A stretch of DNA of 64,000 nucleotides. It comes from an uncultured virus (IMG/VR IMGVR_UViG_3300021400_000104) (Duplodnaviria > Heunggongvirae > Uroviricota > Caudoviricetes). Positions 1 through 64,000 of the stretch are shown here, in pieces. The translations under genes and the position numbers were made by a program. The stretch lies in the IMG/VR virus record IMGVR_UViG_3300021400_000104. One strand, 5' to 3'. Positions within the stretch are counted from its first letter, which is position 1. Each line of letters opens with the position of its first letter. The notes under the pieces were generated by a model. It worked only from the letters and a program-made list of their open reading frames with translations, searched no databases and was not told the DNA's origin.

Positions 1-1919
1 AATTCAAGGAATACTTCATCCAGATTTCTGAACTATCCGTTTGCATCTTTAATACTAATTCCAACACTTTTTAACGCTTTATCAACTTTATTAAATTCCA
101 AATCATCAAATTCAGACTAATCTGTTCCAGCAACATTCTCTTTTAATTCAGTAAAACGTGCGATAATAGTTTTCATCGCAGTACCAATATTTTCAGGAGC
201 TTCCTAAGTAGTCTCAATCATATTAGTAAGGAAAGCTGCAGTTGATTCAAAACTCATACCTGCTGAACTTGCAATAGATGCAGTCTTACTCATCGCATAG
301 GCAATACCATTTACATCTGCCGCAGCATTAGCAGCAAGTTCTGAATATACGTCGGTAACATGAGCGCCCTAGTCCATTTCCAAATGGAAACCACGAAGGG
401 CAGCTGTCATCTGCTAGGTTGCAGTCTCAAAATCTGCTCCTGCCAAAGTTGCAAGTTTCATAGTATCTTCAGTAAGTTTTAACGCTTCATTTGTATCAAG
501 ACCTTGCTGATAGAATAATGCAGATGCCTTAATCGCAGATTCTGTTGACTGCCCTAATCTGTTAGCAATATCTGTATACTAGCTATAAGTATCCCACAAC
601 CCAGCAACAGTTTTGTCTGTTACCATTGCAATTGATGCAAAAGCCTTATCAAGAGATTGTACATCAGAGAAAGTCTATCTGATGATATTTCTTAATTGAT
701 AATAAGCATTTCCTAAAGAAAAAATATAAGCAATTCTGCTTTTTAACTAATTTAATGTATTATTAAACTTCTACTAATTATTTGCTGCCTATTGGGTATC
801 TTGAATTGTTTTTCTTAAAGTTTGTAAGTATCCTTGAGTCTATCCTTTCATACCTTCAATAGCATTATTATTATTTCTATATATTGTTTCTAATTCTTTT
901 GTCTAATTCGAAGTTCTTTCTTCTGCTTGCTTAATATTTTTATGCGCCTGTTCATTTTTTTTAATTTCTTCACTATTTCGGTTTAATGAATCATTAAAAC
1001 TATCCATATCTTGAATGTTTTTTTCTGTCTATTTCTAATTATTTACAAGTTCTTTATCGAGATTTTTTAATACATTCTGTACTGGAGCAACATTTTCCTA
1101 AAATCTTCTAATTCCTTCAGCAATTTTATTCTCAATTGTTGCAGTATTTGTTGCTGTTATATTATGCTCAGTTAAAAACTGGGTAAAATCTTTTGTTGCT
1201 TTTTTTGCATTAGTAGTAGATGAGACAATTTTGACAAAAGCCTCTTTTATCTAATCTAATTGCTATAAATTTATATTTTCTCCTGTTGTAATGTCTTTAA
1301 AATTATTTGTTCTAAATCCAACTTTTGAAACAGAAGATAACTAATTATTTAAATTATTAGTAGCATTTTGTTTTTCTTTTTCTAATTCCTGTCTTTTCTA
1401 TTTTTGTATATCTAACTATTCCTAATATACTTCTTTAACTCTCTTCTAAATTTCTTCTAAACTTTTACCTTCTTTTACTGCTTCGATAATTTCCTTTTTT
1501 AGCGCGGCAGCCTAACTTCCTTTTATAGAGCTTGTATCTACTTTAAAAGTATTTGAAAACTATTTAGCTAAATCAACAGCTTCTTTTTTTAATTTATCGA
1601 CCTCTTGTTCAGCTTCTTTTATCTATCTTTTGAAATTGTCTGCATTTATATTGTCAAGTGAATTCCCAATTTTAATAATATTCGTTTCTAATTTATTAAC
1701 ATTATTTTCAAAAGTTTTTAATTCTTTCGGAGAAGAAAAACCCTTTTCTGCCTAAGCCTTTAATGTAGCTCCTAATTCTTCAACTTTTTTAATTTCTTTA
1801 TCTAAATTTCCTAAGAGTTCAATATTTCCTCCTTTAGAAACAGAATCTCTTACCTATTTTATTGCAGATAATATTTGCGATATATCAAATACGCCTCTGT
1901 ATTCAATTTTTTCAGTCAT
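1..1919 (-). CDS. Tape measure protein, TP901-family, N-terminal part (runs off window); TAG=Gln
   Basis: ATG at 1919 with GAGGTGAG RBS; open frame if TAG is read through; contains ALFYQQGL..AGADFETAT..SSAGMSFESTAAFL..ENIGTAMKTIIARF typical of TP901 TMP core. Confidence 0.85.
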
Positions 1920-1934
1920 TTAACTCACCTCTTA

Positions 1935-3896
1935 TTAATCAAAATTTGATAAATTAAAACTGATTCCTTTAAAAATTATTCTAGCTTTTAAGTCTTTAAT
2001 TATATCTTTAATTTCCACTACTTTAGATTCATTTTTCCCTTCTGTATTTAATATTGGAGTTTTTGTATAATTAATTGGACTATTATTTTCTAATGCATAC
2101 CTAGATTTTTTAGAGTTCTATATAGTTGTAATTAATTTATAATATAAATAAGAACTTGGAATTATTTTATCTCCAATAAAATATAAATCACTTCTATTAA
2201 AAACATCTTCTGGAGTGTCTCCTGATGTTATCCTTAAAAAATTATCTGTATATCTATAAAAAGAATTTTCCATTAAACTATTAAAAGACATAGGAGTTAT
2301 AGGACTAGTCTCATACAACATTTTTTCATTTGCAAGTAACCAATAATAATTTTCTGCGTCTTTCCCAAAATATTTCCTCATAATTGCCTATTTAGATACT
2401 TCAAAATTAGTCTAATAAAAATTTGACTATTTTAAATTTCGATAATTTTTTACTTGTAATCCAAAATTTTCTTGAAGAATTTTAATCTATACATCCATAG
2501 ATACTTCTCCAGACTCAGATAAATTGGCCCCTGTAATTGTCGCATCATTTATAGCATCTTGAGTAGAAAGAAACAATATCGAAGCAATCTCTCCCAAAAG
2601 ACCTCTAATATTCTCTCTCTTCCATCTAATCAAAATCTTTTTTAACTACTCAGGACTTCTATAAGACTAACTTTCTTTATTTTTTTGTAAATCTTTTATT
2701 ATTGCATTTCTAATCTCTCCTTGATTTTTATTATAATCATATAGAATTTGCTCTTTATTTTTACGATATTTTCTCCCCTCAGTATTAATATAAATTTTTA
2801 TAGTTTCTTTTAGCCCGTCTATTAAAATATTAACAATATTATTTGCATTTAATTCATCTTCTTTCAATTTAAGAATTTTTATATTTACATTATCTTTATA
2901 CATGAAACTACTTGTAGAAACCTCTCTTTCAATAGATAATGGAGAACCATTTAACGTAATATCAATTTTCTTATCCATTCCTTGAAGATATATATTTTTT
3001 AAAACATTTTTTAAGTCTCTCTCAAAATCTTCTGAAATCCCCTTCTTATCTGCAGATTTTACAGAAACTCTCCTAGTTATTGCTCCTTTATTGCTAGAAA
3101 AAAGCTAATTAAGACTTCTTCTTGTTTCATTTATAATTGATTCCTTATAAACATCTCTAATTTGCTATTTTACATACTCCATCTTCTCTCCTGGCCCATA
3201 CACATATGTTTCCAAATATTGAATAAAATCATTAAGCCATTTTTCATCTATTTGTTTGGCTACAAGCCTTTTTAATTCTGTTTCTACTTTTTTGTTTTTT
3301 TTCTCTTCTTCATTGAAAAATAAATTAATGAGCGCTCTTGTTGCTTCATTTACAGAGGTATCTGGTCCTGAAACCCTTGCAGCCTTATGCAAACTAAATG
3401 TACTATAATTTACAGGTGAAGCAAGAAAATTGGCAAAATCTAAATCTAAAAATAAATCTCTTAAAGGATTTTCACTTGCTTTGAATGCTTCTTTAATAAT
3501 TTTGTTGAATTCTTTGGCATAAGTATCATTATATTTATCGTCCATTTCGTTTGGTAATGCTAATGGGGAGTTAATAAGTTTAAATTTTTGTAACTATTGA
3601 ATAAATTTTTTTTCTCTATTCAATGACTGCTAATATGCCGCCATTAACTATCCTTTTACTTTATTTATATAACTTTTTAAAAACTCTTCATTTTCTAAAT
3701 TATTTTTCCCATAAGTAATTCCTCCAGCTTTTATGAAATCAAGCTCTTTTTTCGCAGTTTCATAATAAATATTTCCATTCTGTGCGCCTTCGGGTTTTCT
3801 CCAGAAGAAAGCCTCCTAAACATTATTAATTCTCTTCCAAGTTCCCTTTCTATACTAAATTTGAAGAGGCCTATTAGTATTAACTAAATTACTCAT
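1935..3896 (-). CDS. Hypothetical ~653 aa tail-region protein (TAG read-through)
   Basis: ORF fragments 2118-2381, 2667-2978, 3165-3545 share one frame and end at TAG; ends TAA at 1935. Confidence 0.7.
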
Positions 3897-3918
3897 TTTT
3901 CACCACCAAAAAATAAAA

Positions 3919-3942
3919 TCCGCGACCAACGGGCCGCGGATT
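3919..3942 (-). terminator. Intrinsic terminator
   Basis: ATCCGCGG/CGCGGAT hairpin followed by T-rich run on minus strand. Confidence 0.6.
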
Positions 3943-4843
3943 AAATATAATCTCCTGTTAATTCTTTGTCTAAAAAAGTAACTTTTGCAACAGCTTGCTA
4001 TTTTCGATTATCATTTTCATCTATATAACCTGTAAAATAAAAATCACTAACTGTTGAATTGTCATAGCTACTTCCTAATCTTAATGAGAAATTAGAAGAT
4101 AATTTAATCTTAGGCAACTCCAATATCGCGGTGGATACTTCTCCACTTCTTTCATCCTTAACACTCATTTTCCCATCTAATTTGAGAAAACCATTAAAAA
4201 GTCGATTTCCGACTTCAATAACCTTAATCTTATCTTCATAAGTAAAAGTATAATCTACAAAAATTTGCTTCGCCGGCTCCTATAAAAATAAACGATTTTT
4301 ATAAATCTAAAAATTTTTTATTTTGTGCCCAGTTTCCATATCATAAACAAAAATCCATTTTGTTTTTGATGGAGGTAATGGTTTTAATAACAGTTCTGGA
4401 CGTCTTCCCATTGGCATTGGCTCAAGATTTGGATTCGGCTAAGCACCAAGTTTTTCCAACGCATTTGGAAAATATTTTAAATCCGCAATTAAATAATTAT
4501 TATTATCCACCACATGAATCTGCTCCTAATACTAAACAGATTTATAAGTAGGATTTTTTATTTTTGAATTACTTAATAAAGCCCAACTAACTGGAGATAA
4601 CACTCCATGTGTTATAGCAAAGCTAACCTCCTAATCAATCTCCCAATTAACCAATGCGGGATTATGATAGCCGCCACGAGCTTGAACCGTCCTTTTATGT
4701 TCTTGCACCTAAGCAACTTCCGCTTTCTAAAAAGATAAAATACTTTCATTTATATCATATTTTTTATTCCCTATTTCAAGTGGCTAAAGTAACCTTATAT
4801 TAACATCATAAAGTTCCTTTATCCCAACAAAATTATCATTCAT
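3941..4843 (-). CDS. Divergent tail-tube-like paralog (~300 aa, TAG read-through)
   Basis: MNDNFVGIKELYDV..QARGGYHNPALVNWE matches the GIKEVADV..GGxGN..LIxWD motif of neighbouring genes; RBS present. Confidence 0.6.
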
Positions 4844-4902
4844 TAAGGATCCCTCCTTATTCTTTTTCTTTTAATAAGTAGAAATACTGTTAAAAATATA
4901 TA

Positions 4903-4930
4903 AAAAAAGGAGACAGTAAACTGTCTCCTT
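4903..4930 (-). terminator. Intrinsic terminator
   Basis: AAGGAGACAG/CTGTCTCCTT hairpin plus T-run. Confidence 0.7.
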
Positions 4931-4934
4931 AAAA

Positions 4935-6311
4935 TCAGTACATTTCATCATTAACAATGCCGCTACTTTCTTTCAACTCAATTGTTGTTGGAGTATAAGT
5001 ATATTTAGACTTCTATGGTACAATTCTAGTACCACCATGCAATGTGTCTTCATCTACATCAAATTGTTTCAGCTCAATCATAATATCATTTGGTGGAGTT
5101 AATACATCAATTGACATACTAAATGTTGTTGGGTCTCCTTCTGCTTCAAGAGTAATACTTGTATCAGAAGAAACTTGTGCGCGATGGATTGTGAACTAAT
5201 ATCTCTAATCTTTACCAGTTTTCTGATCTCTTATATAAGTTTCTCCTACAATCTTATATGCCTCTGGGAAAGTATCTGCATCAATAACGAAAGTTCTTCC
5301 TAAGATTCCATCGTCTGTACCGTCCTTATACTTCACAGTGCGGCTCCATTTATAATAAATTGTTCCTGGCTTAATAACGAATTCATCAATATCTGTATAA
5401 CGATCAAAGTCTTTGTCACTCTTAAAATTAGGGTTATCTGCCGCATCCCATCCTTTAATAATTCCATTGTCATTTACGCTTAAAAGAGGAAGCATTGTTT
5501 TTGCATCGTAATAAATAATATAACTAGAAGTTCTGTCATCTTGATAATAACGTAATAAATTCTTCTTCTACTCTGCGGTGCTAATTTTCAAACCGTCTTT
5601 ATTTCTAACAATACATTTTTCCATTCTATCAATAACTTCTAAATCATAAATTTGAGTATCTATATATCCAATTTTTTTCAAGTTATCAATCATTTTAAGA
5701 ATATTATTCTGAACATAAGCAGGCATTGCTTTCTATTCTTCTTGCTATTCAGGAGTTAAATCTTCATTCTAATAAGTTCTCTTAAAATAATTCTTTCTTA
5801 CTGTATTTCTATTTTCTTCGATATAAGGAATATCACCATTATAGTGACTTTTCCATATCATTTTTTCTTCATCTTCGTCGCCGATTTCCTTCTGAATTGC
5901 TCTAAAAACAATATCCCATTCCTCGTCTGTAAAAGCAGGAGAAGGATATGCTTTTACTGAATAATGAAGTTTTCCATATTTATTTGCCATCATTATTTTT
6001 GTAATTGCAGAAGTATATGGGGACAACTTAGCCTATAATTCTCCACCCCAAATCATACTCATACTTGCAGGAGTGAATAAAGCATCTTCTAGATTCAAAG
6101 TAATTTCTTTTCCAAAATTCCAAGTAATTAATTTCTTGTTACCCTTACCGCCTTCAGCGCTAACTTTTTCTGCGCTTTTTTCTAAAGTCGATACCTTTAA
6201 GGTGTCAAGAAATAGAACTGGAGTATAAAATTCTTCATCTCCAACAGTAGTTATAGAATAAAAAACTACGTCAGCAACTTCTTTTATTCCATATTTTTGA
6301 AACAAATTCAT
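4935..6311 (-). CDS. Tail-tube-like structural protein paralog (~458 aa, TAG read-through)
   Basis: Fragments 6033-6311, 5769-6026, 5205-5495 in one frame; N-term FQKYGIKEVADV..LDTLKVSTLE; C-term LEAEGDPTTFSM. Confidence 0.75.
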
Positions 6312-6339
6312 TCTATTCTCACCTCTATATCGTCTTTAT

Positions 6340-8406
6340 TTAAGTTGATAAGTCTGATAAATCTTCATTAACTACTCCGCTAATCGGAATAACTTTCGTA
6401 CTTCCACTCTTATATCCATCATAAGATTGACAATCAACATTATACTATGTTAATTTCATCATTGTGCCATCTTCCTTACGAAGAACTTTTAAAGTCATAG
6501 TAAATGTAGTTGGGTCTCCCGCCGCCTCAAGAGTTAAATTATTTTCACTAGACATCTTACATAATGGAATCTCAAACTAATATCTCTAATCTTTTCCAGT
6601 ATCTCTGCTTCTCACATAAGTCTCACCGACTAGACGATATGTGCCAGGGAAGTGTGTCGCATCAACTGTAATTCTATGTCCAAGAGAAGTGTATTTAGGC
6701 GCACGAGTTCTTGTCCATTTATAATAAATATCGTTCTACTTGATAATTCTTAAATTACCAGTAACAATAGTACCATTTTTCCTTGTGAAATTATCTGAAT
6801 TAGCTTCAAAAGGCTTCATAGTTTTTGGATCAATAAATACAACTAAATCTGCCTAAGTGTATTCTGGCATATAACGATAATTAGCAGATTTAATATTTCT
6901 ATCAGTATTAATAGCAAAAGTCTAAGATGCTTTACATTTTTCCATTCTTTCTAAAACATAAACATCCTCTAAGCCACTATTAATCGGATAAATTAAGTCT
7001 TCCATTGAATACATCGCCGCGTTCCAATCAGCAATTATATAGAAAGTACCAACTTTAACTCTTGTCATATGATTTAATGACTCTCCATCTTCTACAGTAG
7101 GAACTGTCCAAGTTACATTTACATAAAAGTCAACCTTAGACTCATATGCATCTACAACCCATCCATAGCTCTTTCCACTAGTTTCTTGTCTAGTAGTTAA
7201 ATCAATAAAGTCTTCTACTTCTTTGGGAGGATTCCCATCTAAATCCCAAGGATCAGCAGTAACAAATTGAGTTGGATATAATTTTCTTCTTGCTATCATA
7301 ACCTATTTATTCTAAGAATCTGTAGGAACTCTATATTTAATACTTGCACCTTCAGAATAATATATATCCATATTACCTTCAAGCGAAGTCATTTTCAAAT
7401 CAGTATCTTCCCAAATATATCCATGAGCAGAACTACAAGAACATCCTGAATTTCCTGAGAAAGTATCTGAATCAATTTCTTCACTTACGCATAGCTTAGA
7501 GCTTGGCTCATCTGTTTCAGAAATATTCTCGGGTCTATCTACAGCAGAATATTTGTAATTTTTAAAATCAAATTTTCCAAAATTTTCTACAATAATTTCT
7601 GCTTTTTCAGGCGCGCGGAAATTGTTATTGTTAATATCAAACCAAGTTGTTGAAAGCTCTGAACTATAATATCCATTTTGCCTCATATCTAAAGACAATT
7701 CTGTATCATCATCTTTTTCATAAATTGGGAAATTATTAGGACAATAAAGCGCGTATCCATTAAGCTAATCTTCCTTTGGATTACTCTTATTTTCTTGACT
7801 CAAATATTTATAATGTCCATCTGCTGGAATATATTTGACTTTTTTCCATTGATTATCACAAGGACAAATGAATTCTGCCCATCCGTCTTCTTCTGTAAGA
7901 GTATCCCAAATGTAATTTGTTGAAATAGGATTGCCTTTATAAGGATAAATATTACCGTCCTTATCAATAATCTAATAACGAGCTTCTTCAGTCGGATACC
8001 CATCTTCATCTGTCCTATAAACAGTAGCTTCAGCAATAATTGGATTCAAATAAATTCTTCTTCCCCATTTGTCAGTATCAAATTCAATTGGATTCCATAC
8101 TCCTTTAATTTTACTATGTTTTGTTCCGAACTTGCCGCCCCACATTAAACTTTGACTAGCTGGGCTAAAAAGAGCATCTTCTAAAGTAACAGAAATCTCT
8201 TTCCCATAATCCCAAATAATGAGTTCAGGATTACCCAGGCCGCCACGAGCAGAAGTCTGCTCGGCGGTCTGTTCTAATGTGGAAACTTTTAAAGTGTCAA
8301 AGTACATCACTGGAATGTAAACTTCATCATCATATTTGTCAAGTTCAATAGCATATAAGGTACAATCTGCTACTTCCTTAATACCATATTGTTCAAATAT
8401 GTTCAC
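6340..8406 (-). CDS. Tail-tube-like structural protein paralog (~688 aa, TAG read-through)
   Basis: Fragments 7972-8406, 7312-7698, 6922-7299 in one frame; same N- and C-terminal motifs (LEAAGDPTTFTM). Confidence 0.75.
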
Positions 8407-8423
8407 TTTTTTCGCCTCCTTTC

Positions 8424-10394
8424 TTACTCACTCAACACTTCTGTTGAACCGTCAACGGCATAAAAACAACCGTTATCTCCTTCTAATAACTTCTCTGCAA
8501 TTTCATAAGAAGTTAATTCCATCATTACGCCACTAGCTGGGCGAGCAACTTCAAGATTCAGATTAAATGTTGTTGGATCTCCATCGGCCTCTAGTGTTAA
8601 AGTATGGTCTGATCTAACTTTACATAAGGGGAATTTAATCTACATACGTTGGTCTTCTCCTGTATCTCGATCACGAATATAAGTTTCTCCTACCATCATA
8701 TACATACCAGGCCACTAATCTGCTTTAACAGTAATTCTTTGAGCTTTAAGAGTTTTCCCTTTAGGGGCAATTGTTAAAGATTTTACATAATATGGCTCAC
8801 CCTGATGGAACCAATAATCATCATCATAAGGCTTCATTGTTCGTGGATTTATATATGCCCATAACTTGCCTCTTGATTTCTCTGATTCTCCATCTTCATT
8901 TTTATTTACTGTAGTATATTTATTATTAACTGCCCACGGAGTTCCACTACTATGAATTGTAGCAGGAAGAATGTTAATAATATCCTATTCATATTTAGTA
9001 ATTAAGAAGTAAATCATTTCATTAATACTCTAAAAACGAAGCCACATATCAATACCTTTAAACTAAGACACGTCTACAGGAACAGACGGGTTTCTCCAAG
9101 TAATTGTTACAGTATCATTTACTGTACTTTCATTACCGATTAAAGCATGATAATTATCTTCATTATCTACGATAATAGCTAGATATTGTCCTTTAGAAAT
9201 ATCCTACTATCCGATAACTTTTTCTACACTACCAAGCTCATCAGCAATCTACTAGCCAGTTCTAGTTTGATTTACCTAAGTAAATAACTCTGTCATTGCG
9301 CCATTCTATAGATAAGTAACTAAAGTGCTTTCTACTTCATCTACAGTAATTGCAATAGCATCAGTAAAAGTATTACCCCAATAAGGATTAGTAATGTCAG
9401 CAACTTCAAATAATGGCTCATCAGTAATACTATACTTATTTAAACTATCCTTATAAATTGGCGTTTTTACATCTCTTAATGGAACATACCACTTATTCCC
9501 CTTTTTACATGCTCCATTAGAATAAAATACGTAAGATGCTGCCTCAAGAACTTTACCTAACGGAACTGATAGAGAGCTATATTCATCAGCACTCATTGCA
9601 TAAGTAACATTTACTATTGTGCCCAAATCTTGCATATTATAATCAAAAATAATCTTAGCAAGTGGCGGCACCATGCATCTGGCGCATGTATTAATTCTAT
9701 AAATAACTGCATCTTTATAATTGAGATAATTAGGAAGACTTGCGGCACTAACTTTTCTATCCCAATCAATGCGATAAGATACTCCTTTAATATCAAAAAA
9801 TCTATCAGGAACGACTGCAATAGATTTAACAACAGATTCAATAGCCATTTTCCATCTATAACTATGATTATGACAAATTCCTGTACCACGAATATCTGTT
9901 CCATCAACTACAGAAGAAATTTTTAATAAATCTAAATGACTATCAACAGTATCTTCTTTAAGCTGTGGAAGCAATCGACTAATAATAGCTCCGTCTCTAT
10001 CTTGTCTTGGGAAAAAGGCTTTTTCCATTCGAGAAATTCTATTTACGGGATTCTTACAACAACAAACATCCGTATTATATTTAACTTCGGCATCCTACCA
10101 ATCTGCATTTAATACACCATTCCAACATAATCCTAAAGATGCAGGAGTGCATAAAGCGTCTTCAAGAGTAACATCTATTGTTTTCCCATAATCCCACGCA
10201 ATCAATCTTGCATTTCCAAGACCGCCTTGCGCCCAGACACTTTCCGCAGATTTTTCAACAGTTGAAACCTTTAATGTATCAAGATAAAGTGCTGGTACAT
10301 AATATAATTCTCCTGAACCATCTTGCTTTTTATGGATGCTATAGAGAGTAACATCAGCAACTTCTTTAATACCATACTGCTCAAAAAGTCCCAC
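8424..10394 (-). CDS. Tail-tube-like structural protein paralog (~656 aa, TAG read-through)
   Basis: Fragments 10095-10394 and 9306-10028 in one frame; C-term GETYIRDR..LEADGDPTTF. Confidence 0.75.
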
Positions 10395-10464
10395 CTTTAT
10401 TCACCTCTTTATAGATATTTGAGAATAGCCGCCCGCAAGAGAGGGGCGGCTAATTGCTCTTTTA

Positions 10465-13242
10465 TCAATATTCAGTTGCTCCGATTGCGTCAAGATCATC
10501 ATCAGAATCAGAACTTACCTCAAACAACTCTGCATCGTCAAGAAGGTTGAGATTCTCTGTCTCATTTACCATATCGGAACCGTCATTCTGCTCTTCATTC
10601 TCTACAACATCATACTGGATGAACTTAACCATCACGCCGTCATCGGGACGAAGAACTGTCATAGTCATATCGAATACAACTGGATCGCCATCTGCTTCAA
10701 GAGTAAGGCTCCACTCAGTGCCCATCTTAGCCTGTGGGATTACAAACTAGAATCTCTAGTCCTCTCCAGTGTCCTTAGCACGAGCATAAGTATCACCGAC
10801 AATCTTGTAAGTTCCAGGGAACTTATCAGCAGAAATTTCAATCATATGACCAAGGCTTTCACCATTATAGGCTACAGAACGAGTAAACTTATAGAAAATT
10901 TCTCCTTCTGCGATAGGAGTACCATCAGGATATGGCTCCATAGTCTTAGGGTCATAGAATACTGCCTATGCAACCTTGTCTGCTTCAGTAGGAGTACCAT
11001 TCATATTTCCTGCAGGAACAATGAAACTTCTCTTTGCAGTTACCTTAGTAAATCTATCAAGAGCTTTTACATCCTTAACTCCCTTACGGAAATCATTGCC
11101 TTCATATGCACCAATCATGGCGCTCATAGAGGCTGGAGTAAACAAGGCATCTTCAAGATTAAGAGTAATTTCCTTACCATAGTCCCAACCAATAAGATTT
11201 GCATTACCCTTTCCGCCTGTTGCATAAACTTCTTCAGCAGTCTATTCAAGAGTTGAAACCTTAAGAGTGTCAAGATAAAGAACAGGAACATAATGAGTTA
11301 CAGTCTTCTCAGTCTTTCTTGTATACATCTTTGCAACTTCGCAAGTCGCTTCAAATGTCTCATTATTTGCTGTAATATCAGTAGTATGAATAAGTCCATT
11401 CTTTACGAGCTTAGCGCATCTAATATCGTCAGCATAGCCGCCATTATTAATCATCCATGCTACTCTACTTACATTTCTATCTCCATGACGATTTACAACA
11501 AAAATCATGCCCTTATCGCCAATAATAACTAATGCAAGCCATTCAACCTACTTAAAGATCTTATCCTGATAATATAGCTTATTTCCTCTCTTATCTTCAA
11601 AAGTAAACACGCCCTCATTATCTGCGGCCAACTTACGATAATTCTTATTATGAAGTAAATAAATGTAAGAATTAGTTGCAGTATCTACACCGACATTTCT
11701 TACATAAATTGCTCTATTAGATACGTCTCCAATTGCGTTATAATCAACTCTAATATTTTCTCCAATTGCGTTTGTCTTGGTGCTCAATTCAGAAATCGCA
11801 GCAAGAACTTCTTCTAAAGAATACTTCTTAGCATTCACATCGATCTGAGTGTTGTTTGCAAAATACTTGTAAATAGCGTCATAATCAATATCTTCTCTAC
11901 CTACGGTAGGAATAGCTGTACTTACAGTATCCTTATCAGAAACTTTATAACCTCCATAAAGTCTCTTAATTCCAACAGCGCTTTCAGACCCGCCAGTATC
12001 AAGAATCTTCTACTGCTATCTTAATGCGTCAATTGCATCATTAATACTATAATGTTGATTATTTCCCCACATGGTTGCATTTGCAATTGCGAAGTCAACG
12101 CCCTTTCTTGCCGCGGCCCAAGTTCTATAATCTGCAAGAGAATTGAAATTAGTAATAGTCTTAGTTGCCTTATTGTAATCAGAACCTAGGAAATAATGAT
12201 TGTAATATCCCATCTCGTCCTCTACTACAAGCTCAGCATACATATCATAAACTACATCATATGCTTTAGCCTAATAACTCTGAGTTAACTTATTGATTGC
12301 AGCGTTTACTTCTTCAATATTATATGCCCCTTCAGACCATGAAGGTCCATCTGCGGTAGTATTAGAAGCAAGTCCAAGAACTACAACCTTCTCAGAAGAA
12401 TTAGGAGTTAAAGTATATTCATCTTCAAAAGTCAATTCTCCAATCAATTCATCGGCATTAGCAAAACGGTATCTTGTACCATTTTTATTAATTAAATTCT
12501 ATCTCTTAGCAAAATTAATGAAAACCTATTCTGCATAAGTAAATTCATGAGTTCCAACTTCCTTATCAGCGTCAGGCTCTACGCTATTATTGGTATTGAA
12601 AACACCTGTTGATAAATCACTAGTTCTCTTGAATTCTACATTATCAAAAGTAGCAGTAAAATCATACAAATAACCGATTACTTCATCTTCGTCATTTTTA
12701 ATTTCCTGCTTTTTAACATAGTTAATCTTACCTGTTGGATAATCTACATCGTCATATTCCTCAAGATCCTTTGAGTTTAGAACTCTTTGAGTAAGATTAT
12801 TAATGAAAATAGGATAACCATTAGAATACTCATAAATTGGTTCAGAAACAATAGTCCAAGTATCAATATCAATCTTGCCCTTTCCTGCCTCTAAATCCTC
12901 AAATTCAATATCATTTTCACTAAGAGTAGTTACTTCTTCTGCGGCAATATACTGTCCTTTTACAGTAATTTTTGCAGAAATCTAATCATCGCAGTCATAA
13001 TTAGCCTTAGTAATTAAGTCTGCATCTGTGAAAACATAAGCCTAAAAGCCCTCATCAGTGCCTACTCCATTCTCTAATGGATATACGGTTCTTTCTTCGA
13101 TACTGCCTTTGATAACCGTAGCAATAGAGAAAGTTCTTTGAGCCTCATAGGTTTTAGTCTTTTTTTCAATTCGGTAAAAAGTTACATCAGCGACTTCCTT
13201 GATACCATACTTTTCAAAAAGATTTTGATTCTGAGTAGCCAT
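10465..13242 (-). CDS. Probable major tail (tube) protein with a large inserted domain (~925 aa, TAG read-through)
   Basis: Six ORF fragments in one frame; strong RBS; followed by hairpin terminator near 10427-10451. Confidence 0.7.
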
Positions 13243-13254
13243 TCTTCAACCTCC

Positions 13255-14004
13255 TTATTTATCATCGAGACTTTCGCCCCAATATTTAGTTTTAATCTTT
13301 TTACTATCTGCGCCCGCGCAAACCATTTGAATATCTTGTTCCCATTTCTCTTTCATCTGATGTCTACGGAGTAAGTCGTAAAAAGCGTATAAGGTATGAT
13401 TCTATATGTCAATTCCATAAACTTCTGCAATTTCAAGTAGCTCAAGGAAAGACTACCCCTCTCCTTTTTTCTAAGCCTATTTCTTTTTTACTGCAGCAAC
13501 TTTTTCTCTTAAAAGACGCATTTTTCTCTATCCAGGAGTCTCATTTGGTGGTGGTGGTTCAACAATATCGCGTTTATTCTATATTCTTAGAATATCCTGG
13601 AAATCTCTAAAATTATCTTTATTAATTAATCGTTGCTATGAAATCGCTCCAATCTAAATAGAATTGATTTTAGGAAGTAATAATACCTCTTCCTTTACAA
13701 AAGTAGCGATTATATTTTTAAGTTCTAAAAAAAACATATCATCATATTGCGCGCTCTAAAGCAAATAAACTAGAGGATTGACTTCTTCAATTGGAACTTT
13801 ATCTCCAGTTTTTTCTTTAATTAAATTTACAATTTCGACTTCTGTTAATAATAATAAACTTAACATCCCATTATAACGATAGCTCCCTATTGAAACAATA
13901 TCTCCTATAGTAAGTGGATAAATTTTACATACTGATGGCAAAGAAGATGGTTTCCCTAAATAAGCCTATTCTTTAATTTCTTCTATCTAATTAAGAGAAA
14001 GCAT
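13255..14004 (-). CDS. Hypothetical tail-region protein (~249 aa, TAG read-through)
   Basis: Open frame with TAG=Q including fragment 13756-13941; position beside tail genes. Confidence 0.6.
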
Positions 14005-14497
14005 TTATCATAAACCTCATCGTATATGCCCCCATTTCTTCGGTTAATGTTGACACATCAAATCCAGTATATTTTATTTCTCCTAAGCCATTAATTCTTG
14101 TCCCATCCAATGTTTTTCTAATTTCTGCCATTATAGCAAAAGGACGTAAATTTTCTCCGGCAATTAGCCATTCTTCAAAAGGACAATATACATTAATAAT
14201 TAAAGATACATTTTCATTATCGGGATTGAAATCATTAATTTCTCCAGAATCATATAATAAAACTAGCTTAGAAGTTGTCTTCTAGTCATCTATCTAAAGC
14301 AAAGGAACGACTCTAATGTTTTTATTTATCAAACTTAACCCGTCAACTTGTTCAGGATGTGTTTTCAAATTAAGAGGATCCAAGTCTGTATTCATTAAAA
14401 GCCGAATTAAATTATCATTTTTTGTTAGCTTCTTACAAATTTTAATTAAATTTCTCCCATGCTCCTATCCGTATTTAACTGAAGAATTTACTTCCAT
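13991..14497 (-). CDS. Putative neck/tail-completion protein (~168 aa, TAG read-through)
   Basis: MEVNSSVKYGQEHG..INVYCPFEEW..LRPFAIMAEI; synteny between head and tail genes. Confidence 0.55.
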
Positions 14498-14501
14498 TTA
14501 A

Positions 14502-15233
14502 TCATCTCCCAATTAAGAAGAAATTATTATCTTCTCCAACAAGTATGTCTTTAGAAGATGATGGCTCTTCTTCTTTCATTAGACGTTCAGAAATTGTTAC
14601 ATATATAACATTATCAATACTTAAATTATCAAAACCAACAATTTCCCATCTTCTTTTTTTATATTCAAAATGAGTTCCTTTTTTAATAAAATCAAAATCT
14701 TTAGTAATAAAACTTCTTGTTGCAAATGGTTCTCTATATCCATATTGTAAATGAGCATGAGCAAAAGTATCTTGAACAAAATTAGAACTAGCATTAACTA
14801 TTTTTGCCGGAAAACTATCATTAGTAGTTCCATATTCATCAGTAAAATTAATTTCAGTATCAAGGCAGATTATTTTAAAAAGCTAGTATCCCTTTGTCAT
14901 ATTATCATCAACAAAAAGCACTAACCAAATCTTATCTTGTTCTTTATCCTTAATTTTAGATTTAATTTTTAACATATCACCAGTTTTTAGGGGTGCCTCA
15001 GATGTTGAAATAAGTAAATTTCCAATTAAATTACTTTCATTCCATTTATTGGGCTATAAAGAACATTTTATATTCTTTTCTTCTTCATTTATTTCATAAA
15101 TAGTTGCAAGATATTCTGTCTTTTTTAAAAATATCAAATCAAATTCTTTTTCCTTCCTTGTCTTGACTCTATCTTGCTAATTTTCTCCATCTCTATTAAT
15201 TCTTTTCAAATAAACTTCATCAAAATATCCCAT
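14502..15233 (-). CDS. Putative head-closure/neck protein (~243 aa, TAG read-through)
   Basis: MGYFDEVYLKRINRDG..; open frame with TAG=Q; synteny. Confidence 0.55.
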
Positions 15234-15502
15234 TAAGCATCAATCCTATCAAAAAGATTCATACATTCGAATATTGTTTTTCTATAGTATTTATAAGACA
15301 AATATCGACAAGCCGAAAGTTTACTAAATAAAGTATAATAATCAATTGTCTTATTACTATCTGAATATCCAATTAACTCAATAAGTATTGTATCTAAATA
15401 TTTTTCCCATTCGCCATCTTTTTCCCTTTCACGAAGAAGCCCATAGAGCTTCCTTTTCATTTTATCTCTATAGGCTTCCTTTATTTCCAAATTATTATTC
15501 AT
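15233..15502 (-). CDS. Hypothetical protein (89 aa)
   Basis: ORF translationally coupled to both neighbours. Confidence 0.65.
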   Translation of the reverse strand: MNNNLEIKEAYRDKMKRKLYGLLREREKDGEWEKYLDTILIELIGYSDSNKTIDYYTLFSKLSACRYLSYKYYRKTIFECMNLFDRIDA

Positions 15503-15957
15503 TTCTTTCTTTTCCCACCAGCAAGCCTTCTAAAATTAAATGGCTTTCTGTTTATTGAACGATAATAAACGCTCTCTAAAAATTTAGCTTCAGTGATAAC
15601 TTGATCTTTAAGCTAAATAAAAGTTTTAAGCAAATTAGCTTGGGAAAAATCTTTTTCATCATATTGAGTTTTTATATTCTCCCATGAGTCAATAGTCCTT
15701 TTTAACCATTCTTGCTTCATATATGTAGCAATGACATTAACTTCCTACTAGCTCATTTTTGGGTCAATAAAAGTTTGTGTTGCCTCATCAATATCGAGGC
15801 TACAACGAGGAAACTTGAAGTAAGGAAGTGCCGCGTTAAGAAACGCTCGCCAATCCTTAGTGAACCATTCCAAGTCCTCCTAAGAATAGCAATGAGACCA
15901 ATCGTCCTCATTAACTCTACTCAAAAAAGCATCATAAACATCCATTAAGGTTATCAT
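15499..15957 (-). CDS. Putative head-tail adaptor (~152 aa, TAG read-through)
   Basis: MITLMDVYDAFLSRV..DFSQANLL; synteny after capsid genes. Confidence 0.55.
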
Positions 15958-15968
15958 TTAATCACCTT

Positions 15969-16502
15969 TTATCCTCTGCGCCCCTCTGAAGCATATGCTT
16001 CCTATTTTCTGCGCTCAAGTTCGTCTGCTTTAGCATCTTCCTCTCTTGCTCTAATGGCAGCAAAAATATCCTTATGTGTTAAATCCTTAAGGAACATACA
16101 CTTATCAGTATTTACAATCTTATTTTCAATTGCAAATTCAATCAAATTATCTACTTGTACTCTTGGCAAAGAGACTACTTCCTTTTTAAAAACAGCAATT
16201 GGAACATTCTCCAATAAATTTTTCATATCCTATATTGACAAAGCCTTAATATTAACTGGGGCTGTGGCCTCTTGCGGTTCAAGTCCTAAATCCTTCTTAA
16301 TTTGCATATCCTAAATATACAAAACCCCGCTATCAAGCATTCTCCTAAAACCATCTTGCCATAATAAATTTTCAACTGCTTCATAAGGAATTGGAAGTGT
16401 CTATCCTCTCTTTACCCATCTTCTATTGATCCCATATGTTGGATCCTTTACACTTACCATCCCATTTACCATATTCGTAATCATTACCATCTTTTGTGCC
16501 AT
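15969..16502 (-). CDS. Hypothetical head-region protein (~177 aa, TAG read-through)
   Basis: RBS AGGAGG; includes fragment 16002-16226. Confidence 0.65.
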
Positions 16503-16524
16503 TATCTTTTCCTCCTTTTAACTC

Positions 16525-16560
16525 AAAAACGGTAAGTGAGCTTTGCTCACTCACCGCTTT
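16525..16560 (-). terminator. Intrinsic terminator after major capsid gene
   Basis: GGTGAGTGAG/CTCACTTACC hairpin followed by TTTTT. Confidence 0.7.
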
Positions 16561-16585
16561 CATTAATCTTATTTTTTTATTTTAA

Positions 16586-17740
16586 TTAGTCGTTATCAAA
16601 AGTGTCTGCATTAATTTCAAGCTGATACTGAGTAGGATACTTATCCTGATCCATAAGCTCTCCATTAATATAAATACACCAGTCATGATTTGTAATAATT
16701 GCTACACCAACACGAGCATAAACTTCAACGTCGAAGCTACGATCTCTATGCTGCCACTCATCAACCTGAGTTGGTCCTTCAAATACTACCTTAACAGGCT
16801 TATTATCACCATTCGGGAATACATAAGCTGCGGCAGGATTCATTACATAAGTCTCATTTCTCTCATCGGTGAAAGACTGAGGAAGCTCTACAATAGGAGT
16901 TCCACGGAAGGTCTTAATTCTTCCATACTGTGCAATTTCCTCAATATTACGAGGATTATATACAGGAGTTGCATAACCAGGAGCAATAGTTGTACCAGGG
17001 ACTGGATTTGCAGGAAGAGCATATGTTCCATATACTGGCATACCAACTGCATCAGGCCCCATTGCGGCAACGAACTCTGGAGTTGCATAAATAGTTGCAG
17101 TTCCAGTAGTGCTATATGTCTAAGCAACAGAAATAAGTCTAGTCATAAGCTCAGGATCGAAACCATTTGAATAAGCCTTATTTGCTGCAGGACGATCCTC
17201 TGCATTTACAGCAGCGAGAAGTGCCTTCTGAATCTCACGATAAATTGCATCCTGAATACCTTCCATAAGCAGGCCGGCAGATTCAGAAATATCCTCATCT
17301 CCACAAAGATAGCGCTCAAAGTCAATATAAGCTGCGCCACCAATTGCACGTCCACCAAGTTCGAAGGTGTTGCTATCAAGTCTAAAGCTCTCATATACAC
17401 CAGAAAGAGCTACTGCAGTAATAAACTGCTTTGCACGTCTACGTCCAGTCTTAACAATAAACTGTGCCTTGGTCTTTAGAGGTACAGTTCTTACCTCGGC
17501 AAAAGTACCGATAAAGTCCTCAACGGACTTAGGAAGAATCTCGGTATATGCCTCTTGCATAATCTCAAAGAGATCATTCTTATTTCTACGATAAGAATTA
17601 TAGTCATGAGCAATCTTATGGATTTCCTCCTTAAGAGTGTCTCTTACATCATTAATAGAAAACTTACTTGGATCAGGGTTAGTGCCATAGTATGAATGTA
17701 CTACCAAGTCCTTTACTGCCTGAATATCTACATTAGCCAT
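16586..17740 (-). CDS. Major capsid protein (~384 aa, one in-frame TAG at 17120)
   Basis: Fragments 17120-17764 and 16586-17062 join through TAG (LISVA-Q-TYSTTGTATIYATPEF); GRIKTFRGTPIVELPQ motif; strong RBS; position. Confidence 0.8.
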
Positions 17741-17764
17741 TATCTTTCTAACCTCCTTTTCCAA

Positions 17765-18505
17765 TTACTTAATTGTAGCTGGATCAATGAACATGATCTT
17801 AAAGCTATCAGTATTATCTGCGTTATAATATGCCTCTGTTACTACTCCGATAACATTTCCGAGAGCCTTAGTTGCAAGCTATGCCTTTGGAAGACCAATT
17901 ACGAGCTTACCTTGAGACTCTTCTGTTACTGCACAATAAATTGGAGCAGGAGTATCATAATTCTAATTAGTATAAGCGCCATTGGAAATAGTAGTCTTTC
18001 TACCATTAGTTGCATCTCTCATAGTTGCAATAGCCGCCTTTACTGCTGCATATACATCATTAGAAGTAGAATCTGCATCAATATCCTCAAGAGTACAATT
18101 CGCATCATCCCAAGCAACTGCATTTGTGCAAATTCTCATACCTGGCTCAACAAAACCGATACGAGGGAGATATTCTCCAGTAATCATACAGAAATTTCTA
18201 CGTCCAGGAGTAAACTGATTATAAAGTCTCTCTGTAGAATAATTAATTCCCATCTTATACCCTAAATCAGACAATGTCTTAGTTGGAATAGTAGCAATCT
18301 TACGCTCCTTATCAATCATTAAGAAAGCTCCATCCTCAGCAACAATCTTTCCTGCGGCAGTCTCAGCAGGAGTTACAGGAAAAGTAGAAGCAAATACATC
18401 TGGGTCAAGCTCGCACTGAGCTTCAACCATACCAGAACGATTAAACCATACCTGTGATGGCTCAATCTGGCCATAACCCTTGCAATCAAAATACTTAATC
18501 GCCAT
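17765..18505 (-). CDS. Putative capsid decoration/structural protein (~246 aa, TAG read-through)
   Basis: Between scaffold and MCP; frame continues past TAG at 17963 to TAA. Confidence 0.6.
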
Positions 18506-19950
18506 TACTTATTACCCCCATTTTTATAATTATTAATTAATCTTGCGGCACGAGACATATTAGAATTCTCATCGCCACTTACACTTCCGCCCTTATAGTA
18601 CATGCTCTGACTCTCATGTCTATTTACGAAAATAGAAGGACTTGACTCTACAGCTGCTGTGCACACTTCCTTCTTGAAGTCTTCAACTGAATAATTTTCA
18701 ATATTATTCTGGAATTCAGTAACTGCACTTTCGCTAAGATATTCCTCATACTTATTAAGAATTTCCTCTTTCTGACTCTTCTCAATTGCCTTCTTAAAAG
18801 CAATAAGAGTTTCATTCTCACTTGTAATGTCAGAAATTTTCTATTCCATTTCAACTTTTTCGGCCTCCAAAGCCTCAATTTGTTCGCCTCTTCTCTGGAA
18901 CTCGTCTGGGAATCCTTCTGCATTAGCTAACCAAGCCGCAGCCTCATGGAATTTTTCTTGAATATGTGCCTTTTCTTTTTCAAGCTCATCAATCTTTTCC
19001 ATAGCATTATTATAAGAAGTATTTGCTGCCTCATAAGTACCGCCAATTGCCTTCATAGCTTCAAGAGCTGCATATTCGCTTGTAGTAACATCAACAATCT
19101 ATACTTCAACAGATTCACCAATAGAAATATTGTCCCCATCCTTGGTGTAATAAACTCTCTTGTAGCCTGTTGGACTTACGCAAAGTGCGTAATCATCATA
19201 AACTTCAGTAATAATGCCGTCAAGCTACCAACCGCCTTCTTCATTGAAGTTAGGATTAATTAGATCAAACAAAATATCTGCTTTCTAATTATCAGAAATT
19301 CTGAACAATGTCTTATCCATTTTTGCTTTCTCCTCCTTCTTGCTAAAATTATTTATATAATCAACCAATTCTTGGACATCTTTTCTTAGATTATAAAATG
19401 CCGCGCCCTCAAAACAAGGTTCAACTTCTTCTCCAAGTACCTATAATCCTACCAAACAACCTGATAAGAAATGGTAATATGGCTAATTATCTTCTTCTGA
19501 TATTCTCCACTCTCCTTTGAGATTTCCTCTGAAAATCTCCATAGATTGTGACTCTCCTGGAATTAATTTTGCCTCTGGATATAAACCTGTAAATAAATAT
19601 ACATCTGCACAGGCATAAGTTCTTGTAACTCCATCCTCATCTACATGGTCTTCCCAAGCAAAATTAACATCAGCAGGAACTATACCATAAATTCTGCCAT
19701 CAGTATTATCTTCTCCATGATCCTCATAATCTATAGAATCTTTATTAAAAATTCCTTTTACTGGAGTATAAGGCAAAGAAGCAATAAGCTAATTGGCAAA
19801 ATCCTCTGATATAAAAGTGCGATTTCTATTCATACCTTTATAGAAAATTCGAACTCTGCTTTTTGATAAAGTTGGGTTTATAGTTTCTAAATTACCATAA
19901 ATAGTCACATCAAGAGTAGTAGGAATTTTGTTAAAATTCTCATCCATCAT
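18505..19950 (-). CDS. Prohead protease/scaffold protein (~481 aa, TAG read-through)
   Basis: N-term RIFYKGMNRN..SQSMEI..GLQVLG..EPCFEGA; coiled-coil C-term; between portal and capsid genes. Confidence 0.7.
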
Positions 19951-21509
19951 TCCTCATCCTCCTCGTCACTCTTTGTCTTTTTCTCTTCTTCTTTCTAAGT
20001 TTCTTCCTTGGTTTCTTTCTCTGCTGGCTCACTTTCTTTTTTAACTTCTCCAATTGGTTCACCCTGAGCTTTACCTGACTATGTATAAGCAGACTGAAGC
20101 GGTTTAAGCACTTCGTCCAATTCGAGCAAATCATTTTCAAGGTCCTTTAATGCAGATAGATTCGTCTAATCTAGGCCAGTTGATAAAACGGGAGTTAAGA
20201 AACTATATCCGAAAGCTGCAAGTTCTTTTGCTCTCGAAGTATAATCTGCACTATTATAATAGCTAATCGGTAGAATTAATAACTTAAATTTTACTTTCTT
20301 ATTCTCAAATTTATAATTTAATAAAACAGTAAAAAAGTGCGCGAAGCGTTGACCTAAAATCATCATCATTGCTAAGTCATTATTTACAGAATACGCTAAA
20401 CCAGCTTCTGTAGTTGAAAAGAATAATTCTTTCGATAGACCGGCAGATTCATAAATCAAATTTTGAACATCTTCAATTTCAGTTTTTTCGTCATCATCGC
20501 TACTCATATCAAGTAAATCTACATTTGCATAAGTAGTAAGTACGTCAACATCCTCATTATTTGCAAGCATATCAATGCTACCCTTATGCATTTCATCTGC
20601 TTCATCTGGTTCAAAAACTAACTACATTCCATCAATTGGTATTTTTTGAACTAATATCTTTTTTAAGGCCTACATATTTCTTTGCTTATCAATATCTTTA
20701 TAATCGTCCAAATCATCAAGTAATGGAATTAAATCCAAGAAAAATGGACGTTCTTCAAAATATGAAAAATAAATTCCCATTTCCGCAGGTAAAAATATCC
20801 ATTTTGGACCATCATGGAATTTATACTTACGATATGCTTTTCCAATAATCTTAGGATATGTATCAATTATTTCTTTTCTAAGCTATTCATCTCTAATTGT
20901 ATCAAAAAAAGCCATATTAAACTCAACAATATCAACATCCTACGCATTTTTAAAACGACTCCTACAATAATCAAATGGCAAATCCTAAATTACTACTGCA
21001 TCTCCTTCATCATGAATTAATCCATAATAGGCTCCTTTAACCAAGACTTCTTTTGCGAATAGTGCGCATTTTCGATCAATCTAAAAATTCGTACAAAAAT
21101 CTGATGCATTATAATAAGAAATAGCGGTCTTTCTTTCACGGATATTTCCTCGTCCAGTTTTATCTTTTGGATATGGAACTAAAATCCAAGAATAGGTTAA
21201 AAATGTTGCATAATGAAGAATAATTCTTTTATATAATCCATTTGTTTGAAAAAAGAACTCTGAAAGTGCTGCGCGCTCAATTGGATTACCTTGCTATACA
21301 ATTCTTAAAATTTCATCTTTTTCATAGGAATAATTCCTATTTCTTAGAAATTTAGAATCTGTTTTTTCATATGCTTCTTTTGAGGTGGCAATCATATCCT
21401 TAAAAGCCTTTTTAAATTGGCCTAATCTAAATTCGATTATTTCCTTCCTAGCCTTTTCCTGCTACTAATTAATATTATGCAAGTCCATATTATTAATTTG
21501 ATTACTCAA
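19947..21509 (-). CDS. Portal protein (~520 aa, TAG read-through)
   Basis: Directly after terminase; size; acidic C-tail; TTG start with GGAGGTGG RBS (alternative ATG 21488). Confidence 0.7.
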
Positions 21510-24352
21510 TGTCTTCCACCTCCTGCTGTATAAAATACAAGTTTTCTTTTAAGCCCTCTATTGCGGCGATGAGACATAGCTTCAGATTCAAGTTCTACCA
21601 TTCGATATAATCCCATTTCAAAAGCCGAGAACTTATCTTTTGTCATTCTTGTATTAATCAATTCAACAGCAATCTAATTACTAACTCCAGTTGGTTTTAC
21701 CTTCAGATTCATAATTTCATTAATTAAGTTAGAAGTCAATTCATGGGGCATAAGACGAGCAATACGCTATTCTGGAGTCATTTTTACCCCAGCTTTGGTA
21801 GATAATAATTTTTCTTTAGCCTTCCTCTCTGAAATTAAGAAATTTACACAACCTGAATAAACTTTCGAATAAACCGCCGAATGCATTTCACTATTAATTT
21901 GAGAATTTGCCTTAATACCATATAAAATTTTTGGGCAATTTCTTGGCTATACTGTCATATATTCTTCTCTATTAAAGAAACCATAAGCCGGCAAGAATGT
22001 ATTTGTTGCTGGATCAAACGTTTCTTTAATCATAGCATCTGCAAAACCAACACCAAGTCCATTAATATCTATAACAACCTCTTTTGGATTAAAACGCTAA
22101 ATTAATCTCTTTAATTCAAGAACCTATATATCAAAAATCTTTTCATTTTCTGTCTTTCCAAGTACAAAAAGATTGACTAAATTACAGTTATATCTGTCTC
22201 CATTAGGAAAAACTTTTAGAACAACACAAACAGTCTAACATCCTCGTCTTGCCACGTCCACCGATAATAAGTAGAAAGATTCTATACCTGATCTAACAAT
22301 CTCATGAGTTTCAGGATTAGTTAATCTTCTATGTGTTAAAAATTTCTCATAATCAAACCATGCTTCACTAGAACTACCAACAAAACGACTCATATACTCT
22401 TTCGCAAAACCGGCTTCGCTAAAAGTATTTGACATCTACATTTCATTTAGGAAGTCTTTTGAAAGTAATCCTGTTTTAATCGGTACACGATAATCAAAAC
22501 CCCAAATGAATACATTATTCGGATTTATAATAGAAAGTTCCATCATCTCAATTGTTTTATCATAAGCAAAAGTGTTCTTATCTGATGCAGAAGAAATCCA
22601 CATCTAAACTTGCTAAGGTTCATAAGGATTTTTGTCCTAATTTGCCATTGGTCTATCAATATTAAGTAACGGCAAAATAATTTCGTTAATATCATTAGCA
22701 TCATGGTCTCTATATTCGTCAAGGATTCCTGCTGTGGCACGATTACCACGAGTAGAATTAATCGGAGACATAATGTCCATTATTGATCCATTTCTAAATG
22801 TTAATTTAACATAGTCATTACCAAAATTCCCTTCTCCAACTATTTCTTCTTTAAGTAAAGGCAATAAATCCCACAATTGATGAATTTTTTGATTAGCGAT
22901 TTTTGCTCCTTGTGCCTTACCTGGTCATTAAATTTAATTGAGGTCGTTAATCTCAATCCATATGGCTCATAGTTTCCTATGAGATTAGACTATATTATCA
23001 TCTCTATAAAGAGAGTTTGCTCTTTCGGAATACTTATTCCTACTCCTCTGTCGAGGATAGTCGTTGAACTAATATATTATCTATTTCTGACAATTGCTTA
23101 TATGAAATATATAGAATTTTATAACCTTTTTTTAAGGCTATTTTCTTCTTTCTTTCATCAATTTCTTGTTGAATTTTTAACTATGCTTCTCCGCCAAATT
23201 TTTCTACTGGTTCATAATGCTATCTTCCTTGAAATTCAATCAATAAATTAAAGGCAGGTAAATAAAAATCAAATGGAGCTTTTGTAATTTCCTCTAATCT
23301 TTTTTGTTCCTCGTATTTAATGTTATGATTATCAAGAAATTCTCTTATTTTGTTCTCTCCTTTCGAAATTATTTTTAAACAAGGACAGTGACTATGATAT
23401 AATAAATCTCTTGGCTAACATTCAAAATATTTACCACATTTATGAAGAATAATTCCTTTCTTTGACCAGCCTTTATATCTGTCAGGAATGATTTTATATT
23501 CATTAGGAAATATAGCATCAATACGTTCTTGTGCTTCTTCAATAGAGAGCATTTTCCCTATTTTATCTCCTTTATATGTTTTCGCACAATATACACAAAA
23601 ATTTTTTCGAGTTTTCTTAAAAAAATTATTTGCATATTTTATCGTAGTAATATTTCCACAGTCTAAACATTTTATTTTAAATAAAGAATGCATATTTGTA
23701 AATTCTAATATTTCATAATTAACATGACCATAAAGGTCAAGAATTTTTTTATCAATTTCTTCAATTGTCATTATAAGACCTCCTTAGTGCTGATTTTCCA
23801 TTAATAGCTTTTAGGATTTAACCATGAGCCATCCATTATTTTTTTTCTACTTTCGTAACCATCATATCTGAGGTTTTTTGATATTGTGGTAATAATGGCT
23901 TTAGGACGTTCCAGCTTTTAAGCAAATTTTTCAATCCATCTCACAATGGAAGGGCGCATTCAGGATTTCGCGCACTAAAAGACATGGCTACCGGGCCTAA
24001 AAATACAAATTAAATAAAGAGCTAAAATACAGATAAAAGATTTTCCTGCCGCACGAGGTGCAATTGTTAAAATTCTTCCGTGTCGAAGGCAAACTCTTAA
24101 AAAAACAATTTGGAAAAATTTTAATCGGAATTTCGAAGTAGTAGGAGTAATTAATTTAATATATAAATCGGGATAAACACTCCATAATCTGCAATATCTC
24201 TTATATAAATCAAAGTTTCTTTCAATTCTTCTCTCTGTAATAACCGCCCCTTTTTCAAGAGGGACGCCATCTCTCATAAACTCACGAGACGCTTTTCCTA
24301 CAACATAGTGCATAGTATTTAATATCTAGTTAGGAAATAAAATATTTATCAT
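21506..24352 (-). CDS. terL: Terminase large subunit; exons 23970-24352 and 21506-22925, split by group I intron; TAG read-through
   Basis: Walker A APRAAGKS, Walker B GILDEYR, nuclease motif LSVDVAR; splicing restores HVFQCA-PGKAQGAKIA. Confidence 0.85.
22926..23969 (-). mobile_element. Group I intron in terminase gene
   Basis: P/Q-like AAAAGCTGGAACGTCC and AAAATCAGCA, R GTTCAACGACTA, S AATATAGTCTA, terminal G; removal restores reading frame. Confidence 0.8.
23034..23771 (-). CDS. Intron-encoded homing endonuclease, Zn-ribbon repeats plus Vsr/DUF559-like nuclease (~245 aa, TAG read-through)
   Basis: CxxC repeats then SKGENKI..FDFYLP..LIEFQGRQHY, the second Q encoded by TAG. Confidence 0.75.
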
Positions 24353-24357
24353 AAATA

Positions 24358-25299
24358 TCACTCCAAATTAACCTTGAAATCTTCTTCGTCTAATGGAGCA
24401 GATCCTTTTTCTTTCATATAATCTCTGAGTTCAGATTCATTGAAATCATTGCCTTGAAGCGCAGCCGCCTATTTCAACTATTCAATTCTCTATTCAATTT
24501 CTTCTGCGATACCTGTCTCTCCAACATATAATGCCTAATTCCAAAGTTTTATGTCTTTAATAGTAAAATCTACTTCGTCTCTAATTGCTCCATCATAATA
24601 TTCATTTACCCATCCCTTCTTTTCCAAATAAGCAAACATTTCTCCTGTAGAGTTAAATTCATTAGCATCCTTAACTACTTTTGGAGTTAAATTTGCAATT
24701 TTAGATAATGTGTCATATGACTTTAATTCTTTATCAAATTCTTCTCCGGCACGAATTTTCTATTCTATAATCAAAGAAATCTTGCACAATTTAAGGGCCT
24801 AGTCTTCATTTAATGCTCCAACAATATTCTAAGAATTTAATAGTCCTTGATGTAAATTTTCTAAATACTCTAGTTCTTCATCATCATATGTCATGCCCCA
24901 TTTCTACTGCATCTTTCTGCGGGTCGCGGCGCGAGTTTCTGGAAGTGCATCTTCGACTCTATTTTCTTCTTTTAATGTTAAATAAACATCATTATACATT
25001 TTCCAGTCAAGAGTATCATAAGGCTTTCCTCTGAACATAGAAATATAAAAGCCAATAGCATCTCTTCCGTGTCCTTGATAAATTTTATCAAATTCTTCCG
25101 GAATAAATGGCACATCTGCCCACTGGCAAATCTTATCCATAGTATTCCAAAGTTCTCCGTCCTAATTCGCCTAATCTAACTACTTAGCTAAACATTGTCT
25201 GCAAATTGGCAAACTACCGCCATGAATAATAGAATTTACTGCAATATAATTAGCTACAGTTTTTTCTTCTCCACAGCGCTAACATTTTTTTAATGCCAT
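24358..25299 (-). CDS. Zn-finger protein upstream of terminase (possible small terminase; ~313 aa, TAG read-through)
   Basis: MALKKCQRCGE..PICRQC; position; function inferred from synteny only. Confidence 0.55.
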
Positions 25300-25402
25300 C
25301 AGACTTCACCTCCTTGATATTTATGTGTGTGTGGTGTTCTCAAAACTTCAAAGAATTGGGACACCTATTATATAGGAGTCCCAAAAACTATTTTTAAAAA
25401 AA

Positions 25403-25687
25403 TTAAGCCCCCGCCCCATCTATATCAACTTTTGTCTATTTTTCTTTGCTCGCCGGCACCATGCAATGATTAGCTACCTAAATATCCTTAGCTAATTTTA
25501 ATAATTGCTTTCTTTTTAGTCTACTTTCTTCGCAGAATGCGGCGATAATATCAACACAATAATCGGTGAAATCTTCTTTTTCTTCTACTCCTAAAATCGC
25601 CCCAAATCCAACTAAATCTGTAACTTCAAAGTCTTTAAAGCAATTAAGTAAAGTCTCAATTTGTCTCTTTGGTAATTTATTAAACAT
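25403..25687 (-). CDS. Hypothetical protein (~94 aa, TAG read-through)
   Basis: ORF 25478-25687 extended to TAA. Confidence 0.5.
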
Positions 25688-25691
25688 CTAA

Positions 25692-26888
25692 TCACTTCCC
25701 CATTTGTCTTAATTCTTTATCACACTACTTACATCTCCCAGTCAATCCATCAGAAGACTTAGCTTTTTTAACAAAATTTCTGGGGTCGCGCAAGAGTTCT
25801 TTTTTACATCTACTACAAGTTTTCCAAGCCTTATTATAATTCCTACACAAGTATTCATCAAAATTAAGCTAAACCGCATCAGTAATTAACTTAACCGTCT
25901 TATTCCAAATTGTACTAATATAGTTCTCCTAATGATAAATGCCTAGTTCATCGTGAAGGTGTTGAGCAATTTCCTTGTTTGGACAGCGATTTTTCTTATC
26001 GCGCACAATAAGAGCTTGCTACTCACTCAATCCGGCTTTTTCTATATAGAAGTCTAAAGTCCAAAGTAGATTATTAAGTAAAGAATCTGGCTACTGTTCA
26101 ATATAATACTTAATTTCCTAATAATGCTAAATTAACTAATAAACATGCTCTTCATTAGTAAAATCAAAATACGGTTTCCCTGCTTCTTTTAATCTCTAAA
26201 TTTCTTCTTCAGTTACAATATTAAAATCCTTACTCTTATCGTGCCGCGGCACCATAAAATCTACATCATCTTCTTTTCTCATTACTCCTCTAGGATAAAT
26301 AGGATAATTCATTTGAGAATCAACAATATTCCCATGATATTCAGCTCTATTTTTATGGGCAATCATTGAAGAATACTATGAATCCCATAAATAATACTAT
26401 TGTTTTCTAAGCTAAATTAAATAATGAGTTAAATAATAAATATCTTTTTGATTAAGTTTGGGAGTTCCTTCTTCAAAAGGTTTCTTTCCCTAATTTTGAT
26501 CTAAAATATTCGCAAATTTGTCGATTTCCTACCATAACTCTATCATTCCAGGGATATTTTTTGCTTTTTCTCTATCAATGGAAGGCTTTGGCTTTTTATA
26601 AATCGCTTTATCTTGCTAATTCTAAAAAATTGTTTCATCAAAAGCAGGATTCTCCATCATTTCATCAAGAGAAACAATTTTCTCTTTATTATAAGAATTA
26701 AATTTTGTTTTTATTTGAACCTCTTTTCTATCTACACAACTTGTTCCATCTTCATCTTTTCCATATAACACATAATTGGTGACAGTTTCAAGTTCACTCT
26801 TATTAAGCGTGTCTAGTGGAATAGATTTTATTGCTGCTAAACGATCCTTAGAAGAATTAATACTAAAGTCAAGTTTAAACTTGGCCAT
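25692..26888 (-). CDS. Hypothetical DNA-binding protein with C-terminal Zn finger (~398 aa, TAG read-through)
   Basis: RBS GGAGGTG; C-term HTH-like segment and CSRCKK..GRCKQCDK. Confidence 0.6.
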
Positions 26889-27431
26889 GTCTATCACCTC
26901 CGATTATCCTTCTATTATAAGTATAGCAAATTCTGTGCGGAAAGTCAAATAAAATGGTAAGAAAGTCAATTGATTGACTTTTTAAAAAATGACCCTTGAA
27001 AATTTGTTAGCACGGGGCGTGCCGGCGCTTTAGCGTAGTAAAGTGCTAAAGAATCAGCCCCCCCCCTATTCCTATATGATTGATAGGTAATATAAGTCTT
27101 ATAGGTAAGCTATGCGCTGCGCCCTATTCGATAAAATAAGCCCGATATTCATAAATTATCTTATTTATGTTTACAAATATTTCACAGATAAACGGAAATG
27201 TTCACAAAATATTCATTGACTTTTATATCTCGATATGCTATAATATAGTCAGAAAATGAAACAGAAACAAAAAAGAAAAACCGCAAAAGCGGAACGCAAC
27301 TTGAAAATTAAACAAAAAAGGTCAAAAAACTTTGTGCAGATCGCCAATTGAATTATAGCGCGAAAAGTGCTATAATGAGACCGTAAACAAAAATTGATCC
27401 CTACGGATCGCACATTTAAGGAGGTTATACC

Positions 27432-27884
27432 ATGACCAAAACGACGACCATTGATACCACGCTCCAGGCCTTGACCGAGATCCTCGATCCGCTCGGCGCG
27501 AGCGTCTCCCCTGCACCTGCGATCGAAATCTCGATCGAGATTCCGAGCTGGCTCCTGTCGACCCTTGGTGACGAGCTGGACGGCGTGGCCATGATCCGCA
27601 CCGAGGACGACCGCCTTGTTACCTGGATTGCGGTCAATTTTATCCGTTCCGCCGCCGCCGCCCTCGATCACAAGGACTCCACTGCCCTCAATGACCTCAT
27701 CAGCAAAATGGACCGAACACCGGGCTGGACGTGCGTCTATTATGATGATGAGGACTGGAACGAATGGATTGATAATCCGGGCGACGCTTGCCGCCAGTGT
27801 CTGATTTTGACACATTCTCCCAGTGACGTGGCATTCTTCATCTACGCTGACGGCCTCAGCGACCTTATGAACGAGGAGGTGTAA
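27432..27884 (+). CDS. Hypothetical early protein (150 aa)
   Basis: AAGGAGG RBS, upstream sigma-A-like promoter. Confidence 0.7.
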   Translation: MTKTTTIDTTLQALTEILDPLGASVSPAPAIEISIEIPSWLLSTLGDELDGVAMIRTEDDRLVTWIAVNFIRSAAAALDHKDSTALNDLISKMDRTPGWTCVYYDDEDWNEWIDNPGDACRQCLILTHSPSDVAFFIYADGLSDLMNEEV

Positions 27885-27886
27885 AT

Positions 27887-28408
27887 ATGCCGCGCGCAAA
27901 GACTCAGATTCTGATCCCGTTCTCGAGGATCGAGATCGACGTCGACCGTTATAACACGGTCGACGCCTCCGATCTCATCTTCTGGGGCGTGATCCACGAA
28001 GGTCACCTGTACGGCTTTCTGACGACTCACGTCGGGACCGACGTTCCGGTCAAGTACGACCGGACGCCTCGCGGCCTTAAGCTGCGAGTCGATCCAGGCA
28101 AGAAGATGATAGCTCGCTGGATCGAGCACCATCCAGACGCTCGTCCACTCATGACCGAGCAGGAATACACCGACAACGTCAAGGCATTCACACAGCAGCA
28201 CCGTGGTCTGAATGGAGGCGACTACTTCGAGAAGTATGTCACCGAGACCATTTATGGCCAAAAGTGGCATGGTAAAAATAGCACCTACTTTTGGCGGACT
28301 GGAGATCTCGTTGTGAATGAAACACATATTTCTATCAAGGGGCCGCGCGCGTCCCTCTGCTCGGAAACGGCGCTGAATGCCGCCGAAATCGAGCTCGCTG
28401 CAAAGTAA
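27887..28408 (+). CDS. Hypothetical early protein (173 aa)
   Basis: RBS GGAGG; followed by hairpin. Confidence 0.7.
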   Translation: MPRAKTQILIPFSRIEIDVDRYNTVDASDLIFWGVIHEGHLYGFLTTHVGTDVPVKYDRTPRGLKLRVDPGKKMIARWIEHHPDARPLMTEQEYTDNVKAFTQQHRGLNGGDYFEKYVTETIYGQKWHGKNSTYFWRTGDLVVNETHISIKGPRASLCSETALNAAEIELAAK

Positions 28409-28482
28409 GACCGAATCCCGCCCTTCGGGGCGGGAGACCCCGCTAAAAGCACCAGACGAACGTCTGGAGAATGGAGGATATT

Positions 28483-28890
28483 ATGCTGCACCATGTAAAC
28501 ATGACCGAGACCATTACGTCTACGACCGAGCTGTCGCCGCTCCTTGACGTAGTCCTCCCCGTGACCCTCCCCGTCGAGATCTGGATTCCGAGCTGGATGG
28601 GGATGATCCCTAACACCGAGCTCGACCCGATCGACCTGATTCACACGCCTGTCAAGTGCGGCGCGATCGGCGCGATGACCGCCTATGCCCTGCTGCATAC
28701 GATGCTTGAGCAGATCTCGACCGGTGCCGATCTCAAGACCTGCATCAACGCGGCTGACGATCTCAACGAGCTCTATCATAGCTATGACATCGAGATCGAC
28801 AAGGATCACGGTCGCTGGATCATGATGATCGACTGCCATCCCACAAGAGCAGAGATCGTCGTCGATCTGTCCGGCCTTGTAAATTGGTAA
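28483..28890 (+). CDS. Hypothetical early protein (~135 aa), N-term resembles 27432-27884
   Basis: RBS; VEIWIPSWM vs IEIPSWL; terminator 28893-28919. Confidence 0.65.
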   Translation: MLHHVNMTETITSTTELSPLLDVVLPVTLPVEIWIPSWMGMIPNTELDPIDLIHTPVKCGAIGAMTAYALLHTMLEQISTGADLKTCINAADDLNELYHSYDIEIDKDHGRWIMMIDCHPTRAEIVVDLSGLVNW

Positions 28891-29727
28891 AAAGGAGGGG
28901 CTTATGCCCCTCTTTTTTTATCGAAAAATTTTAGTGATTTAAAGCGTTAAAGTCACCCCACGTTTAGCGCTTTAAAGCGCAAAAGTCCGCCCCTACTTTT
29001 CACCGCTTTAAAGCGTTAAAGTCTGCAACAATTTTAGCGATTTAAAGTGCTGAAATTATACGATTTGTATAATTTTAATTGTCAAAAGTTGCCACCCCTT
29101 TATTGCTTTAAAGTGTAGAAGCTGCCCTGCATTTAGCGCTTTAAAGTGCTAAAAGGGCGTTTTTCGGGACATTAGGCGTTTTTAGGGATTGACAAAAGGT
29201 CAGAAATGTGGTATAATAGAAGGGTAAGGGGGATCGAGGCACCCCGGATAAAAACAGGGGTGGAGTCTGCATATATGGATATATTAATATATATATTAAT
29301 ATATGTATGTATTGGCGAGCTACGTTTCGAGCTGCGCGAGCTACATTTCGAGCTACACTTCTAACAATATTTTTTTGTGCAAAATTACTAAAATGCGAGC
29401 TGCGTTTTTGAAAAGTTCCTATCCCTACACTAAAAAGTAAAATATTTTAACAATTTAATATATTATATTTTTCTTATTTTATCAATTAATTTTATTAAAA
29501 CTTTTATGCCCCATTTTGTTAATTCATTTAACTTATTAATTCTTATAATATATTTATTAATAAAATACTATATGTAATATATTATTATTTATAATAATAT
29601 TTCCCCTCATTTTTATTGTTTCATTTTTGGTACACTTCCCATTTTTTCTATTGATTTTTTTCTTCCCTTATGTTATAATATATATAGAAAATGAAACAAA
29701 AGAAATAATCCCTAAAGGAGGAGAACT

Positions 29728-29832
29728 ATGAAAAAGTCTACTACTAAAATGACTCACAAAGGTTATGCTTACATTACCAAGAAGGCCGCTCACAAGAAAA
29801 TCCGTAAGGCACTTAACAAGACTACTGACTAA
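29728..29832 (+). CDS. Small basic peptide (34 aa)
   Basis: Promoter, AAGGAGGAG RBS, MKKSTTKMTHKGYAYITKKAAHKKIRKALNKTTD. Confidence 0.55.
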   Translation: MKKSTTKMTHKGYAYITKKAAHKKIRKALNKTTD

Positions 29833-30131
29833 ATAAAAGGCCGATTTTTATATCAGTCTTTCGTTCAGCTCCCAGTAGAAATTTCTCGAATACTCGCACC
29901 CCTACTTCTCAGTGCTTTAAAGTGTTAAAGTCTAAAATATTATTGCCCTATTTTGTTAATATATTTAATTAATTAATAGATATATAATATATATATTTTC
30001 TGCAATTTTATTTAAATATTTTATCTTTATTTATTAATAATAAATCTATAAAATAAATGTCCCCTTAAAAGTCCATTTATTTTCTATAAAACTATTGACT
30101 TTTAATTATAGTTGTGATATAATATATATAG

Positions 30132-30342
30132 TAAAAGAGGATACGTCCTCTTAGATACTCCTACGAAGGATGACGGATAAATCCGGCGGGCGTGCCAACC
30201 CTAACAACACAGGCCGGCAAGAGTTGAGTCGTAAAAACTGACGAGGCGCCGCGTTAGGTAAACTCTACAGAATTTATATCTGCCGGGTGTCCACTTCGTG
30301 CGACACAGGAAGACAACCCCGCAAAAACGGCAGATATATTTT
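30132..30342 (+). ncRNA. Candidate structured non-coding RNA
   Basis: TTGACT/TATAAT promoter, no RBS-ORF, GC-rich island with stems (TATATCTGCCG/CGGCAGATATA). Confidence 0.4.
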
Positions 30343-30981
30343 CTTAGTTATTATTTTGTTAATTTTTTTAATTTATTAAAATGTACAGCTCCCAGTTGAT
30401 ACTTTAGAACTTTAAAGAATTAGAGTGTCCCTACGTTTAATGCTTTAAAGTCCTAAAATATTTTCTTTTAATCTTTATATATTTTAATACTTTAAATTCC
30501 TAAAATATTTTCGCCCTACTTTTTAGCAATTTAAAGTGCTAAAGTTCCTAAATATATTCTGCCCTTTTTACTATTTGTATTAATCCCCTTTTTCTATTAT
30601 TTTTTTATCAAATATTTCATCCCCATTTTGTTAAAAAATTTAATATTTCTCCCTACCCCTAAAACGGACAGCTCCCGGCTTATCAAAAGATAAGCCAAAG
30701 AGCAATTGCCGCCCCGGCAAACGGAACGAGGAAGGAAATTCCCTGCATGAAATAGCAAACCGCCTCAAAGATGTTCTTCATATTGTTTTCCTCCTTTGTT
30801 TTACTGTAATTATATTATAGCATATATCTTGTATTTTGTCAAGGGGTTTTTAAAAAATAAATGTGCCGCCACAAGGACATTTTTTTCTAAAAAACTATTG
30901 ACAAATCAAAAGAGATGTGGTATAATAATATTGTAAGGTAAAGAGAACACAAGAATAAAATAAAAATGAGGAGGTAATAAT

Positions 30982-31236
30982 ATGACTTACGATGAGGAGA
31001 TGCACCGCGCCGCTTACGGGTGCGACGTTGTCCGCGTGGTTGCTTACCGCTGCGAGGACGAGGACAAGCCCTATATGTGGAGGGTAACGTACTACGACGG
31101 GCACGAGACCGACTTCTGGCGCATGTGCGGGTCGCTGCCGTCCTATGTGAAGGGCTTTATGGCAGATGTACGGCACTATGAGGATTACAACGAGGAGACC
31201 AACGAGTGGGAAGAGACATGGTCGCCGGGTGCTTAA
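30982..31236 (+). CDS. Hypothetical early protein (84 aa)
   Basis: Promoter, RBS, terminator. Confidence 0.7.
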   Translation: MTYDEEMHRAAYGCDVVRVVAYRCEDEDKPYMWRVTYYDGHETDFWRMCGSLPSYVKGFMADVRHYEDYNEETNEWEETWSPGA

Positions 31237-31377
31237 GGGGCTTTTGCCCCTTTTCCCCTATTACAAAACTTTAGTCCTTTAAAGTCCAAAAGTCCAGCTC
31301 CCTACTTTTAGCGCTTTAAAGTGTTGAAGTTTAAAGCGTTAAAATAAAAAAAGAGGGCGAAAAATCGCCCTCCCCTT

Positions 31378-31533
31378 TTACGCGGTCACGCGCATAACAT
31401 CGAGATCGTACTTCCTCCCCTTCCAGTAAGTCCAGTCATAACGCGCGCACGCCTTCAGGCACTCAACATAAGTGCCGCGGAACAGGTCGAGGATCACATG
31501 GCCATCGCTTGCTACACCGTAAACAGTATACAT
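31378..31533 (-). CDS. Hypothetical early protein (51 aa)
   Basis: Promoter, AAGGAGG RBS, terminator. Confidence 0.6.
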   Translation of the reverse strand: MYTVYGVASDGHVILDLFRGTYVECLKACARYDWTYWKGRKYDLDVMRVTA

Positions 31534-31699
31534 ATTGTACCTCCTTATTAGTCGTGGGGTTTTCTTTATCTTACATATATATTATAGCATATCTTAAAAG
31601 AAAAGTCAAGGGGTTTTTAAAAAATATTTGTCCTTTTTCAGAAACATTTTTTTCTTAAAAAGTCTTGACAAATCAAAAGAGATATGGTATAATATTATT

Positions 31700-31885
31700 G
31701 TAAGGTAAAGGCAAGAGTAAAGTCAAAGATGAAACAACACGATTTAGTGTTACCGCATTATGCGGAATTAGTCGGCGATCAATGATCTACCTTTACGATA
31801 GGAGTAGCTCAAAATAAAGTAAGAGCAGGCATTTAGTTGCTATGTATAGGTGCAAGCCCTATCTCCTATCCATCGCTTACCATTT
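31700..31885 (+). ncRNA. Candidate ncRNA containing tRNA-like domain (31797-31872)
   Basis: Promoter without ORF; ATAGGAG/CTCCTAT acceptor, GCTC/GAGC D-arm, ATAGG/CCTAT T-arm. Confidence 0.45.
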
Positions 31886-31975
31886 AGGGAGAACATATGT
31901 TCTCCCGCCCTACTTTTAGCGCTTTAAAGTGTTAAAATATTAAAGAAAAATGAACGGCGTCCTACTGGATACCGT

Positions 31976-32203
31976 TCACACAAAATTCATTTTTAATTCA
32001 TTTATGCGAGGAGACGGGGCGCGGGGACGTGCCGCGCCGATAGTTGCCTCCCGCGTCCCTGCCGTCGGCATCCACTCGGTAACGGACGGCGGCGCGGACT
32101 CATTCGAGTTGATCTTGTTAGACGGAACGCCGAAAACCTCCCGTGCGTTCCAGTTAATCGGCTCCCGGAAAACCGAGATTTTCCACTTTTTAGTCATTTT
32201 CAT
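31976..32203 (-). CDS. Hypothetical protein (75 aa)
   Basis: Promoter and RBS. Confidence 0.45.
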   Translation of the reverse strand: MKMTKKWKISVFREPINWNAREVFGVPSNKINSNESAPPSVTEWMPTAGTREATIGAARPRAPSPRINELKMNFV

Positions 32204-32714
32204 TTCCTCCTTTATATCTTTACTACATTCTTATTATATCACATTTTTTCGGATTTGTCAAGAGTTTTTTGAAACTTTTTTTATTTTTTATTCTTTTTTT
32301 CTTTTTTCTCTCCTCCTTACATATACATTATAGCACATATCAAATAATAATGCAAATCAATTTTAAAAAAATACGGATTTTTCCGCGATATATGGGCAAA
32401 AATATTTGTACACTATGCTTAATTCTTTCAATTATAGAGTATATTTCTTGTGCATCTTGCCGAACATCGCCCTACTTTTAGTGCTTTAAAGCGTTAAAAT
32501 CCAGAAAGTCATATCTTTGTGCATCTTATACAAAAATACTAGAGAAATGTTGAAAAAATTATACAAACTCCACAAACTTAAAAAGGCATTTTCCCGCGAT
32601 ATATCGCGATTTTTTAGCCCTTGAAATTTGACAAACTCAAAGAAATATGCTATAATGTATATGTAAGGTAAAGGAAAAGCACCGATCGAAACGATCGGAG
32701 AAATGAGGTAAAAT

Positions 32715-32849
32715 ATGAAGGCTATCTACAAGAAGAACACTCTCGGCAAGTACGCGATTGACTTCATCGGCAAGAAGGCTCTCCGCAAGCGCGCTAAGCG
32801 TCGCCTCCGTCAGCAGTCTCGCCAGCTCTGCAAGAGCTACATCGGCTAA
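32715..32849 (+). CDS. Small basic peptide (44 aa)
   Basis: Promoter, leader hairpin, RBS, terminator. Confidence 0.55.
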   Translation: MKAIYKKNTLGKYAIDFIGKKALRKRAKRRLRQQSRQLCKSYIG

Positions 32850-32993
32850 AAGAAAAGGGCGAGAAATCGCCCTTTTCATTCTCTTTATAAGAGAACATAT
32901 GTTTGCTTTAAAGCGCTAAAGCACCCTACTACTCAACGCTTTAAAGTGTTAAAGTTTAAAGTATCAATTTAATTTTAAATGAGGGCAAGCGGC

Positions 32994-33182
32994 TCAAGGC
33001 CGCTCGAAAACCTCATGCTCCTCGATGGTATACTGCGCCTCCTCACCGTACCAGGTCTCGATCATCTGCTGACCGTGCATCTGAATGTATGCTGCCGCGG
33101 CAGTCTCGGTCGAGAAGATCGCATCAATCACACGGCCGCCGTACTCATCATCAACAAGAACCATCACAGCAAATACAGTCAT
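32994..33182 (-). CDS. Small early protein (62 aa)
   Basis: Promoter and AAGGAGG RBS. Confidence 0.65.
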   Translation of the reverse strand: MTVFAVMVLVDDEYGGRVIDAIFSTETAAAAYIQMHGQQMIETWYGEEAQYTIEEHEVFERP

Positions 33183-33426
33183 ATTAGTTCCTCCTTATGG
33201 ATTGTTTGTCTTTGTTTTTACCTTACATATACATTATAGCACATATTAAAAAATAATGCAAGTTCTTTTTCTTAGAAATAAAGATTTTTTCGCGATATAT
33301 AGATAAAAATATTTGTGCAACATGCTTGAATATTCTTTATATTGTACATACTTTTTGTGCAGTTCGCCGACGCCCCTACTTTTAGCACTTTAAAGTGTTA
33401 AAGTATTGAAATAAGAAAAAGGGCGA

Positions 33427-33612
33427 TCACTCGCCCTTTACCTTCCAGATCTCAACCTCGTAGAGGTTGTCCTCCTTATCGGTAATAATCAGAAGGTCAT
33501 CCCGCATAGCGTCCATCTTTTGCCCGTTTACCTCATGGAAGGCGGTGTGGAGATCGGTGTACACGCCAACGATGCAGTCTGCTGCAAAGTTCTTCACAAC
33601 ATATACAGTCAT
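33427..33612 (-). CDS. Small early protein (61 aa)
   Basis: Promoter, RBS, terminator. Confidence 0.65.
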   Translation of the reverse strand: MTVYVVKNFAADCIVGVYTDLHTAFHEVNGQKMDAMRDDLLIITDKEDNLYEVEIWKVKGE

Positions 33613-33938
33613 ATTAGTTCCTCCTTTAGGACTTTGTCTTTACTACATTCTTATTATACCACATTTTCGCGGATTTGTCAAGAGGTTTTGAAAACTTTTT
33701 TTATTTTTTTTGTTTTCTTTACCTCCTCTTTACATATATATTATAGCATATTCTAAAAAATAATGCAAGTCCATTTCTAAAAAATTAAAACTTTTCCTTG
33801 ATATATGGGCAAAAATATTTGTGCAACTTGCTTAATTATTTGCTATATAATGTATATTTTTTGTGCAACTTGCCGCATACCGCCCTACCTTTCAGCGCTT
33901 TAAAGCGTTAAAGTAAAACAAAAGGCCGAAAAGGCCGA

Positions 33939-34400
33939 TTAATCGGCCTTCTTCGGTTTGTATGCAGCAGCCATCCAATACGCGAGACTGCCCATTTTCT
34001 GCGTAACATCGACCTTTTTCTGGTCGATCTGCTCCTTTGCCTTTGCGCGCTCCTCCTTATCCTTTGCGATCTTTGCGGCCTTCCGCTCTGCTGCGGCGGC
34101 CTTGTCAGCGGCGTTCTGCTCCGCATTTACACGGTACTTTTCCGCGATCGCCGGCGCATCATAGGCCTTCAGGGTCTTACTTTTGGTCTTGCGCTCGACA
34201 AAGTTGTGAATCGTGGGCGAATAGGTAGCATAGATCGGGAGACCATCCGGCGACTCGCCGACCTTAACAGCGATCTCGGAGTCGCCCGTCTGGTAGACGT
34301 TCGTCTCGCCGCAGATAGCGGTCATCGCCTTAACAAGGGCGGCGAAGGCGTCAGGGCGGACAGCGTTCATGATCTGTACAGGGGTCATCTTCTTATCCAT
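33939..34400 (-). CDS. Hypothetical early protein (153 aa), paralog family with 42099, 47637, 49399
   Basis: RBS; shared GExNV..IAVxVG..DG motif. Confidence 0.7.
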   Translation of the reverse strand: MDKKMTPVQIMNAVRPDAFAALVKAMTAICGETNVYQTGDSEIAVKVGESPDGLPIYATYSPTIHNFVERKTKSKTLKAYDAPAIAEKYRVNAEQNAADKAAAAERKAAKIAKDKEERAKAKEQIDQKKVDVTQKMGSLAYWMAAAYKPKKAD

Positions 34401-34974
34401 ATTGTACCTCCTTGCGGACTGTTTTCCTTTATCTTACATATACATTATAGCATATCTAAAAAGAAAAGTCAAATCAGTTTTTAAAAATGAGGGGATTTTC
34501 TGCGATATATCGCCAAAAATATTTGTGCAACATGCTTAATTTTCTATTTTTCTGCTGGCACTTTTTGTGCAATCTGCCCGACACCGCCCTACTTTTAGCG
34601 CTTTAAAGCGTTAAAGTATCCTTTGTGCATACTGAATAAAAAATAAGAGAAAATGTTGAAAAAATTATACAAACCTCATAAACTTAAAATGATGTTTTTC
34701 CGCGATATATCGCGATTTTTTCACCATGAGAATTTGACTTTTCCCGAAAATTATAGTATAATATATATGTAAGGTAAAGAGAACGGAAAACAAAAAAACC
34801 GAAAACCTCAAAACCTTACAAAAATACCACAACGGATCTTGTGCAAAACGCCGAAAATCAAAAAAGGCCTTGACAAACTCCGAAAAATGTGGTATAATAA
34901 GAGTACAGGGTGAGGGAAAAGCCCAAAACCCGAAATTAACACCAGCAGAACGCTGGAGAAATGGAGAAAACACT

Positions 34975-35358
34975 ATGACTATGAAGGACTTTATGACCGC
35001 TGTTATCGCTGCCAAGATTTCTGACGAGATGACCGCCTTCGCAGAGGGCGAGATCCAGAAGCTGGAGGCCCGTGCTGAGAAGCGCCGGACCACTCCGACC
35101 AAGGCACAGCTCGAGGCGGGTGCGCTGCTCGACGCTCTGATTGCCGGCATGGTTGCGGGTGAGCCTGTGACCTCCGCGTCGATCGCTGCGGCCATGGAGA
35201 TCTCGCCCCAGAAGGCGACCAGCCTGCTCCGTGCGGGTGTTGCTGCGGGGCGGCTGACTGAGATCGGCACCATCAAGGGCAAGAGCGGCAAGGTGAAGGC
35301 CTACGCTCTGCCCGAGGGCAGCTCCGAGGACAGCTCCGAGGACAGCTCCGAGGGCTGA
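34975..35358 (+). CDS. Putative winged-helix DNA-binding protein with acidic SSED tail
   Basis: TSASIAAAMEISPQKATSLLR HTH-like segment; paralog of 43262 and 58401. Confidence 0.65.
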   Translation: MTMKDFMTAVIAAKISDEMTAFAEGEIQKLEARAEKRRTTPTKAQLEAGALLDALIAGMVAGEPVTSASIAAAMEISPQKATSLLRAGVAAGRLTEIGTIKGKSGKVKAYALPEGSSEDSSEDSSEG

Positions 35359-35601
35359 TCCTCTGCCCTGAAAAGGGCGAAAAATAGCGCATACGAGGGG
35401 CGGGCAATAGTCCGCTCCGTCCGTTTTTTATTCGCTTTAATACTTTAAACTTTAACACTTTAAAGCGGCGAAGTGGTAGGGAGAAGTAGGGGAGGCAGGG
35501 CTTTAGCGCTTTAAAGCATTGAATTGTAGGGCAGCAGCGCTTTAAAGTGCTAAAGTAATTAACTAAAAGTATTGTGTCCGTCAATGACGGACACTAACTT
35601 T

Positions 35602-36084
35602 TTAGAAGATCACCTCCTCGATAATAGTCTCGAGCGCGCCAACAACCGTCCAGTCTTTGTCGATATTTAGTGCTTTTCTCTGCGTGGCCGTTTCCCACAT
35701 CTTACATACCTCTGCATTATCATCAATTAAATACATAGTTTGTGCGCGTTTCTGGATACATTTTTGTTTAGGTGTGCCATAGGAAACACAATTGAACTCG
35801 GAGATAAAGGGCATATTTTCCCTAATCCAAGCCATTTTCTCGGCGCGGCATACCTCCTCATATTCAACGCTCGCTTGCATCGGCAGCCAGGTGATGATTC
35901 CGAATTGTACGCCGTAGGCGGACAGCTCCTTGATAGCAGAGAAGAAACGAACGAGGTCGATTTCGGGGAGGAAGTTCCCAACGAAGGCGCCGCTCTGCTC
36001 GTTCTCCAAAAGGTCAAGCCAGTTGGCCTTCCCATAAAGGTCAAAAACAGTGCCGTCCATATCGAAATAGATTTTAATGCTCAT
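35602..36084 (-). CDS. HAD-superfamily phosphatase (5'(3')-deoxyribonucleotidase-like)
   Basis: IYFDMDGTV motif I, K..W, LIDD motif IV. Confidence 0.75.
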   Translation of the reverse strand: MSIKIYFDMDGTVFDLYGKANWLDLLENEQSGAFVGNFLPEIDLVRFFSAIKELSAYGVQFGIITWLPMQASVEYEEVCRAEKMAWIRENMPFISEFNCVSYGTPKQKCIQKRAQTMYLIDDNAEVCKMWETATQRKALNIDKDWTVVGALETIIEEVIF

Positions 36085-36525
36085 TTATTTTCTCCTTTGC
36101 GGTTGCTTTGTCTTTACCTTACATATACATTATAACATATTTCTGCGAGTTTGTCAAGAGGTTTTTCAAAATTTTTCGTTTTTTTAATCCGAGAGCAAAA
36201 CCATCTCCCCAACAAAACAAAGCAGGCAAGCAACCCCAACATAACCGAGTAGCACCCACTTGCCAAAATATGCCATGATAATGGGAGAAGTCGTAAACAT
36301 TACCATACCGAGGGAGAACCCAACGCGTGCAAGAGTTTTTTTCATAGTTTGTCAACCTCACTTTCTATATACATTATAGCATATTTCTGCCGGCATGTCA
36401 AGAGGTTTTTAAAAATAATTATCCCTCTTTCGAAACATTTTTTTCTTGAAAAGTATTGACAAATAAAAAGGGATGTGGTATAATATATATGTAAGATAAA
36501 GGAACGCCCATAAGGAGGAATAAAG

Positions 36526-36759
36526 ATGACTAATTTTGAAGAGTACAAACTTTTTTCAAAAATCTGCCATCAGGTCAGTGAAATGATGCCCGATAATATG
36601 ACGGATGCTGAGTATTTCGCTATGTATAGCCGATTGGCAGCAGATTTTGCAAATAGGGTAACAAAGTACCTTTACGCCATAGTAGATGAGGAAAAACATG
36701 ATCCTGAAGAGGACGACTCCGAAGAGGACGACTCCGAAGAGGACGACCCGCCTCATTGA
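36526..36759 (+). CDS. Hypothetical protein with acidic EEDDS repeats (77 aa)
   Basis: Promoter, RBS. Confidence 0.65.
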   Translation: MTNFEEYKLFSKICHQVSEMMPDNMTDAEYFAMYSRLAADFANRVTKYLYAIVDEEKHDPEEDDSEEDDSEEDDPPH

Positions 36760-36824
36760 GGCGGGCGCCCTACGTTTAGTGCTTTAAAGTGCTAAACTTT
36801 AAAGCATTAAAATTCGCCTATCCC

Positions 36825-37034
36825 TTACAGAAATAGGCGAAAAGTATTGTATAGATTTAGAGTCAAAAAGATACCGTTAATAAGTGCCGCGGCAACTGCC
36901 TTTCCTTTAATCGCCTGAATAAGACCGAACACAGAGGATACACAGAACATAGGCGCCGACAGCGAGGATCCAACACCGCACAGCGCGGCGGCAATAGCGC
37001 ACAGAAAAACAGAAATCCAGTCAGTTTTAGTCAT
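36825..37034 (-). CDS. Small membrane protein (69 aa)
   Basis: Hydrophobic segments; promoter and RBS. Confidence 0.6.
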   Translation of the reverse strand: MTKTDWISVFLCAIAAALCGVGSSLSAPMFCVSSVFGLIQAIKGKAVAAALINGIFLTLNLYNTFRLFL

Positions 37035-37222
37035 TTTTGTTTTCTCCCTTCGTTCTTACTATATATATTATATCACATTTTTTTGTATCTGTCAATAGGT
37101 TTTTAAAATTAATTGTTTCTCAAAAAGGACAATTATCTATTGACAAATAAAATAAAATATGATATAATATATGTGTAAGGTAAAGAGAAACACAGAGCAT
37201 AAATAATAAGGAGGAAAAACAT

Positions 37223-37570
37223 ATGACTTTTTATATTCCCGCATCTTTTGATGATGCCAACTATGCACCTTCCTGGACCGGCAATTATACCTATCCTACG
37301 GTCACCATCCGGGGAATTTTCGACTCCATGGAGAAGGCAACGCAAGCCCTTGAAGGCTGGGATTTTGCGGAGGACTGTGATATTCTCGAGCGGGAGCTTG
37401 ATGACTACAACCTCCCAGATAATCCCTCCTTCAGTATTGACTATGACGGAGACTATGGTCTTACGATCTGGTCAGATGAACACGGTTGTTATGGGCTAAA
37501 TGAAATCGTTGACGAGGCATACTCCGCAGTTTATGATGAAAACGGCTATCTCGGCGTAACAGACTACTAA
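37223..37570 (+). CDS. Hypothetical acidic protein (115 aa)
   Basis: Promoter, RBS, terminator. Confidence 0.7.
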   Translation: MTFYIPASFDDANYAPSWTGNYTYPTVTIRGIFDSMEKATQALEGWDFAEDCDILERELDDYNLPDNPSFSIDYDGDYGLTIWSDEHGCYGLNEIVDEAYSAVYDENGYLGVTDY

Positions 37571-37725
37571 AAGAAAAGGGCGAGAAATCGCCCTTTTTTA
37601 TACCATTTCTCTTTTATTGCTTTAAAGTGCTAAAGTCCCTACCTCTTGCCCTACTTTTAACGCTTTAAAGTTCTAAAGTTTAAAGTATTAAAGCAATAAA
37701 AAGGACGCCTTCCGGCGTCCTCTTT

Positions 37726-37938
37726 TTACCCCTCCTCAAAATACAGTACAACGACCTTGCTGCCATTGCGATAGATACGACCGCCCCTGCCATTGGCGCC
37801 GCTTGCCTTATACCCATACTTGGTCAAAACCTCATATACGTTAAATGCCCCGATGGGAACGGTGAACACCTCCAGATGCCGCTTGCTTACCTCGTAGACG
37901 TGCGCGCACTTTTCCAGATCCTTCTTGAAGTTCTCCAT
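37726..37938 (-). CDS. Hypothetical protein (70 aa)
   Basis: Promoter, RBS, terminator. Confidence 0.6.
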   Translation of the reverse strand: MENFKKDLEKCAHVYEVSKRHLEVFTVPIGAFNVYEVLTKYGYKASGANGRGGRIYRNGSKVVVLYFEEG

Positions 37939-38116
37939 ACTTCCTACCTCCTTTACTATATATATTATAGCATATTTCAATTAAAAAGTCAAGGGCTTTT
38001 TAAAAATAAATATCCTTTTTTTGAAACATTTTTTTCTAAAAAGGTATTGACAAATAAAAAGAAGTGTGATATAATATATATGTAAGATAAAGAAACACCC
38101 ATAAGGAGGAATAAAG

Positions 38117-38335
38117 ATGACTGACAAGGAAATGCTTGCAAAAACCGCGCTGACTCGTTTCAAGAAGGACGTTGACCATCTCAATGCAGAGGCATTCCGC
38201 CGCTATTCCGTTCTTATCTACCTTGAAAAGAAACAGGATTTAACTTATGATGACGTCTGCTGTGCAGAATCCTGGATTTCTCATTCTACTAAAACCGCTG
38301 ACGAGATTATCCGAATTCTTGAGGAGGGCAAGTAA
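38117..38335 (+). CDS. Hypothetical protein (72 aa)
   Basis: Promoter, RBS. Confidence 0.65.
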   Translation: MTDKEMLAKTALTRFKKDVDHLNAEAFRRYSVLIYLEKKQDLTYDDVCCAESWISHSTKTADEIIRILEEGK

Positions 38336-38422
38336 TTGCCCTCCTCCCTACTTCTATCGCTTTAAAGTTCTAAAGTTTAAATCACTAAAACATAAAAATA
38401 AAGGCCGGAAATCGGCCTTTAG

Positions 38423-38647
38423 TTATCCCTTCTCTATCCCATTAATAATATCATTTGCATCCCGCTCATAAACGGTCGCCGCGTCTAACGTTTCCTTCAC
38501 AAGAATCCAAAAAGAATCCTCGTCAAGAAATTCATAATTCTCAATGATATATTGACTAACGTCCTCCAGTCGTTTTGCTTTTTTCTTCAAATAATATGCT
38601 TCATCAATAAAATTCCCCCAGATTTGCATAGCAGTATTTTTATCCAT
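38423..38647 (-). CDS. Hypothetical protein (74 aa)
   Basis: Promoter, RBS, terminator. Confidence 0.65.
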   Translation of the reverse strand: MDKNTAMQIWGNFIDEAYYLKKKAKRLEDVSQYIIENYEFLDEDSFWILVKETLDAATVYERDANDIINGIEKG

Positions 38648-38855
38648 ACTTTTACCTCCTTATTGTCTTTGTGTTTCTCTTTATCTTACAATATTATTAT
38701 AGCACATAATAAAAGAAAAGTCAAGGGGTTTTTAGAAAATAAATGTGCCGGCAAAGAAACATTTTTTTCTGAAAAACTATTGACAAATAAGATAGAATGT
38801 GTTATAATATATATGTAAGATAAAGAAAAATAACATACACAAGGAGGAAGTAAAG

Positions 38856-39026
38856 ATGGTTGAATATGTTATTTATGCAATGGGCGATTATGCCCATGCA
38901 GTCGCATTGACGACTGACAAAAGTGCAGCAGAAGCAGAAGCGGACAGACTTTTCTGCCATGGTATTGATACCTATATTGAAGAGATAGAAGTCAATGATG
39001 GTATCACCGACTTACTGAATGATTAA
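38856..39026 (+). CDS. Small early protein (56 aa), paralog of 40779 and 42620
   Basis: MVEYVIY..ALTTDKSAAE; RBS. Confidence 0.6.
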   Translation: MVEYVIYAMGDYAHAVALTTDKSAAEAEADRLFCHGIDTYIEEIEVNDGITDLLND

Positions 39027-39506
39027 GGAGGAAAATATGGTAAAATTTACGGACACGAACGGCAAGACCACGATGATTGACCGCGCGGAATTTATGCGAC
39101 TTATGAAGGCACTTGCTGAGGTCGCGCGGCTTAACAAAGAGGAAAAGAAAAAGGAGAAGGGCGAGTGATCGCCCTTTTTCTCATATAAGAACATATGTTC
39201 TGCTTTAATACTTTAAAACGTTAAAATCCCGCCCCTACTACTTTACCGCTTTAAAGTGCTAAAGTAAAATCAGAAAGTCGTTCTTTTGTATACTTTGCAC
39301 AATTTCTATTGCGTTTTACTTGCTTTTATTGTACAAACTTCACAAAGTTTTTTATAGGTTTTTTGGCTATATATCGCGAAAAATTCACTTATCAATTTTG
39401 ACTTTTCTATCTCTTTGTGATATAATATATATGTAAGGTGAAGGGGAGGACAGAAGATAAAAGAAGTCTTGAACGCTCCATCTTCACAGAATAGGAGGAA
39501 AATCAA

Positions 39507-40166
39507 ATGGACCGTCATTATTATCTCATGATCGACACAGAAACGACTGGCGACCTAGACTCGCCCCTTGTCTATGACCTGGGGATGCAGGTTATTGACA
39601 AGAAGGGCAACGTATACGCAGAGTATAACCTCGTAATTTCTGACGTATTCTATGGTATGCCGGCACTTATGAACACGGCCTATTATGCCGAAAAGTTGCC
39701 GTCTTACTACGAGGAAATCGACCGCAAGGAACGAGTCGTCGTAACATGGGAATATGCACAAAGTTTGGTAAAATTCTTGTGCGACTTCTACAAAATCAAG
39801 GCAATTGTCGCCCATAACGCGCGGTTTGATTATACCGCTTGTAATAATACGACCTCAATAATAAAGGGCTTCAAATCGTACTTTTTTCCCTATGGGATCC
39901 CGATTTGGTGTACTTTGACAATGGCGCGGCAAACTGTAGGACGTCAAAAGACCTATGTCGAATGGTGCAGAAATCGCGGATATATCACCAAAAACGGCGC
40001 GCCGCGCCTTACTGCGGAGGTGCTTTACCGCTATTTATCGCGAAATAATGACTTTATCGAGAAACATACTGCATTAGAAGATGTTAAGATAGAAAAAGAG
40101 ATTTTCGTCTGGATTATGCGGCAACATAAGGCAATGCGCCGAACGTATTACAAAGAGCGGACTTGA
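39507..40166 (+). CDS. DEDDh 3'-5' exonuclease
   Basis: IDTETTG, AHNARFD, HTALED motifs. Confidence 0.85.
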   Translation: MDRHYYLMIDTETTGDLDSPLVYDLGMQVIDKKGNVYAEYNLVISDVFYGMPALMNTAYYAEKLPSYYEEIDRKERVVVTWEYAQSLVKFLCDFYKIKAIVAHNARFDYTACNNTTSIIKGFKSYFFPYGIPIWCTLTMARQTVGRQKTYVEWCRNRGYITKNGAPRLTAEVLYRYLSRNNDFIEKHTALEDVKIEKEIFVWIMRQHKAMRRTYYKERT

Positions 40167-40364
40167 TCCGCTTTTTGTACTATTTGTATACTTCAACGCT
40201 TTAAAGCAGTGAAGGGTAGGGCGGGGCAACGCCTAGTATTCCTATAGGTTTAATAGGTTTAGTGCCGGCAAAATAGACAAATAGAGTTAGAAAAGTTTGT
40301 GCATTTCGACGATTGACAAGTCAAAAGAAAAGTGGTATAATAGTATATGTAAGGAGGGGATAAA

Positions 40365-40697
40365 ATGAAGAAAAAGGTTCTGTATTCAGTAGATGTATAC
40401 ATCGAGGCGGTAAGGATCGCCGAACGACTCGGTCACGACTATATCGGAACGGCGCACTTTGTTTATGCCTTCCTTAAACTGACTGACCAAAAGTCTTTTG
40501 CTAACTTCGCTTATAAGTATCTGACCGAGCAAATCGGCGTATATAAACCGCGCAGACTCCAAGGTTTGTACTATACTGAAATACTTATGGAACACTACGA
40601 AAAGTCAGTTAATCCCGAATATGTAATTATGTCCATATATCGGGATAAAGAGTGTGAAGGCGGAAAAATTCTTGATGCAATAGCGCGGGGCGCGTAA
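40365..40697 (+). CDS. Stand-alone Clp N-terminal domain-like protein
   Basis: AERLGHDYIGTAHFVYAFL resembles the ClpC/ClpB N-repeat (A..LGHxYIGTEHLLLGL). Confidence 0.6.
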   Translation: MKKKVLYSVDVYIEAVRIAERLGHDYIGTAHFVYAFLKLTDQKSFANFAYKYLTEQIGVYKPRRLQGLYYTEILMEHYEKSVNPEYVIMSIYRDKECEGGKILDAIARGA

Positions 40698-40778
40698 GCC
40701 CCCGCTAACCGCCCTACTTTTACCGCTTTAAAGTTCTAAAGTTTAAAGTACTAAAGTATAAGAAGAAAGGCCGAAAAA

Positions 40779-40961
40779 TCAGCCTTTTTTAAGAGGTGGA
40801 AGATTCGTTATTTTTTCATTGACAAAAATTTCCTCCTCAAACGCCATAAATCCCTTCTCCCACCAATAATTGAGCATCTCTTCTACGGCCGCTTTACTCG
40901 TAGTTATATGTAAAGCAACATACCGTCCATTAAATTCTATATAAATTATATATACCTTCAT
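40779..40961 (-). CDS. Small early protein (60 aa)
   Basis: Promoter, RBS, terminator. Confidence 0.6.
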   Translation of the reverse strand: MKVYIIYIEFNGRYVALHITTSKAAVEEMLNYWWEKGFMAFEEEIFVNEKITNLPPLKKG

Positions 40962-41170
40962 ATTTTCCTCCTTATTGGTGTTTCTCTTTATCTTACAATA
41001 TTATTATAACATAAATTTTAAGAAAAGTCAAGGGGTTTTTAGAAAATAAATGTGCCGGCAAAAGGACATTTTTCTCTTGACAAAAATCAAAAAGTATGCT
41101 ATAATATATATGTAAGAAGGACAGAGAACAGAACAAACAAACATCGCTAAAAAGTATTGGAGGTAAGATT

Positions 41171-41377
41171 ATGACAATTAAAGAATTTGTTGAATCTTCT
41201 GACTTTTACACTGATGAACTTTGTTTTGAAATCTACTATTCTGGCAAAACAATTAAATATAATCTTACTAAACAAGAATTATGCCCTTATTATAATGAAA
41301 AAATCAAAGGACTTGACTTTACTACTGCGGGCGATAATTCCGGCGAATCTTATCTTACTATCACATTTTATATTTAA
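41171..41377 (+). CDS. Hypothetical protein (68 aa)
   Basis: Promoter, RBS. Confidence 0.6.
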   Translation: MTIKEFVESSDFYTDELCFEIYYSGKTIKYNLTKQELCPYYNEKIKGLDFTTAGDNSGESYLTITFYI

Positions 41378-41464
41378 GAAATAAAATTCCCCTCATCTTT
41401 GTGCAAAATCACTATTGACAGAAATTAAAAAGTATGCTATAATAATATTGTAAGGAGGCAAGAA

Positions 41465-41686
41465 ATGAAAACAGTAAAAGAAATTCTAATAGAACAGGGC
41501 GCACATTTTGACGAGTTTCCTCGTGGTAATAACTTTGTGTATAAAATAAAGTCTCATTATACAGAATGTTATAATAAAGTTCCTGTTCGTTCCTATTGGC
41601 GATATACTGGGCAAGTAATTATTGCCGATAAATCGGGAAAAATCGTTGGGTTTGAGACTTGCGAAACGACAGAAATTGACGAATAA
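41465..41686 (+). CDS. Hypothetical protein (73 aa)
   Basis: Promoter, RBS. Confidence 0.6.
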   Translation: MKTVKEILIEQGAHFDEFPRGNNFVYKIKSHYTECYNKVPVRSYWRYTGQVIIADKSGKIVGFETCETTEIDE

Positions 41687-41785
41687 AATTCTAAAACTTT
41701 GTGCAAAATGACTATTGACAAAAATCAAAAAGTATGCTATAATAGTATTGTAAGGTAAAGGCAAAGACCTAAAGGAGGTAAAGTT

Positions 41786-42007
41786 ATGAAGGTATGGGTT
41801 GTGACATGGATTGAGGATGTGGGCGAGTTTAGGGTATTCTCCTCTAAAAAGCTGGCATGGAATTATATTTGTGAATACTATAAACGAGTTGCCGAATTTG
41901 GCAATGAAGATTATAATGAATTAAAAAAATCTTATGAGGAAGGAGGCGACTGTTTCTGCAATGAATATATCATAGCAGTTGAAAAAACCGTTGACGAAAA
42001 AAATTAA
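41786..42007 (+). CDS. Small early protein (73 aa), similar to 62672
   Basis: Promoter, RBS; MKVW..FSS..A. Confidence 0.6.
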   Translation: MKVWVVTWIEDVGEFRVFSSKKLAWNYICEYYKRVAEFGNEDYNELKKSYEEGGDCFCNEYIIAVEKTVDEKN

Positions 42008-42098
42008 AAAAATTTTTTCAAAACCCCTTGACAAAATCAAAAAAGTATGCTATAATATATATGTAAGGTAAAGGTAAAGACCTAAAGGAGGCAAATCT

Positions 42099-42467
42099 AT
42101 GATGGATCTTAAGGGCATGAAAAACGATACCGCACGGAAGGTCGCTATCCGCGCACAGCTTAACGAGGTTATTATGGCGGCGCTGATCGCGTGGCGCGGG
42201 GAGGAGAACGTCGTCTACATCCCTTATGCGATCGAGCCGAACGAGGGCAGCAAGATCAACGGCGGGTCGATCGCTGTGTGCGTCGGGACCGTCATCAATA
42301 AGGACGGCTTCGAGGTTGATGCGGTTGCGATCGTCTCCCCTGTTGTCAAGGGATGGAATGACGTTGTTACCAAAAGCGACCGCGTTACTCTTGCGATTAA
42401 CCTTGACGACATCCGCGAGGCAAATAAGGCAGAAATCGCAGCAAGAGGAGGGAAAAAGGGCGAGTAA
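42099..42467 (+). CDS. Hypothetical protein (122 aa), paralog family
   Basis: Promoter, RBS, terminator. Confidence 0.7.
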   Translation: MMDLKGMKNDTARKVAIRAQLNEVIMAALIAWRGEENVVYIPYAIEPNEGSKINGGSIAVCVGTVINKDGFEVDAVAIVSPVVKGWNDVVTKSDRVTLAINLDDIREANKAEIAARGGKKGE

Positions 42468-42619
42468 TCGCCCTTTTTTCTTATTAAGAATATGTTCGCT
42501 TTAGCGCTTTAAAGCGCTAAAGCCCCTACCTTATCCCTGCCCTACCTTCCAGCGCTTTAAAGTGCTAAAGTTTAAAGTGCTAAAGTATAAGGAGAAAGGC
42601 CGATAAATCGGCCTTCCTC

Positions 42620-42796
42620 TTAGTAGAGAAGAGATGTCAACCCCTTATCAATCATTACCATCTCAAAAAATGCCATAAGTCCCTTCGCCTCCCAGCGGTT
42701 TACCGTTCTTCTTGCGAGTTCCTTATCAAGGGTCAGATCTGTTGCAGTCCAATGGTCAAACTGGTTAGACTTTACATAAATCACATATACGGCCAT
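42620..42796 (-). CDS. Small early protein (58 aa), paralog of 40779
   Basis: MAVYVIYV..WEAKGLMAFFE; RBS. Confidence 0.6.
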   Translation of the reverse strand: MAVYVIYVKSNQFDHWTATDLTLDKELARRTVNRWEAKGLMAFFEMVMIDKGLTSLLY

Positions 42797-43261
42797 ATTA
42801 TTACCTCCTTATTGTCTTTGTGTTTCTCTTTATCTTACAATACTATTATAGCACATAATAGCGAAAATGTCAAGCCTATTTTAAAAATAAAATGTCCCTC
42901 TGCCGGCACAATTAAATTTCAAAAAACTATTGACTTTTCCCGTAACTTATGCTATAATTATAAATGTAAGGAGGACAGAGAACGGAACAGACAAACACCG
43001 CATGACGATGGGGAAAAGGTCAAATCCGTGAACACTGTTCACACCTATGGGGCGTCTGTGCAGATAGAATGGAAGTAGGCCGCCGAGGATCCCGGCGCAA
43101 CGCAAGCCCTCTCAAATCTGCACACATCCGCTTCTAAAAATTTGTGCAAAATGACAATTGACAAACTTCAAAAAATGTGGTATAATGTTAATAGAGGGTG
43201 AGGGAAAAGCCCAAAACCCGAAACGCACACCGGACGAACGTCCGGAGAAAAGGAGAACTTT

Positions 43262-43711
43262 ATGACCATCAAGACTTATGTTGACTTCCTGACCGCTGTC
43301 GCTGCTACTGCTACCGACCCCGAGATCAAGGCCTATGCGGAGGCCGCGATCACTAAGCACGATACCTCCGCCGACTCCCGCCGTGTAAAGGCCGCTGACA
43401 AGGCATGGACTGCCGCGGCCGACCTCCTCGGTTCGATCTCTTCGATGGTAGACCATGCCGAGCCGCTGACCTCTGCGACTGCTGCCGCTGCCGTTGGTAT
43501 CTCGACCCAGAAGGCCTCCGCTGTTCTGAAGGCAGGCGTCGCACATGGCGTTCTTGTTGAGGTGGATCCCGTCAAGGGTAAGTCCGGCAAGGTAAAGGCC
43601 TTCCGTTTCGCCACTGACCTCGCAGAGGATCCGACCGAGGACCCGGTAGAGGATCCGACCGAGGACCCGGTAGAGGATCCGACCGAGGATTCCGCTCCCG
43701 CTGAGGATTAA
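43262..43711 (+). CDS. Putative winged-helix DNA-binding protein with acidic DPTE/DPVE repeat tail
   Basis: Paralog of 34975; 12-bp tandem repeats 43625-43690; terminator. Confidence 0.65.
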   Translation: MTIKTYVDFLTAVAATATDPEIKAYAEAAITKHDTSADSRRVKAADKAWTAAADLLGSISSMVDHAEPLTSATAAAAVGISTQKASAVLKAGVAHGVLVEVDPVKGKSGKVKAFRFATDLAEDPTEDPVEDPTEDPVEDPTEDSAPAED

Positions 43712-44553
43712 GAAAAGACCGCCCTTCGGGGCGGTTTTTTTTCGTTCCTAAAAAAGAACATATGTTCCGCTTCAACGCTTTAAAGCGCCAAAGCCCCTAC
43801 CTCTTACCCCTACCTTCCACCGCTTTAAAGCGATAAAGCGAAGTCTCTATCAATTCAATACTTTAAAGTGTGAAACGTCGGGGCACCCAGTATCCCTATA
43901 GGTTTACTAGGTTAGCAGATTGCACAAAAACCGTATATCGCTCTTGAAAAACTTTGTGCAAATTGCCTATTGACAAATTCCAAAAAATATGGTATAATAG
44001 TATTAGAAAGAGACCGGAAGGCAGAGAGTAGAGGGGGAGATCTAACCTATAGTTAGCATAGGCTAACCATTGAGAAATGGCTATTTTGCGTTACCAATTT
44101 TTAGCAATTAATTAAATCTTTTAACTTAAAAATTTTAATACTTTAAAGCGCTAAAACCTAGTATTTCTATAGGTTTAATAGGTTTAATGGGCGAATGTAT
44201 GTTCACCCAGTATTCTTATAGGCTTAGTAGGTGAATGGGCGTCTGCCTCGGCGTGCCCGCCCTACCCTACCGCTGCACCATCCCCAACAAACCGGCCGGT
44301 GAGCTGCATCCGTGAGCTGCGATTCGTCTGTGAGCTGCATCTGTGAGCTGTAATCCAAGCGAGCTGCACCCTCCCATGAGCTGCGCCGGCACTATAGAAA
44401 AATGGGGTATATATAATATATCCGCGAGCTACAACTACCGGCTGTGCAAGACAAGTCCTCCCTACCTTCATCGCTTTAAAGTGCTAAAGTATAAAAATAA
44501 AAGCCAACCGCCTATTCGGCGAATTGGCTTAATCTGTTCTCAAAAGGGCGCCA

Positions 44554-44847
44554 TCAATCTTCATCATCTGAATAAGCGCGCCTAAAGCGCTCAGTCTTGT
44601 CTATCAGGTAATCCGCAAAGTTAAGAATCTGTTCCGCATCATCAACATAGATGCGCCCTGCGAGTATCGAGAACATCAACTTAAAGGCACGGCCTGCAGT
44701 CTTGACCTGCTTTTCATCTGGAGGAAGGGGACGCTTCTCTTCCTCCTCCGCAAAGAGATTGTAAAGGAATCCTGCGGTATCTCGAACCTCATCGGACTCC
44801 GGGTTGTCCAGAATAGCACGGAAAAGTTCAGAATTCAAATCCATCAT
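44554..44847 (-). CDS. Hypothetical protein (97 aa)
   Basis: GAGGAGG RBS. Confidence 0.6.
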   Translation of the reverse strand: MMDLNSELFRAILDNPESDEVRDTAGFLYNLFAEEEEKRPLPPDEKQVKTAGRAFKLMFSILAGRIYVDDAEQILNFADYLIDKTERFRRAYSDDED

Positions 44848-45668
44848 CCTGATCGTCCTCCTCTATTGCAGTAGGCTTTACTTTACTTTTAATCTTAATA
44901 ATTAAGAAAGCATCACATTGGTATTTTCTCCCTTCCTTGTTCTTCCTTTACCTCTTATAGTTTAATTCTTAATAATTACTAAAGTACCACATCGGAATCA
45001 TCCCCTTAACTATTTTATATTCATTATCTCTCATTTACTATATATATTATATCATATTTTTAGAAAAAAGTCAATTAACTGGTTGTAAATAAAATATAAA
45101 TGCTTAGTGACTAGAATATAAGTGCCGCGGCACGCTAATATTTAGCATTGTTATGGGGCGCAATACCTAGTATTTCTATAGGTTTAATAGGTTTTCGCTC
45201 CCAGAACATATCAACTAGTCCTGCCGCAATCTTCCTTTTGTCCAAACGAAGCAAGATTGTAGGGCGTTGTCAATCAATTGACTCGATACGTTTCCTCTTG
45301 AGCTGTGAGCTGCGTTTGATACTTTAGAAAAAAACGCCGAAAAATAAAAGTCAATTGATTGGCTCGGCCGCGTTTTATTATACTGTTACCATATCTCCTG
45401 ATACTTTAGAAAAAAACGGTCTTTTCTTGTTGCCTTGTTTGAACAGGAGCTCCGTATAAATGTGTCAAAATCCCGTACCGAAAAATTTTTCACGGAGGAT
45501 TATTTTAAACCCCAATTTACGATACCATCCTGTAAGCAAATTCAAAGCAAATTCGCCTATGAAAAATTCACCGGCGCTCTATAAAAATTTTTCCAATTCC
45601 ATACCCCTATTTTACCACTCTATAATAAGTAAGGGGGCTATCTTTTTTGATAGCCCCCTATATAATCT

Positions 45669-46583
45669 TTATCGACTTGGAATAATATACTTTGCCCCGT
45701 AAATTCCGATAACCCCTCTATAAATTTTCGAGAGCTATTCAGGCACGTCCCAAATATAAGCTGTGCCACCCGGCCCAAGTATCCAGGCCCGCCCCTCTAA
45801 AGTTGGAGCAATATAAATTCGATACTGTTCTGTATTTGGATTTACAACTGCTTCTCCAATAGTTCTAATATCAGGGTATGGAATAGGAGTACGGCAATCA
45901 TAATCCCTAACTCTTACGTGGGTTACACGCGCCGGCAATTCATCTCTAAGAAACATATGAATTTCAGCAATCGTAAGTATAAACGCATAGAGGAAAACCT
46001 CTCTTGCAGTATCATAATCCACACACCCGCATACACAATCGCTTAAATACTTACAAAGATACTCATATCTCTAATTCCAGCGGCCAAGCCACCAATCCGT
46101 CTTTATTAATTCCTCTACTGTAAAAGCACTTGGCTTAGTTCCGCCACCATCTTCAACGTCTCCGTAATCCCTATCTTTCGCCGGCCTTAACTTTAGATCA
46201 ACTTTCTTCTTAATTCTAATACGGCGTCGCGGCACACCATTATGGATAATACGCTGATTAAACGGCTTATCGGGTCCGCTATGCAGTTGCCGAAAAGCTA
46301 AGAGGAACACATACCCATCTTTTACATATTCTAAGGAGAGTTCAAATTTTTTAGTGAGCGATTGCCATATTTCATACATTGACTTAAAGTCATCAGTTTC
46401 GTAAGAACCGACGTAAGAAATTGACTAAACTTCGTCTCCAAAGTCTATAACATAGGTTTTATTTAAAGAATCGACAACTTTTCCGTCATTATCTTTAATT
46501 TTTTTATCAAAACTCTTCAAAAACACCGTATTTCCGGCGTCTTTCTATATTGTTATACTATAAATATGCTAAATCATTGACAT
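45669..46583 (-). CDS. Hypothetical protein (~304 aa, TAG read-through)
   Basis: Fragments 46071-46379 and 45735-46022 share a frame; RBS GAGGTG. Confidence 0.6.
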
Positions 46584-46802
46584 TTTCACCTCGATTATTT
46601 TATTTTATTTAAAATATTTAATTATTTAAGTCAATTGCTTGACTTGCCACGTGTGATTTGTAATGCTTATGTGTGACTTGTAATGCTTACGGACGATTTC
46701 TGGAACTTATAGACACTTTTTAATATTATTATTATCCCCGGTCAATTCCCATTGATTGGGGATTTTAAAATCGTTACCTTATAGGAAATAGGTTCCCCGC
46801 CA

Positions 46803-47112
46803 TTGTCTTCTTTTACACTTTTCCCCTTTAATTTCCTTTTTCTTCTTTTTCCTGCTCTCTCTTCTCTTCCTTCTTTTTTTCTCTTTCTCTTTTCCTTCTC
46901 TCTTCTCTCTTTTCCTTCTCTCTTCTCTCTCTCTTTCTTTCTCTCTTTCTTTTTCTCTTTCTCTTCTTTTCCTTTATATTATTTTTTCTCTTTCTTTTTT
47001 TCTCTTCTCTTTTCCTTCTTTCTTCCTTTTCTCTTCTCTTTTTCCTCTTCTCTCTCTTATTTATATTTTAAATTATACTTTAAATTATACTTTAAATTAT
47101 ACTTTAAATTAT
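46803..47112. repeat. Polypyrimidine/polypurine low-complexity tract plus (TTTAAATTATAC)x3
   Basis: About 250 bp almost only C/T on plus strand, then a 12-bp tandem repeat. Confidence 0.8.
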
Positions 47113-47246
47113 AATATTAATTACGTTCTCATTTACAATAAATAAGTACCTTCCCTCTTTACTTCCTCCTCAATTTTCAGACTTCTTAAAACCCAATTAA
47201 TCGACTAATAAGAAAAGCGACACAAACTAACTTGTGCCGCCATATC

Positions 47247-47543
47247 TTACTCCCTCTCCAAGACTCCATGATCTTCAAGCACATAGTCCAGAATATCTTC
47301 AGAAGAAACGTTAAACTCGTTTCCGATTACTTCTGCCGCCGCACTTAAAATTTGATAAGATTTGTCAGTAACTCTGTCCATACTGCCAGTTCCACAGAAC
47401 TTTTCCAACTGTCCTAACTTCATTTCAAGACTTACTTCCAAATCAATTAAATCCTAAATCGCTCGCTTAAACTACTCAAACTTAAGATCATAATTTACGC
47501 CATCGTTTACATTATTCTTGAAGTAGATTTTCTAAGCCTTCAT
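47247..47543 (-). CDS. Hypothetical protein (~98 aa, TAG read-through)
   Basis: AAGGAGG RBS; three in-frame TAG. Confidence 0.55.
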
Positions 47544-47636
47544 TTTTATACCTCCTTATAAGAAAGAAAACGTTCCGATTGAGGAAGGTAGAAATCCTAA
47601 GCCAAGAACAATTAAATTACGAAGGAGAGAGGAAAA

Positions 47637-47993
47637 TTAGGAATCAGCCTTCTTCGGGCGCCCCTTGTGACGGGTTGCCGCACCAGCTCTCTCCATCTCA
47701 TAAGCCTTTACTTCGTCCTCAACGATATAAGGCTCAGTGATACGTCCCTTAGTCCCCTCAGAATCATAGAAGGGCTTTGCAGTTACCTTGATTACTGCCG
47801 GCACATCATGCGGGAAGCCATCCTCATCGGTAAAAGTCCCAACAACAAGAGCCATCTCGCCAGCAGCAACCTTACCATAAGTCTCGTACTTCCGCCCCAG
47901 AAGCTCTGCGAAGTCTGCCATCAACTGCTCACGAACAGCAGTCTTTACCTGGGAAATCTTCATGCCAGTGAAATCACGCAGTTCCTTTGCCAT
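47637..47993 (-). CDS. Hypothetical protein (118 aa), paralog family
   Basis: Promoter, leader hairpin, RBS. Confidence 0.7.
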   Translation of the reverse strand: MAKELRDFTGMKISQVKTAVREQLMADFAELLGRKYETYGKVAAGEMALVVGTFTDEDGFPHDVPAVIKVTAKPFYDSEGTKGRITEPYIVEDEVKAYEMERAGAATRHKGRPKKADS

Positions 47994-48184
47994 ATATACT
48001 CTCCATTTCTCCAGACCTTGTCTGGTTCGCAGGACGGAACCTCTTTGGTTTCTGTCCTTTTCTTTATCTTACAATATTATTATACCATATTTTTTGAAAA
48101 AAGTCAAGTATTTTTTATGAATATTCAAAAAACTTTTTGTAAATAAGTTAAATTTATTGACTTATTTATTAATAATTGCTCCTA

Positions 48185-48367
48185 TTAATCCTTCGCCGTA
48201 GACTGGAAATCAGGAGTAAAAACAACTTCCTTCGTATAGGCAGCTTCCTTACAAGCTGAAACCTCTTTACGAATCTGCTCATCCCACTGTTCTACAGACT
48301 TAGTACCGGTAAGAGTAATACCTGCAGCAATCTGACGAGTCTGAACCTTCTGATTCTGCTTTCTCAT
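48185..48367 (-). CDS. Hypothetical protein (60 aa)
   Basis: Leader hairpin and RBS. Confidence 0.55.
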   Translation of the reverse strand: MRKQNQKVQTRQIAAGITLTGTKSVEQWDEQIRKEVSACKEAAYTKEVVFTPDFQSTAKD

Positions 48368-48409
48368 TTCACATTCTCCTTTTCTCCAGCGAATTGCCGG
48401 CGGTCATTA

Positions 48410-49033
48410 TTAAATCACATATTTCCATATGAACCCGTATGCTGTTTTTCGTTTTCCCTAACAAACATGATTTATATGAGAAGCCCCGCCATCTTTACCA
48501 ATAGCTTTTGCCGCCTCTCGTAAAGAGGAATAAGTAGCAAGGTACTCTCCATTTAACGAATACTGATTTACCATTTTTCCCCTTGTTTGTCGGAAATATT
48601 CTTGTGAACTTCTTACTTTTATATCGTTATTTTTTAATAATTCCGATAAATACCCTTCATTACATTCGCAAATTTCTGCAGTCTTCTTAATAGAATTAGT
48701 TCTTTTATAAGTCTCAAATAAAACACTATAATTAAGATATTTTCTTCCGTCTCCACCAATTGTCGCATTATAACCATTTGTAAAAGAATCAAAAAATTCA
48801 ATCCAATATCTTTCTCGCTCTTCGGGATTGTCTGTCTATTCAATTTCTTCTATAAAGAAATTTTCAATTCCATATTTCTACATTGCCAAATAAAGAGGGC
48901 GCTTTTCAAATTTATCATCATATGACTATGCATTCCGGCAATGCTCTTGGAAACGAATTTTTACATTTCTTTCCGTTTTTCCTATGTAAATTTTCCCATT
49001 TATTTTGTTAGTAATTTTATAAATGTATGCCAA
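48410..49033 (-). CDS. GIY-YIG homing endonuclease with NUMOD1-like domain (TAG read-through)
   Basis: YIYKITNKINGKIYIGKT..AM(Q)KYG..C(Q)GKRKTAYGFIWKY. Confidence 0.85.
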
Positions 49034-49109
49034 AACTAATCAACTCCATTTTATAAGTATTTTGTATTCCATAATTCTTACTACATAAAGATATAGCCAT
49101 TTAAGAATA

Positions 49110-49183
49110 TCACGCCAACGGGAGTCGAACCCGTATCTCAAAGATGAAAGCCTTGTATCCTCAACCGATTAGACGATGGCGCG
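49110..49183 (-). tRNA. tRNA-Glu(TTC)
   Basis: Cloverleaf, loop CT-TTC-AT. Confidence 0.85.
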
Positions 49184-49398
49184 ATTTATATACATTTGAT
49201 AAATTAGATAAGCCAATTGGCTTTTAAGAACACTCATCTTTTTAGTTTCTGTCTAAGAGTGGTTAGTTCTGTTCCAGAAGATAAAGTCATTTTAGACCTT
49301 ATCCTAAAAAGTGTCACCAACCGTTCCAATATCTCACCGCGCTCAGGCGTCTATTGATACTGTTTGAGCATTCTTAAAAGCCAATTGGCTTTTAGAGA

Positions 49399-49788
49399 TT
49401 AATCCTGGTCGGCCTTTGCCTTCTCGCGTTCTGCCTCATCACGAGCCTTATTCTTTTCAGATACTGCCTTCCGTGCTGCCTTGTTAGCCGCTGCCCTCTC
49501 ACGATCTGCCTTATACTTCTGCCCCGCGGCCTCACGATCAAAAGCTCTTACGAGGCCACTCTTAGGAGTCTGTCGGTCAAACGCGTCCTTTGCGGTTACG
49601 CCGAACTCAACGCAAACCTCCTTACCGTCCTTCTCACCAAGGGCTACTGCGAAGTCGCCAGAACCGGTCTGAGTTACATTAGCTTCACCGAAACGCTCCT
49701 TAAGCCAAGCCTCAAGCTCAACGATAGAAGCACCGCGTGCGGTATTCTTAACAGACTTATTCTCTACATCAGCAAAATTCATAAACAT
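49399..49788 (-). CDS. Hypothetical protein (129 aa), paralog family
   Basis: Promoter, leader hairpin, RBS. Confidence 0.7.
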   Translation of the reverse strand: MFMNFADVENKSVKNTARGASIVELEAWLKERFGEANVTQTGSGDFAVALGEKDGKEVCVEFGVTAKDAFDRQTPKSGLVRAFDREAAGQKYKADRERAAANKAARKAVSEKNKARDEAEREKAKADQD

Positions 49789-49925
49789 ATATTTTTCTCC
49801 ATTTCTCCCACTCTGTGGGTTGTGCGGGAGTTTTTTTATTTGCTCCCTTTTCTTTATCTTACATATTTATTATAACATTTTTTTTGGAAAAAGTCAAATA
49901 TTTATTTGTTTTCTTTTTCCCGAAC

Positions 49926-50000
49926 TGGCGCCCCGTAGAGGAGTTGAACCTCTATCCCTCGGTTCGTAGCCGAGCGTCCTATCCGTTGAACGAACTGGGC
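49926..50000 (-). tRNA. tRNA-Arg(ACG)
   Basis: Cloverleaf with CCA. Confidence 0.9.
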
Positions 50001-50172
50001 ATTTATACTGTTTGGTGATGAACCTTAACCCAATCTCTGCTGGGTCGTCAACAGCTTGACGAGCTTACCGCAGTTTAACGCGCACTTGTGGCTTAGCCGT
50101 GACGGCGGGTCGTTTCGTAGACCACCGATAGCACTTTTGAGAATCACTCGGGGCGCATCACTATTCCCCAAT

Positions 50173-50347
50173 TACTCATGGAGGGACTCGAACCCTCATT
50201 CCTCAATCCCCTTGACGCAACGCCAATGTGCCCTGCGGAATCGAACCGCCCTCTAAGCCCCTTGCTTAGTGTACCCTCTTGTACTACGGTGGGAATCGAA
50301 CCCACAAATCAAGTTTGTTGATGTCCTGCCGATTGGATGACATGAGT
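50173..50347 (-). ncRNA. tRNA-like RNA with three T-arms
   Basis: ACTCATG/CATGAGT acceptor, D-arm, three GGTTCGA stem-loops. Confidence 0.55.
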
Positions 50348-50467
50348 GATGCCACTTGAGGTATGCGCACTTCCTCTTCCATTCGATGCTGTAGCCGCGT
50401 CGTTGTTCGCCCTTTTTGTTCAAGGAGAAGGCTCCCGCCCATATTGCATGGGACAATCAAACTCCTC

Positions 50468-50543
50468 TGGTGCGGCTGGCGAGACTCGAACTCGCGACCC
50501 ACGGTTTAAAAGACCGTTGCTCTGCCAGCTAAGCTACAACCGC
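50468..50543 (-). tRNA. tRNA-Lys(TTT)
   Basis: Cloverleaf with CCA. Confidence 0.9.
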
Positions 50544-50650
50544 ATTTATTATACACTTTATGTGGATACCCGCGCTCGCATCGGGAACTTGAAGTCGGCA
50601 ACAGCCTTAGCTTTTGTGATACTATTTTCACCATACCCACAAAATGGTGT

Positions 50651-50725
50651 TGGCGCCCTGTAGAGGAATTGAACCTCTTTCCTTCGGTTCGTAACCGAGC
50701 GTCCTGTCCGTTGAACGAACTGGGC
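50651..50725 (-). tRNA. tRNA-Arg(ACG)
   Basis: Cloverleaf with CCA; near copy of 49926. Confidence 0.9.
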
Positions 50726-50800
50726 GTTTATATGATAATCTCAATATTTTTTATCCATTTAAGGAATCAAGGCAAAACAGATTATCAGAGAAGCCCGTAG

Positions 50801-50876
50801 TGGTGAGCGTGACAGGGGTCGAACCTGCAACCTCGAAATTAAGAGTTTCTTGCGCTACCAATTGCGCCACACGCCC
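50801..50876 (-). tRNA. tRNA-Lys(CTT)
   Basis: Cloverleaf with CCA. Confidence 0.9.
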
Positions 50877-51144
50877 ATATTGCTGTTTGACTGACTTGTG
50901 TCTCATACCTAACAGCTTAGGTAACAGTTTCCGTCCAGCGAAACTGCGTGCTGCTTTGACTTTTCGTACCAAAGTACCGCTACTCTTTTGCCAGTCAAGC
51001 GAGGCGTAGGACGTTCCTCATAATTATGGGTTTTTTATGCAAGGTTTTCCCACCCTTGGGAGCTGTTACTCTCCTGCCCAGTCCGTCTATTTTTCCTCGC
51101 GCGGGCTCGCGATGAAGCAGTTTATACTCAGGTGCTTAGGAGCC

Positions 51145-51220
51145 TGGTGCTCGTGACAGGAATCGAACCTGCAACCCACGGATTAAGAGTCCGCTGCGCT
51201 ACCAATTACGCCACACGAGC
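51145..51220 (-). tRNA. tRNA-Lys(CTT)
   Basis: Cloverleaf with CCA. Confidence 0.9.
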
Positions 51221-51424
51221 ATTATTTTTTCACAAGCCGCAACCTCTAACGAGTCCAGCAACCGACTATTGGCTTGTTATCTTGGCGAGAGATGCTGCGC
51301 TCATCGTATGAACATCTCGCTGCATTACGCCGTTTAGGCCTTACGACCATGCGGCAGTTGTCGGTTTTTAACGAGGTTTTCCTTACGCCCTCGATTTATA
51401 TATTGCCAATCGGCAGGAGTGGAC

Positions 51425-51592
51425 TTAGAGAAGAACTACTACCAAGGTATCGCCATCAGTATCTACCTCAACGTTTGCGGAAGTATCGCCCTCCCAAGAA
51501 TACCACTCATCAGAAGCATCATAGGAGATACCAAGCGGACGGTCCGCAACTCCAAGGGACTCAGCCAACTCGAACAGCTCACGGATAGTCAT
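51425..51592 (-). CDS. Small acidic protein (55 aa)
   Basis: Promoter, RBS, MTIRELFELAESLG. Confidence 0.55.
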   Translation of the reverse strand: MTIRELFELAESLGVADRPLGISYDASDEWYSWEGDTSANVEVDTDGDTLVVVLL

Positions 51593-51679
51593 TTTTCAAA
51601 ACCCCTTTCCTTAACTCTCTATAAATATTATATCATATTTTTAGAGAAAAGTCAAATAATTTTTTGCTTATGTTTTTAA

Positions 51680-51788
51680 TGGTGGAGCATACCGGAGTCG
51701 AACCGGCTTATCTCGTCGATTTAACGAGAAGTTCAAATCAGCTTTCGCCTACCCACACGATATGTTACCGACCGTGCTGCCATGCCCC
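51680..51788 (-). ncRNA. Small tmRNA-TLD-like RNA (Ala-type acceptor, no anticodon arm)
   Basis: GGGGCAT/ATGCTCC-ACCA with G3-U70, canonical T-arm. Confidence 0.55.
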
Positions 51789-51793
51789 ATTAT

Positions 51794-51910
51794 TCCTCTT
51801 GGTGGGAATTGAACCCACAACCCTCGGTGGCTATCAGCTACAACCGTAGCCTATCCATTCCTCAATCCCCCACAACTGGAGGCGCTCTACCTAATTGCCG
51901 CTACAAGAGG
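51794..51910 (-). ncRNA. tRNA-like RNA with enlarged anticodon domain
   Basis: CCTCTTG/CAAGAGG acceptor, T-arm, about 50 nt inside the anticodon stem. Confidence 0.55.
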
Positions 51911-52051
51911 CGAGGAGATTTATTTCAGACGCTCTTTAACGCCGCCATTACTCAAATGGTTAATTCACTTGAGGTATGTACACTTCCTCTTAATGGCGCT
52001 GGAATCTCGCCATTGCTACGCATAAATCCTTTGGAGGAGCCTCCAATTAAC

Positions 52052-52279
52052 TTAGTTATAAATCAGATACTCATACTCAGTACCATCTGTCAAAGATAAA
52101 TCATGAATTATAACCCTTATTCCCCAATCCTCATTCGTAATGCTATTCCAAAGCGTGTCACCGTACTTCTCCCAGAGAGAATTGATTGCCTCAGAAGGAG
52201 TCATATTGAAAATCACTTCTGAAACAAGACCGAAGCCCTGATTAAACTCCCTATAAGCATAAGTTCTTTTCAATACCAT
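52052..52279 (-). CDS. Hypothetical protein (75 aa)
   Basis: Promoter, RBS. Confidence 0.6.
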   Translation of the reverse strand: MVLKRTYAYREFNQGFGLVSEVIFNMTPSEAINSLWEKYGDTLWNSITNEDWGIRVIIHDLSLTDGTEYEYLIYN

Positions 52280-52347
52280 AAATATTTCTCCTTTTGAGCT
52301 TTTCTCTTTATCTTACATATTTATTATAACATAATTTTTAAGAAAAG

Positions 52348-52593
52348 TCAAATAAACCTTTGATAAATATCTACCTCAAACTCGCCAAGTCCAACGCCCA
52401 AATGATTGCTCCCTCTACGAGCACCTTCATATAGCTCCTCAATACAGTAATCGAGATCTTCCTGAATATAACCCCAATACTCTCTATGCTCTTTTAATGC
52501 GTCAATTGCAAAATCAATAGCTTCGTTTAGAGACTTAAACACTTCCGGCTCGCTATCCTGAATTGACGAAATAAAAATCCAAATTGCTGTCAT
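52348..52593 (-). CDS. Hypothetical protein (81 aa)
   Basis: RBS AAGGAGG. Confidence 0.6.
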   Translation of the reverse strand: MTAIWIFISSIQDSEPEVFKSLNEAIDFAIDALKEHREYWGYIQEDLDYCIEELYEGARRGSNHLGVGLGEFEVDIYQRFI

Positions 52594-52615
52594 AATACTT
52601 CCTCCTTGATTAAAC

Positions 52616-52882
52616 TTAGTGATCAGTGCCATAGCCCTGAAGAACTACAGTACCGTCATCAGTTGCGAATTCAATTAGACAGTCAGGTTGCCAACCAACA
52701 TAATGAAGATGAACAGGCGCGCCAAATCTAGTTACTTCATAGATGTCATAAACCTCATCCACATAGTCCTGCATGTCAATGTAATGGATAAGCTCATCTG
52801 CGGTCATCAGAGTCGCATCATGAATTTCATCCTCAGTTCCCTGATCAAGAATGCGCTGAACAAGAAACATACGCTCGAACAT
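52616..52882 (-). CDS. Hypothetical acidic protein (88 aa)
   Basis: Promoter, RBS. Confidence 0.65.
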   Translation of the reverse strand: MFERMFLVQRILDQGTEDEIHDATLMTADELIHYIDMQDYVDEVYDIYEVTRFGAPVHLHYVGWQPDCLIEFATDDGTVVLQGYGTDH

Positions 52883-52970
52883 AAGTGTCCTCCTTTATAG
52901 GGCTTTTTCCCTCATCTTCTATAATAATTATATCATATTTTTCGGAAAAAGTCAAATATCTTTTAGATTT

Positions 52971-53336
52971 TTATTCTCCAAAAGAAAGCGCCGCAATCTC
53001 AACTTCGGAATGGTCTTCTCCCCAATGAACCCACTCATTGAATTCATCTTCATCAAGAATATACCAGTGAACTATACTATGAGTGTCAAAATCCTTAATC
53101 AAGTTTGATAATGCATCAGGAGTCATTTCATTAAAATCAAACGCCTTATAGACTTCCTTCCATACTTTTTCTCTGGTCAAAGATTTCCAGAAAGTAAAGT
53201 CACTATGAATTGCCATCTTCAAGTCTTCATGCTCCCCATAATCAATTTGAAGAACTTTGTATCGACAAACCTCCGGCGCCGCGCCCTTTTCATTCGTAAA
53301 CCATTCATAGCCATAGATTACATAAGCTCTTGCCAT
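52971..53336 (-). CDS. Hypothetical protein (121 aa)
   Basis: RBS. Confidence 0.6.
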   Translation of the reverse strand: MARAYVIYGYEWFTNEKGAAPEVCRYKVLQIDYGEHEDLKMAIHSDFTFWKSLTREKVWKEVYKAFDFNEMTPDALSNLIKDFDTHSIVHWYILDEDEFNEWVHWGEDHSEVEIAALSFGE

Positions 53337-53348
53337 CAGTGCTCCTCC

Positions 53349-53546
53349 TTACCGCTCACGGCGATACATCTCGATTATATCTTGCTGAACATAGAAACCA
53401 GACGCATGTTGACGCTCTTCAAGCTCTTCAACAAATCGCTCATGAGCTTCAGCGATAGACTGCTTATAACGAGCCAGCTCATACTCATCAATGACTTCAT
53501 CATCTTCATACTGTTCAAGAAATTCAAGCATCTGTTCCTTAGTCAT
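53349..53546 (-). CDS. Hypothetical protein (65 aa)
   Basis: RBS. Confidence 0.6.
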   Translation of the reverse strand: MTKEQMLEFLEQYEDDEVIDEYELARYKQSIAEAHERFVEELEERQHASGFYVQQDIIEMYRRER

Positions 53547-53559
53547 AGCCCGTCCTCCC

Positions 53560-53805
53560 TTAATTGTCCTGATAGCTCTTAATTCTGAAGATTTTATCTC
53601 CGATACTTTCTTGCTTAGCTATGCTACAAATCACCACCCAAGCGTTATCTTTTTCGATACACTTAACAAGAGTGACTTTTTCGCTTATTTGCCCATTTGT
53701 AGTGACAGCATAGAGCTGCTTTTCTATGCAGTCATAATCAATAAACAGAATGTGTTCTGTGTCAACTCTCGTACAGGTATCTCTGGACAGAATAATCATA
53801 TGCAA
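53560..53805 (-). CDS. Hypothetical protein (~80 aa)
   Basis: Promoter, RBS. Confidence 0.5.
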   Translation of the reverse strand: MHMIILSRDTCTRVDTEHILFIDYDCIEKQLYAVTTNGQISEKVTLVKCIEKDNAWVVICSIAKQESIGDKIFRIKSYQDN

Positions 53806-54195
53806 TTCTCCTTTAAGTCTCTTTTCCTTAAATCTCTATAACAATTATACCATAAATTTATAAAAAAGTCAATTCTACTTTTCTGGCATACCGCTTGTTA
53901 CCCAACATTGAGTAAAAACAGATGTCCATTGCGGAGTATCCAAGTAAATCTACACCCACTCTCGAGCCGCATCTTCTGAATCACATACTCTCAAAAGAGT
54001 CTAAGTAGCATCTTCCGTGACTCCATACAAAAGCCATACATTCATTACTCTACCTCTGGCTCATACTTCTCTTCAATCCAAACGGTAGTATATTCTCGAC
54101 TATTTTCGAGTGTCGTTCTCATAAGCTCTGCCGCGGCCCGATTAAAATAAGTTGAATGGAGATGAAAACTCCCCATCTCCTTACAAGTCCAAATT

Positions 54196-54591
54196 TCATA
54201 GATAGTAACCATAAATATCTCCCTTCAATTCAATTTGTGTCCAATTAACTCCGCAGTCTTCTGCAATAGTTTCAAAATCCTCTTCCATCATTACTCGATA
54301 CATCTCTTCATTATCTTTATCATCAAGACTCAGGATAAACTCTTTATCATTAATCTGGTAAGGAGAGTACCGATAAAAATCCCGCTTTTGCTTACCAGAA
54401 GGATAAAACTTCTTAATCAGGAATTCCTTTGCACAAGAATAGCAAAGGTCTCTTCCTTCGCACTCGACTCCATCAAGATCGTTTGTCAAATCACTTCCAC
54501 AATTGTCACAGTAAACATGCTCTACATGCTTTCGTCCACAATCAATACAAGGAAGATCACAACTTACACAATCATTCTCAAATCTTCTCAT
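54196..54591 (-). CDS. Cys-rich Zn-binding hypothetical protein
   Basis: Multiple CxxC motifs. Confidence 0.6.
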   Translation of the reverse strand: MRRFENDCVSCDLPCIDCGRKHVEHVYCDNCGSDLTNDLDGVECEGRDLCYSCAKEFLIKKFYPSGKQKRDFYRYSPYQINDKEFILSLDDKDNEEMYRVMMEEDFETIAEDCGVNWTQIELKGDIYGYYL

Positions 54592-54605
54592 TAAAAAGCA
54601 CTCCT

Positions 54606-54833
54606 TTAAGTAAAAATAACTGCTCTTGCTGTTACATAACAAACATCATCTACCATAAAACTCTCTCTGTTTTTAGCAAAGCTATCAGCAAGACAAGATA
54701 AAAAATAATCCCTATCTTGCTGGTCATAATTTTCACAAATATATGCAAGACATAAGTTATAGGCATCATCACTATTAATACAATAAGAAGGCAAACTCTC
54801 CTTATCCTTAAAACGGACTTCCCAACTTAGCAT
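54606..54833 (-). CDS. Hypothetical protein (75 aa)
   Basis: Promoter, RBS. Confidence 0.55.
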   Translation of the reverse strand: MLSWEVRFKDKESLPSYCINSDDAYNLCLAYICENYDQQDRDYFLSCLADSFAKNRESFMVDDVCYVTARAVIFT

Positions 54834-54911
54834 TTCTTTTATCTCCTTTTTAATTACTATATATAGTATATCATAAAATATGAATAAAGTCAATTATATA
54901 TATTATGATGT

Positions 54912-55685
54912 TTATACGAGATTGCTAGTAGAAGAGCAATATCCACTATAATCAATGATTTTTAATTTTCCATCAGGGAAAAATGCAATATTGCCTGCAT
55001 GAAGATCATTAATATCATAGAGTTTCAAGAAGGTGCCAAGTTTAAGAAGATCAGAATAGGAATAATGATTTGCCCACCAACTAATAACTCTATCGGGGAT
55101 AGAATTGTAAAAGCAACAAGTTTTACGAATATCATTAATTTCAGTCTTACTTAAAGGAGCATCATCTCTTCCATTATATTCATCAAATGCCATCAAATAG
55201 CGCTCTTGCACATAGACGTGAGTTCCAGGGATTCTTACCGTTTCAGCAAAAAAATCAGCTACGCCATAAGAGAGAGCCTTCTGATAAACTTTCGCTTCAA
55301 CATCGCAATAGTTTCCAGTGCTACCCATAAAGAAAGGAATCTTAGAGAACCATCCCTCTTCATCCCTATCGCACTCTTTTTTCTCACTGTCAGACAGTTC
55401 ATTATAATCCTCTTCTGTATAATAATTTACCATATAAGTATACGGAGACTTAAAGGCAAAATTCTTTAAACAAAGAACTACTTTAGTTGCTCCTGCATTC
55501 CAATCCAAATCAAGATATGCTCCCGCATTTTCATACTTTTCTACTAACAAGTCAATATCAAGTTCATTGTATACTTCAGAACAAAAGCGATCGTAAATAA
55601 GTTCGGTCTCATTGAAGGCATTGATAAAGTCATTAATCCATTTCTGTTCTGCGCGAACATAATTTAACATCTCAAGTACCTTCAT
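54912..55685 (-). CDS. Protein-kinase-like fold enzyme (257 aa)
   Basis: GATKVV Gly-loop, FAFK, catalytic loop DLHAGN, KIIDYSG. Confidence 0.7.
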   Translation of the reverse strand: MKVLEMLNYVRAEQKWINDFINAFNETELIYDRFCSEVYNELDIDLLVEKYENAGAYLDLDWNAGATKVVLCLKNFAFKSPYTYMVNYYTEEDYNELSDSEKKECDRDEEGWFSKIPFFMGSTGNYCDVEAKVYQKALSYGVADFFAETVRIPGTHVYVQERYLMAFDEYNGRDDAPLSKTEINDIRKTCCFYNSIPDRVISWWANHYSYSDLLKLGTFLKLYDINDLHAGNIAFFPDGKLKIIDYSGYCSSTSNLV

Positions 55686-55840
55686 AGTAATTCTCCTTTT
55701 CTCTTTTACTATATATATTATATCATATTTTTAAAAAAAAGTCAAATAAAATTCTGTTTAAAACTATTTGTGCCGGCGCATCAAAGTATTAATGGCCGGC
55801 ACAATATCTATAAGGAGAACACTATGAAAAAAGAATACGT

Positions 55841-55915
55841 TGGCAGGTCACTGAGAACTCGAATCCCAACGAACAGCTTTGGAGGCTGTCATGCTACCAA
55901 TTACATTAGTGACCC
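55841..55915 (-). tRNA. tRNA-Trp(CCA)
   Basis: Cloverleaf with CCA. Confidence 0.85.
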
Positions 55916-55922
55916 ATTAAAC

Positions 55923-56043
55923 AAGACAGACTCTAAACGCGTGATGTCATTTCACCAGCCCGCGATAAATGGCCGCGGGCGAAGGAATCAAACCTCCAAT
56001 TCGTGCTCCCTATGCAAAAGAAGTGAATTGCTGATCTGTCTTT
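55923..56043 (-). ncRNA. Circularly permuted tRNA-like element
   Basis: T-arm+GCCCGCG-GCCA precedes CGCGGGC+D-arm; flanked by AAGACAGA/TCTGTCTT. Confidence 0.5.
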
Positions 56044-56045
56044 AA

Positions 56046-56121
56046 TGGTAGGAGATGTGGGACTCGAACCCACGACCTCAATCTTGTAAGGATTGCCTTC
56101 TCGCCGCTGAAATAATCTCCC
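56046..56121 (-). tRNA. tRNA-Val(TAC)
   Basis: Cloverleaf with CCA. Confidence 0.9.
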
Positions 56122-56262
56122 ATATCGAGGTACTCGCTATCGTTGGGTTGCTTTGACCTCATTACCCCATCCTTATTTATATACCGCCTACTGAAGAAAA
56201 ATGCTTACGCAGGTAATTCTTCTCTCCGTCGAGACCGCCAACTGGGGAAACAAGCGGTTAAG

Positions 56263-56338
56263 TGGACAATATGGGAATCGAACCCATCTGATTTCCTCTT
56301 TGCAAGAGAGGCGAGCACCCCATGCACTCCCATCGCCC
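56263..56338 (-). tRNA. tRNA-Ala(TGC)
   Basis: Cloverleaf, G3-U70. Confidence 0.85.
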
Positions 56339-56481
56339 ATTTAATCGGTTTTACTTTGCTTCTTTATTTTTTTACGAGGCGTTCTCCACTAAAGCCACAT
56401 ACCAGATGGCGCTAGTGAACTTAATCACTAACCTTTCTGTCGGTGGTAGTTTAAACCGAAAATCCATGTTAACCCCTCAAG

Positions 56482-56556
56482 TGGTAGGAGCGAGTGGAAT
56501 CGAACCACCGTTACACGAGTATCAGTCGTGCGCACTGACCATTGTACTACGCTCCT
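56482..56556 (-). tRNA. tRNA-Ile(GAT)
   Basis: Cloverleaf with CCA. Confidence 0.9.
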
Positions 56557-56780
56557 ATATAACCCCGTAACTAGACGCCATGTCGACCTAACGTCAGTTT
56601 CTATCCCATACGGTATCCAGATGGGCTTTTGTTTCGCAGTTTTGTTCAGCGAAGGATTTTTACATATTGAAAATTCATAAAAAGTCACCGCTTACTATTG
56701 AAACAGTAAGTCATCTCTGTCTCGCAGTAGAGTGCGCTAATTAACAGTTTTACAGGACCCTAATTAGTAAGGAAACCTAC

Positions 56781-56857
56781 TGGCGACTCCAACCGGGTTC
56801 GAACCGGCGACCCCGTGCGTGACAGGCACGTGCTCTAGCCAACTGAGCTATGGAGCC
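56781..56857 (-). tRNA. tRNA-Asp(GTC)
   Basis: Cloverleaf with CCA. Confidence 0.9.
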
Positions 56858-56905
56858 ATTTTAGCGGTTTTCCACGAATAGAAGGGTCATCCGCCTTACC
56901 CTAAG

Positions 56906-56980
56906 TACCCCATATGGGAGTTGAACCCATGATCCTCGGATTAAGAATCCGATGCTTTCGACCATCTAAGCTAATGGGGC
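56906..56980 (-). tRNA. tRNA-Lys(CTT) by anticodon
   Basis: Cloverleaf, loop TT-CTT-AA. Confidence 0.8.
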
Positions 56981-57189
56981 ATTTTTGAGCATTCTGTAAT
57001 CAAACCGTACGCATTTCAATCACTATGCTCTGCTGTGTCTTCTTCCACAGTGCCAAGTCGCCATACTTTTTACGGACGATACGCTGTAGTCGCCTCAACC
57101 TTCCCTAACGACGAAGGGAACCGCCTCTCTGTTCTCGTGAGAAGTACCCCGATGGTCTGTTGATTTACGTCCCTAACCACAAGGACAAG

Positions 57190-57735
57190 CTGCCTCTGCC
57201 GGACTCGAACCGGCGACCTTGAAGTTGCTTACACATCAGCTCAAACTTCTTTTATCACCTCTTGTAATAAGAAGTCTTTTGCCCAAGTTATTCCTCGAGT
57301 TTGACCATTCTGCGCAGGTAAAATTCTGAACTTCTTATTATGTCCCTAACAAAACTGTACAGGGATAAGATAAGATTTTCCGTCAAAAACCGTAGCAAAA
57401 TAATCAATATCATCTTCAGAATAAGTGTGATGAATAATCTTACCATCTTTCCGATTACAACTTGTTGTTGAAATTCTAAAAGACGCACCATTATCATCAG
57501 ATGTTGCTGTTTTACTTTGTACCCTAATGAACTTCCCATCTTTATCTACTACAAAATCATAACGCTCACAATCCCCATATGGAGTAAGAACATTATAACC
57601 AAGTCTTAAAAACTCAAGGATAAGTTCAACTTCTGTTATATTTCCTTTTTGTTTTGAATTTAACTCTTTCATTAACATTAAAGTTTGAGGTCAAGTAAAC
57701 AGCTTCCTGCTACTACCGAACTGAGCTAAGAGGCA
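57190..57735 (-). tRNA. tRNA-Asn(GTT) interrupted by ~471 nt insert (57227-57697)
   Basis: 5' half TGCCTCT..GAAGCTGTT and 3' half AACTTCAAGGTC..AGAGGCAG rebuild a cloverleaf. Confidence 0.8.
57241..57678 (-). CDS. PD-(D/E)XK endonuclease (I-Ssp6803I/PDDEXK_5-like) inside tRNA-Asn; TAG read-through
   Basis: KGNITE..GYNVLTPYGDCERYDFVV..RVQSKT..IDYFA; frame continues past TAG to NGQTRGITWAKDF. Confidence 0.8.
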
Positions 57736-57741
57736 ATATAT

Positions 57742-57817
57742 TGGCTGGAGAGATGGGAGTCGAACCCACACCCTTCTGATTAACAGTCAGCTACTCTACC
57801 GCATGAGCTTCTCTCCA
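57742..57817 (-). tRNA. tRNA-Asn(GTT)
   Basis: Cloverleaf with CCA. Confidence 0.9.
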
Positions 57818-57824
57818 ATTTGTA

Positions 57825-57898
57825 TTGCGGGAGCCGGATTTGAACCGACGACCTTCAGGAAATGACCCTGACGAGCTTCCAGACTGCTCTATCCCGCT
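57825..57898 (-). tRNA. Initiator-like tRNA-fMet(CAT)
   Basis: 1:72 mismatch, fMet-type body, loop GT-CAT-TT. Confidence 0.8.
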
Positions 57899-57972
57899 AT
57901 TTTTAATTTTTCTTCTCTCTCAACTTCTATATATATTATATCATAAATTTCAAGAAAAGTCAAATAATTTAT

Positions 57973-58048
57973 TGGTTGCGATTATAGGATTCGAACCTAT
58001 GCGTTATCGAGTCAGAGCCGATTGCCTTTACCACTTGGCTAAACCGCA
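57973..58048 (-). tRNA. tRNA-Gln(CTG)
   Basis: Cloverleaf with CCA. Confidence 0.9.
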
Positions 58049-58290
58049 ATATATTTCCAACTCACTTGATGACGTCAAGTCAAGCAAGCTAACGACAAGG
58101 AAGGTGCCGACCTCAGAGTTGACAGAGGCATATCATAGCTAACGGTTCACGAAAGTAACTACTCTAACGGAAAATTGTGACATCTTTAATTTATTCTCAC
58201 GGAGTGAGGGACAATTCTCAAAAGCAATCTCTCCGATATATCCATGCATAGTATAGTCCAGCATGGCTAAGGACTTTAGCTTTTAATGCC

Positions 58291-58367
58291 TGGTGACGAC
58301 ACGGAGACTCGAACTCCGATTCTCCTCCTTGAGAGGGAGGCGTGTTATCCAGTTCCACTATGCCGCC
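58291..58367 (-). tRNA. tRNA-Glu(CTC)
   Basis: Cloverleaf with CCA. Confidence 0.9.
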
Positions 58368-58400
58368 ATTCTTTGGGGAGTCTTAATACTCCCCTAAGAT

Positions 58401-58877
58401 TTACTCAGTCTCGGTCTCGGTCTCGGTCTCGGTCTCAACAAGGGAATAACCCTTAACCTTAGACTTAGAACCCTCCGGCTTTACATCAGTTACCATTACA
58501 GTACCCTCAGCAATCGGAGATTTCATCAGAGCTGCAACCTTCTGCGAAGTAGTTACATCCTCAAAACCAAAGGCGCAAATGTCCTTTGCGGTATAAACTA
58601 CTCCAGGTGTCATCATCTGAAGAATCTGAACCTGACGTGCCTCATTTGCAAGCTGCTTAGCAGTAGGCTTAGAAGTAGCCTTGCGCTTAAAGTTCTTCTC
58701 GTCAATCTTGGTAATCTGTGCCTGAGCATACTCAACCATCTCGGGGATCAGCGCGCCGGTCTCATCAAAAATCGGCTTAGATACCTTAGCCGTCTCACCG
58801 GTCTCAGACTTGGTATTAATTACCAGAGTACCCGTAGTGAGTGCAGTCATAAAGCTCTTCATAGTAATAGCAGTCAT
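58401..58877 (-). CDS. Putative winged-helix DNA-binding protein with (ET)n tail
   Basis: Paralog of 34975/43262 (PTAKQ..SQKVAALM..KVKGY). Confidence 0.65.
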   Translation of the reverse strand: MTAITMKSFMTALTTGTLVINTKSETGETAKVSKPIFDETGALIPEMVEYAQAQITKIDEKNFKRKATSKPTAKQLANEARQVQILQMMTPGVVYTAKDICAFGFEDVTTSQKVAALMKSPIAEGTVMVTDVKPEGSKSKVKGYSLVETETETETETE

Positions 58878-58996
58878 AGTTTTCTCCTTTTCTCCGGATT
58901 TTATCCGGTGTGGACTTTTCTTCTCGTTTACTATATTAATTATAGCATAATTTTTAAGAAAAATCAAATTATTTATTGGTTCCTTCCATTTGGAAG

Positions 58997-59527
58997 TGGT
59001 AGGAGGGGTGGGAGTTGAACCCACTCACCCAGAGGGAACGGTTTTTGGAGATAAATCTTAGATTTGAACTAAGTACTTATGTGTTTGAAAACCTTGATTA
59101 TTCGCAGTTGGTTCAGTTCTTAAAGAAACTTGATTTTTAGTTCCAAAACTACGAATATCAGACATTGGAATTACAAACAGGTTTAATTCATTATCAGCAC
59201 AAAACAAGATGTCTAAAGGATGCTCAAGAATGTTATCATAAGTTGTTCCTTTTGTGCCGCCTGTAGAACGGAAGCTAATTACTTTGTCTTTACTTGATGT
59301 AAACTTACATTGAACGGTTTGGAATATTCCGTCTTTCTCTATGATTAAATCATACCATTGAGTATCATTTAATGGAAGAGAAACTGTATATCCATTAGTT
59401 CCAAAATAAGCTATTGCAAGACTTAAACCCGCTTTTCCTCTGTCTTTATTTGTTTCTAACTACATTCGTATCCTCCCTTAGGAATTTACCACAGACCGCC
59501 GCGACTCGCCATCTTCGCCGCCCTCCC
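58997..59527 (-). tRNA. tRNA-Tyr(GTA) interrupted by ~445 nt insert (59046-59490)
   Basis: 5' half GGGAGGG..GCGGTCTGT and 3' half AAAACCGT..long variable arm..CCCTCCTACCA. Confidence 0.8.
59058..59465 (-). CDS. PD-(D/E)XK endonuclease (PDDEXK_5-like) inside tRNA-Tyr; codon 2 is TAG
   Basis: AAGGGAGG RBS; M(Q)LETNKDRGKAG..GYTVSLPLNDTQWYDLII..TVQCKFT. Confidence 0.8.
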
Positions 59528-59678
59528 ATTATTTGAGAAGTACCGCCCGCTTCTCCACCGCATGACATCCCTTAGCCGCCATGCTCCTACGGTTTCCTTA
59601 CAAACCGCCAAAGATTTTTCTAATCTTGTGTGAAGTAGTTACGAAAGGCGGGGTGTCACACGCATTGCCCTCTTTCTT

Positions 59679-59754
59679 TGGTGGGAAGAGAAGGAGTCGA
59701 ACCTTCGTTCTCGCGTTTTCAGCGCGGCGCGCCAACCGTGTACGCCATCTTCCC
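59679..59754 (-). tRNA. tRNA-Phe(GAA)
   Basis: Cloverleaf with CCA. Confidence 0.85.
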
Positions 59755-60377
59755 ATTTTAATACTGGTTTATTTTTTTGTTTACGCTTATCCAGTTGCGT
59801 ATCAAGGGATTCTACCTCCATCCGTCTTTATAAAGACGTCTGCAATCGGCTCTCCATCACGTCTAAAGCCGCAAGACTGGTTTTAGTGACTTTTCCTTGT
59901 CCCTTACTTTCTATAAAATTATATCATATTTTTTAAGAAAAGTCAAATCTTTGTTTGTCTCTTCTTTCCTTATGCTTATCAGGAATAATCTTAGTCATCG
60001 GGGGAACTTCCCACATAATTCGCTTTTGCTTATCAAACTCTCGCTGAGCCTTCTTAGACATCTTCTCATAAGGAACGAACTTCTGTTTCATTTTCTTTCC
60101 CCCTTTTCTATTATTATTATATCATAGTTTTTAAGAAAAGTCAAATAATTTTCTGTTTCTGTCTGGACAATATAGGCGCCTATATTGCCCGTTTAACGTT
60201 GCAGAACCAACGGATTTTTTAACTAAAGTTTTCTCTTCGGCGCATTCACCTCAGCACATATCGGGCAGAGTTCCCGTACTCTCTGCGAGTTAACATCACT
60301 TCGTAGATGTTCAACGCCAGTTCACTTAGAACTAGAAAGGCATTCTCGTTCTTCAGAACTCGAGAAGAAACTGGTAC

Positions 60378-60453
60378 TGGTGCCGATGACAGGGGTCGAA
60401 CCTGCAACCTCGAAATTAAGAGTTTCTTGCGCTACCAATTGCGCCACATCGGC
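60378..60453 (-). tRNA. tRNA-Lys(CTT)
   Basis: Cloverleaf with CCA; core identical to 50801 copy. Confidence 0.9.
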
Positions 60454-60596
60454 ATTTCGGTATTGAGGTCACGTGCCCTCTATCGGTCGTACCGTTCCGA
60501 CCGCCCCTTTCTCGTTGACGGAGATAAGACGAGTAACTCCGCTGCTTATTTCCAAGCAGTAAACTGTTGAGCTATTATATTCCCGCCCAATGGGTC

Positions 60597-60672
60597 TGGT
60601 GCCAGTAACCGGGGTCGAACCGATGACCTGCCGCGTATGAAGCGGATGCTCTACCAACTGAGCTATACTGGC
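60597..60672 (-). tRNA. tRNA-Met(CAT) (or Ile2)
   Basis: Cloverleaf with CCA. Confidence 0.85.
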
Positions 60673-60785
60673 ATTTAATGTGAACACCCTGCCACGATTC
60701 ACATACGAGCTATTCGACAGGCTCTAAACCCATCAAGCTCTCCCTCCATTTTTTACTCCTTCAAAAGGTGAATGGCTAAGACCTT

Positions 60786-60860
60786 TGGTACTCACGAGTG
60801 GGATTGAACCACTGACCTTTTCCACGTCAAGGAACTGCTCTCCCGCTGAGCTACTCGAGC
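60786..60860 (-). tRNA. tRNA-Val(GAC)
   Basis: Cloverleaf with CCA. Confidence 0.85.
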
Positions 60861-60999
60861 ATATTGAAACAGTTAATAGCAAGTCAAAAGAAACATCTTG
60901 TGTTTCGATTGTGCGTTTTAGACGCTGCTTCGCCGCCTGCCATCTATATCGGTAGTTAGCTTAACGCCGAGGTTATCGTACTCGGAATCTACGGTTAAC

Positions 61000-61074
61000 T
61001 GGTACCCATACTCCGAATTGAACGGAGATCACAACCTTAGAAGGGTCGTGTTCTATCCATTGAACCATATGGGC
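61000..61074 (-). tRNA. tRNA-Arg(TCT)
   Basis: Cloverleaf with CCA. Confidence 0.9.
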
Positions 61075-61098
61075 ATTTGGAGGACGCACCGCGCCTCA

Positions 61099-61851
61099 TT
61101 AAATTTGAGACCATTCAAGGTCAGACATTTTCTTTATGTCTGTTGTCCGTCTTGGTAAATTATAAAAATCACACCACTTACGAACTGCATTATCTGTCAC
61201 CCCATAATCTCTACCTATCGCAGAAAAATTAGAAGTTCTTAGTTTAATTTTTAATTCTTCTCTGGATGGACGTTTTGTTTCTCTCACTCTATCTCGAAGT
61301 CTTCGTGCTGCTTCACAAGATTTACAACGACAAGCCCCAAATGAAATTTCTCTCCCACAATCAACACAATAGTAAATCTTTCTTGATGTGTCGATAATTG
61401 GATAAGAAATACCAATCTACGGACGAGTTTCTCCTAAGTTAAGTAAACTTACTTCTCGTTGTGAAATATGAAACTTCTCTGCAATTTCTTGCTATGTCGC
61501 ACCGCCCCTCAATAAATCATAGATTTGAAGAACCTCCTAATCAGAAATCTTGAAATTTATCTCCGCCGGCGCATCCCCGCCAGCAGTAAGATTATATCCA
61601 AAATCTGAATTATTAGACTGATAAACTTCTATCCAATATCGCTCCAAGTTATTAAGGTCTGTCTTATCACACTCTACTAAAATTTCAAACGTGAAAGCAT
61701 CAAGACCATACTTCCTCATTGCTTTATATAGGTATCCATCTTCTGTCTAATATCTACTTCTATGCTCTTTCCATCTGCGAGAAATATTGACAGATTGCCC
61801 AATATACTTTTTCCCATTTATTGTATTTGTAATGACATAAATTCCAGTCAT
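61099..61851 (-). CDS. GIY-YIG homing endonuclease (~250 aa, TAG read-through)
   Basis: MTGIYVITNTINGKKYIGQS..RRWKEH..AMRKYG..GYNLTAGG; fragments 61537-61719 and 61099-61287 in frame. Confidence 0.85.
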
Positions 61852-61919
61852 TCTTCATCACCTCATAATATAAGTAACAAAGAAAGTTGAACTCTCAAAC
61901 TTTTTGAGTTCGAGATTTA

Positions 61920-61991
61920 AGCTCCCAATCCGACTCGAACGGATGACCACTGATTACAAGTCAGTAGTTTTACCAACTAAACTATAGGAGC
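61920..61991 (-). tRNA. tRNA-Thr(TGT)
   Basis: Cloverleaf. Confidence 0.9.
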
Positions 61992-61997
61992 ATTTAG

Positions 61998-62070
61998 CAC
62001 CCCTGACAGGAATCGAACCCGTATCTTGACGTCCGTAGCGTCACGTCCTAATCCGTTGAACGACAGGGGC
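61998..62070 (-). tRNA. tRNA-Arg(ACG)
   Basis: Cloverleaf. Confidence 0.9.
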
Positions 62071-62105
62071 ATTAGCTGCCGGAGCTATTGCCCCGGCTAA
62101 CTTAA

Positions 62106-62525
62106 TTACTTCTTATTTTCCCACGGACGAACGCCCTTACCTGCGATTACCACAGCGTACTTCATAAAAGAGTTACCTGTGTATTCTACCTTAGCTCCAT
62201 TCGCCTTCGCGAACGCTCTTGCATACTTAATATCGTTAAAACGATGAACGCAAGGGTTAGAATTATCTTTGCTGATAGTAATCTTCTTCTCCATTTTATT
62301 TCTCCTTTCATCATATGGAGCAATCTGACGATAACTTATTACGTCATCATCTCGCCAAACTCTCGCAATTCTTGAACCGAAAGTAAAACCATAAAGCATT
62401 CCTGCTGCTTTGTCATAAGAAATTTTTGCTCTTTCTGCAACTTCTTCAACGCTATGAGGCTCTCCATCAGAAAAAATGTGATAGATAAAAAGTCTTAATT
62501 CTTTAGCCTTTTCCTTACGGGTCAT
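62106..62525 (-). CDS. Hypothetical protein, HTH-like N-terminus (internal RBS/ATG near 62294)
   Basis: HSVEEVAERAKIS; promoter and RBS. Confidence 0.55.
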   Translation of the reverse strand: MTRKEKAKELRLFIYHIFSDGEPHSVEEVAERAKISYDKAAGMLYGFTFGSRIARVWRDDDVISYRQIAPYDERRNKMEKKITISKDNSNPCVHRFNDIKYARAFAKANGAKVEYTGNSFMKYAVVIAGKGVRPWENKK

Positions 62526-62671
62526 TTTATTTCCCTCTCTTTTCTCATTTTCTATATTTATTATAGCATATTTTTTGAAAAAAGTCAATTATTTTTCTGA
62601 TTTGGGAGTTACTTAAAAGTCATTTAAATCTAAGAATTCTCTAATTTTTTCCTCTCTTTTTATTATCTGTA

Positions 62672-62902
62672 TTAATAAAGTGGAACTGCTTTACACCAAA
62701 GAACTTCATCTACACTAAAGCCAGAGTAGTTCTGATTCTCATAAGTGGACTTCAGCTCCTCAAAGAGGTTCTTTTCATCCTCATCCTCCGGATTATATCC
62801 CCACTCGATAAGCTGATTATAAGCCGCATCATATGCCTTCTCAAGGCTCGAAAAAGCACGCTCTACGCCACAACCAATATCAAGAATCCATACTTTACTC
62901 AT
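62672..62902 (-). CDS. Small protein (76 aa), similar to 41786
   Basis: Promoter, RBS. Confidence 0.6.
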   Translation of the reverse strand: MSKVWILDIGCGVERAFSSLEKAYDAAYNQLIEWGYNPEDEDEKNLFEELKSTYENQNYSGFSVDEVLWCKAVPLY

Positions 62903-62965
62903 ATCTTCTCCCTCACTTTCTATAATAATTATAGCATATTTTTCGAGAAAAGTCAATCATTTATT

Positions 62966-63312
62966 TGGTGGAGGCGGAGGTGATCTGCCCACCTCGTCCA
63001 AGCATCCGCCACTTTATTTTCTACGAGTATAGTTAATCAGCTTTCTCTTTCTTCTCGTGCCGCCGACCAACAAATTACACGATATGTCATATTGCAAAAA
63101 CAAGCAAATCAACTGCAATAATCTTTTGATTGCCGGCACAACAAAATATTAAAGAGTCAAATCCGTGTGCAAGATGTGAACTCAAATCAAGTGCAGCTCA
63201 CGCTGCGAGTGCATAATTGTAATTAGCGTTTATTTTTAACTACGTTTTTAAGTTACGTTAAACTACCCGCTTATAAAGTTTAAGGACACCTGTCGAATCT
63301 AAATACGCCCCC
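62966..63312 (-). ncRNA. ssrA: tmRNA
   Basis: GGGGGCG..ATTCGAC 5' end, CGCCTCCACCA 3' end with G3-U70, tag ORF (A)ANYNYALAA-TGA after ATAAAC. Confidence 0.9.
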
Positions 63313-63336
63313 ATAATTAAGGAGATTTTTATCCCC

Positions 63337-63654
63337 TTAATCTCTCTTTACGAGATGATAGTCATACCAGTCACACTCTTTGTCACTTTCAAGAACGTCC
63401 TCAATAAACTCTGCTTCACTTGCGATAAAATCTTCAGTCAAATCATCCCAAAGGTCAGAGCCACCGCACCTCCGAATGAATCTTCCTGCGGGAACGCTTA
63501 AAAGCCCTTCAATCTTAACTTCAGGATAAATTTCAGAAAGCCACTCTTTTACCATATCATCAGTTACTGCATCTCGGATAAAATCTTCGATGGACTCATA
63601 TTCAACCTGAGTATCGTGGAAATCACCAATAGAAACTTCTACTCTAATCATCAT
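63337..63654 (-). CDS. Hypothetical acidic protein (~105 aa)
   Basis: AAGGAGG RBS. Confidence 0.6.
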   Translation of the reverse strand: MMIRVEVSIGDFHDTQVEYESIEDFIRDAVTDDMVKEWLSEIYPEVKIEGLLSVPAGRFIRRCGGSDLWDDLTEDFIASEAEFIEDVLESDKECDWYDYHLVKRD

Positions 63655-64000
63655 TATCCTCCTTAAAACTTTACTACATAAATCTTTATGATAGCCTGTC
63701 GCATATCGTCCCAATCATACTGAACAGTAACCTTGGCATGGACCTCCTATGCAAAGCGCTCTGCCTGAGCTTCAATAACAAAAAACTTCATCATCATAAC
63801 AAAGCCTCCTTCAGAGATATGGGATTTTCATTTACTATAATAATTATAGCATATTTTTTAGAAAAAATCAATTAATCATCATCAAAATTCTTGTCACAAT
63901 CTCCTGCTGCCTTACACATACACCATGCAAAGAAAGAAAATATTCCGCCAATAGCGATAGCAAGAAAAATGATAATCTTAGTAATCATCTTTATACCTCC

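Follow-up and report, generated by a model that had tools for sequence, protein, structure and literature searches.

The REP elements of bacteria are tagged palindromes of 20-40 bp that are located downstream of coding regions, mostly between convergent or unidirectional genes, where they occur as singletons, dimers or clusters with frequent G-T pairs in the stem; the article describing them contains none of the words "phage," "Firmicutes," and "Clostridi" (PMC3733652). In T4-like phages, PeSL cassettes combine an early promoter of host-type consensus, AT-rich in its upstream part, with a terminator that forms a stem-loop, and the insertions, deletions and replacements that distinguish close relatives have their ends at such repeated cassettes (PMC2839356, PMC4122927). 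The stoperators of cluster A mycobacteriophages are asymmetric sites of 13 bp that follow the direction of transcription and are recognized by a known repressor, which is a monomer. The KorB operator O_B of the IncP plasmid RK2 is a 13-bp palindrome with TTTAGC...GCTAAA arms, which is present in 12 copies at variable distances from promoters and is bound by a ParB-family global regulator. The array analyzed here is best explained, with a probability of roughly 50%, as a set of phage-borne REP/BIME-like extragenic palindromes that mark unit boundaries and act as recombination junctions, much like the PeSLs of T4.

The window, i.e., the whole 64-kb stretch of DNA under analysis, belongs to a gut phage in which TAG encodes Gln in the late genes, and the region of the array uses the standard code. 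This early region contains about 32 small genes arranged in one- or two-gene units, and each module has its own promoter, with modules in both orientations; 31 extended-consensus promoters of the sigma-A type were mapped (19 on the plus and 12 on the minus strand). The repeated unit is a 24-bp imperfect palindrome (consensus TTTTAGCGCTTTAAAGYGCTAAAG) built of the words CTTTA and TAAAG, usually with a C-rich CCCTAC tag on one side and sometimes with an extra 15-nt half unit on the side opposite the tag. About 37 full units are present in the window, accompanied by nine shifted or half units, and together they form 22 clusters between 27.0 and 44.5 kb, which are given below with the early region itself.

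27000..44600, plus strand: standard-code early-gene region of the TAG=Gln recoded phage, containing all motif clusters and intrinsic terminators
27028..27051, no strand assigned: CTTTAGCGTAGTAAAGTGCTAAAG, an untagged unit apart from the others, with the sigma-like late gene and the first early promoter on its two sides
28929..29154, plus strand: six units at 33-36 bp spacing, 17 bp past a terminator and 35 bp before the -35 of promoter 29189
29900..29930, plus strand: CCCTAC tag and one unit, tandem junction
30402..30544, plus strand: four units and two tags, convergent junction
31269..31344, plus strand: unit, tag, unit and half unit, with two facing terminators around
31891..31937, plus strand: Cheo/LexA-box-like GAACATATGTTC, tag and unit, convergent junction
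32470..32499, plus strand: tag and unit ending a repeat of about 120 nt, wide divergent gap
32893..32969, plus strand: imperfect Cheo-like box, unit, tag, unit and half unit, convergent junction
33374..33403, plus strand: tag and unit ending the repeat of about 120 nt, tandem (- -) junction
33883..33913, plus strand: tag and unit ending the repeat of about 120 nt, tandem (- -) junction
34587..34616, plus strand: tag and unit ending the repeat of about 120 nt, wide divergent gap
35435..35555, minus strand: reversed cluster of four units, with three GTAGGG tags on the plus strand, between two terminators
36768..36812, plus strand: tag, unit and half unit; the bovine-gut relative is collinear again from 36766
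37612..37693, plus strand: unit, two tags, unit and half unit, convergent junction
38346..38375, plus strand: tag and unit, convergent junction
39189..39264, plus strand: Cheo-like box, unit, tag and unit, tandem junction; the relative's contig is collinear again from 39274
40191..40221, minus strand: reversed unit and GTAGGG, 12 bp past a terminator
40712..40756, plus strand: tag, unit and half unit, where small indels of the relative's contig cluster
42483..42585, plus strand: imperfect Cheo-like box, perfect palindromic unit, two tags, unit and half unit, with facing terminators around
43756..43876, plus strand: Cheo-like box, unit, two tags and two further units, tandem junction
44133..44156, no strand assigned: untagged unit
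44460..44489, plus strand: last tag and unit, 19 bp before the terminator of the minus-strand gene 44554-44847

The original prediction had described about 20 clusters of a TTTAAA-centred palindrome, confined to this region, mostly in one orientation and preceded by GCCCTAC, and the counts agree with it on each of these points. The 23-mer given there had 32 matches (both strands, at most three mismatches), located only at 28930-44489, against none in 100 dinucleotide-preserving shuffles. Confinement, which for this phage refers to the 64-kb window, was evident for the core CTTTAAAG, with 34 of its 35 copies inside 28.9-44.6 kb, and for a position-weight scan at 12 bits or more, in which 61 of 63 matches were in the region and the exceptions were at 8279 and 27028. 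The tag CCCTAC occurs 26 times on the plus and four times on the minus strand of the region, and once on each strand in the remaining 48 kb. It lies 0-2 nt from the unit in 22 of the 37 full units, with 19 of these in plus orientation and three reversed (35450, 35501, and 40191), the latter at the two places named in the prediction. The strand of the tag is independent of the local direction of transcription.

Junction classes were assigned from the mapped promoters and terminators, with six terminator hairpins added by eye. All 11 convergent junctions contained clusters (12 in total), while seven clusters were at same-direction junctions, three were in wide divergent gaps, and none was found in the eight back-to-back promoter pairs. 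The distance to a terminator hairpin was at most 35 bp for 15 of the 22 clusters; the units lie beyond the canonical terminators and outside the transcription units, and do not overlap promoters in the window. This placement confirms the earlier description of clusters that adjoin terminators between small modules driven by back-to-back promoters.

Searches of bacterial genomes revealed that the strict palindrome is present at 60 loci of the genome collection, several genomes being multi-copy. In the Clostridia MAG G013, 92 strand-hits were distributed over 32 contigs, often as 37-bp arrays (control, 0), which adjoin PurL, HisS-like, Tdk, CopA-like, aaRS, and TruA genes. A four-unit array of this genome is located about 80-210 bp upstream of a Y1-transposase-like gene of 260 aa (PF01797, E 2.4e-15; NCBIfam REP_Tyr_transpos, 76 bits with a cut-off of 80), and in the Bacillota MAG G015 a REP-transposase-like gene has related elements on both sides; at five of seven REP-transposase-like loci in the four genomes checked, the unit was absent within 1.5 kb. 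In some Firmicutes chromosomes, the unit family thereby forms a repeat scattered over the intergenic gaps of housekeeping genes. The occurrence in bacterial chromosomes had been missed by the original prediction. The tagged (CCCTAC) form had no match in IMG/VR or in 301 genomes of the order of G013, and in the metagenome collection it matched only the window's own sequence.

The pattern CTTTA-N4-TTTA-N6-TAAAG was also found in related phages, with 19 strand-hits in G001 (150 kb), all at 90914-103090, 16 in G002 (167 kb, 100% complete), all at 118393-129751, and 29 in G003, against none for the reversed-pattern control; in related phages the CTTTA/TAAAG unit is restricted to early regions, and gene order and strand vary among them. 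Breakpoints come from two comparisons of close relatives, both small. Between G001 and G002, four events gave eight edges, of which three were at motif units, one at a promoter -10 and four elsewhere. In one event, motif pairs present in duplicate enclose a module of two genes (580 bp), and the genome lacking the module has a single hybrid motif pair at this place. The bovine-gut contig has about 94% identity to the window, and two of its six edges were at motif units (36766 and 39274) and the other four at a repeated promoter or leader. Insertions, deletions and replacements in close relatives end at units or at equally repeated promoters, and module gain and loss at the motif, as had been proposed, was observed. 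These differences fit the analogy with PeSLs, in which short regulatory repeats serve as portable homology; and since related phages differ at palindrome-marked borders, the repeat probably helps phages to swap small genes.

According to the REP/BIME-like explanation, the units would be boundary elements between very strongly transcribed units, with putative roles, similar to those of bacterial REPs, in termination back-up, binding of a host factor such as gyrase, or torsional relief at convergent junctions. Their repetition would supply short homology by which one- or two-gene modules could be gained, lost, swapped or duplicated, as with T4 PeSLs. More speculatively, the units may have been seeded or spread by a REP transposase of the host, with phage DNA in single-stranded form as its substrate, which would explain why the tag keeps to one strand regardless of transcription. 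On the opposite strand the tag reads GTAG at the 3' side of the palindrome; in E. coli REPs, GTAG is on the 5' side, and the polarity of the tag may therefore differ. Several results speak against this explanation: a Y1 transposase was not found in the two near-complete relatives or among the window's larger ORFs, the tagged form was seen in this phage only, five of the seven REP-transposase-like loci lacked the unit within 1.5 kb, the units are confined to one region whereas bacterial REPs are dispersed, and four of the eight G001/G002 edges coincided with neither the motif nor a promoter.

A tentative alternative is that the units are operators of a dimeric or multimeric sequence-specific protein, of phage or host, which would bind the TAAAG pentamers at each unit border and govern the entire early region by shut-off, insulation or roadblock, recombination being a by-product; its parallels would be the stoperators of mycobacteriophages and the 12 KorB sites of RK2. 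The motif is palindromic and yet its arms vary independently, which is what protein contacts, and not base pairing, would lead one to expect, and the recurrence of pentamer words every 7-8 bp with extra half units, as well as the six units about 33 bp apart in the first cluster, are consistent with such sites. In addition, the relative L002 carries at the equivalent place an unrelated 22-bp palindrome in 11 copies, about 53 nt upstream of each -35, and L001 yet another palindrome that differs from that of L002, a pattern expected of protein-operator pairs changing specificity; both the window and G003 have units to which a Cheo/LexA-like box is joined. However, a candidate binder was not found. 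The local winged-helix paralogs (model pLDDT 82.5, best Foldseek E 0.012) are poor candidates because the family was found in G004 only and not detected in the three motif-bearing relatives G001-G003; the conserved multi-copy early family, which had no fold match, is also present in the L002 genome with its other palindrome; and a ParB_N domain was found in none of three relatives. The lack of overlap with promoters in the window also argues against operators. Furthermore, the unit persists in a far relative whose neighboring sigma-like protein is only 22% identical, and occurs in bacterial chromosomes beside REP-transposase-like genes, and both occurrences fit a host-level element better than the operator of a phage regulator.

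It is improbable that the motif acts as a one-strand hairpin, of RNA or single-stranded DNA, serving in 3'-end processing or stability, in priming or as a hairpin promoter of the N4 type. The shared strand orientation of the units, a possible stem with 82% pairable positions and the excess of G-T over A-C pairs on the plus strand (58 vs. 30) are in line with this idea, but the arms paired in 82.4% of cells compared to 81.8% in shuffles, which does not exceed the prediction from column composition, and fewer compensatory changes of both partners were observed than expected from shuffles (2 vs. 7.6). A conserved hairpin is not supported, because the two arms do not covary; moreover, the units lie beyond canonical terminators, and their central part is often not self-complementary in relatives. 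A conserved hairpin is a requirement of REP transposases, and this is hence a point against the REP reading.

The proposal of shuffling sites held for the motif at module borders and for the PeSL analogy, but not for an integron- or attC-like system. Dedicated attC- or loxP-like sites, at which a recombinase would cut and join to capture or shuffle cassettes, are very unlikely, even though modules have units on their flanks, duplicated motif pairs enclose one module for which the sister genome has a hybrid pair, and the tag confers polarity on each site. Tyrosine recombinases, serine recombinases and Y1 transposases were each not found in the two near-complete relatives (0/2) or among the window's larger ORFs, and the modules, unlike integron cassettes, have their own promoters and both orientations. 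Edges were as many at repeated promoters as at the motif, which fits homology-driven exchange. That the units are iterons of a replication origin, or serve in packaging or DNA entry, with secondary sites scattered elsewhere, is still harder to credit: the first cluster, whose six units are spaced by about three helical turns and which precedes a very AT-rich stretch (29.4-30.1 kb), agrees with an origin, but about 30 further units lie at unit borders across 15 kb, the unit also occurs between bacterial housekeeping genes, and a replication initiator was not identified near the array.

Like the stoperators, the array has many copies of one short site in short intergenic gaps with consistent orientation, but the phage site is a palindrome, is oriented regardless of local transcription and yielded no candidate binder. 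The arms of the KorB operator resemble TTTAGCGC...GCGCTAAA of the phage unit, but the phage palindrome has a TTTAAA centre, and ParB_N was present in 0/3 relatives. With integron attC sites it has in common imperfect palindromes between small genes of unknown function, while the phage cassettes carry their own promoters and terminators in both orientations and an integrase was not found. The REP/BIME/REPIN elements with their RAYT (TnpA-REP) match the array in the imperfect palindrome of 20-40 bp, one end of which carries a short conserved tag, the extragenic position mostly at convergent or same-direction junctions, the singletons, dimers and clusters, and the frequent G-T pairs (PMC3733652). 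In addition, copies of the phage unit family are scattered through a Clostridia MAG, and in two genomes the family adjoins RAYT-like genes. In contrast to the dispersed bacterial REPs, the phage units are confined to one 17-kb region, have nearly all tags on one strand, show no stem covariation, come with no RAYT found in the two near-complete phage relatives, and may have a tag polarity opposite to that of E. coli REPs. PeSLs, as described in the reports, consist of promoter and stem-loop only, whereas the array adds a third, tagged palindrome outside both, of a family that also occurs in bacterial chromosomes; both systems nevertheless are hyperplastic regions of small orphan genes, each with promoter and terminator, in which indels and replacements end at repeated cassettes (PMC2839356, PMC4122927).

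The palindromic repeat of the original prediction proved real: its 23-mer had 32 matches (both strands, at most 3 mismatches), all of them at 28930-44489, and 0 in 100 shuffled sequences. The 8-mer core CTTTAAAG was present in 35 copies in the window, 34 of them within 28.9-44.6 kb, and a weight-matrix scan of the window returned 63 matches of at least 12 bits, with 61 in the region and the other two at 8279 and 27028. Alignment A3 (consensus TTTTAGCGCTTTAAAGTGCTAAAG) comprised 37 full units, each a 24-bp imperfect palindrome of CTTTA/TAAAG words, with a mean column identity of 83%; together with 9 shifted or half units they form 22 clusters. The hexamer CCCTAC, here called the tag, has 26 + strand and 4 - strand copies in the motif region, against a single copy per strand in the remaining 48 kb. 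The tag (GTAGGG on the opposite strand) was located at most 2 nt from 22 of the 37 full units, 3 of them reversed, and the reversed tagged units at 35450, 35501 and 40191 confirmed the places where an inverted orientation had been predicted. The usual composite order was a unit, one or two tags, a second unit and a 15-nt half unit (TTTAAAGYRCTAAAG). Megablast of 28-45 kb of the window against the phage collection gave no match, and the tagged pattern had 0 matches in IMG/VR; in metagenome contigs its matches were confined to the window's own sequence, with three further contigs being 100% identical to it. Rfam, at gathering score, identified 22 tRNAs and one tmRNA in the window and no family in the array.

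Comparison of the arms of the full units revealed that 82.4% of cells were pairable vs 81.8% after shuffling of the 3' letters. In a REP stem, conservation through compensatory changes indicates a functional hairpin, whereas in the phage units only 2 cells were changed on both sides, compared with 7.6 in the shuffles (498 of 500 shuffles were at least as high). Since pairing was no better than in the shuffles and double changes were few, a conserved base-paired structure is unsupported, and the hairpin reading was dropped for want of covariation between the arms. On the + strand, G-T pairs exceeded A-C pairs (58 vs 30), a mild asymmetry, and the left arm was less conserved than the right arm and the half units. 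The units have the look of TAAAG/CTTTA pentamer arrays that would be read as double-stranded DNA.

The motif region corresponds to the standard-code early region of the phage. Under the standard code, the window has 36 ORFs of 150 aa or longer (6754 aa in total), while reading TAG as a residue raised this to 56 ORFs totalling 15598 aa (12203 aa on the - strand). The late block, in which TAG is read as Gln, extends over 1-26.9 kb on the - strand and encodes the tape measure protein, the portal (E 6e-56), the terminase and a sigma-like protein. The late structural genes (1-26900, - strand) contain up to 28 in-frame TAG per gene, requiring TAG=Gln, and no suppressor tRNA was present among the 23 tRNAs of the window. 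The stretch 27000-44600 is open under the standard code, with a G+C content of 0.38-0.49 vs about 0.30 for the late block. Features outside the early region are the following:

3941-4843, - strand: fifth copy of virion family phrog_2729, 300 aa
4935-13242, - strand: four tandem paralogs of virion family phrog_2729, 458 to 925 aa
21506-24361, - strand: terminase large subunit, apparently split into an N-terminal piece (23960-24361) and a C-terminal piece (21506-22876)
23034-23771, - strand: HNH/homing-endonuclease ORF separating the two terminase pieces
48410-49033 and 61099-61851: two GIY-YIG genes interspersed with the tRNA block
49109-62070, - strand: block of 23 tRNA genes interspersed with endonuclease genes
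57241-57678 and 59058-59465: two PD-(D/E)XK endonuclease genes among the tRNA genes
62966-63312, - strand: tmRNA gene (Rfam 103.7 bits) beside the tRNA block

The tandem phrog_2729 paralogs are alike at their N- and C-terminal ends and very different in their middles.

The early region contains 23 perfect (12-of-12) TTGACA-17-TATAAT promoters with a TG extension; promoter-like sites numbered 87 vs 45.2 expected, and terminator-like sites 42 vs 19.8 expected. The 31 extended-consensus promoters (19 on the + strand and 12 on the - strand) include many back-to-back pairs about 55 bp apart, and the approximately 30 small early genes have strong ribosome-binding sites and mostly belong to no known family. 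The placement map, which includes some weaker promoters and six terminator hairpins added by eye, showed that all 11 convergent junctions were occupied, by 12 clusters, while 7 clusters were in same-direction junctions and 3 in wide divergent gaps, 2 of the latter terminating a repeat of about 120 nt with four copies in the window. None of the 8 back-to-back promoter pairs contained a cluster, and the four tandem transcription units at 41077-42467 have neither clusters nor terminators between them. A terminator hairpin was present within 35 bp of 15 of the 22 clusters. The promoter reading of the units was dropped because of their spacing, which is unlike that of -35/-10 elements, and their location beyond terminators. 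The strand of the tag was constant whether neighbouring genes run left or right, and thus the orientation of the units follows the genome and not local transcription.

Further repeated elements were observed in the early region. A conserved leader, GTAAGRTAAAG, is located at the transcript start downstream of the -10 in about 19 promoters (such as 30933, 34769, 38082 and 42063, and on the - strand 31564, 36112, 42828 and 48062); it includes the motif word TAAAG, and relatives have AGTAAAG at the same place. Four copies of a repeat of about 100-120 nt, each carrying two TTTGTGCAA boxes and terminating in CCCTAC and a unit, are located at:

32361-32462: first copy
33268-33369: second copy
33774-33875: third copy
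34478-34579: fourth copy

Further TTTGTGCAA boxes precede the -35 of several + strand promoters (40296, 41398, 41698, 43141 and 43953) by about 10 nt. Arrays of the word GAGCTRC, adjoining short alternating AT runs, are found on the + strand near both ends of the motif region (29305-29400, at least 5 copies; 44290-44440, at least 7 copies), and the words GGGAGCTG or CAGCTCCC occur near several clusters and also in L004, a locus of a relative. The exact 12-mer GAACATATGTTC, which agrees with the Gram-positive LexA (Cheo) box consensus CGAAC-N4-GTTCG, is present at 31891-31902, 39189-39200 and 43756-43767, with imperfect copies at 32893 and 42483. This box is joined to the left side of motif units directly after + strand terminators, and the composite (CGAACAAATGTTCG + CTTCAGCACTTTAAAG) is also found in the relative G003, in five tandem copies in L004, and in the locus L014 at about 6546, 10199 and 14859 (reverse-complement coordinates). 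Behind the consensus promoter at 30095, a G+C-rich non-coding stretch (30130-30345, + strand) had a predicted fold of -66.3 kcal/mol (z -3.37; 0 of 200 shuffles as stable) and matched no Rfam family; promoters 29189, 31665 and 43970 are likewise without a convincing ORF, and all four stretches are possible small RNAs. Among the runs listed for the stretch there was none of RNA; the single RNA run from the probable source sample yielded 8 contig pieces, all of them over gene bodies and none overlapping a unit. These pieces, being assembled contigs, inform on neither transcript ends nor absence. Pieces were located at:

27572-27723: RNA contig piece
31356-31519: RNA contig piece
34022-34190: RNA contig piece
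34792-35390: RNA contig piece
43019-43402: RNA contig piece
44517-44997: RNA contig piece

A search of IMG/VR with the sigma-like protein revealed 11 loci at 47-65% identity. Late genes of the window phage and its relatives align at 72-80%, while early regions are unalignable outside repeats, and the early genes common to the window and G001 differ in order and strand. The relatives G001, G002 and G003 share the word pattern CTTTA-N3-CTTTA-N6-TAAAG, usually as two units with a G/C-rich linker, with a terminator on one side and, on the other, the AT-rich sequence that precedes the following promoter. There were 19 strand-hits in G001, all at 90914-103090 of 150 kb, 16 in G002 (167 kb, complete, with terminal repeats), all at 118393-129751, and 29 in G003, with 0 hits of the reversed-pattern control. 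In these whole records the pattern thus kept to the early region, and scans of the whole records of G004 and G005 gave 0 strand-hits. Units were also present in a distant relative, a 176-kb contig in a MAG (G009) with 25 consensus promoters in 16 kb, whose sigma-like protein is 22% identical (E 6e-11).

The main rival explanation is that the units are an operator array for a DNA-binding protein, comparable to stoperator or KorB O_B arrays. It is favoured by the lineage-specific palindromes of two further loci. L002 has early genes in common at about 52% identity, yet this locus lacks the CTTTA/TAAAG unit and has instead, at 1-10000, 11 copies of an unrelated palindrome, (A)TGGTCCGTA-NN-TACGGACCA(C), with a variable central dinucleotide; each copy occupies the corresponding position, preceding an early-promoter -35 by about 53 nt. 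In L001 a third palindrome is mixed with a few units. However, the unit persists across very distant relatives and in bacteria, and no cognate binder emerged: ParB_N was found in 0 of 3 genomes, and most early proteins have no family. The paralogs at 34975-35358 and 43262-43711 were modelled as a long helix and a C-terminal winged helix with an acidic tail (pLDDT 82.5), with weak Foldseek matches (best E 0.012), mostly to MarR/ArsR/PadR regulators; this family was found in G004 only and, being absent from the motif-bearing G001-G003, was dropped as a conserved binder. A multi-copy early family (33939-34400, 42099-42467) with a Lys/Ala/Glu-rich helical tail is common to G001-G004 and G006, and was dropped because it had no fold match and its presence was independent of motif type. 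The PF00940 search for a T7-like RNA polymerase was uninformative, as its control matched in no genome.

The small anti-host and anti-defence genes of phages are stored mainly in the early regions, whose fast turnover is, to our knowledge, poorly understood outside T4-like phages. Gain and loss of modules had been expected to break at the motif, and in relatives some edges did coincide with units. The early regions of G001 and G002 are collinear at 91-99% identity and differ by four events, with 3 of the 8 edges at units, 1 at a promoter and 4 elsewhere. The first event breaks precisely at a unit end. In the second, a 580-bp module of G002 (promoter, 76-aa gene, 87-aa gene and terminator) lies between two motif pairs, where G001 has a single hybrid pair; the 87-aa product had a borderline AbrB/MazE-like match (24.2 bits vs a cut-off of 24.7). 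The third is at neither a unit nor a promoter repeat, and the fourth begins inside a promoter -10. A contig of 6878 nt from a bovine-gut run, with about 94% identity to the window, aligned in the following segments:

35712-36122: segment ending at a promoter -10
36766-38095: segment beginning at a tag and unit, ending just past a promoter
39274-41779: segment beginning just past a unit
42093-43010: segment joined directly to the preceding one, one of four tandem modules being lost through repeated leaders

All 6 edges, a small sample, were at the motif (2) or at a promoter or leader (4), and small indels were concentrated within the units at 37637-37654 and 40718-40756; most short-sided joints in this comparison link conserved promoters and were left out. 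These few events fit an exchange that could proceed through any repeated regulatory DNA, as for the PeSLs (promoter-early stem-loop cassettes), for which PMC2839356 and PMC4122927 describe such a role in T4-like phages.

The unit family was also found in bacterial chromosomes. The strict palindrome TTAGYRCTTTAAAGYRCTAA had 60 loci in the species-genome collection, with several matches each in some Bacillaceae and MAGs; in Bacillus-type genomes it adjoins a GAGGGACAGTCCCTC hairpin. The Bacillaceae repeat takes the form TTAGYRCTTTAAAGYRCTAA, GAGGGACAGTCCCTC and TTAGYRCTTT... in loci L026-L085, especially in the Bacillus-type genomes (L036, L039, L044, L045, L058 and L064). In G013, a Clostridia MAG of 1.6 Mb, the general pattern had 92 strand-hits on 32 contigs (control 0), often arranged as 2-3 units repeating every 37 bp. 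The eight arrays examined lie between chromosomal genes, namely PurL, HisS-like, thymidine kinase and P-type ATPase, with further neighbours coding for a class II aaRS, a sigma-54 activator and TruA. Bacterial copies have other G/C-rich linkers in place of CCCTAC, and none of the 301 genomes of G013's order contained a match to the tagged form. Y1 transposases were found in 0 of 2 phage relatives, and G013 had two matches, one of plain IS200 type. The other (260 aa, with HUH-like and Tyr motifs) had REP-associated tyrosine transposase (RAYT) as its best NCBIfam match (76 bits, cut-off 80); its gene is preceded, at a distance of about 80 bp, by a 4-unit array, and on its other side the contig ends.

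The motif is a repeat family shared with bacterial chromosomes, placed at boundaries and coinciding with module edges. It is best explained as a REP/BIME-like palindrome family that resides in the early region of this phage clade. We infer that the unit functions as a boundary element and that modular exchange is driven by its repetition, as by that of the promoters. A host REP transposase might have spread it on single-stranded DNA, a speculative step that would account for the single-strand polarity of the tag. The full reading, in which host-type REPs were recruited as joints of phage gene cassettes, is given a probability of roughly one in six. A host REP transposase would then act on the palindromes while replicating phage DNA is single-stranded, and the palindromes, together with the repeated promoters, would let one-gene modules pass between phages, and perhaps between phage and host, with no need for a phage-encoded recombinase; units at convergent, very strongly transcribed junctions might also attract a host REP-binding factor such as gyrase. 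If the link is true, REP/RAYT systems, so far treated as chromosomal, would be tied to phage genome plasticity, and the repeats would offer a sequence handle for host prediction and a simple marker delimiting early-gene cassettes in uncultured phages. No paper on REPs in phages was found in the open-access literature, and the REP survey PMC3733652 is silent on phages.

Compared with known systems, a dedicated integron-like arrangement is unlikely, and the predicted analogy with attC sites was not supported: integron cassettes are promoterless, in one orientation and adjacent to an integrase, whereas here each module has its own promoter, on either strand, and no Phage_integrase domain was found in 2 near-complete relatives or in the larger window ORFs, nor any tyrosine or serine recombinase in the relatives searched. 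A CRISPR array, already discarded in the prediction, has a regular repeat-spacer period that is absent here, clusters being irregularly spaced at about 300-1750 bp with unit starts 15-66 bp apart inside them. REP/BIME (REPIN) elements are imperfect palindromes of 20-40 bp in many copies, with an unpaired GTAG- or CGTC-type tag at one end, and the phage units are alike in size, form and copy number, their CCCTAC/GTAGGG tag being a possible counterpart of the REP tag whose polarity may differ. As with REPs, the clusters are extragenic, mainly between convergent or unidirectional genes and downstream of coding regions. The high-copy, chromosome-wide dispersal of REPs is seen for the unit family in G013, whereas the phage units are confined to the early region. 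In REP systems a RAYT gene is flanked by the repeats; related elements occurred on both flanks of the RAYT-like gene of G015, a Bacillota MAG, and on one side in G013, while 5 of the 7 RAYT-like loci (in four genomes) had no unit nearby. PeSLs, whose cassettes coincide with the edges of indels and replacements, compare with 4 of 8 edges in G001/G002 and 6 of 6 in the bovine-gut contig, a small sample, and the window region likewise has sigma-70-type early promoters, AT-rich upstream parts and stem-loop terminators in a hyperplastic region of orphan genes. In T4-like phages, exchange between neighbouring PeSLs also generates circular DNAs. This recoded gut phage clade combines a modular turnover like that of T4-like phages with an extra boundary element from a bacterial repeat family linked to REP transposase-like genes.

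Follow-up and report, generated by a model that had tools for sequence, protein, structure and literature searches.

The window analysed here, 64,000 nucleotides of DNA from an uncultured gut phage of the class Caudoviricetes (IMG/VR record IMGVR_UViG_3300021400_000104), contains two tRNA genes that are each interrupted in the anticodon loop by an endonuclease gene. The locus raises the question of whether such inserts are removed from the RNA and, if so, by what means.

Two interrupted tRNA genes

A sequence-only reading of the window had described tRNA-Asn and tRNA-Tyr halves separated in the anticodon loop by 471 and 445 nt, and both split genes were confirmed on the minus strand, at 57190-57735 and 58997-59527, respectively. 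In the tRNA-Asn gene, the 471-nt insert (57227..57697) lies between nt 36 and 37 and was called by ARAGORN with introns allowed. The 5' exon (57698..57735; 38 nt, tRNA nt 1-36, final bases CTGTT) forms acceptor and anticodon stems with the 3' exon (57190..57226; nt 37-73, CCA not encoded), with a G27.A43 mismatch that we counted against splicing. ARAGORN names the gene Asp(GTC), because its boundary falls one base too far left; comparison with the uninterrupted allele of Enterococcus phage iF6 places the homologous insert of Enterococcus phage EFP01 after nt 36 and before nt 37 of a tRNA-Asn(GTT). The insertion is exact, no tRNA base being lost or duplicated. A second, intact tRNA-Asn(GTT) with a different body was found by default ARAGORN on the same strand (57742..57817), 6 nt upstream of the split gene.

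The tRNA-Tyr gene is interrupted between nt 35 and 36 by a 445-nt insert (59046..59490). Its 5' exon (59491..59527; nt 1-35) ends in CTGT and has a C at position 8, which weighs against splicing, and its 3' exon (58997..59045) runs from nt 36 through CCA and includes a long variable arm. ARAGORN made no direct call for this gene; in-silico splicing yielded an 86-nt tRNA-Tyr(GTA) with the long variable arm. Brute-force in-silico splicing combined with ARAGORN produces many spurious tRNAs and was used only jointly with anticodon-stem pairing. A search of IMG/VR for exact exon matches revealed no intron-less allele of either tRNA of the window.

Endonuclease genes within the inserts

Each insert had been thought to consist of a single PD-(D/E)XK endonuclease ORF with short flanks, and this description was borne out. 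The Asn-insert ORF (P0001; 57241..57678, minus strand) encodes 145 aa and the Tyr-insert ORF (P0002; 59058..59465, minus strand) 135 aa; each contains a single TAG (codon 111 and codon 2, respectively) and is open only if this codon is decoded as a residue. Both products belong to the I-Ssp6803I-like family PF11645, with matches of 104.8 bits (E 4.9e-30) for P0001 and 55.3 bits (E 9.5e-15) for P0002 against a curated cut-off of 26.1 bits, and the two are 32% identical over an alignment of 82 residues. P0001 also matched 2OST_A (E 4.3e-9), its YD...VQxK motif aligning with that of 2OST. Among 28 homologs E16, D41, Q54, and K56 are invariant, and these positions are the putative catalytic residues. 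The non-coding flanks amount to 19 and 14 nt in the Asn insert (33 in total) and 25 and 12 nt in the Tyr insert (37 in total).

With P0001 alone as the query no related viral loci were matched, and the Asn-type loci were retrieved with an alignment of homologs. All 35 ORFs of this type are open and no ORF-less mini-version with a gap of 0-30 nt was found in IMG/VR; nothing therefore points to an intron persisting after the loss of its endonuclease, which we counted against splicing.

Structure of the insert ends

The proposal that the insert ends pair with each other holds for both inserts, in which we identified covarying helices. The 5' non-coding end of the Asn insert (57679..57697, minus strand) consists of TAC (57697-57695), TTGAC (57694-57690), and CTCAAACTT (57689-57681), and its 3' end (57227..57248, minus strand) of AAGTTTGAG (57248-57240), CTGATGT (57239-57233), GTA (57232-57230), and AGC (57229-57227), in this order. 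The two longest elements form the 5' and 3' strands of an ORF-closing helix, the latter containing the stop codon; TTGAC and CTGATGT are the 5' and 3' strands of an internal loop. TAC pairs with GTA, that is, the first three bases of the insert with bases 4-6 from its end, and the terminal AGC pairs with anticodon bases T36, T35, and G34, including a conserved T.G wobble in the GTT/AGC pairing. The two junctions consequently lie on opposite strands of one helix, 3 bp apart, and flank the anticodon triplet. Given these pairings and the ORF-closing helix, the pre-tRNA is a tRNA body whose anticodon stem is extended, irregularly, over a long stretch. The loop (5' YUGA-C, 3' C-UGAUG-U) is reminiscent of the core of tandem G.A pairs in box C/D motifs. 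Inspected by eye as a hammerhead, a K-turn, an RNase III site (2-nt stagger), or a target-site duplication, the Asn-type ends fitted none of these.

The last three nucleotides of the insert vary with the host tRNA, which argues for splicing: AGC accompanies the GTT anticodon of tRNA-Asn, AAA the TTT of tRNA-Lys (L063), and ATC the GAT of tRNA-Ile (L070, L071, L073, and L106). Another tRNA-Ile locus (L107) retains AGC and has one mismatched anticodon pair, a point against splicing. Across 23 aligned loci 95.0% of 519 cells are paired, compared with 62.7% in shuffles, none of 500 of which reached the observed value, and pairing falls to 39-48% when the partners are slid; this result was counted in favor of splicing. 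Pairs within the insert covary in the same loci, and the acceptor stem pairs across the insert in 159 of 161 cells with heavy covariation, so that the exons stay foldable, again in favor of splicing. Minimum-free-energy folds of whole precursors recovered the acceptor and T arms and missed the comparative helices; such folds were not counted as evidence.

Conservation within the element is highest in its non-coding ends. Among the 11 sequences of the main clade these are 91% and 96% identical, a further argument for splicing, compared with 86% at ORF codon positions 1+2, 62% at position 3, and 57-70% in the exons. The conserved loop sequence is not retained in three distant loci (L074, L078, and L079) and in the Ile group.

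The Tyr-type ends differ from the Asn type in that a helix of 7-9 bp starts with a G-C pair at the first nucleotide of the insert and is followed by a 3' tail, NCCA. In the window, the 5' strand of this terminal helix is GGTAAATT (59483..59490, minus strand), and the 3' element (59046..59057, minus strand) comprises GATTTATC (59057-59050) and the 4-nt tail TCCA (59049-59046). The 5' junction is at the foot of the helix and the 3' junction within an asymmetric loop. One related locus (L032) has just an A for a tail, and another (L026) has lost the pairing at the helix end. The Tyr type may be handled differently from the Asn type; one idea is that its ends, the G1-C helix plus NCCA, are a candidate acceptor-stem mimic for RNase P.

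Distribution among phages

That the inserts are not one-off accidents, as had been argued from the two copies, is supported by the recurrence of the same tRNA position in many phages. The expectation that homologs reside in tRNA genes was upheld for the Asn type, where ARAGORN -i called a split tRNA enclosing the enzyme gene at 33 of 35 IMG/VR loci (counted for splicing) and both halves were recognized by eye in the other two; the same program detected split tRNAs in cultured phage EFP01 and in three of four genome_contigs loci. It failed for the Tyr type, in which 20 of 43 loci have a free-standing enzyme gene immediately upstream of an uninterrupted tRNA-Tyr; among the 18 split copies of this type, 9 look decayed (L036, L037, L038, L040-43, L047, and L048). 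Enzyme relatives in cultured Kuttervirus, Thalassavirus, and My1 phages are located between tRNA genes.

The EFP01 and iF6 alleles differ solely by a 463-nt insert between nt 36 and 37, which we counted for splicing. Among 31 Schiekvirus records the insert is present in two, both EFP01, and the 29 near-identical relatives are uninterrupted. Nearly identical inserts also occur in different tRNA bodies (L057 and L058), and three insertion sites (36/37, 35/36, and 34/35) are used among members. We conclude that the inserts belong to a family of mobile elements that is widespread among large phages, each element consisting of a PD-(D/E)XK homing-endonuclease gene with non-coding ends of 30-40 nt placed precisely within the anticodon loop. 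A search of 185,579 species, represented by one genome apiece, gave only four loci, all on MAG contigs with tRNA arrays. This near-confinement to phages, counted against splicing, fits an insert that is tolerated only in dispensable genes.

Protein-dependent splicing, ligases, and nucleases

On the evidence for and against it, we give even weight to acceptance and rejection of the conclusion that the inserts are removed by protein-dependent splicing. Under such a mechanism, a protein nuclease, possibly the encoded endonuclease itself, would cut the insert from the pre-tRNA at the two junctions, the tRNA halves would stay together through the acceptor and anticodon stems, and an RNA ligase, either a phage enzyme of the Rnl or RtcB type or a host enzyme, would then seal them. 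At the DNA level, the endonuclease would cleave the uninterrupted tRNA genes of other phages infecting the same cell, into which the element would then be copied by homing.

I-Ssp6803I reportedly cleaves DNA at both flanks of the anticodon triplet and produces 3' ends of 3 nt. The two junctions in the RNA helix have this geometry, which we counted for splicing. A more specific proposal, which we regard as unlikely, is that of a mobile, ribozyme-free class of phage tRNA introns cut by their own PD-(D/E)XK enzyme, or by another helix-reading protein, and resealed by a phage ligase. The anticodon triplet paired with the last three bases of the intron would be an RNA copy of the DNA target of the endonuclease; a helix-reading enzyme would cut before and after the triplet, and the anticodon loop would be reclosed by a phage RNA ligase. 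If this were true, one small protein would serve as the homing nuclease on DNA and the splicing nuclease on RNA, and bacteria would have, in this system, an independently evolved equivalent of the tRNA splicing of archaea and eukaryotes.

The suggested involvement of an RtcB- or Rnl-type ligase agrees with the gene content of the carriers, 22 of 31 searched genomes having an RNA ligase gene of the RtcB, Rnl1, or PF09414 type with a match above the Pfam cut-off, a finding in favor of splicing. Ligases were present in 4 of 13 genomes in which the enzyme relative lies outside a tRNA (Fisher p = 0.02 versus carriers, the lineages being non-independent). Two findings were counted against splicing: nine of the 31 carrier genomes had no ligase match, and the ligases present are of two chemistries, RtcB in four genomes and ATP-dependent enzymes in the others.

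An archaeal/eukaryotic-type nuclease, as first envisaged, was not supported. The EndA family (PF01974) had no match in five carrier phage genomes, which weighs against splicing; among 14 control genomes only the four archaea matched. A bulge-helix-bulge has two 3-nt bulges at the splice sites with a 4-bp helix between them, and this structure was not found, both Asn junctions lying in one continuous, covarying helix, 3 bp apart. RNase III leaves a 2-nt stagger, a rule that the 3-bp stagger of the junctions does not fit; this too was counted against splicing.

Alternative explanations

The foremost alternative, to which we assign a substantial but clearly minor share of probability, is that the insert is never removed and that a homing endonuclease gene residing in its own target inactivates a dispensable phage tRNA and persists by homing drive. 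The helices would then serve expression of the endonuclease, with the tRNA body as a stable, correctly processed mRNA scaffold in a promoter-less tRNA array, or, alternatively, the helix would regulate translation. The decay of half of the split Tyr copies and the free-standing position of nearly half of the Tyr-type loci favor this explanation and were both counted against splicing; it is also consistent with the relatives situated between tRNA genes in cultured phages, the near-absence from bacterial genomes, the recent arrival in EFP01 alone among the Schiekvirus records, and the spare tRNA-Asn that adjoins the split copy in the window, which likewise counts against splicing. Moreover, divergence is much greater in the exons than in the insert, so that intact exons may only reflect recent invasion.

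RNA contigs from two studies, which cover both ORFs and contain only unspliced RNA, point in the same direction. One of them (X3; 57005-57439) is unspliced through the Asn 3' junction and continues beyond the 3' end of the tRNA, a point against splicing. Mature tRNA is undetectable in these contigs, since the intact tRNA genes at 57910-58364 likewise have no RNA-contig cover. The RNA contigs of run X4, at a depth of 2-5, end at 57199 and resume at 57232, bracketing the Asn 3' exon; stretches devoid of RNA-contig cover were not counted as evidence.

Against a never-removed insert, a scaffold needs a helix and requires neither the tracking of the anticodon in three host tRNAs nor a loop held at 91-96% identity. 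Both tRNA halves are present in all 35 Asn-type loci, with visible damage in one alone (L065, an 8-nt duplication in the D arm, counted against splicing). The split gene is the sole tRNA-Asn of a complete 129-kb genome (G001), which supports splicing, and no second tRNA-Asn was found in the 40 kb of EFP01 searched (90-130 kb of the genome). The enrichment of ligase genes in carriers also weighs against a never-removed insert.

Self-splicing or self-cleavage by a small or unrecognized ribozyme, whether formed by the two conserved ends or by RNA within the ORF, appears quite improbable; a ligase such as RtcB would join the exons if catalysis stopped at cleavage. The non-coding ends, about 37 nt, are very strongly conserved, and covariance models are blind to a motif split by a 440-nt ORF, so that negative Rfam scans are compatible with a small bipartite ribozyme. 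RtcB, which joins ends left by ribozymes, is encoded by four carriers, and HDV-like ribozyme matches occur beside tRNAs in related arrays. On the other side, the earlier claim that the inserts have no group I or II core was sustained by model scans without a match at E<=10 in either window insert or at E<=1 in 20 related loci, and by the lack of any Rfam match at these thresholds; the same method recovered a weak group I core in the terminase gap of the window (Intron_gpI, E 1.4e-4). A group I intron has a catalytic core, P3-P9, of about 200 nt of structured RNA, whereas the inserts leave RF00028 unmatched and have only 33-37 non-coding nt. It also requires a terminal G, whereas the inserts, once the intron-less allele is used to set the boundary, end in C in the Asn and Ile types and in A in the Lys and Tyr types. 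Both junctions are inside a paired helix, the loop sequence is lost in the distant loci and the Ile group, and two endonuclease clades and three insertion sites have no RNA in common.

An artefact of assembly or annotation, such as chance tRNA-like pieces or a chimeric contig, can be dismissed, as the stretches 57000-57853 and 57827-59700 are matched without differences by DNA contigs from run X1, possibly the source sample, and the same architecture is found in a cultured phage and dozens of independent contigs.

Comparison with known systems

We know of no tRNA introns in bacteria or phages other than self-splicing group I introns, and protein-dependent tRNA splicing is, to our knowledge, regarded as an archaeal and eukaryotic trait. 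In the literature consulted, which included PMC7886860 and PMC7824862, we found no account of phage tRNA genes with endonuclease inserts that have no ribozyme. If the inserts are removed from the RNA, phages would hold a third, independent solution to tRNA splicing, and the phage RNA ligases Rnl1, Rnl2, and RtcB would gain a role beyond repairing damaged tRNA. Should the inserts instead stay in place, a homing endonuclease can colonize tRNA genes without any intron yet evolve a precise RNA structure around the anticodon, which would then call for another explanation. The question is directly testable, because the element is present in cultured EFP01 and absent from its close relatives. For annotation, default tRNA finders miss such split genes.

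The closest known system is that of I-Ssp6803I and its group I intron in Synechocystis tRNA-fMet (PDB 2OST; PF11645), which has the endonuclease family, the anticodon-loop target in a tRNA gene, and the presumed spread by homing in common with the phage inserts. The inserts differ from this intron in having only 33-37 non-coding nt, no group I match, and a last base other than G. Free-standing homing endonucleases are known from phage tRNA clusters, such as SegB of T4, a case of 'intronless homing'. They are similar in being encoded in phage tRNA arrays and targeting tRNA-region DNA, and many relatives of the enzymes described here are also free-standing, whereas the insert gene sits within the tRNA and its ends pair with the anticodon.

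The tRNA introns of archaea and eukaryotes (EndA/Sen with RtcB or Trl1) resemble the phage inserts in their anticodon-loop site and intron-anticodon pairing; the exons would likewise be held by the tRNA body, and a ligase would be needed, for which most carriers have genes. In contrast, the phage inserts have no bulge-helix-bulge, the Asn-type junctions lie 3 bp apart in a continuous helix, and no EndA homolog was found in the five carrier genomes searched; they occupy position 36/37, 35/36, or 34/35 rather than 37/38, and each is a full protein gene. The intervening sequences of bacterial 23S rRNA are excised at a helix, and the flanking rRNA pieces stay unjoined. They provide a bacterial parallel of protein-mediated excision at the base of an extended helix, with a stagger of 2 bp compared to 3 bp in the phage inserts; however, unligated rRNA fragments function, whereas a break in the anticodon loop would leave a tRNA nonfunctional.

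Two split tRNA genes in a TAG-recoding phage

The window comes from a phage-like genome, and its minus strand carries 23 tRNA genes and one tmRNA (default ARAGORN and Rfam). Two further genes, tRNA-Asn and tRNA-Tyr, are absent from the default ARAGORN list because an insert interrupts each of them in the anticodon loop. ARAGORN with introns allowed detected the tRNA-Asn gene, which consists, on the minus strand, of a 5' exon (57735-57698), a 471-nt insert (57697-57227), and a 3' exon (57226-57190). In-silico splicing gave the tRNA-Tyr gene, also on the minus strand, as a 5' exon (59527-59491), a 445-nt insert (59490-59046), and a 3' exon (59045-58997). The coordinates and lengths of both genes in the sequence-only reading were exact. 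Each insert contains one ORF with one in-frame TAG. The Asn insert encodes P0001 (145 aa, 57678-57241, minus strand, TAG at codon 111) and leaves 19 and 14 non-coding nt, and the Tyr insert encodes P0002 (135 aa, 59465-59058, minus strand, TAG at codon 2) and leaves 25 and 12. Both ORFs matched PF11645 (E 4.9e-30 for P0001 and 9.5e-15 for P0002); P0001 also matched the endonuclease I-Ssp6803I (2OST) with E 4.3e-9 and is 32% identical to P0002 over 82 aligned residues. The tRNA genes are also interspersed with two free-standing GIY-YIG endonuclease genes (48410-49033 and 61099-61851), so homing endonucleases of several kinds have invaded the array. A phage-borne tmRNA gene was located at 62966-63312 (103.7 bits), and a tmRNA adjoins the split tRNA in the related locus L071.

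In the window phage, TAG serves as a sense codon. Structural genes on the minus strand of 1-27000 are open only with TAG read as a residue, with a maximum of 28 in-frame TAGs noted in one 639-aa frame. No tRNA(CTA) was found within the window; one occurs in the related genome G004, at L102:17131-17205, directly beside a split tRNA-Tyr. The second codon of the Tyr-type ORF is TAG in the window (ATG TAG, 59460-59465), in L006, and in L033 (TTG TAG), so that this enzyme could be made only with an active phage suppressor tRNA. Between 27000 and 48000, long ORFs are scarce even with TAG readthrough, and many short overlapping frames occur on both strands.

Distribution of the two insert types

The Asn type forms a family that is both large and uniform. 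At E<=1e-10, P0001 had 562 homologs, and an alignment of 28 of them retrieved 35 IMG/VR loci, all with an ORF that is open when TAG is allowed. A split tRNA around the ORF was recovered in 33 of the 35 by ARAGORN with introns allowed (inserts of 442-485 nt), and both tRNA halves were seen by eye in the remaining two, L050 and L078. This arrangement also occurs in a cultured phage, EFP01 of Enterococcus, with an enzyme 50% identical to P0001. Among 31 Schiekvirus records matching the EFP01 region, the insert is present in two, both EFP01, and the tRNA-Asn is uninterrupted in the other 29. Comparison with the allele of the related phage iF6 places the 463-nt EFP01 insert precisely at the nt 36/37 boundary, and the insertion neither removed nor duplicated any base. 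No second tRNA-Asn was found within the 40 kb of EFP01 searched (90-130 kb). The split gene is the sole tRNA-Asn among the 16 tRNAs of the complete 129-kb genome G001, whose tRNA-Tyr is a deleted copy (L047). A search of 185,579 species, each represented by one genome, yielded only four Asn-type loci, three with a split tRNA and all on contigs of MAGs (Bacillota, Clostridium, Erysipelotrichaceae, and, as a partial match, Acidobacteriaceae).

A more distant Asn-type relative (L080-L084, e.g. L080:642-1183; 41% identity) splits a class I tRNA with the loop TTTT...AAA, the anticodon of which could be TTA or TAA depending on junction placement; its ORF has TAG at the invariant Tyr position of the family. 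In G004, ARAGORN reported a tRNA with an 861-nt insert (L102:15175-16110) beside an intact tRNA-Asn, a candidate for another intron of larger size.

The Tyr type is more heterogeneous. Classification by eye of 43 IMG/VR loci with P0002 relatives revealed a split tRNA-Tyr with intact exons in nine, with the junction at 35/36 (L006, L007, L027, L028, L034, and L035) or at 34/35 (L026, L032, and L033). Nine others are split but damaged: the variable arm is lost and the anticodon changed in L036 and L037, the loop is altered in L040-43 and L048, the 5' part is deleted in L047, and L038 is a less clear case. The ORF is free-standing, directly upstream of an intact tRNA-Tyr, in 20 loci, and other arrangements were seen in five. 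The expectation that homologs would share the architecture of the window thus held for the Asn type but failed for much of the Tyr type.

RNA structure and conservation of the insert ends

Pairing was counted on an alignment of 23 Asn-type loci. The two strands of the acceptor stem flank the insert, and 159 of the stem's 161 cells are paired, with two-sided changes at every pair. The helix extends past the anticodon stem through U33-A37, and then G34, U35, and U36 pair with the final three bases of the insert. Insert nt 1-3 pair with nt 4-6 from the insert end. An internal loop follows, which in the main clade reads 5' YUGAC / 3' CUGAUGU, and after it comes a helix closing the ORF, whose stop codon lies within this helix. 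Across the 23 pairs together, pairing holds in 95.0% of cells, compared with 62.7% in shuffles (0/500 as high) and 39-48% with slid partners. The final three bases track the host tRNA, being AGC in tRNA-Asn (GTT), where a U.G wobble is kept, AAA in tRNA-Lys (TTT; L063), and ATC in tRNA-Ile (GAT; L070, L071, L073, and L106); the exception, L107 (Ile), retains AGC and has one mismatch. The kept wobble points to pairing that acts in RNA rather than DNA.

Mean pairwise identity in the main clade (11 sequences) was 0.91 and 0.96 for the 5' and 3' non-coding ends, 0.86 for ORF codon positions 1+2, 0.62 for position 3, and 0.70 and 0.57 for the exons. The few non-coding bases are therefore the most constrained part of the Asn-type element, and the diverged exons show that this element travels among tRNA genes that differ considerably.

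The two Asn-type junctions lie on opposite strands of one continuous helix, 3 bp apart, flanking the anticodon triplet. This continuity rules out a bulge-helix-bulge, and the 3-bp spacing is unlike the 2-nt stagger of RNase III cleavage. I-Ssp6803I reportedly cuts DNA on either side of the anticodon triplet, leaving 3-nt 3' ends; the RNA junctions would repeat this geometry, which we regard as a lead.

Tyr-type ends were examined in ten loci, namely the split gene of the window and the nine intact ones. A helix of 6-9 bp starts from insert nt 1, always with a G-C first pair, in nine, and a 4-nt tail, TCCA or ACCA, follows it in eight; this end looks like a tRNA acceptor end. At 34/35 junctions, the ORF stop codon is the tRNA's own T35-A36-A37.

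Ligases, nucleases, and RNA data

Counting a ligase as present when PF01139, PF09511, or PF09414 scored above the cut-off, we found one in 22 of 31 genomes with a split tRNA (RtcB in four, ATP-dependent types in the rest), in 4 of 13 genomes whose endonuclease relative sits outside a tRNA, and in 3 of 4 with a decayed split copy. The enrichment (22/31 vs 4/13, Fisher p = 0.02) is only suggestive, since related genomes were counted separately. An accompanying RtcB or RNA ligase, as had been proposed, was found in most carriers but not among the 40 window ORFs scanned. EndA (PF01974) had no matches in five carrier genomes.

Assembled contigs of two metatranscriptomes, X3 (the probable source sample) and X4 (another study), cover both insert ORFs and 58394-58828. 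They do not cover the intact tRNA genes at 57910-58364, and assembled contigs cannot show mature tRNA. One X3 contig (57005-57439) reads through the Asn 3' junction unspliced and continues beyond the tRNA 3' end, and no exon-exon joint appeared in the contigs. Both ORFs are thus present in RNA libraries, and the contigs say nothing on splicing. RNA contigs in three runs of two studies, all starting at 57005-57007, cover the 209-nt spacer that separates the split tRNA-Asn from tRNA-Lys (57005-57199). This spacer has no Rfam match or long ORF and could represent a stable non-coding RNA; spacers similarly rich in G+C occur at 58049-58290 and 59528-59678. Two matches to the HDV-like ribozyme of F. 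prausnitzii that stay below the cut-off of 44 bits (L066:1179-1246, 38.4 bits; L056:286-343, 33.5 bits) begin directly after a tRNA 3' end in the tRNA arrays of related phages, which suggests that such a ribozyme cuts tRNA trailers there.

Possible fates of the inserts

An RNA-level role of the insert ends, most simply excision, is supported by the base pairs that track the anticodon, by 37 non-coding bases that are extremely conserved, by exact insertion at three different loop positions, by exons that are intact in nearly all Asn-type loci, and by the ligase enrichment. Removal by protein-dependent splicing has, in our judgement, about an even chance. It is also quite possible, if short of even, that no splicing occurs and the insert is dead within its tRNA gene, the tRNA body serving, as it could, as a mere stable scaffold for the endonuclease mRNA. 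In favour of a dead insert, no spliced product was seen (in contigs blind to mature tRNA) and no known splicing nuclease was found in the five carrier genomes searched, the element is almost confined to phages, many Tyr-type relatives are decayed or free-standing, and a spare tRNA-Asn adjoins the split one in the window. The exons are also far more diverged than the insert, so that they may be intact only because the invasion was recent.

A ribozyme that went unrecognised is improbable. A small one split by the ORF would escape Rfam models, but scans at E<=10 across 56800-59900 returned only tRNAs and noise, and no intron family appeared at E<=1 in 20 related loci. At gathering scores, the whole window gave 22 tRNAs and the tmRNA, again with no intron family. 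The same scan of the terminase gap, used as a control, detected Intron_gpI at 22966-23114 (27.8 bits, E 1.4e-4), and the claim that neither insert has a detectable group I or II core was upheld. With boundaries fixed by the intron-less allele, the insert ends in C or A rather than G. The terminase large subunit gene itself is split (21506-22876 and 23960-24361), and its gap (22877-23960) holds a 245-aa ORF (23034-23771) besides the weak group I core match. An artefact is scarcely credible.

The literature consulted describes I-Ssp6803I only within its cyanobacterial group I intron (PMC3384342). A full-text literature search found no description of ribozyme-less endonuclease inserts in phage tRNA genes. 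The present analysis adds the covariation with the anticodon, counts across the whole family, a cultured example for which the empty allele is known, and a tally of ligases.

Follow-up and report, generated by a model that had tools for sequence, protein, structure and literature searches.

A tRNA-Tyr gene of a TAG-recoded phage interrupted by an endonuclease-encoding insert with tRNA-like ends

Introduction

To our knowledge, the tRNA introns of bacteria and phages are held to be self-splicing group I introns, such as the one in the Synechocystis tRNA-fMet gene, and enzyme-dependent tRNA splicing is viewed as an archaeal and eukaryal trait. Group I introns have as their hallmarks a ribozyme core (P3-P8) and a terminal G, and the bulge-helix-bulge motif of archaeal and eukaryal introns consists of two 3-nt bulges flanking a 4-bp helix, with the splice sites within the motif. 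Some archaeal tRNA introns accompany homing endonucleases. The anticodon loop is also where the Rnl1/PNK system of phage T4 acts, its RNA ligase repairing a break caused by host defence. Structures that resemble tRNAs can serve as RNase P and RNase Z signals, as at the mascRNA end of MALAT1 and in the "tRNA punctuation" of mitochondria. In plant mitochondria, the available part of one report describes t-elements, acceptor/T-arm-like structures within longer RNAs that act as RNase P and RNase Z cutting signals (PMC1920247).

Here we analyse a tRNA-Tyr gene in a 64,000-nt stretch of DNA from an uncultured phage (IMG/VR IMGVR_UViG_3300021400_000104), hereafter the window. A sequence-only reading of this DNA had recognized an endonuclease gene inside the tRNA-Tyr gene and had taken an in-frame TAG at its second codon for an on/off switch that ties homing to late infection. 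We find that the ends of the insert imitate the acceptor stem and T-arm of a tRNA. We read the insert as a mobile, ribozyme-less tRNA intron that RNase P and a 3' end-maker would excise and a ligase would seal behind it, a reading that we consider an even proposition.

Results

The interrupted gene encodes a type II tRNA-Tyr(GUA) on the minus strand (59527-58997), with the 445-nt insert placed directly after U35 (59490-59046; Table 1). When 59491 is joined to 59045 in silico, ARAGORN reports an 86-nt tRNA-Tyr(GUA) that folds into a cloverleaf with a long variable arm; 1575 junction pairs were tried in this search, and 21 yielded a tRNA. With the junction shifted by one base, the anticodon would read as His on a body that has a long variable arm. 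The same tRNA-Tyr body occurs without interruption elsewhere, and because these relatives read CTGTAAA, the split gene is assigned to Tyr. Both ARAGORN, including its intron mode over 0-700 nt, and the Rfam tRNA model overlook the gene. None of the 23 other tRNAs that ARAGORN finds in the window, between 49109 and 62070, is a tRNA-Tyr, and the sequence-only reading was right that the interrupted gene is the only one here. Genes near it all lie on the minus strand.

Table 1. Features of the interrupted tRNA-Tyr gene and its surroundings in the window
Feature	Position	Strand	Description
tRNA-Tyr 5' exon	59491..59527	-	G1 to U35, ending ...GCGGT CTGT; from in silico joining, ARAGORN
Insert (putative intron)	59046..59490	-	445 nt; splits the anticodon loop after U35, before A36
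Acceptor-stem mimic, 5' strand	59484..59490	-	GGTAAAT; starts at the first base of the insert; 7-bp helix
Shine-Dalgarno-like sequence	59471..59479	-	AAGGGAGGA; 5 nt upstream of ATG
Endonuclease ORF	59058..59465	-	ATG 59465-59463, TAG 59462-59460, 133 sense codons, TAA 59060-59058; 135 aa
T-arm mimic	59057..59073	-	stem CTTAG 59073-59069, loop TTCAAAT 59068-59062, stem CTAAG 59061-59057
Acceptor-stem mimic, 3' strand	59050..59056	-	ATTTATC; complementary to GGTAAAT
Discriminator-like base and CCA	59046..59049	-	T 59049, CCA 59048-59046; final bases of the insert
tRNA-Tyr 3' exon	58997..59045	-	A36, long variable arm, T-arm, CCCTCCT, A73, encoded CCA
Second split tRNA	57735-57190	-	Asp(GUC); 5' exon 57735-57699, insert 57698-57228, 3' exon 57227-57190
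tmRNA	62966-63312		Rfam

Relatives were taken from 43 IMG/VR loci and from the best 80 of 154 confirmed metagenome loci. Among them, 28 loci, 18 of them distinct, are of the intron type, with the gene inside the anticodon loop. This set was picked with an anticodon-stem filter. The exons of its split genes look functional: the anticodon stems are paired in 90/90 cells, with covariation at 5/5 positions. The in silico spliced products are called tRNA-Tyr by ARAGORN at 12 of the 18 distinct loci by default and at 17 with a relaxed threshold. A second tRNA-Tyr is absent from six of seven relatives' genomes, which carry large tRNA sets. For example, the 23 tRNAs of genome G004 cover 19 amino acids and leave Tyr as the sole gap. 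Genome G012 has an intact second copy alongside the interrupted one.

The two ends of the insert pair with each other, as the sequence-only reading had noted; that they form a mimic of a tRNA acceptor stem and T-arm had gone unrecognized. A 7-bp acceptor-like helix sits on a 5-bp stem with a 7-nt, T-loop-like loop, followed by a discriminator-like base and CCA. This layout corresponds to tRNA positions 49-76 plus 1-7, and the 3' exon starts right after the CCA. The mimic is firmly supported by comparison across 18 distinct relatives, with L053, a further intron-type locus, and nine loci with decayed exons (L031-33, L035-38, L042 and L043) left out of the pair counts: the acceptor helix is paired in 115/126 cells and shows compensatory changes at 7/7 positions, compared with 31-68 paired cells in slid-strand controls. 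Likewise, the T-stem mimic is paired in 86/90 cells, with covariation at 3/5 positions, and for neither helix did any of 5000 partner shuffles reach the observed count. The T-loop mimic reads TTCRAWT at all of the 18 distinct loci except one, which has TGCAATT. In the window, the T-arm mimic overlaps the last codons of the ORF (L V Q I stop). It is present at 20/20 distinct intron-type ORF ends and at 2/66 free-standing ends, both of the latter being part of a real tRNA remnant, so that the conserved C-terminal peptide does not explain it. In the energy-minimum fold of the precursor, the 3' acceptor strand pairs locally instead; the local hairpin thus formed is not conserved in L002, L029 or L028.

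The junctions follow the mimic closely. In all three junction classes, the 5' junction lies directly 5' of the first acceptor pair, and the 3' junction comes directly after N-CCA, or after N alone where the phage tRNA genes lack CCA. Class 1 reads CTGT / insert ... N-CCA / AAA (the window, L001, L002, L022, L101 and L029), class 2a reads CTG / ... N-CCA / TAAA (L028, L021, L080 and L099), and class 2b, with eight sequences, reads CTG / ... N / TAAA. The ORFs of classes 2a and 2b have no stop codon of their own and terminate at the UAA of the exon. The insert begins with G at 16 of the 18 distinct loci, and the base preceding it is U at 6 of them and G at 12. Moreover, the tail of the insert tracks the CCA status of the gene around it, being N-CCA in 10/10 class 1 and 2a loci, where CCA is part of the host tRNA-Tyr gene, and just N in 8/8 class 2b loci, where it is not; because classes 2a and 2b share one well-supported clade of the protein tree, these counts reflect few independent changes of the tail. 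The same habit is seen in the surrounding tRNA genes, with CCA encoded in 17/23 tRNAs of the window, in 78/88 tRNAs of G001-G005 (7/8, 13/15, 28/29, 22/23 and 8/13) and in 2/27 tRNAs of G012, a class 2b genome.

Such a tail rule is expected if an enzyme that makes tRNA 3' ends also makes the 3' end of the insert. According to the available part of one source, archaeal RNase Z needs the acceptor stem only and places its cut behind either the discriminator or an encoded CCA, and the RNase Z of some organisms cuts CCA-less precursors after the discriminator and CCA-containing ones after CCA; the same text describes strong inhibition of Bacillus subtilis RNase Z by CCA (PMC7479834). By analogy, the tail rule mirrors the RNase Z behaviour described there (PMC7479834).

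The same ends, with the same junction rule, were found at six further loci, where they surround other cargo or none and interrupt other tRNAs as well. They bound an insert of 53 nt with no ORF in a tRNA-Tyr (L085, adjoining a free-standing family member), of 669 nt with an HNH gene in a tRNA-Asn (G002), of 735 nt in another tRNA-Asn (L018, its cargo being HNH-like by homology to that of G002, as read from the translation), of 861 nt with a GIY-YIG gene in tRNA-Glu(UUC) (G001), of 158 nt with no ORF in tRNA-Gly(UCC) (L017) and of 73 nt with no ORF in tRNA-Ile(UAU) (G005), where the nested insert is itself tRNA-like. In silico splicing gives a tRNA in ARAGORN at five of the six, L085 failing at that threshold, and the Rfam tRNA model spans the outer tRNA of G005 with the insert looped out (46.6 bits). 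The tail is N-CCA at all six, and the host tRNA encodes CCA at all six. Thus, the mimic scaffold is reused around unrelated cargo genes or around none. A relaxed structural scan returned 168 candidates, mostly chance matches, and only those were retained that paired at 7/7 acceptor positions, had a proper anticodon loop and gave a valid tRNA in ARAGORN once spliced. A degenerate-pattern scan for ORF-less introns of class 1 left no true case among at least 118 stretches after a two-helix test, most of these stretches being ordinary tRNAs. Altogether, the scaffold interrupts tRNAs for Tyr, Asn, Glu, Gly and Ile, and its cargo is PD-(D/E)XK, HNH, GIY-YIG or none.

The window holds a second split tRNA (Table 1), in which a junction slide of 1 nt gives Asn(GUU) instead of Asp(GUC). 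Its insert encodes a 32%-identical member of the endonuclease family, with TAG at codon 111, for which no confirmed relatives were found in viral contigs. This second intron is differently built, with conserved ends UGAC and CUGAUG; a kink-turn or hammerhead can be read into them by eye, which we do not claim. A split tRNA-Asp of this second family is also carried by the cultured Enterococcus phage EFP01 (KY549443), whose laboratory host is E. faecium. Both interrupted tRNAs of the window therefore have GUN anticodons, whichever junction is taken for the second, as the sequence-only reading had pointed out. Its further suggestion, that the inserts shield such tRNAs from anticodon nucleases, is unsupported because introns with the same ends as that of tRNA-Tyr also interrupt tRNA-Glu(UUC), tRNA-Gly(UCC) and tRNA-Ile(UAU).

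The ORF of the tRNA-Tyr insert is as the sequence-only reading described it, with a Shine-Dalgarno-like sequence ahead of ATG-TAG and 133 further sense codons, and it does escape standard calling: a table 11 listing has just a 49-aa fragment starting at TTG (59058..59207). About 40 of the 445 nt of the insert are non-coding. Its assignment as an endonuclease is borne out by a match of the product to PF11645 (PDDEXK_5) over residues 6-124 (E 9.5e-15; 55.3 bits, cut-off 26.1), and a match to PDB 2OST is weak (E 0.0056). PF11645 is the I-Ssp6803I family of PD-(D/E)XK endonucleases, and 2OST is I-Ssp6803I itself. Four residues, D39, E43, Q52 and K54, do not vary among 9 intron-type sequences; they are candidates for the catalytic D ... 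(E/Q)-x-K core and presumably equivalent to the active site of 2OST. In all, 118 ORFs of the family are sited within a tRNA-Tyr gene, next to one, or in a tRNA array, and most members are free-standing and directly beside an intact tRNA-Tyr. Well-supported branches of the protein tree force at least five moves between the free-standing and the intron state. A copy of the window's ORF with 99% identity lies on a metagenome contig of 134,765 nt (L050).

TAG is a sense codon in this phage. Read in this way, the longest ORF grows from 275 aa (table 11) to 926 aa, and positions 1-27000 become a compact block of long ORFs, one of which encodes a protein resembling a tail tape measure (PF10145). In 22 structural ORFs, each of which contains TAG, it accounts for 187 of 358 Gln-type codons (52%), and in the 15 ORFs of the tRNA region for 18 of 71; in this region it occurs in 4/4 endonuclease ORFs and is absent from 8/11 others. 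It terminates none of 36 complete ORFs. The pattern is that of a code-15-like genome, with in-frame TAG throughout long genes and no use of TAG as a stop. ARAGORN finds no tRNA(CUA) among the 23 tRNAs of the window; one is present in 5/7 relatives' genomes (G001, G002, G003, G005 and G011), and in L001 it lies directly downstream of the same tRNA-Tyr in the array. The single TAG of the window's ORF is its codon 2. Comparison at this position, which the sequence-only reading had proposed, gives CAA in L002, L052 and L054 and TAG in L001, L028, L053, L078/79 and L095, and TAGs also occur at other Gln positions in the family. Because relatives have CAA there, the second-codon TAG is simply a codon for Gln.

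No ribozyme is recognized in this region: Rfam gave no ribozyme match at E<=10 over 56900-59760, and none at gathering scores. A group I intron was rejected, there being no RF00028 match, a final A in the insert, about 40 nt outside the ORF and an ORF-less relative of 53 nt. A bulge-helix-bulge intron was also rejected, as 4 unpaired nt (CTGT) face 7 (TCCAAAA) and the 5' junction abuts the 7-bp helix. Contigs from RNA runs, which were compared beside one DNA run, cover 59223-59468 (part of the ORF) and 57005-57713 (3 RNA runs, 2 studies). They contain no spliced joint; such contigs cannot show RNA ends and are uninformative on splicing either way. tRNAs are poorly captured by RNA libraries of this kind.

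Discussion

The arrangement of the junctions suggests how the insert could leave the precursor, since they coincide exactly with the expected cutting points of RNase P and of a tRNA 3' end-maker. RNase P, cutting the array precursor at U35|G+1, would give the 5' exon a 3'-OH end, and a putative 3' end-maker of RNase Z type, cutting behind the CCA, would give the 3' exon a 5'-phosphate; we infer both cuts from the junction geometry and the CCA rule. Two points count against the 3' cut of the CCA type: the RNase Z of B. subtilis is strongly inhibited by CCA (PMC7479834), and trimming by 3' exonucleases would leave no 3' exon to join. The tRNA-Tyr halves would be held together by their acceptor, D and T pairings, and an ATP-dependent RNA ligase of the Rnl family, from phage or host, would seal them and restore the GUA anticodon. 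What is released would serve as mRNA for the PD-(D/E)XK enzyme, a homing endonuclease belonging to the I-Ssp6803I family, and this enzyme would in turn spread the element into intact tRNA-Tyr genes.

An Rnl-type ligase is the candidate for the joining step because the two proposed cuts would leave 3'-OH and 5'-phosphate ends, the substrates of Rnl enzymes. Consistent with this proposal, an Rnl1- or Rnl2-like gene is present in 7/9 tested intron-bearing relatives; the matches above the Pfam cut-off are in G001-G005, which were checked on full ORFs, and in G012 and G013. RtcB was found in none of G001-G005. Neither an Rnl nor an RtcB match was found in G009, which has a mimic-bounded intron in tRNA-Gly, or in G011, and there was no RtcB match in G021, which has a tRNA-Asn intron. 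In the window, neither a Pfam search of 38 ORFs nor tblastn with the relatives' ligases detected a ligase. A ligase accompanies 5/5 intron-bearing genomes (G001-G005) and 1/5 controls with free-standing endonucleases, or 8/10 and 3/10 in an extended set; we do not rely on this association, since the genomes are related and G009, a control and the only one of them scanned for introns, turned out to hold its tRNA-Gly intron. Because no ligase was detected in G009, in G011 or in the window, the joining step is something that we infer, and it may depend on a host enzyme.

Other explanations of the insert have to be weighed. Splicing need not involve the cell's tRNA enzymes if the ends of the insert, with or without the tRNA body, form a small self-splicing ribozyme that has escaped recognition. 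New ribozyme classes are still emerging, and conserved ends could in principle belong to one; however, nothing in Rfam matches at E<=10, the tRNA-like acceptor and T-arm account fully for the conserved non-coding parts, and the tracking of host CCA status by the tail at 18/18 loci points to the cell's tRNA enzymes and not to self-chemistry, which together make a ribozyme highly improbable. We give as little credence to the idea that the PD-(D/E)XK protein is itself an RNA-splicing endonuclease or maturase, comparable to archaeal EndA. This idea draws on the inclusion of tRNA-intron endonucleases in the PD-(D/E)XK superfamily, as stated in the available part of one source (PMC3424549), but the same ends bound introns with HNH or GIY-YIG genes or with no ORF, the stretch from the anticodon stem to the terminal helix, where 4 nt face 7, is no bulge-helix-bulge, and most members of the family stand free beside intact tRNA-Tyr genes. 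A weightier objection, although still somewhat unlikely in our view, is that the mimic serves the element only: RNase P and a 3' end-maker would free the mRNA from the array precursor or stabilise it, the halves would never be re-joined, and the phage tRNA-Tyr would be dead and that of the host used. The ligases missing from the window, G009 and G011, the intact second copy in G012 and the decayed exons of nine relatives would all fit this account, and the repeated moves between free-standing and intron state, at least five in number, could keep exons looking young. Against it, the exons are intact in 18/18 distinct mimic-bearing loci, and the decayed cases that were inspected (L033, L035 type) lack the mimic; because the state has switched repeatedly in the protein tree, these intact exons might merely be young. 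Also against it are the ORF-less inserts of 53 and 158 nt, which keep the mimic and exact junctions with no mRNA to free, and the interrupted gene being the sole tRNA-Tyr in 6/7 genomes with large tRNA sets.

A separate question is whether the second-codon TAG was built for switching and whether such a switch is what the locus is mainly about. The sequence-only reading's claim that the nuclease needs amber read-through holds, in a near-trivial way: with TAG standing for Gln in a TAG-recoded phage, the enzyme would be made only where an amber-reading tRNA is available, as would the structural proteins. The further step to an on/off switch for late infection has a small statistical hint in its favour, and the idea is already in print, the available part of a preprint proposing for the TGA-recoded Agate phages that in-frame recoded stops delay an intron homing endonuclease to late infection (bioRxiv 10.1101/2021.08.26.457843). 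Of 88 distinct family ORFs, 7 have TAG and 2 have CAA as their second codon, and in those ORFs that use TAG, Gln-type second codons are TAG in 7/7 cases, compared with 48/190 (25%) at other Gln positions, an early excess that we take as a hint only because it comes from about four independent lineages. All four endonuclease ORFs of the tRNA region contain TAG, which would suit a switch; however, TAG is common enough in structural genes, at 52% of Gln-type codons, and because the tRNA(CUA) of L001 directly adjoins tRNA-Tyr downstream, the mRNA and its suppressor may be produced together. We therefore regard a dedicated switch as unlikely and keep to the reading of the insert as a ribozyme-less intron whose codon-2 TAG is an ordinary Gln codon.

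If this intron is spliced, phages would own an enzyme-dependent route of tRNA splicing made from universal tRNA end-processing enzymes and a ligase, and phage RNA ligases would gain a routine job. Splicing would also explain cases of an endonuclease in a tRNA with no intron core, which annotation pipelines miss. Because this tRNA-Tyr escapes ARAGORN and the Rfam model, phage tRNA sets look incomplete, as in G004, where only Tyr is missing. The mimic would furthermore serve as a small excision signal, about 30 nt long, that can be programmed. The scaffold of a tRNA-shaped intron appears to be new: a search of the full-text literature, with subscription journals outside its coverage, found no description of a ribozyme-less phage tRNA intron with tRNA-like ends. 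We tentatively suggest, with slightly less than even confidence, that the group I and bulge-helix-bulge types of tRNA intron are joined by a third in phage tRNA arrays, a "tRNA within a tRNA" that is excised by RNase P and RNase Z, re-joined by Rnl, portable, tuned at its tail to the CCA habit of its host, and possibly derived from nested whole tRNAs as in G005.

Among known systems, stop-recoded gut phages share with this locus the use of TAG as sense, densest in structural genes, as described in the available part of the preprint (bioRxiv 10.1101/2021.08.26.457843); the Agate case in the same text differs in that a group I intron in a protein gene is concerned and the phages are TGA-recoded (bioRxiv 10.1101/2021.08.26.457843). 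The I-Ssp6803I intron in the tRNA-fMet gene of Synechocystis has an endonuclease of the same family, the same location in the anticodon loop and presumed homing in common with it, but there the intron is a group I ribozyme, whereas here no ribozyme is found and an ORF takes up nearly the whole insert, with ends that mimic a tRNA. In function, these ends come closest to the MALAT1 mascRNA end and the t-elements, none of which is an intron; t-elements define the ends of mRNAs, whereas here the mimic bounds an insert in an anticodon loop, so that the exons would have to be joined after both cuts. Archaeal and eukaryal bulge-helix-bulge introns, with EndA and RtcB or Trl1, are likewise ribozyme-less, protein-dependent and located in or near the anticodon loop; their processing leaves 2',3'-cyclic phosphate and 5'-OH ends, in contrast to the 3'-OH and 5'-phosphate expected here, and RtcB is lacking in all five relatives searched. 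Finally, a phage ligase sealing an anticodon loop is what this intron would share with the Rnl1/PNK system of T4, with the difference that sealing would here be a step of routine maturation and not a repair in response to defence.

Other cargo and ORF-less inserts

The tRNA-like ends of the tRNA-Tyr insert recur in relatives around GIY-YIG or HNH cargo and around no ORF at all (see the table). The ORF-less example from tRNA-Tyr, in a relative's locus (L085), consists of little more than an acceptor mimic (GATATGT/ACATATC), a small hairpin, a T-arm mimic, and G-CCA, and a free-standing endonuclease of the PF11645 family lies directly upstream of it. The 73-nt insert of the related genome G005 is itself tRNA-like, with acceptor, T-arm, and G-CCA, and the outer tRNA-Ile(UAU)-like gene is spanned by the Rfam tRNA model (46.6 bits).

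Coordinates of inserts, endonuclease ORFs, and tmRNA in the window and its relatives
Feature	Location	Strand	tRNA	Remarks
53-nt insert without ORF	L085 757-809		Tyr	in anticodon loop
158-nt insert without ORF	L017 2503-2660		Gly(UCC)	ends as in tRNA-Tyr insert
tRNA gene with 73-nt insert	G005 (L161 17015-17159)	minus	Ile(UAU)-like	after position 36
Insert with GIY-YIG cargo	G001 130210-131070		Glu(UUC)	ends as in tRNA-Tyr insert
Insert with HNH cargo	G002 5747-6415	minus	Asn	ends as in tRNA-Tyr insert
Insert with HNH-like cargo	L018 124-858		Asn	same ends; HNH-like by homology to G002 cargo
GIY-YIG ORF, free-standing	window 48410-49033	minus		between tRNA genes; 4 in-frame TAGs
GIY-YIG ORF, free-standing	window 61099-61851	minus		between tRNA genes; 4 in-frame TAGs
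Second split tRNA	window 57190-57735	minus	Asp(GUC), or Asn(GUU) with junction shifted 1 nt
Its insert	window 57698-57228	minus		471 nt; carries PF11645 ORF
PF11645 ORF	window 57678-57241	minus		TAG = codon 111
tmRNA, phage-encoded	window 62966-63312	minus		Rfam RF00023, 103.7 bits

Free-standing endonucleases are also found in the window, and the GIY-YIG ORF nearer the tmRNA is similar in its C-terminal domain to the intron cargoes of G001 and G002. In two relatives' loci (L055 and L056, ~710-760), a free-standing PF11645-family endonuclease has an intact tRNA-Tyr upstream and a tRNA-Tyr 3' fragment downstream, comprising variable arm, T-arm, acceptor strand, and CCA, apparently left over from gene replacement in homing.

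Genome context

In introns of classes 2a and 2b (CTG before the insert and TAAA after it, with and without CCA at the insert's end, respectively), the sole stop of the ORF sits in the 3' exon, so such an intron, if excised, would be a non-stop mRNA. The virus also encodes a tmRNA. Its tRNA set (49926-62070) is unusually redundant by ARAGORN, with four copies of tRNA-Lys(CUU) and three of tRNA-Arg(ACG), and CCA is not encoded in 6 of the 23 tRNAs. The relative G002 has, according to ARAGORN, a tRNA whose anticodon UUA reads TAA (12177-12251, minus strand), and it carries a tRNA(CUA) too.

With TAG read as sense, the ORFs in window 27000-45500 are all short (at most 242 aa) and overlap one another, on both strands; the G+C of this region is raised (0.35-0.49) and its GC skew changes. 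It may be non-coding, or its plus strand may carry a block of small early genes.

A second split tRNA of different build

The spacer directly downstream of the second split tRNA (57005-57199) is covered by contigs from all three RNA runs compared; it had no Rfam match at E<=10 and folded no better than shuffles (z -0.68).

In contrast to the tRNA-Tyr insert, the second insert has a terminal helix of only 4 bp (TTAC/GTAA), separated from the exon by a single base, with an internal loop (TTGAC/CTGATGT) and a 9-bp helix further inside. T-loop and CCA are both absent, and the host tRNA likewise lacks an encoded CCA. The same arrangement is found in a cultured phage, Enterococcus phage EFP01 (KY549443; L130 1243-1620), inside an unannotated tRNA-Asp, where the helices covary and the protein is 50% identical to the PF11645 protein of the second split tRNA.
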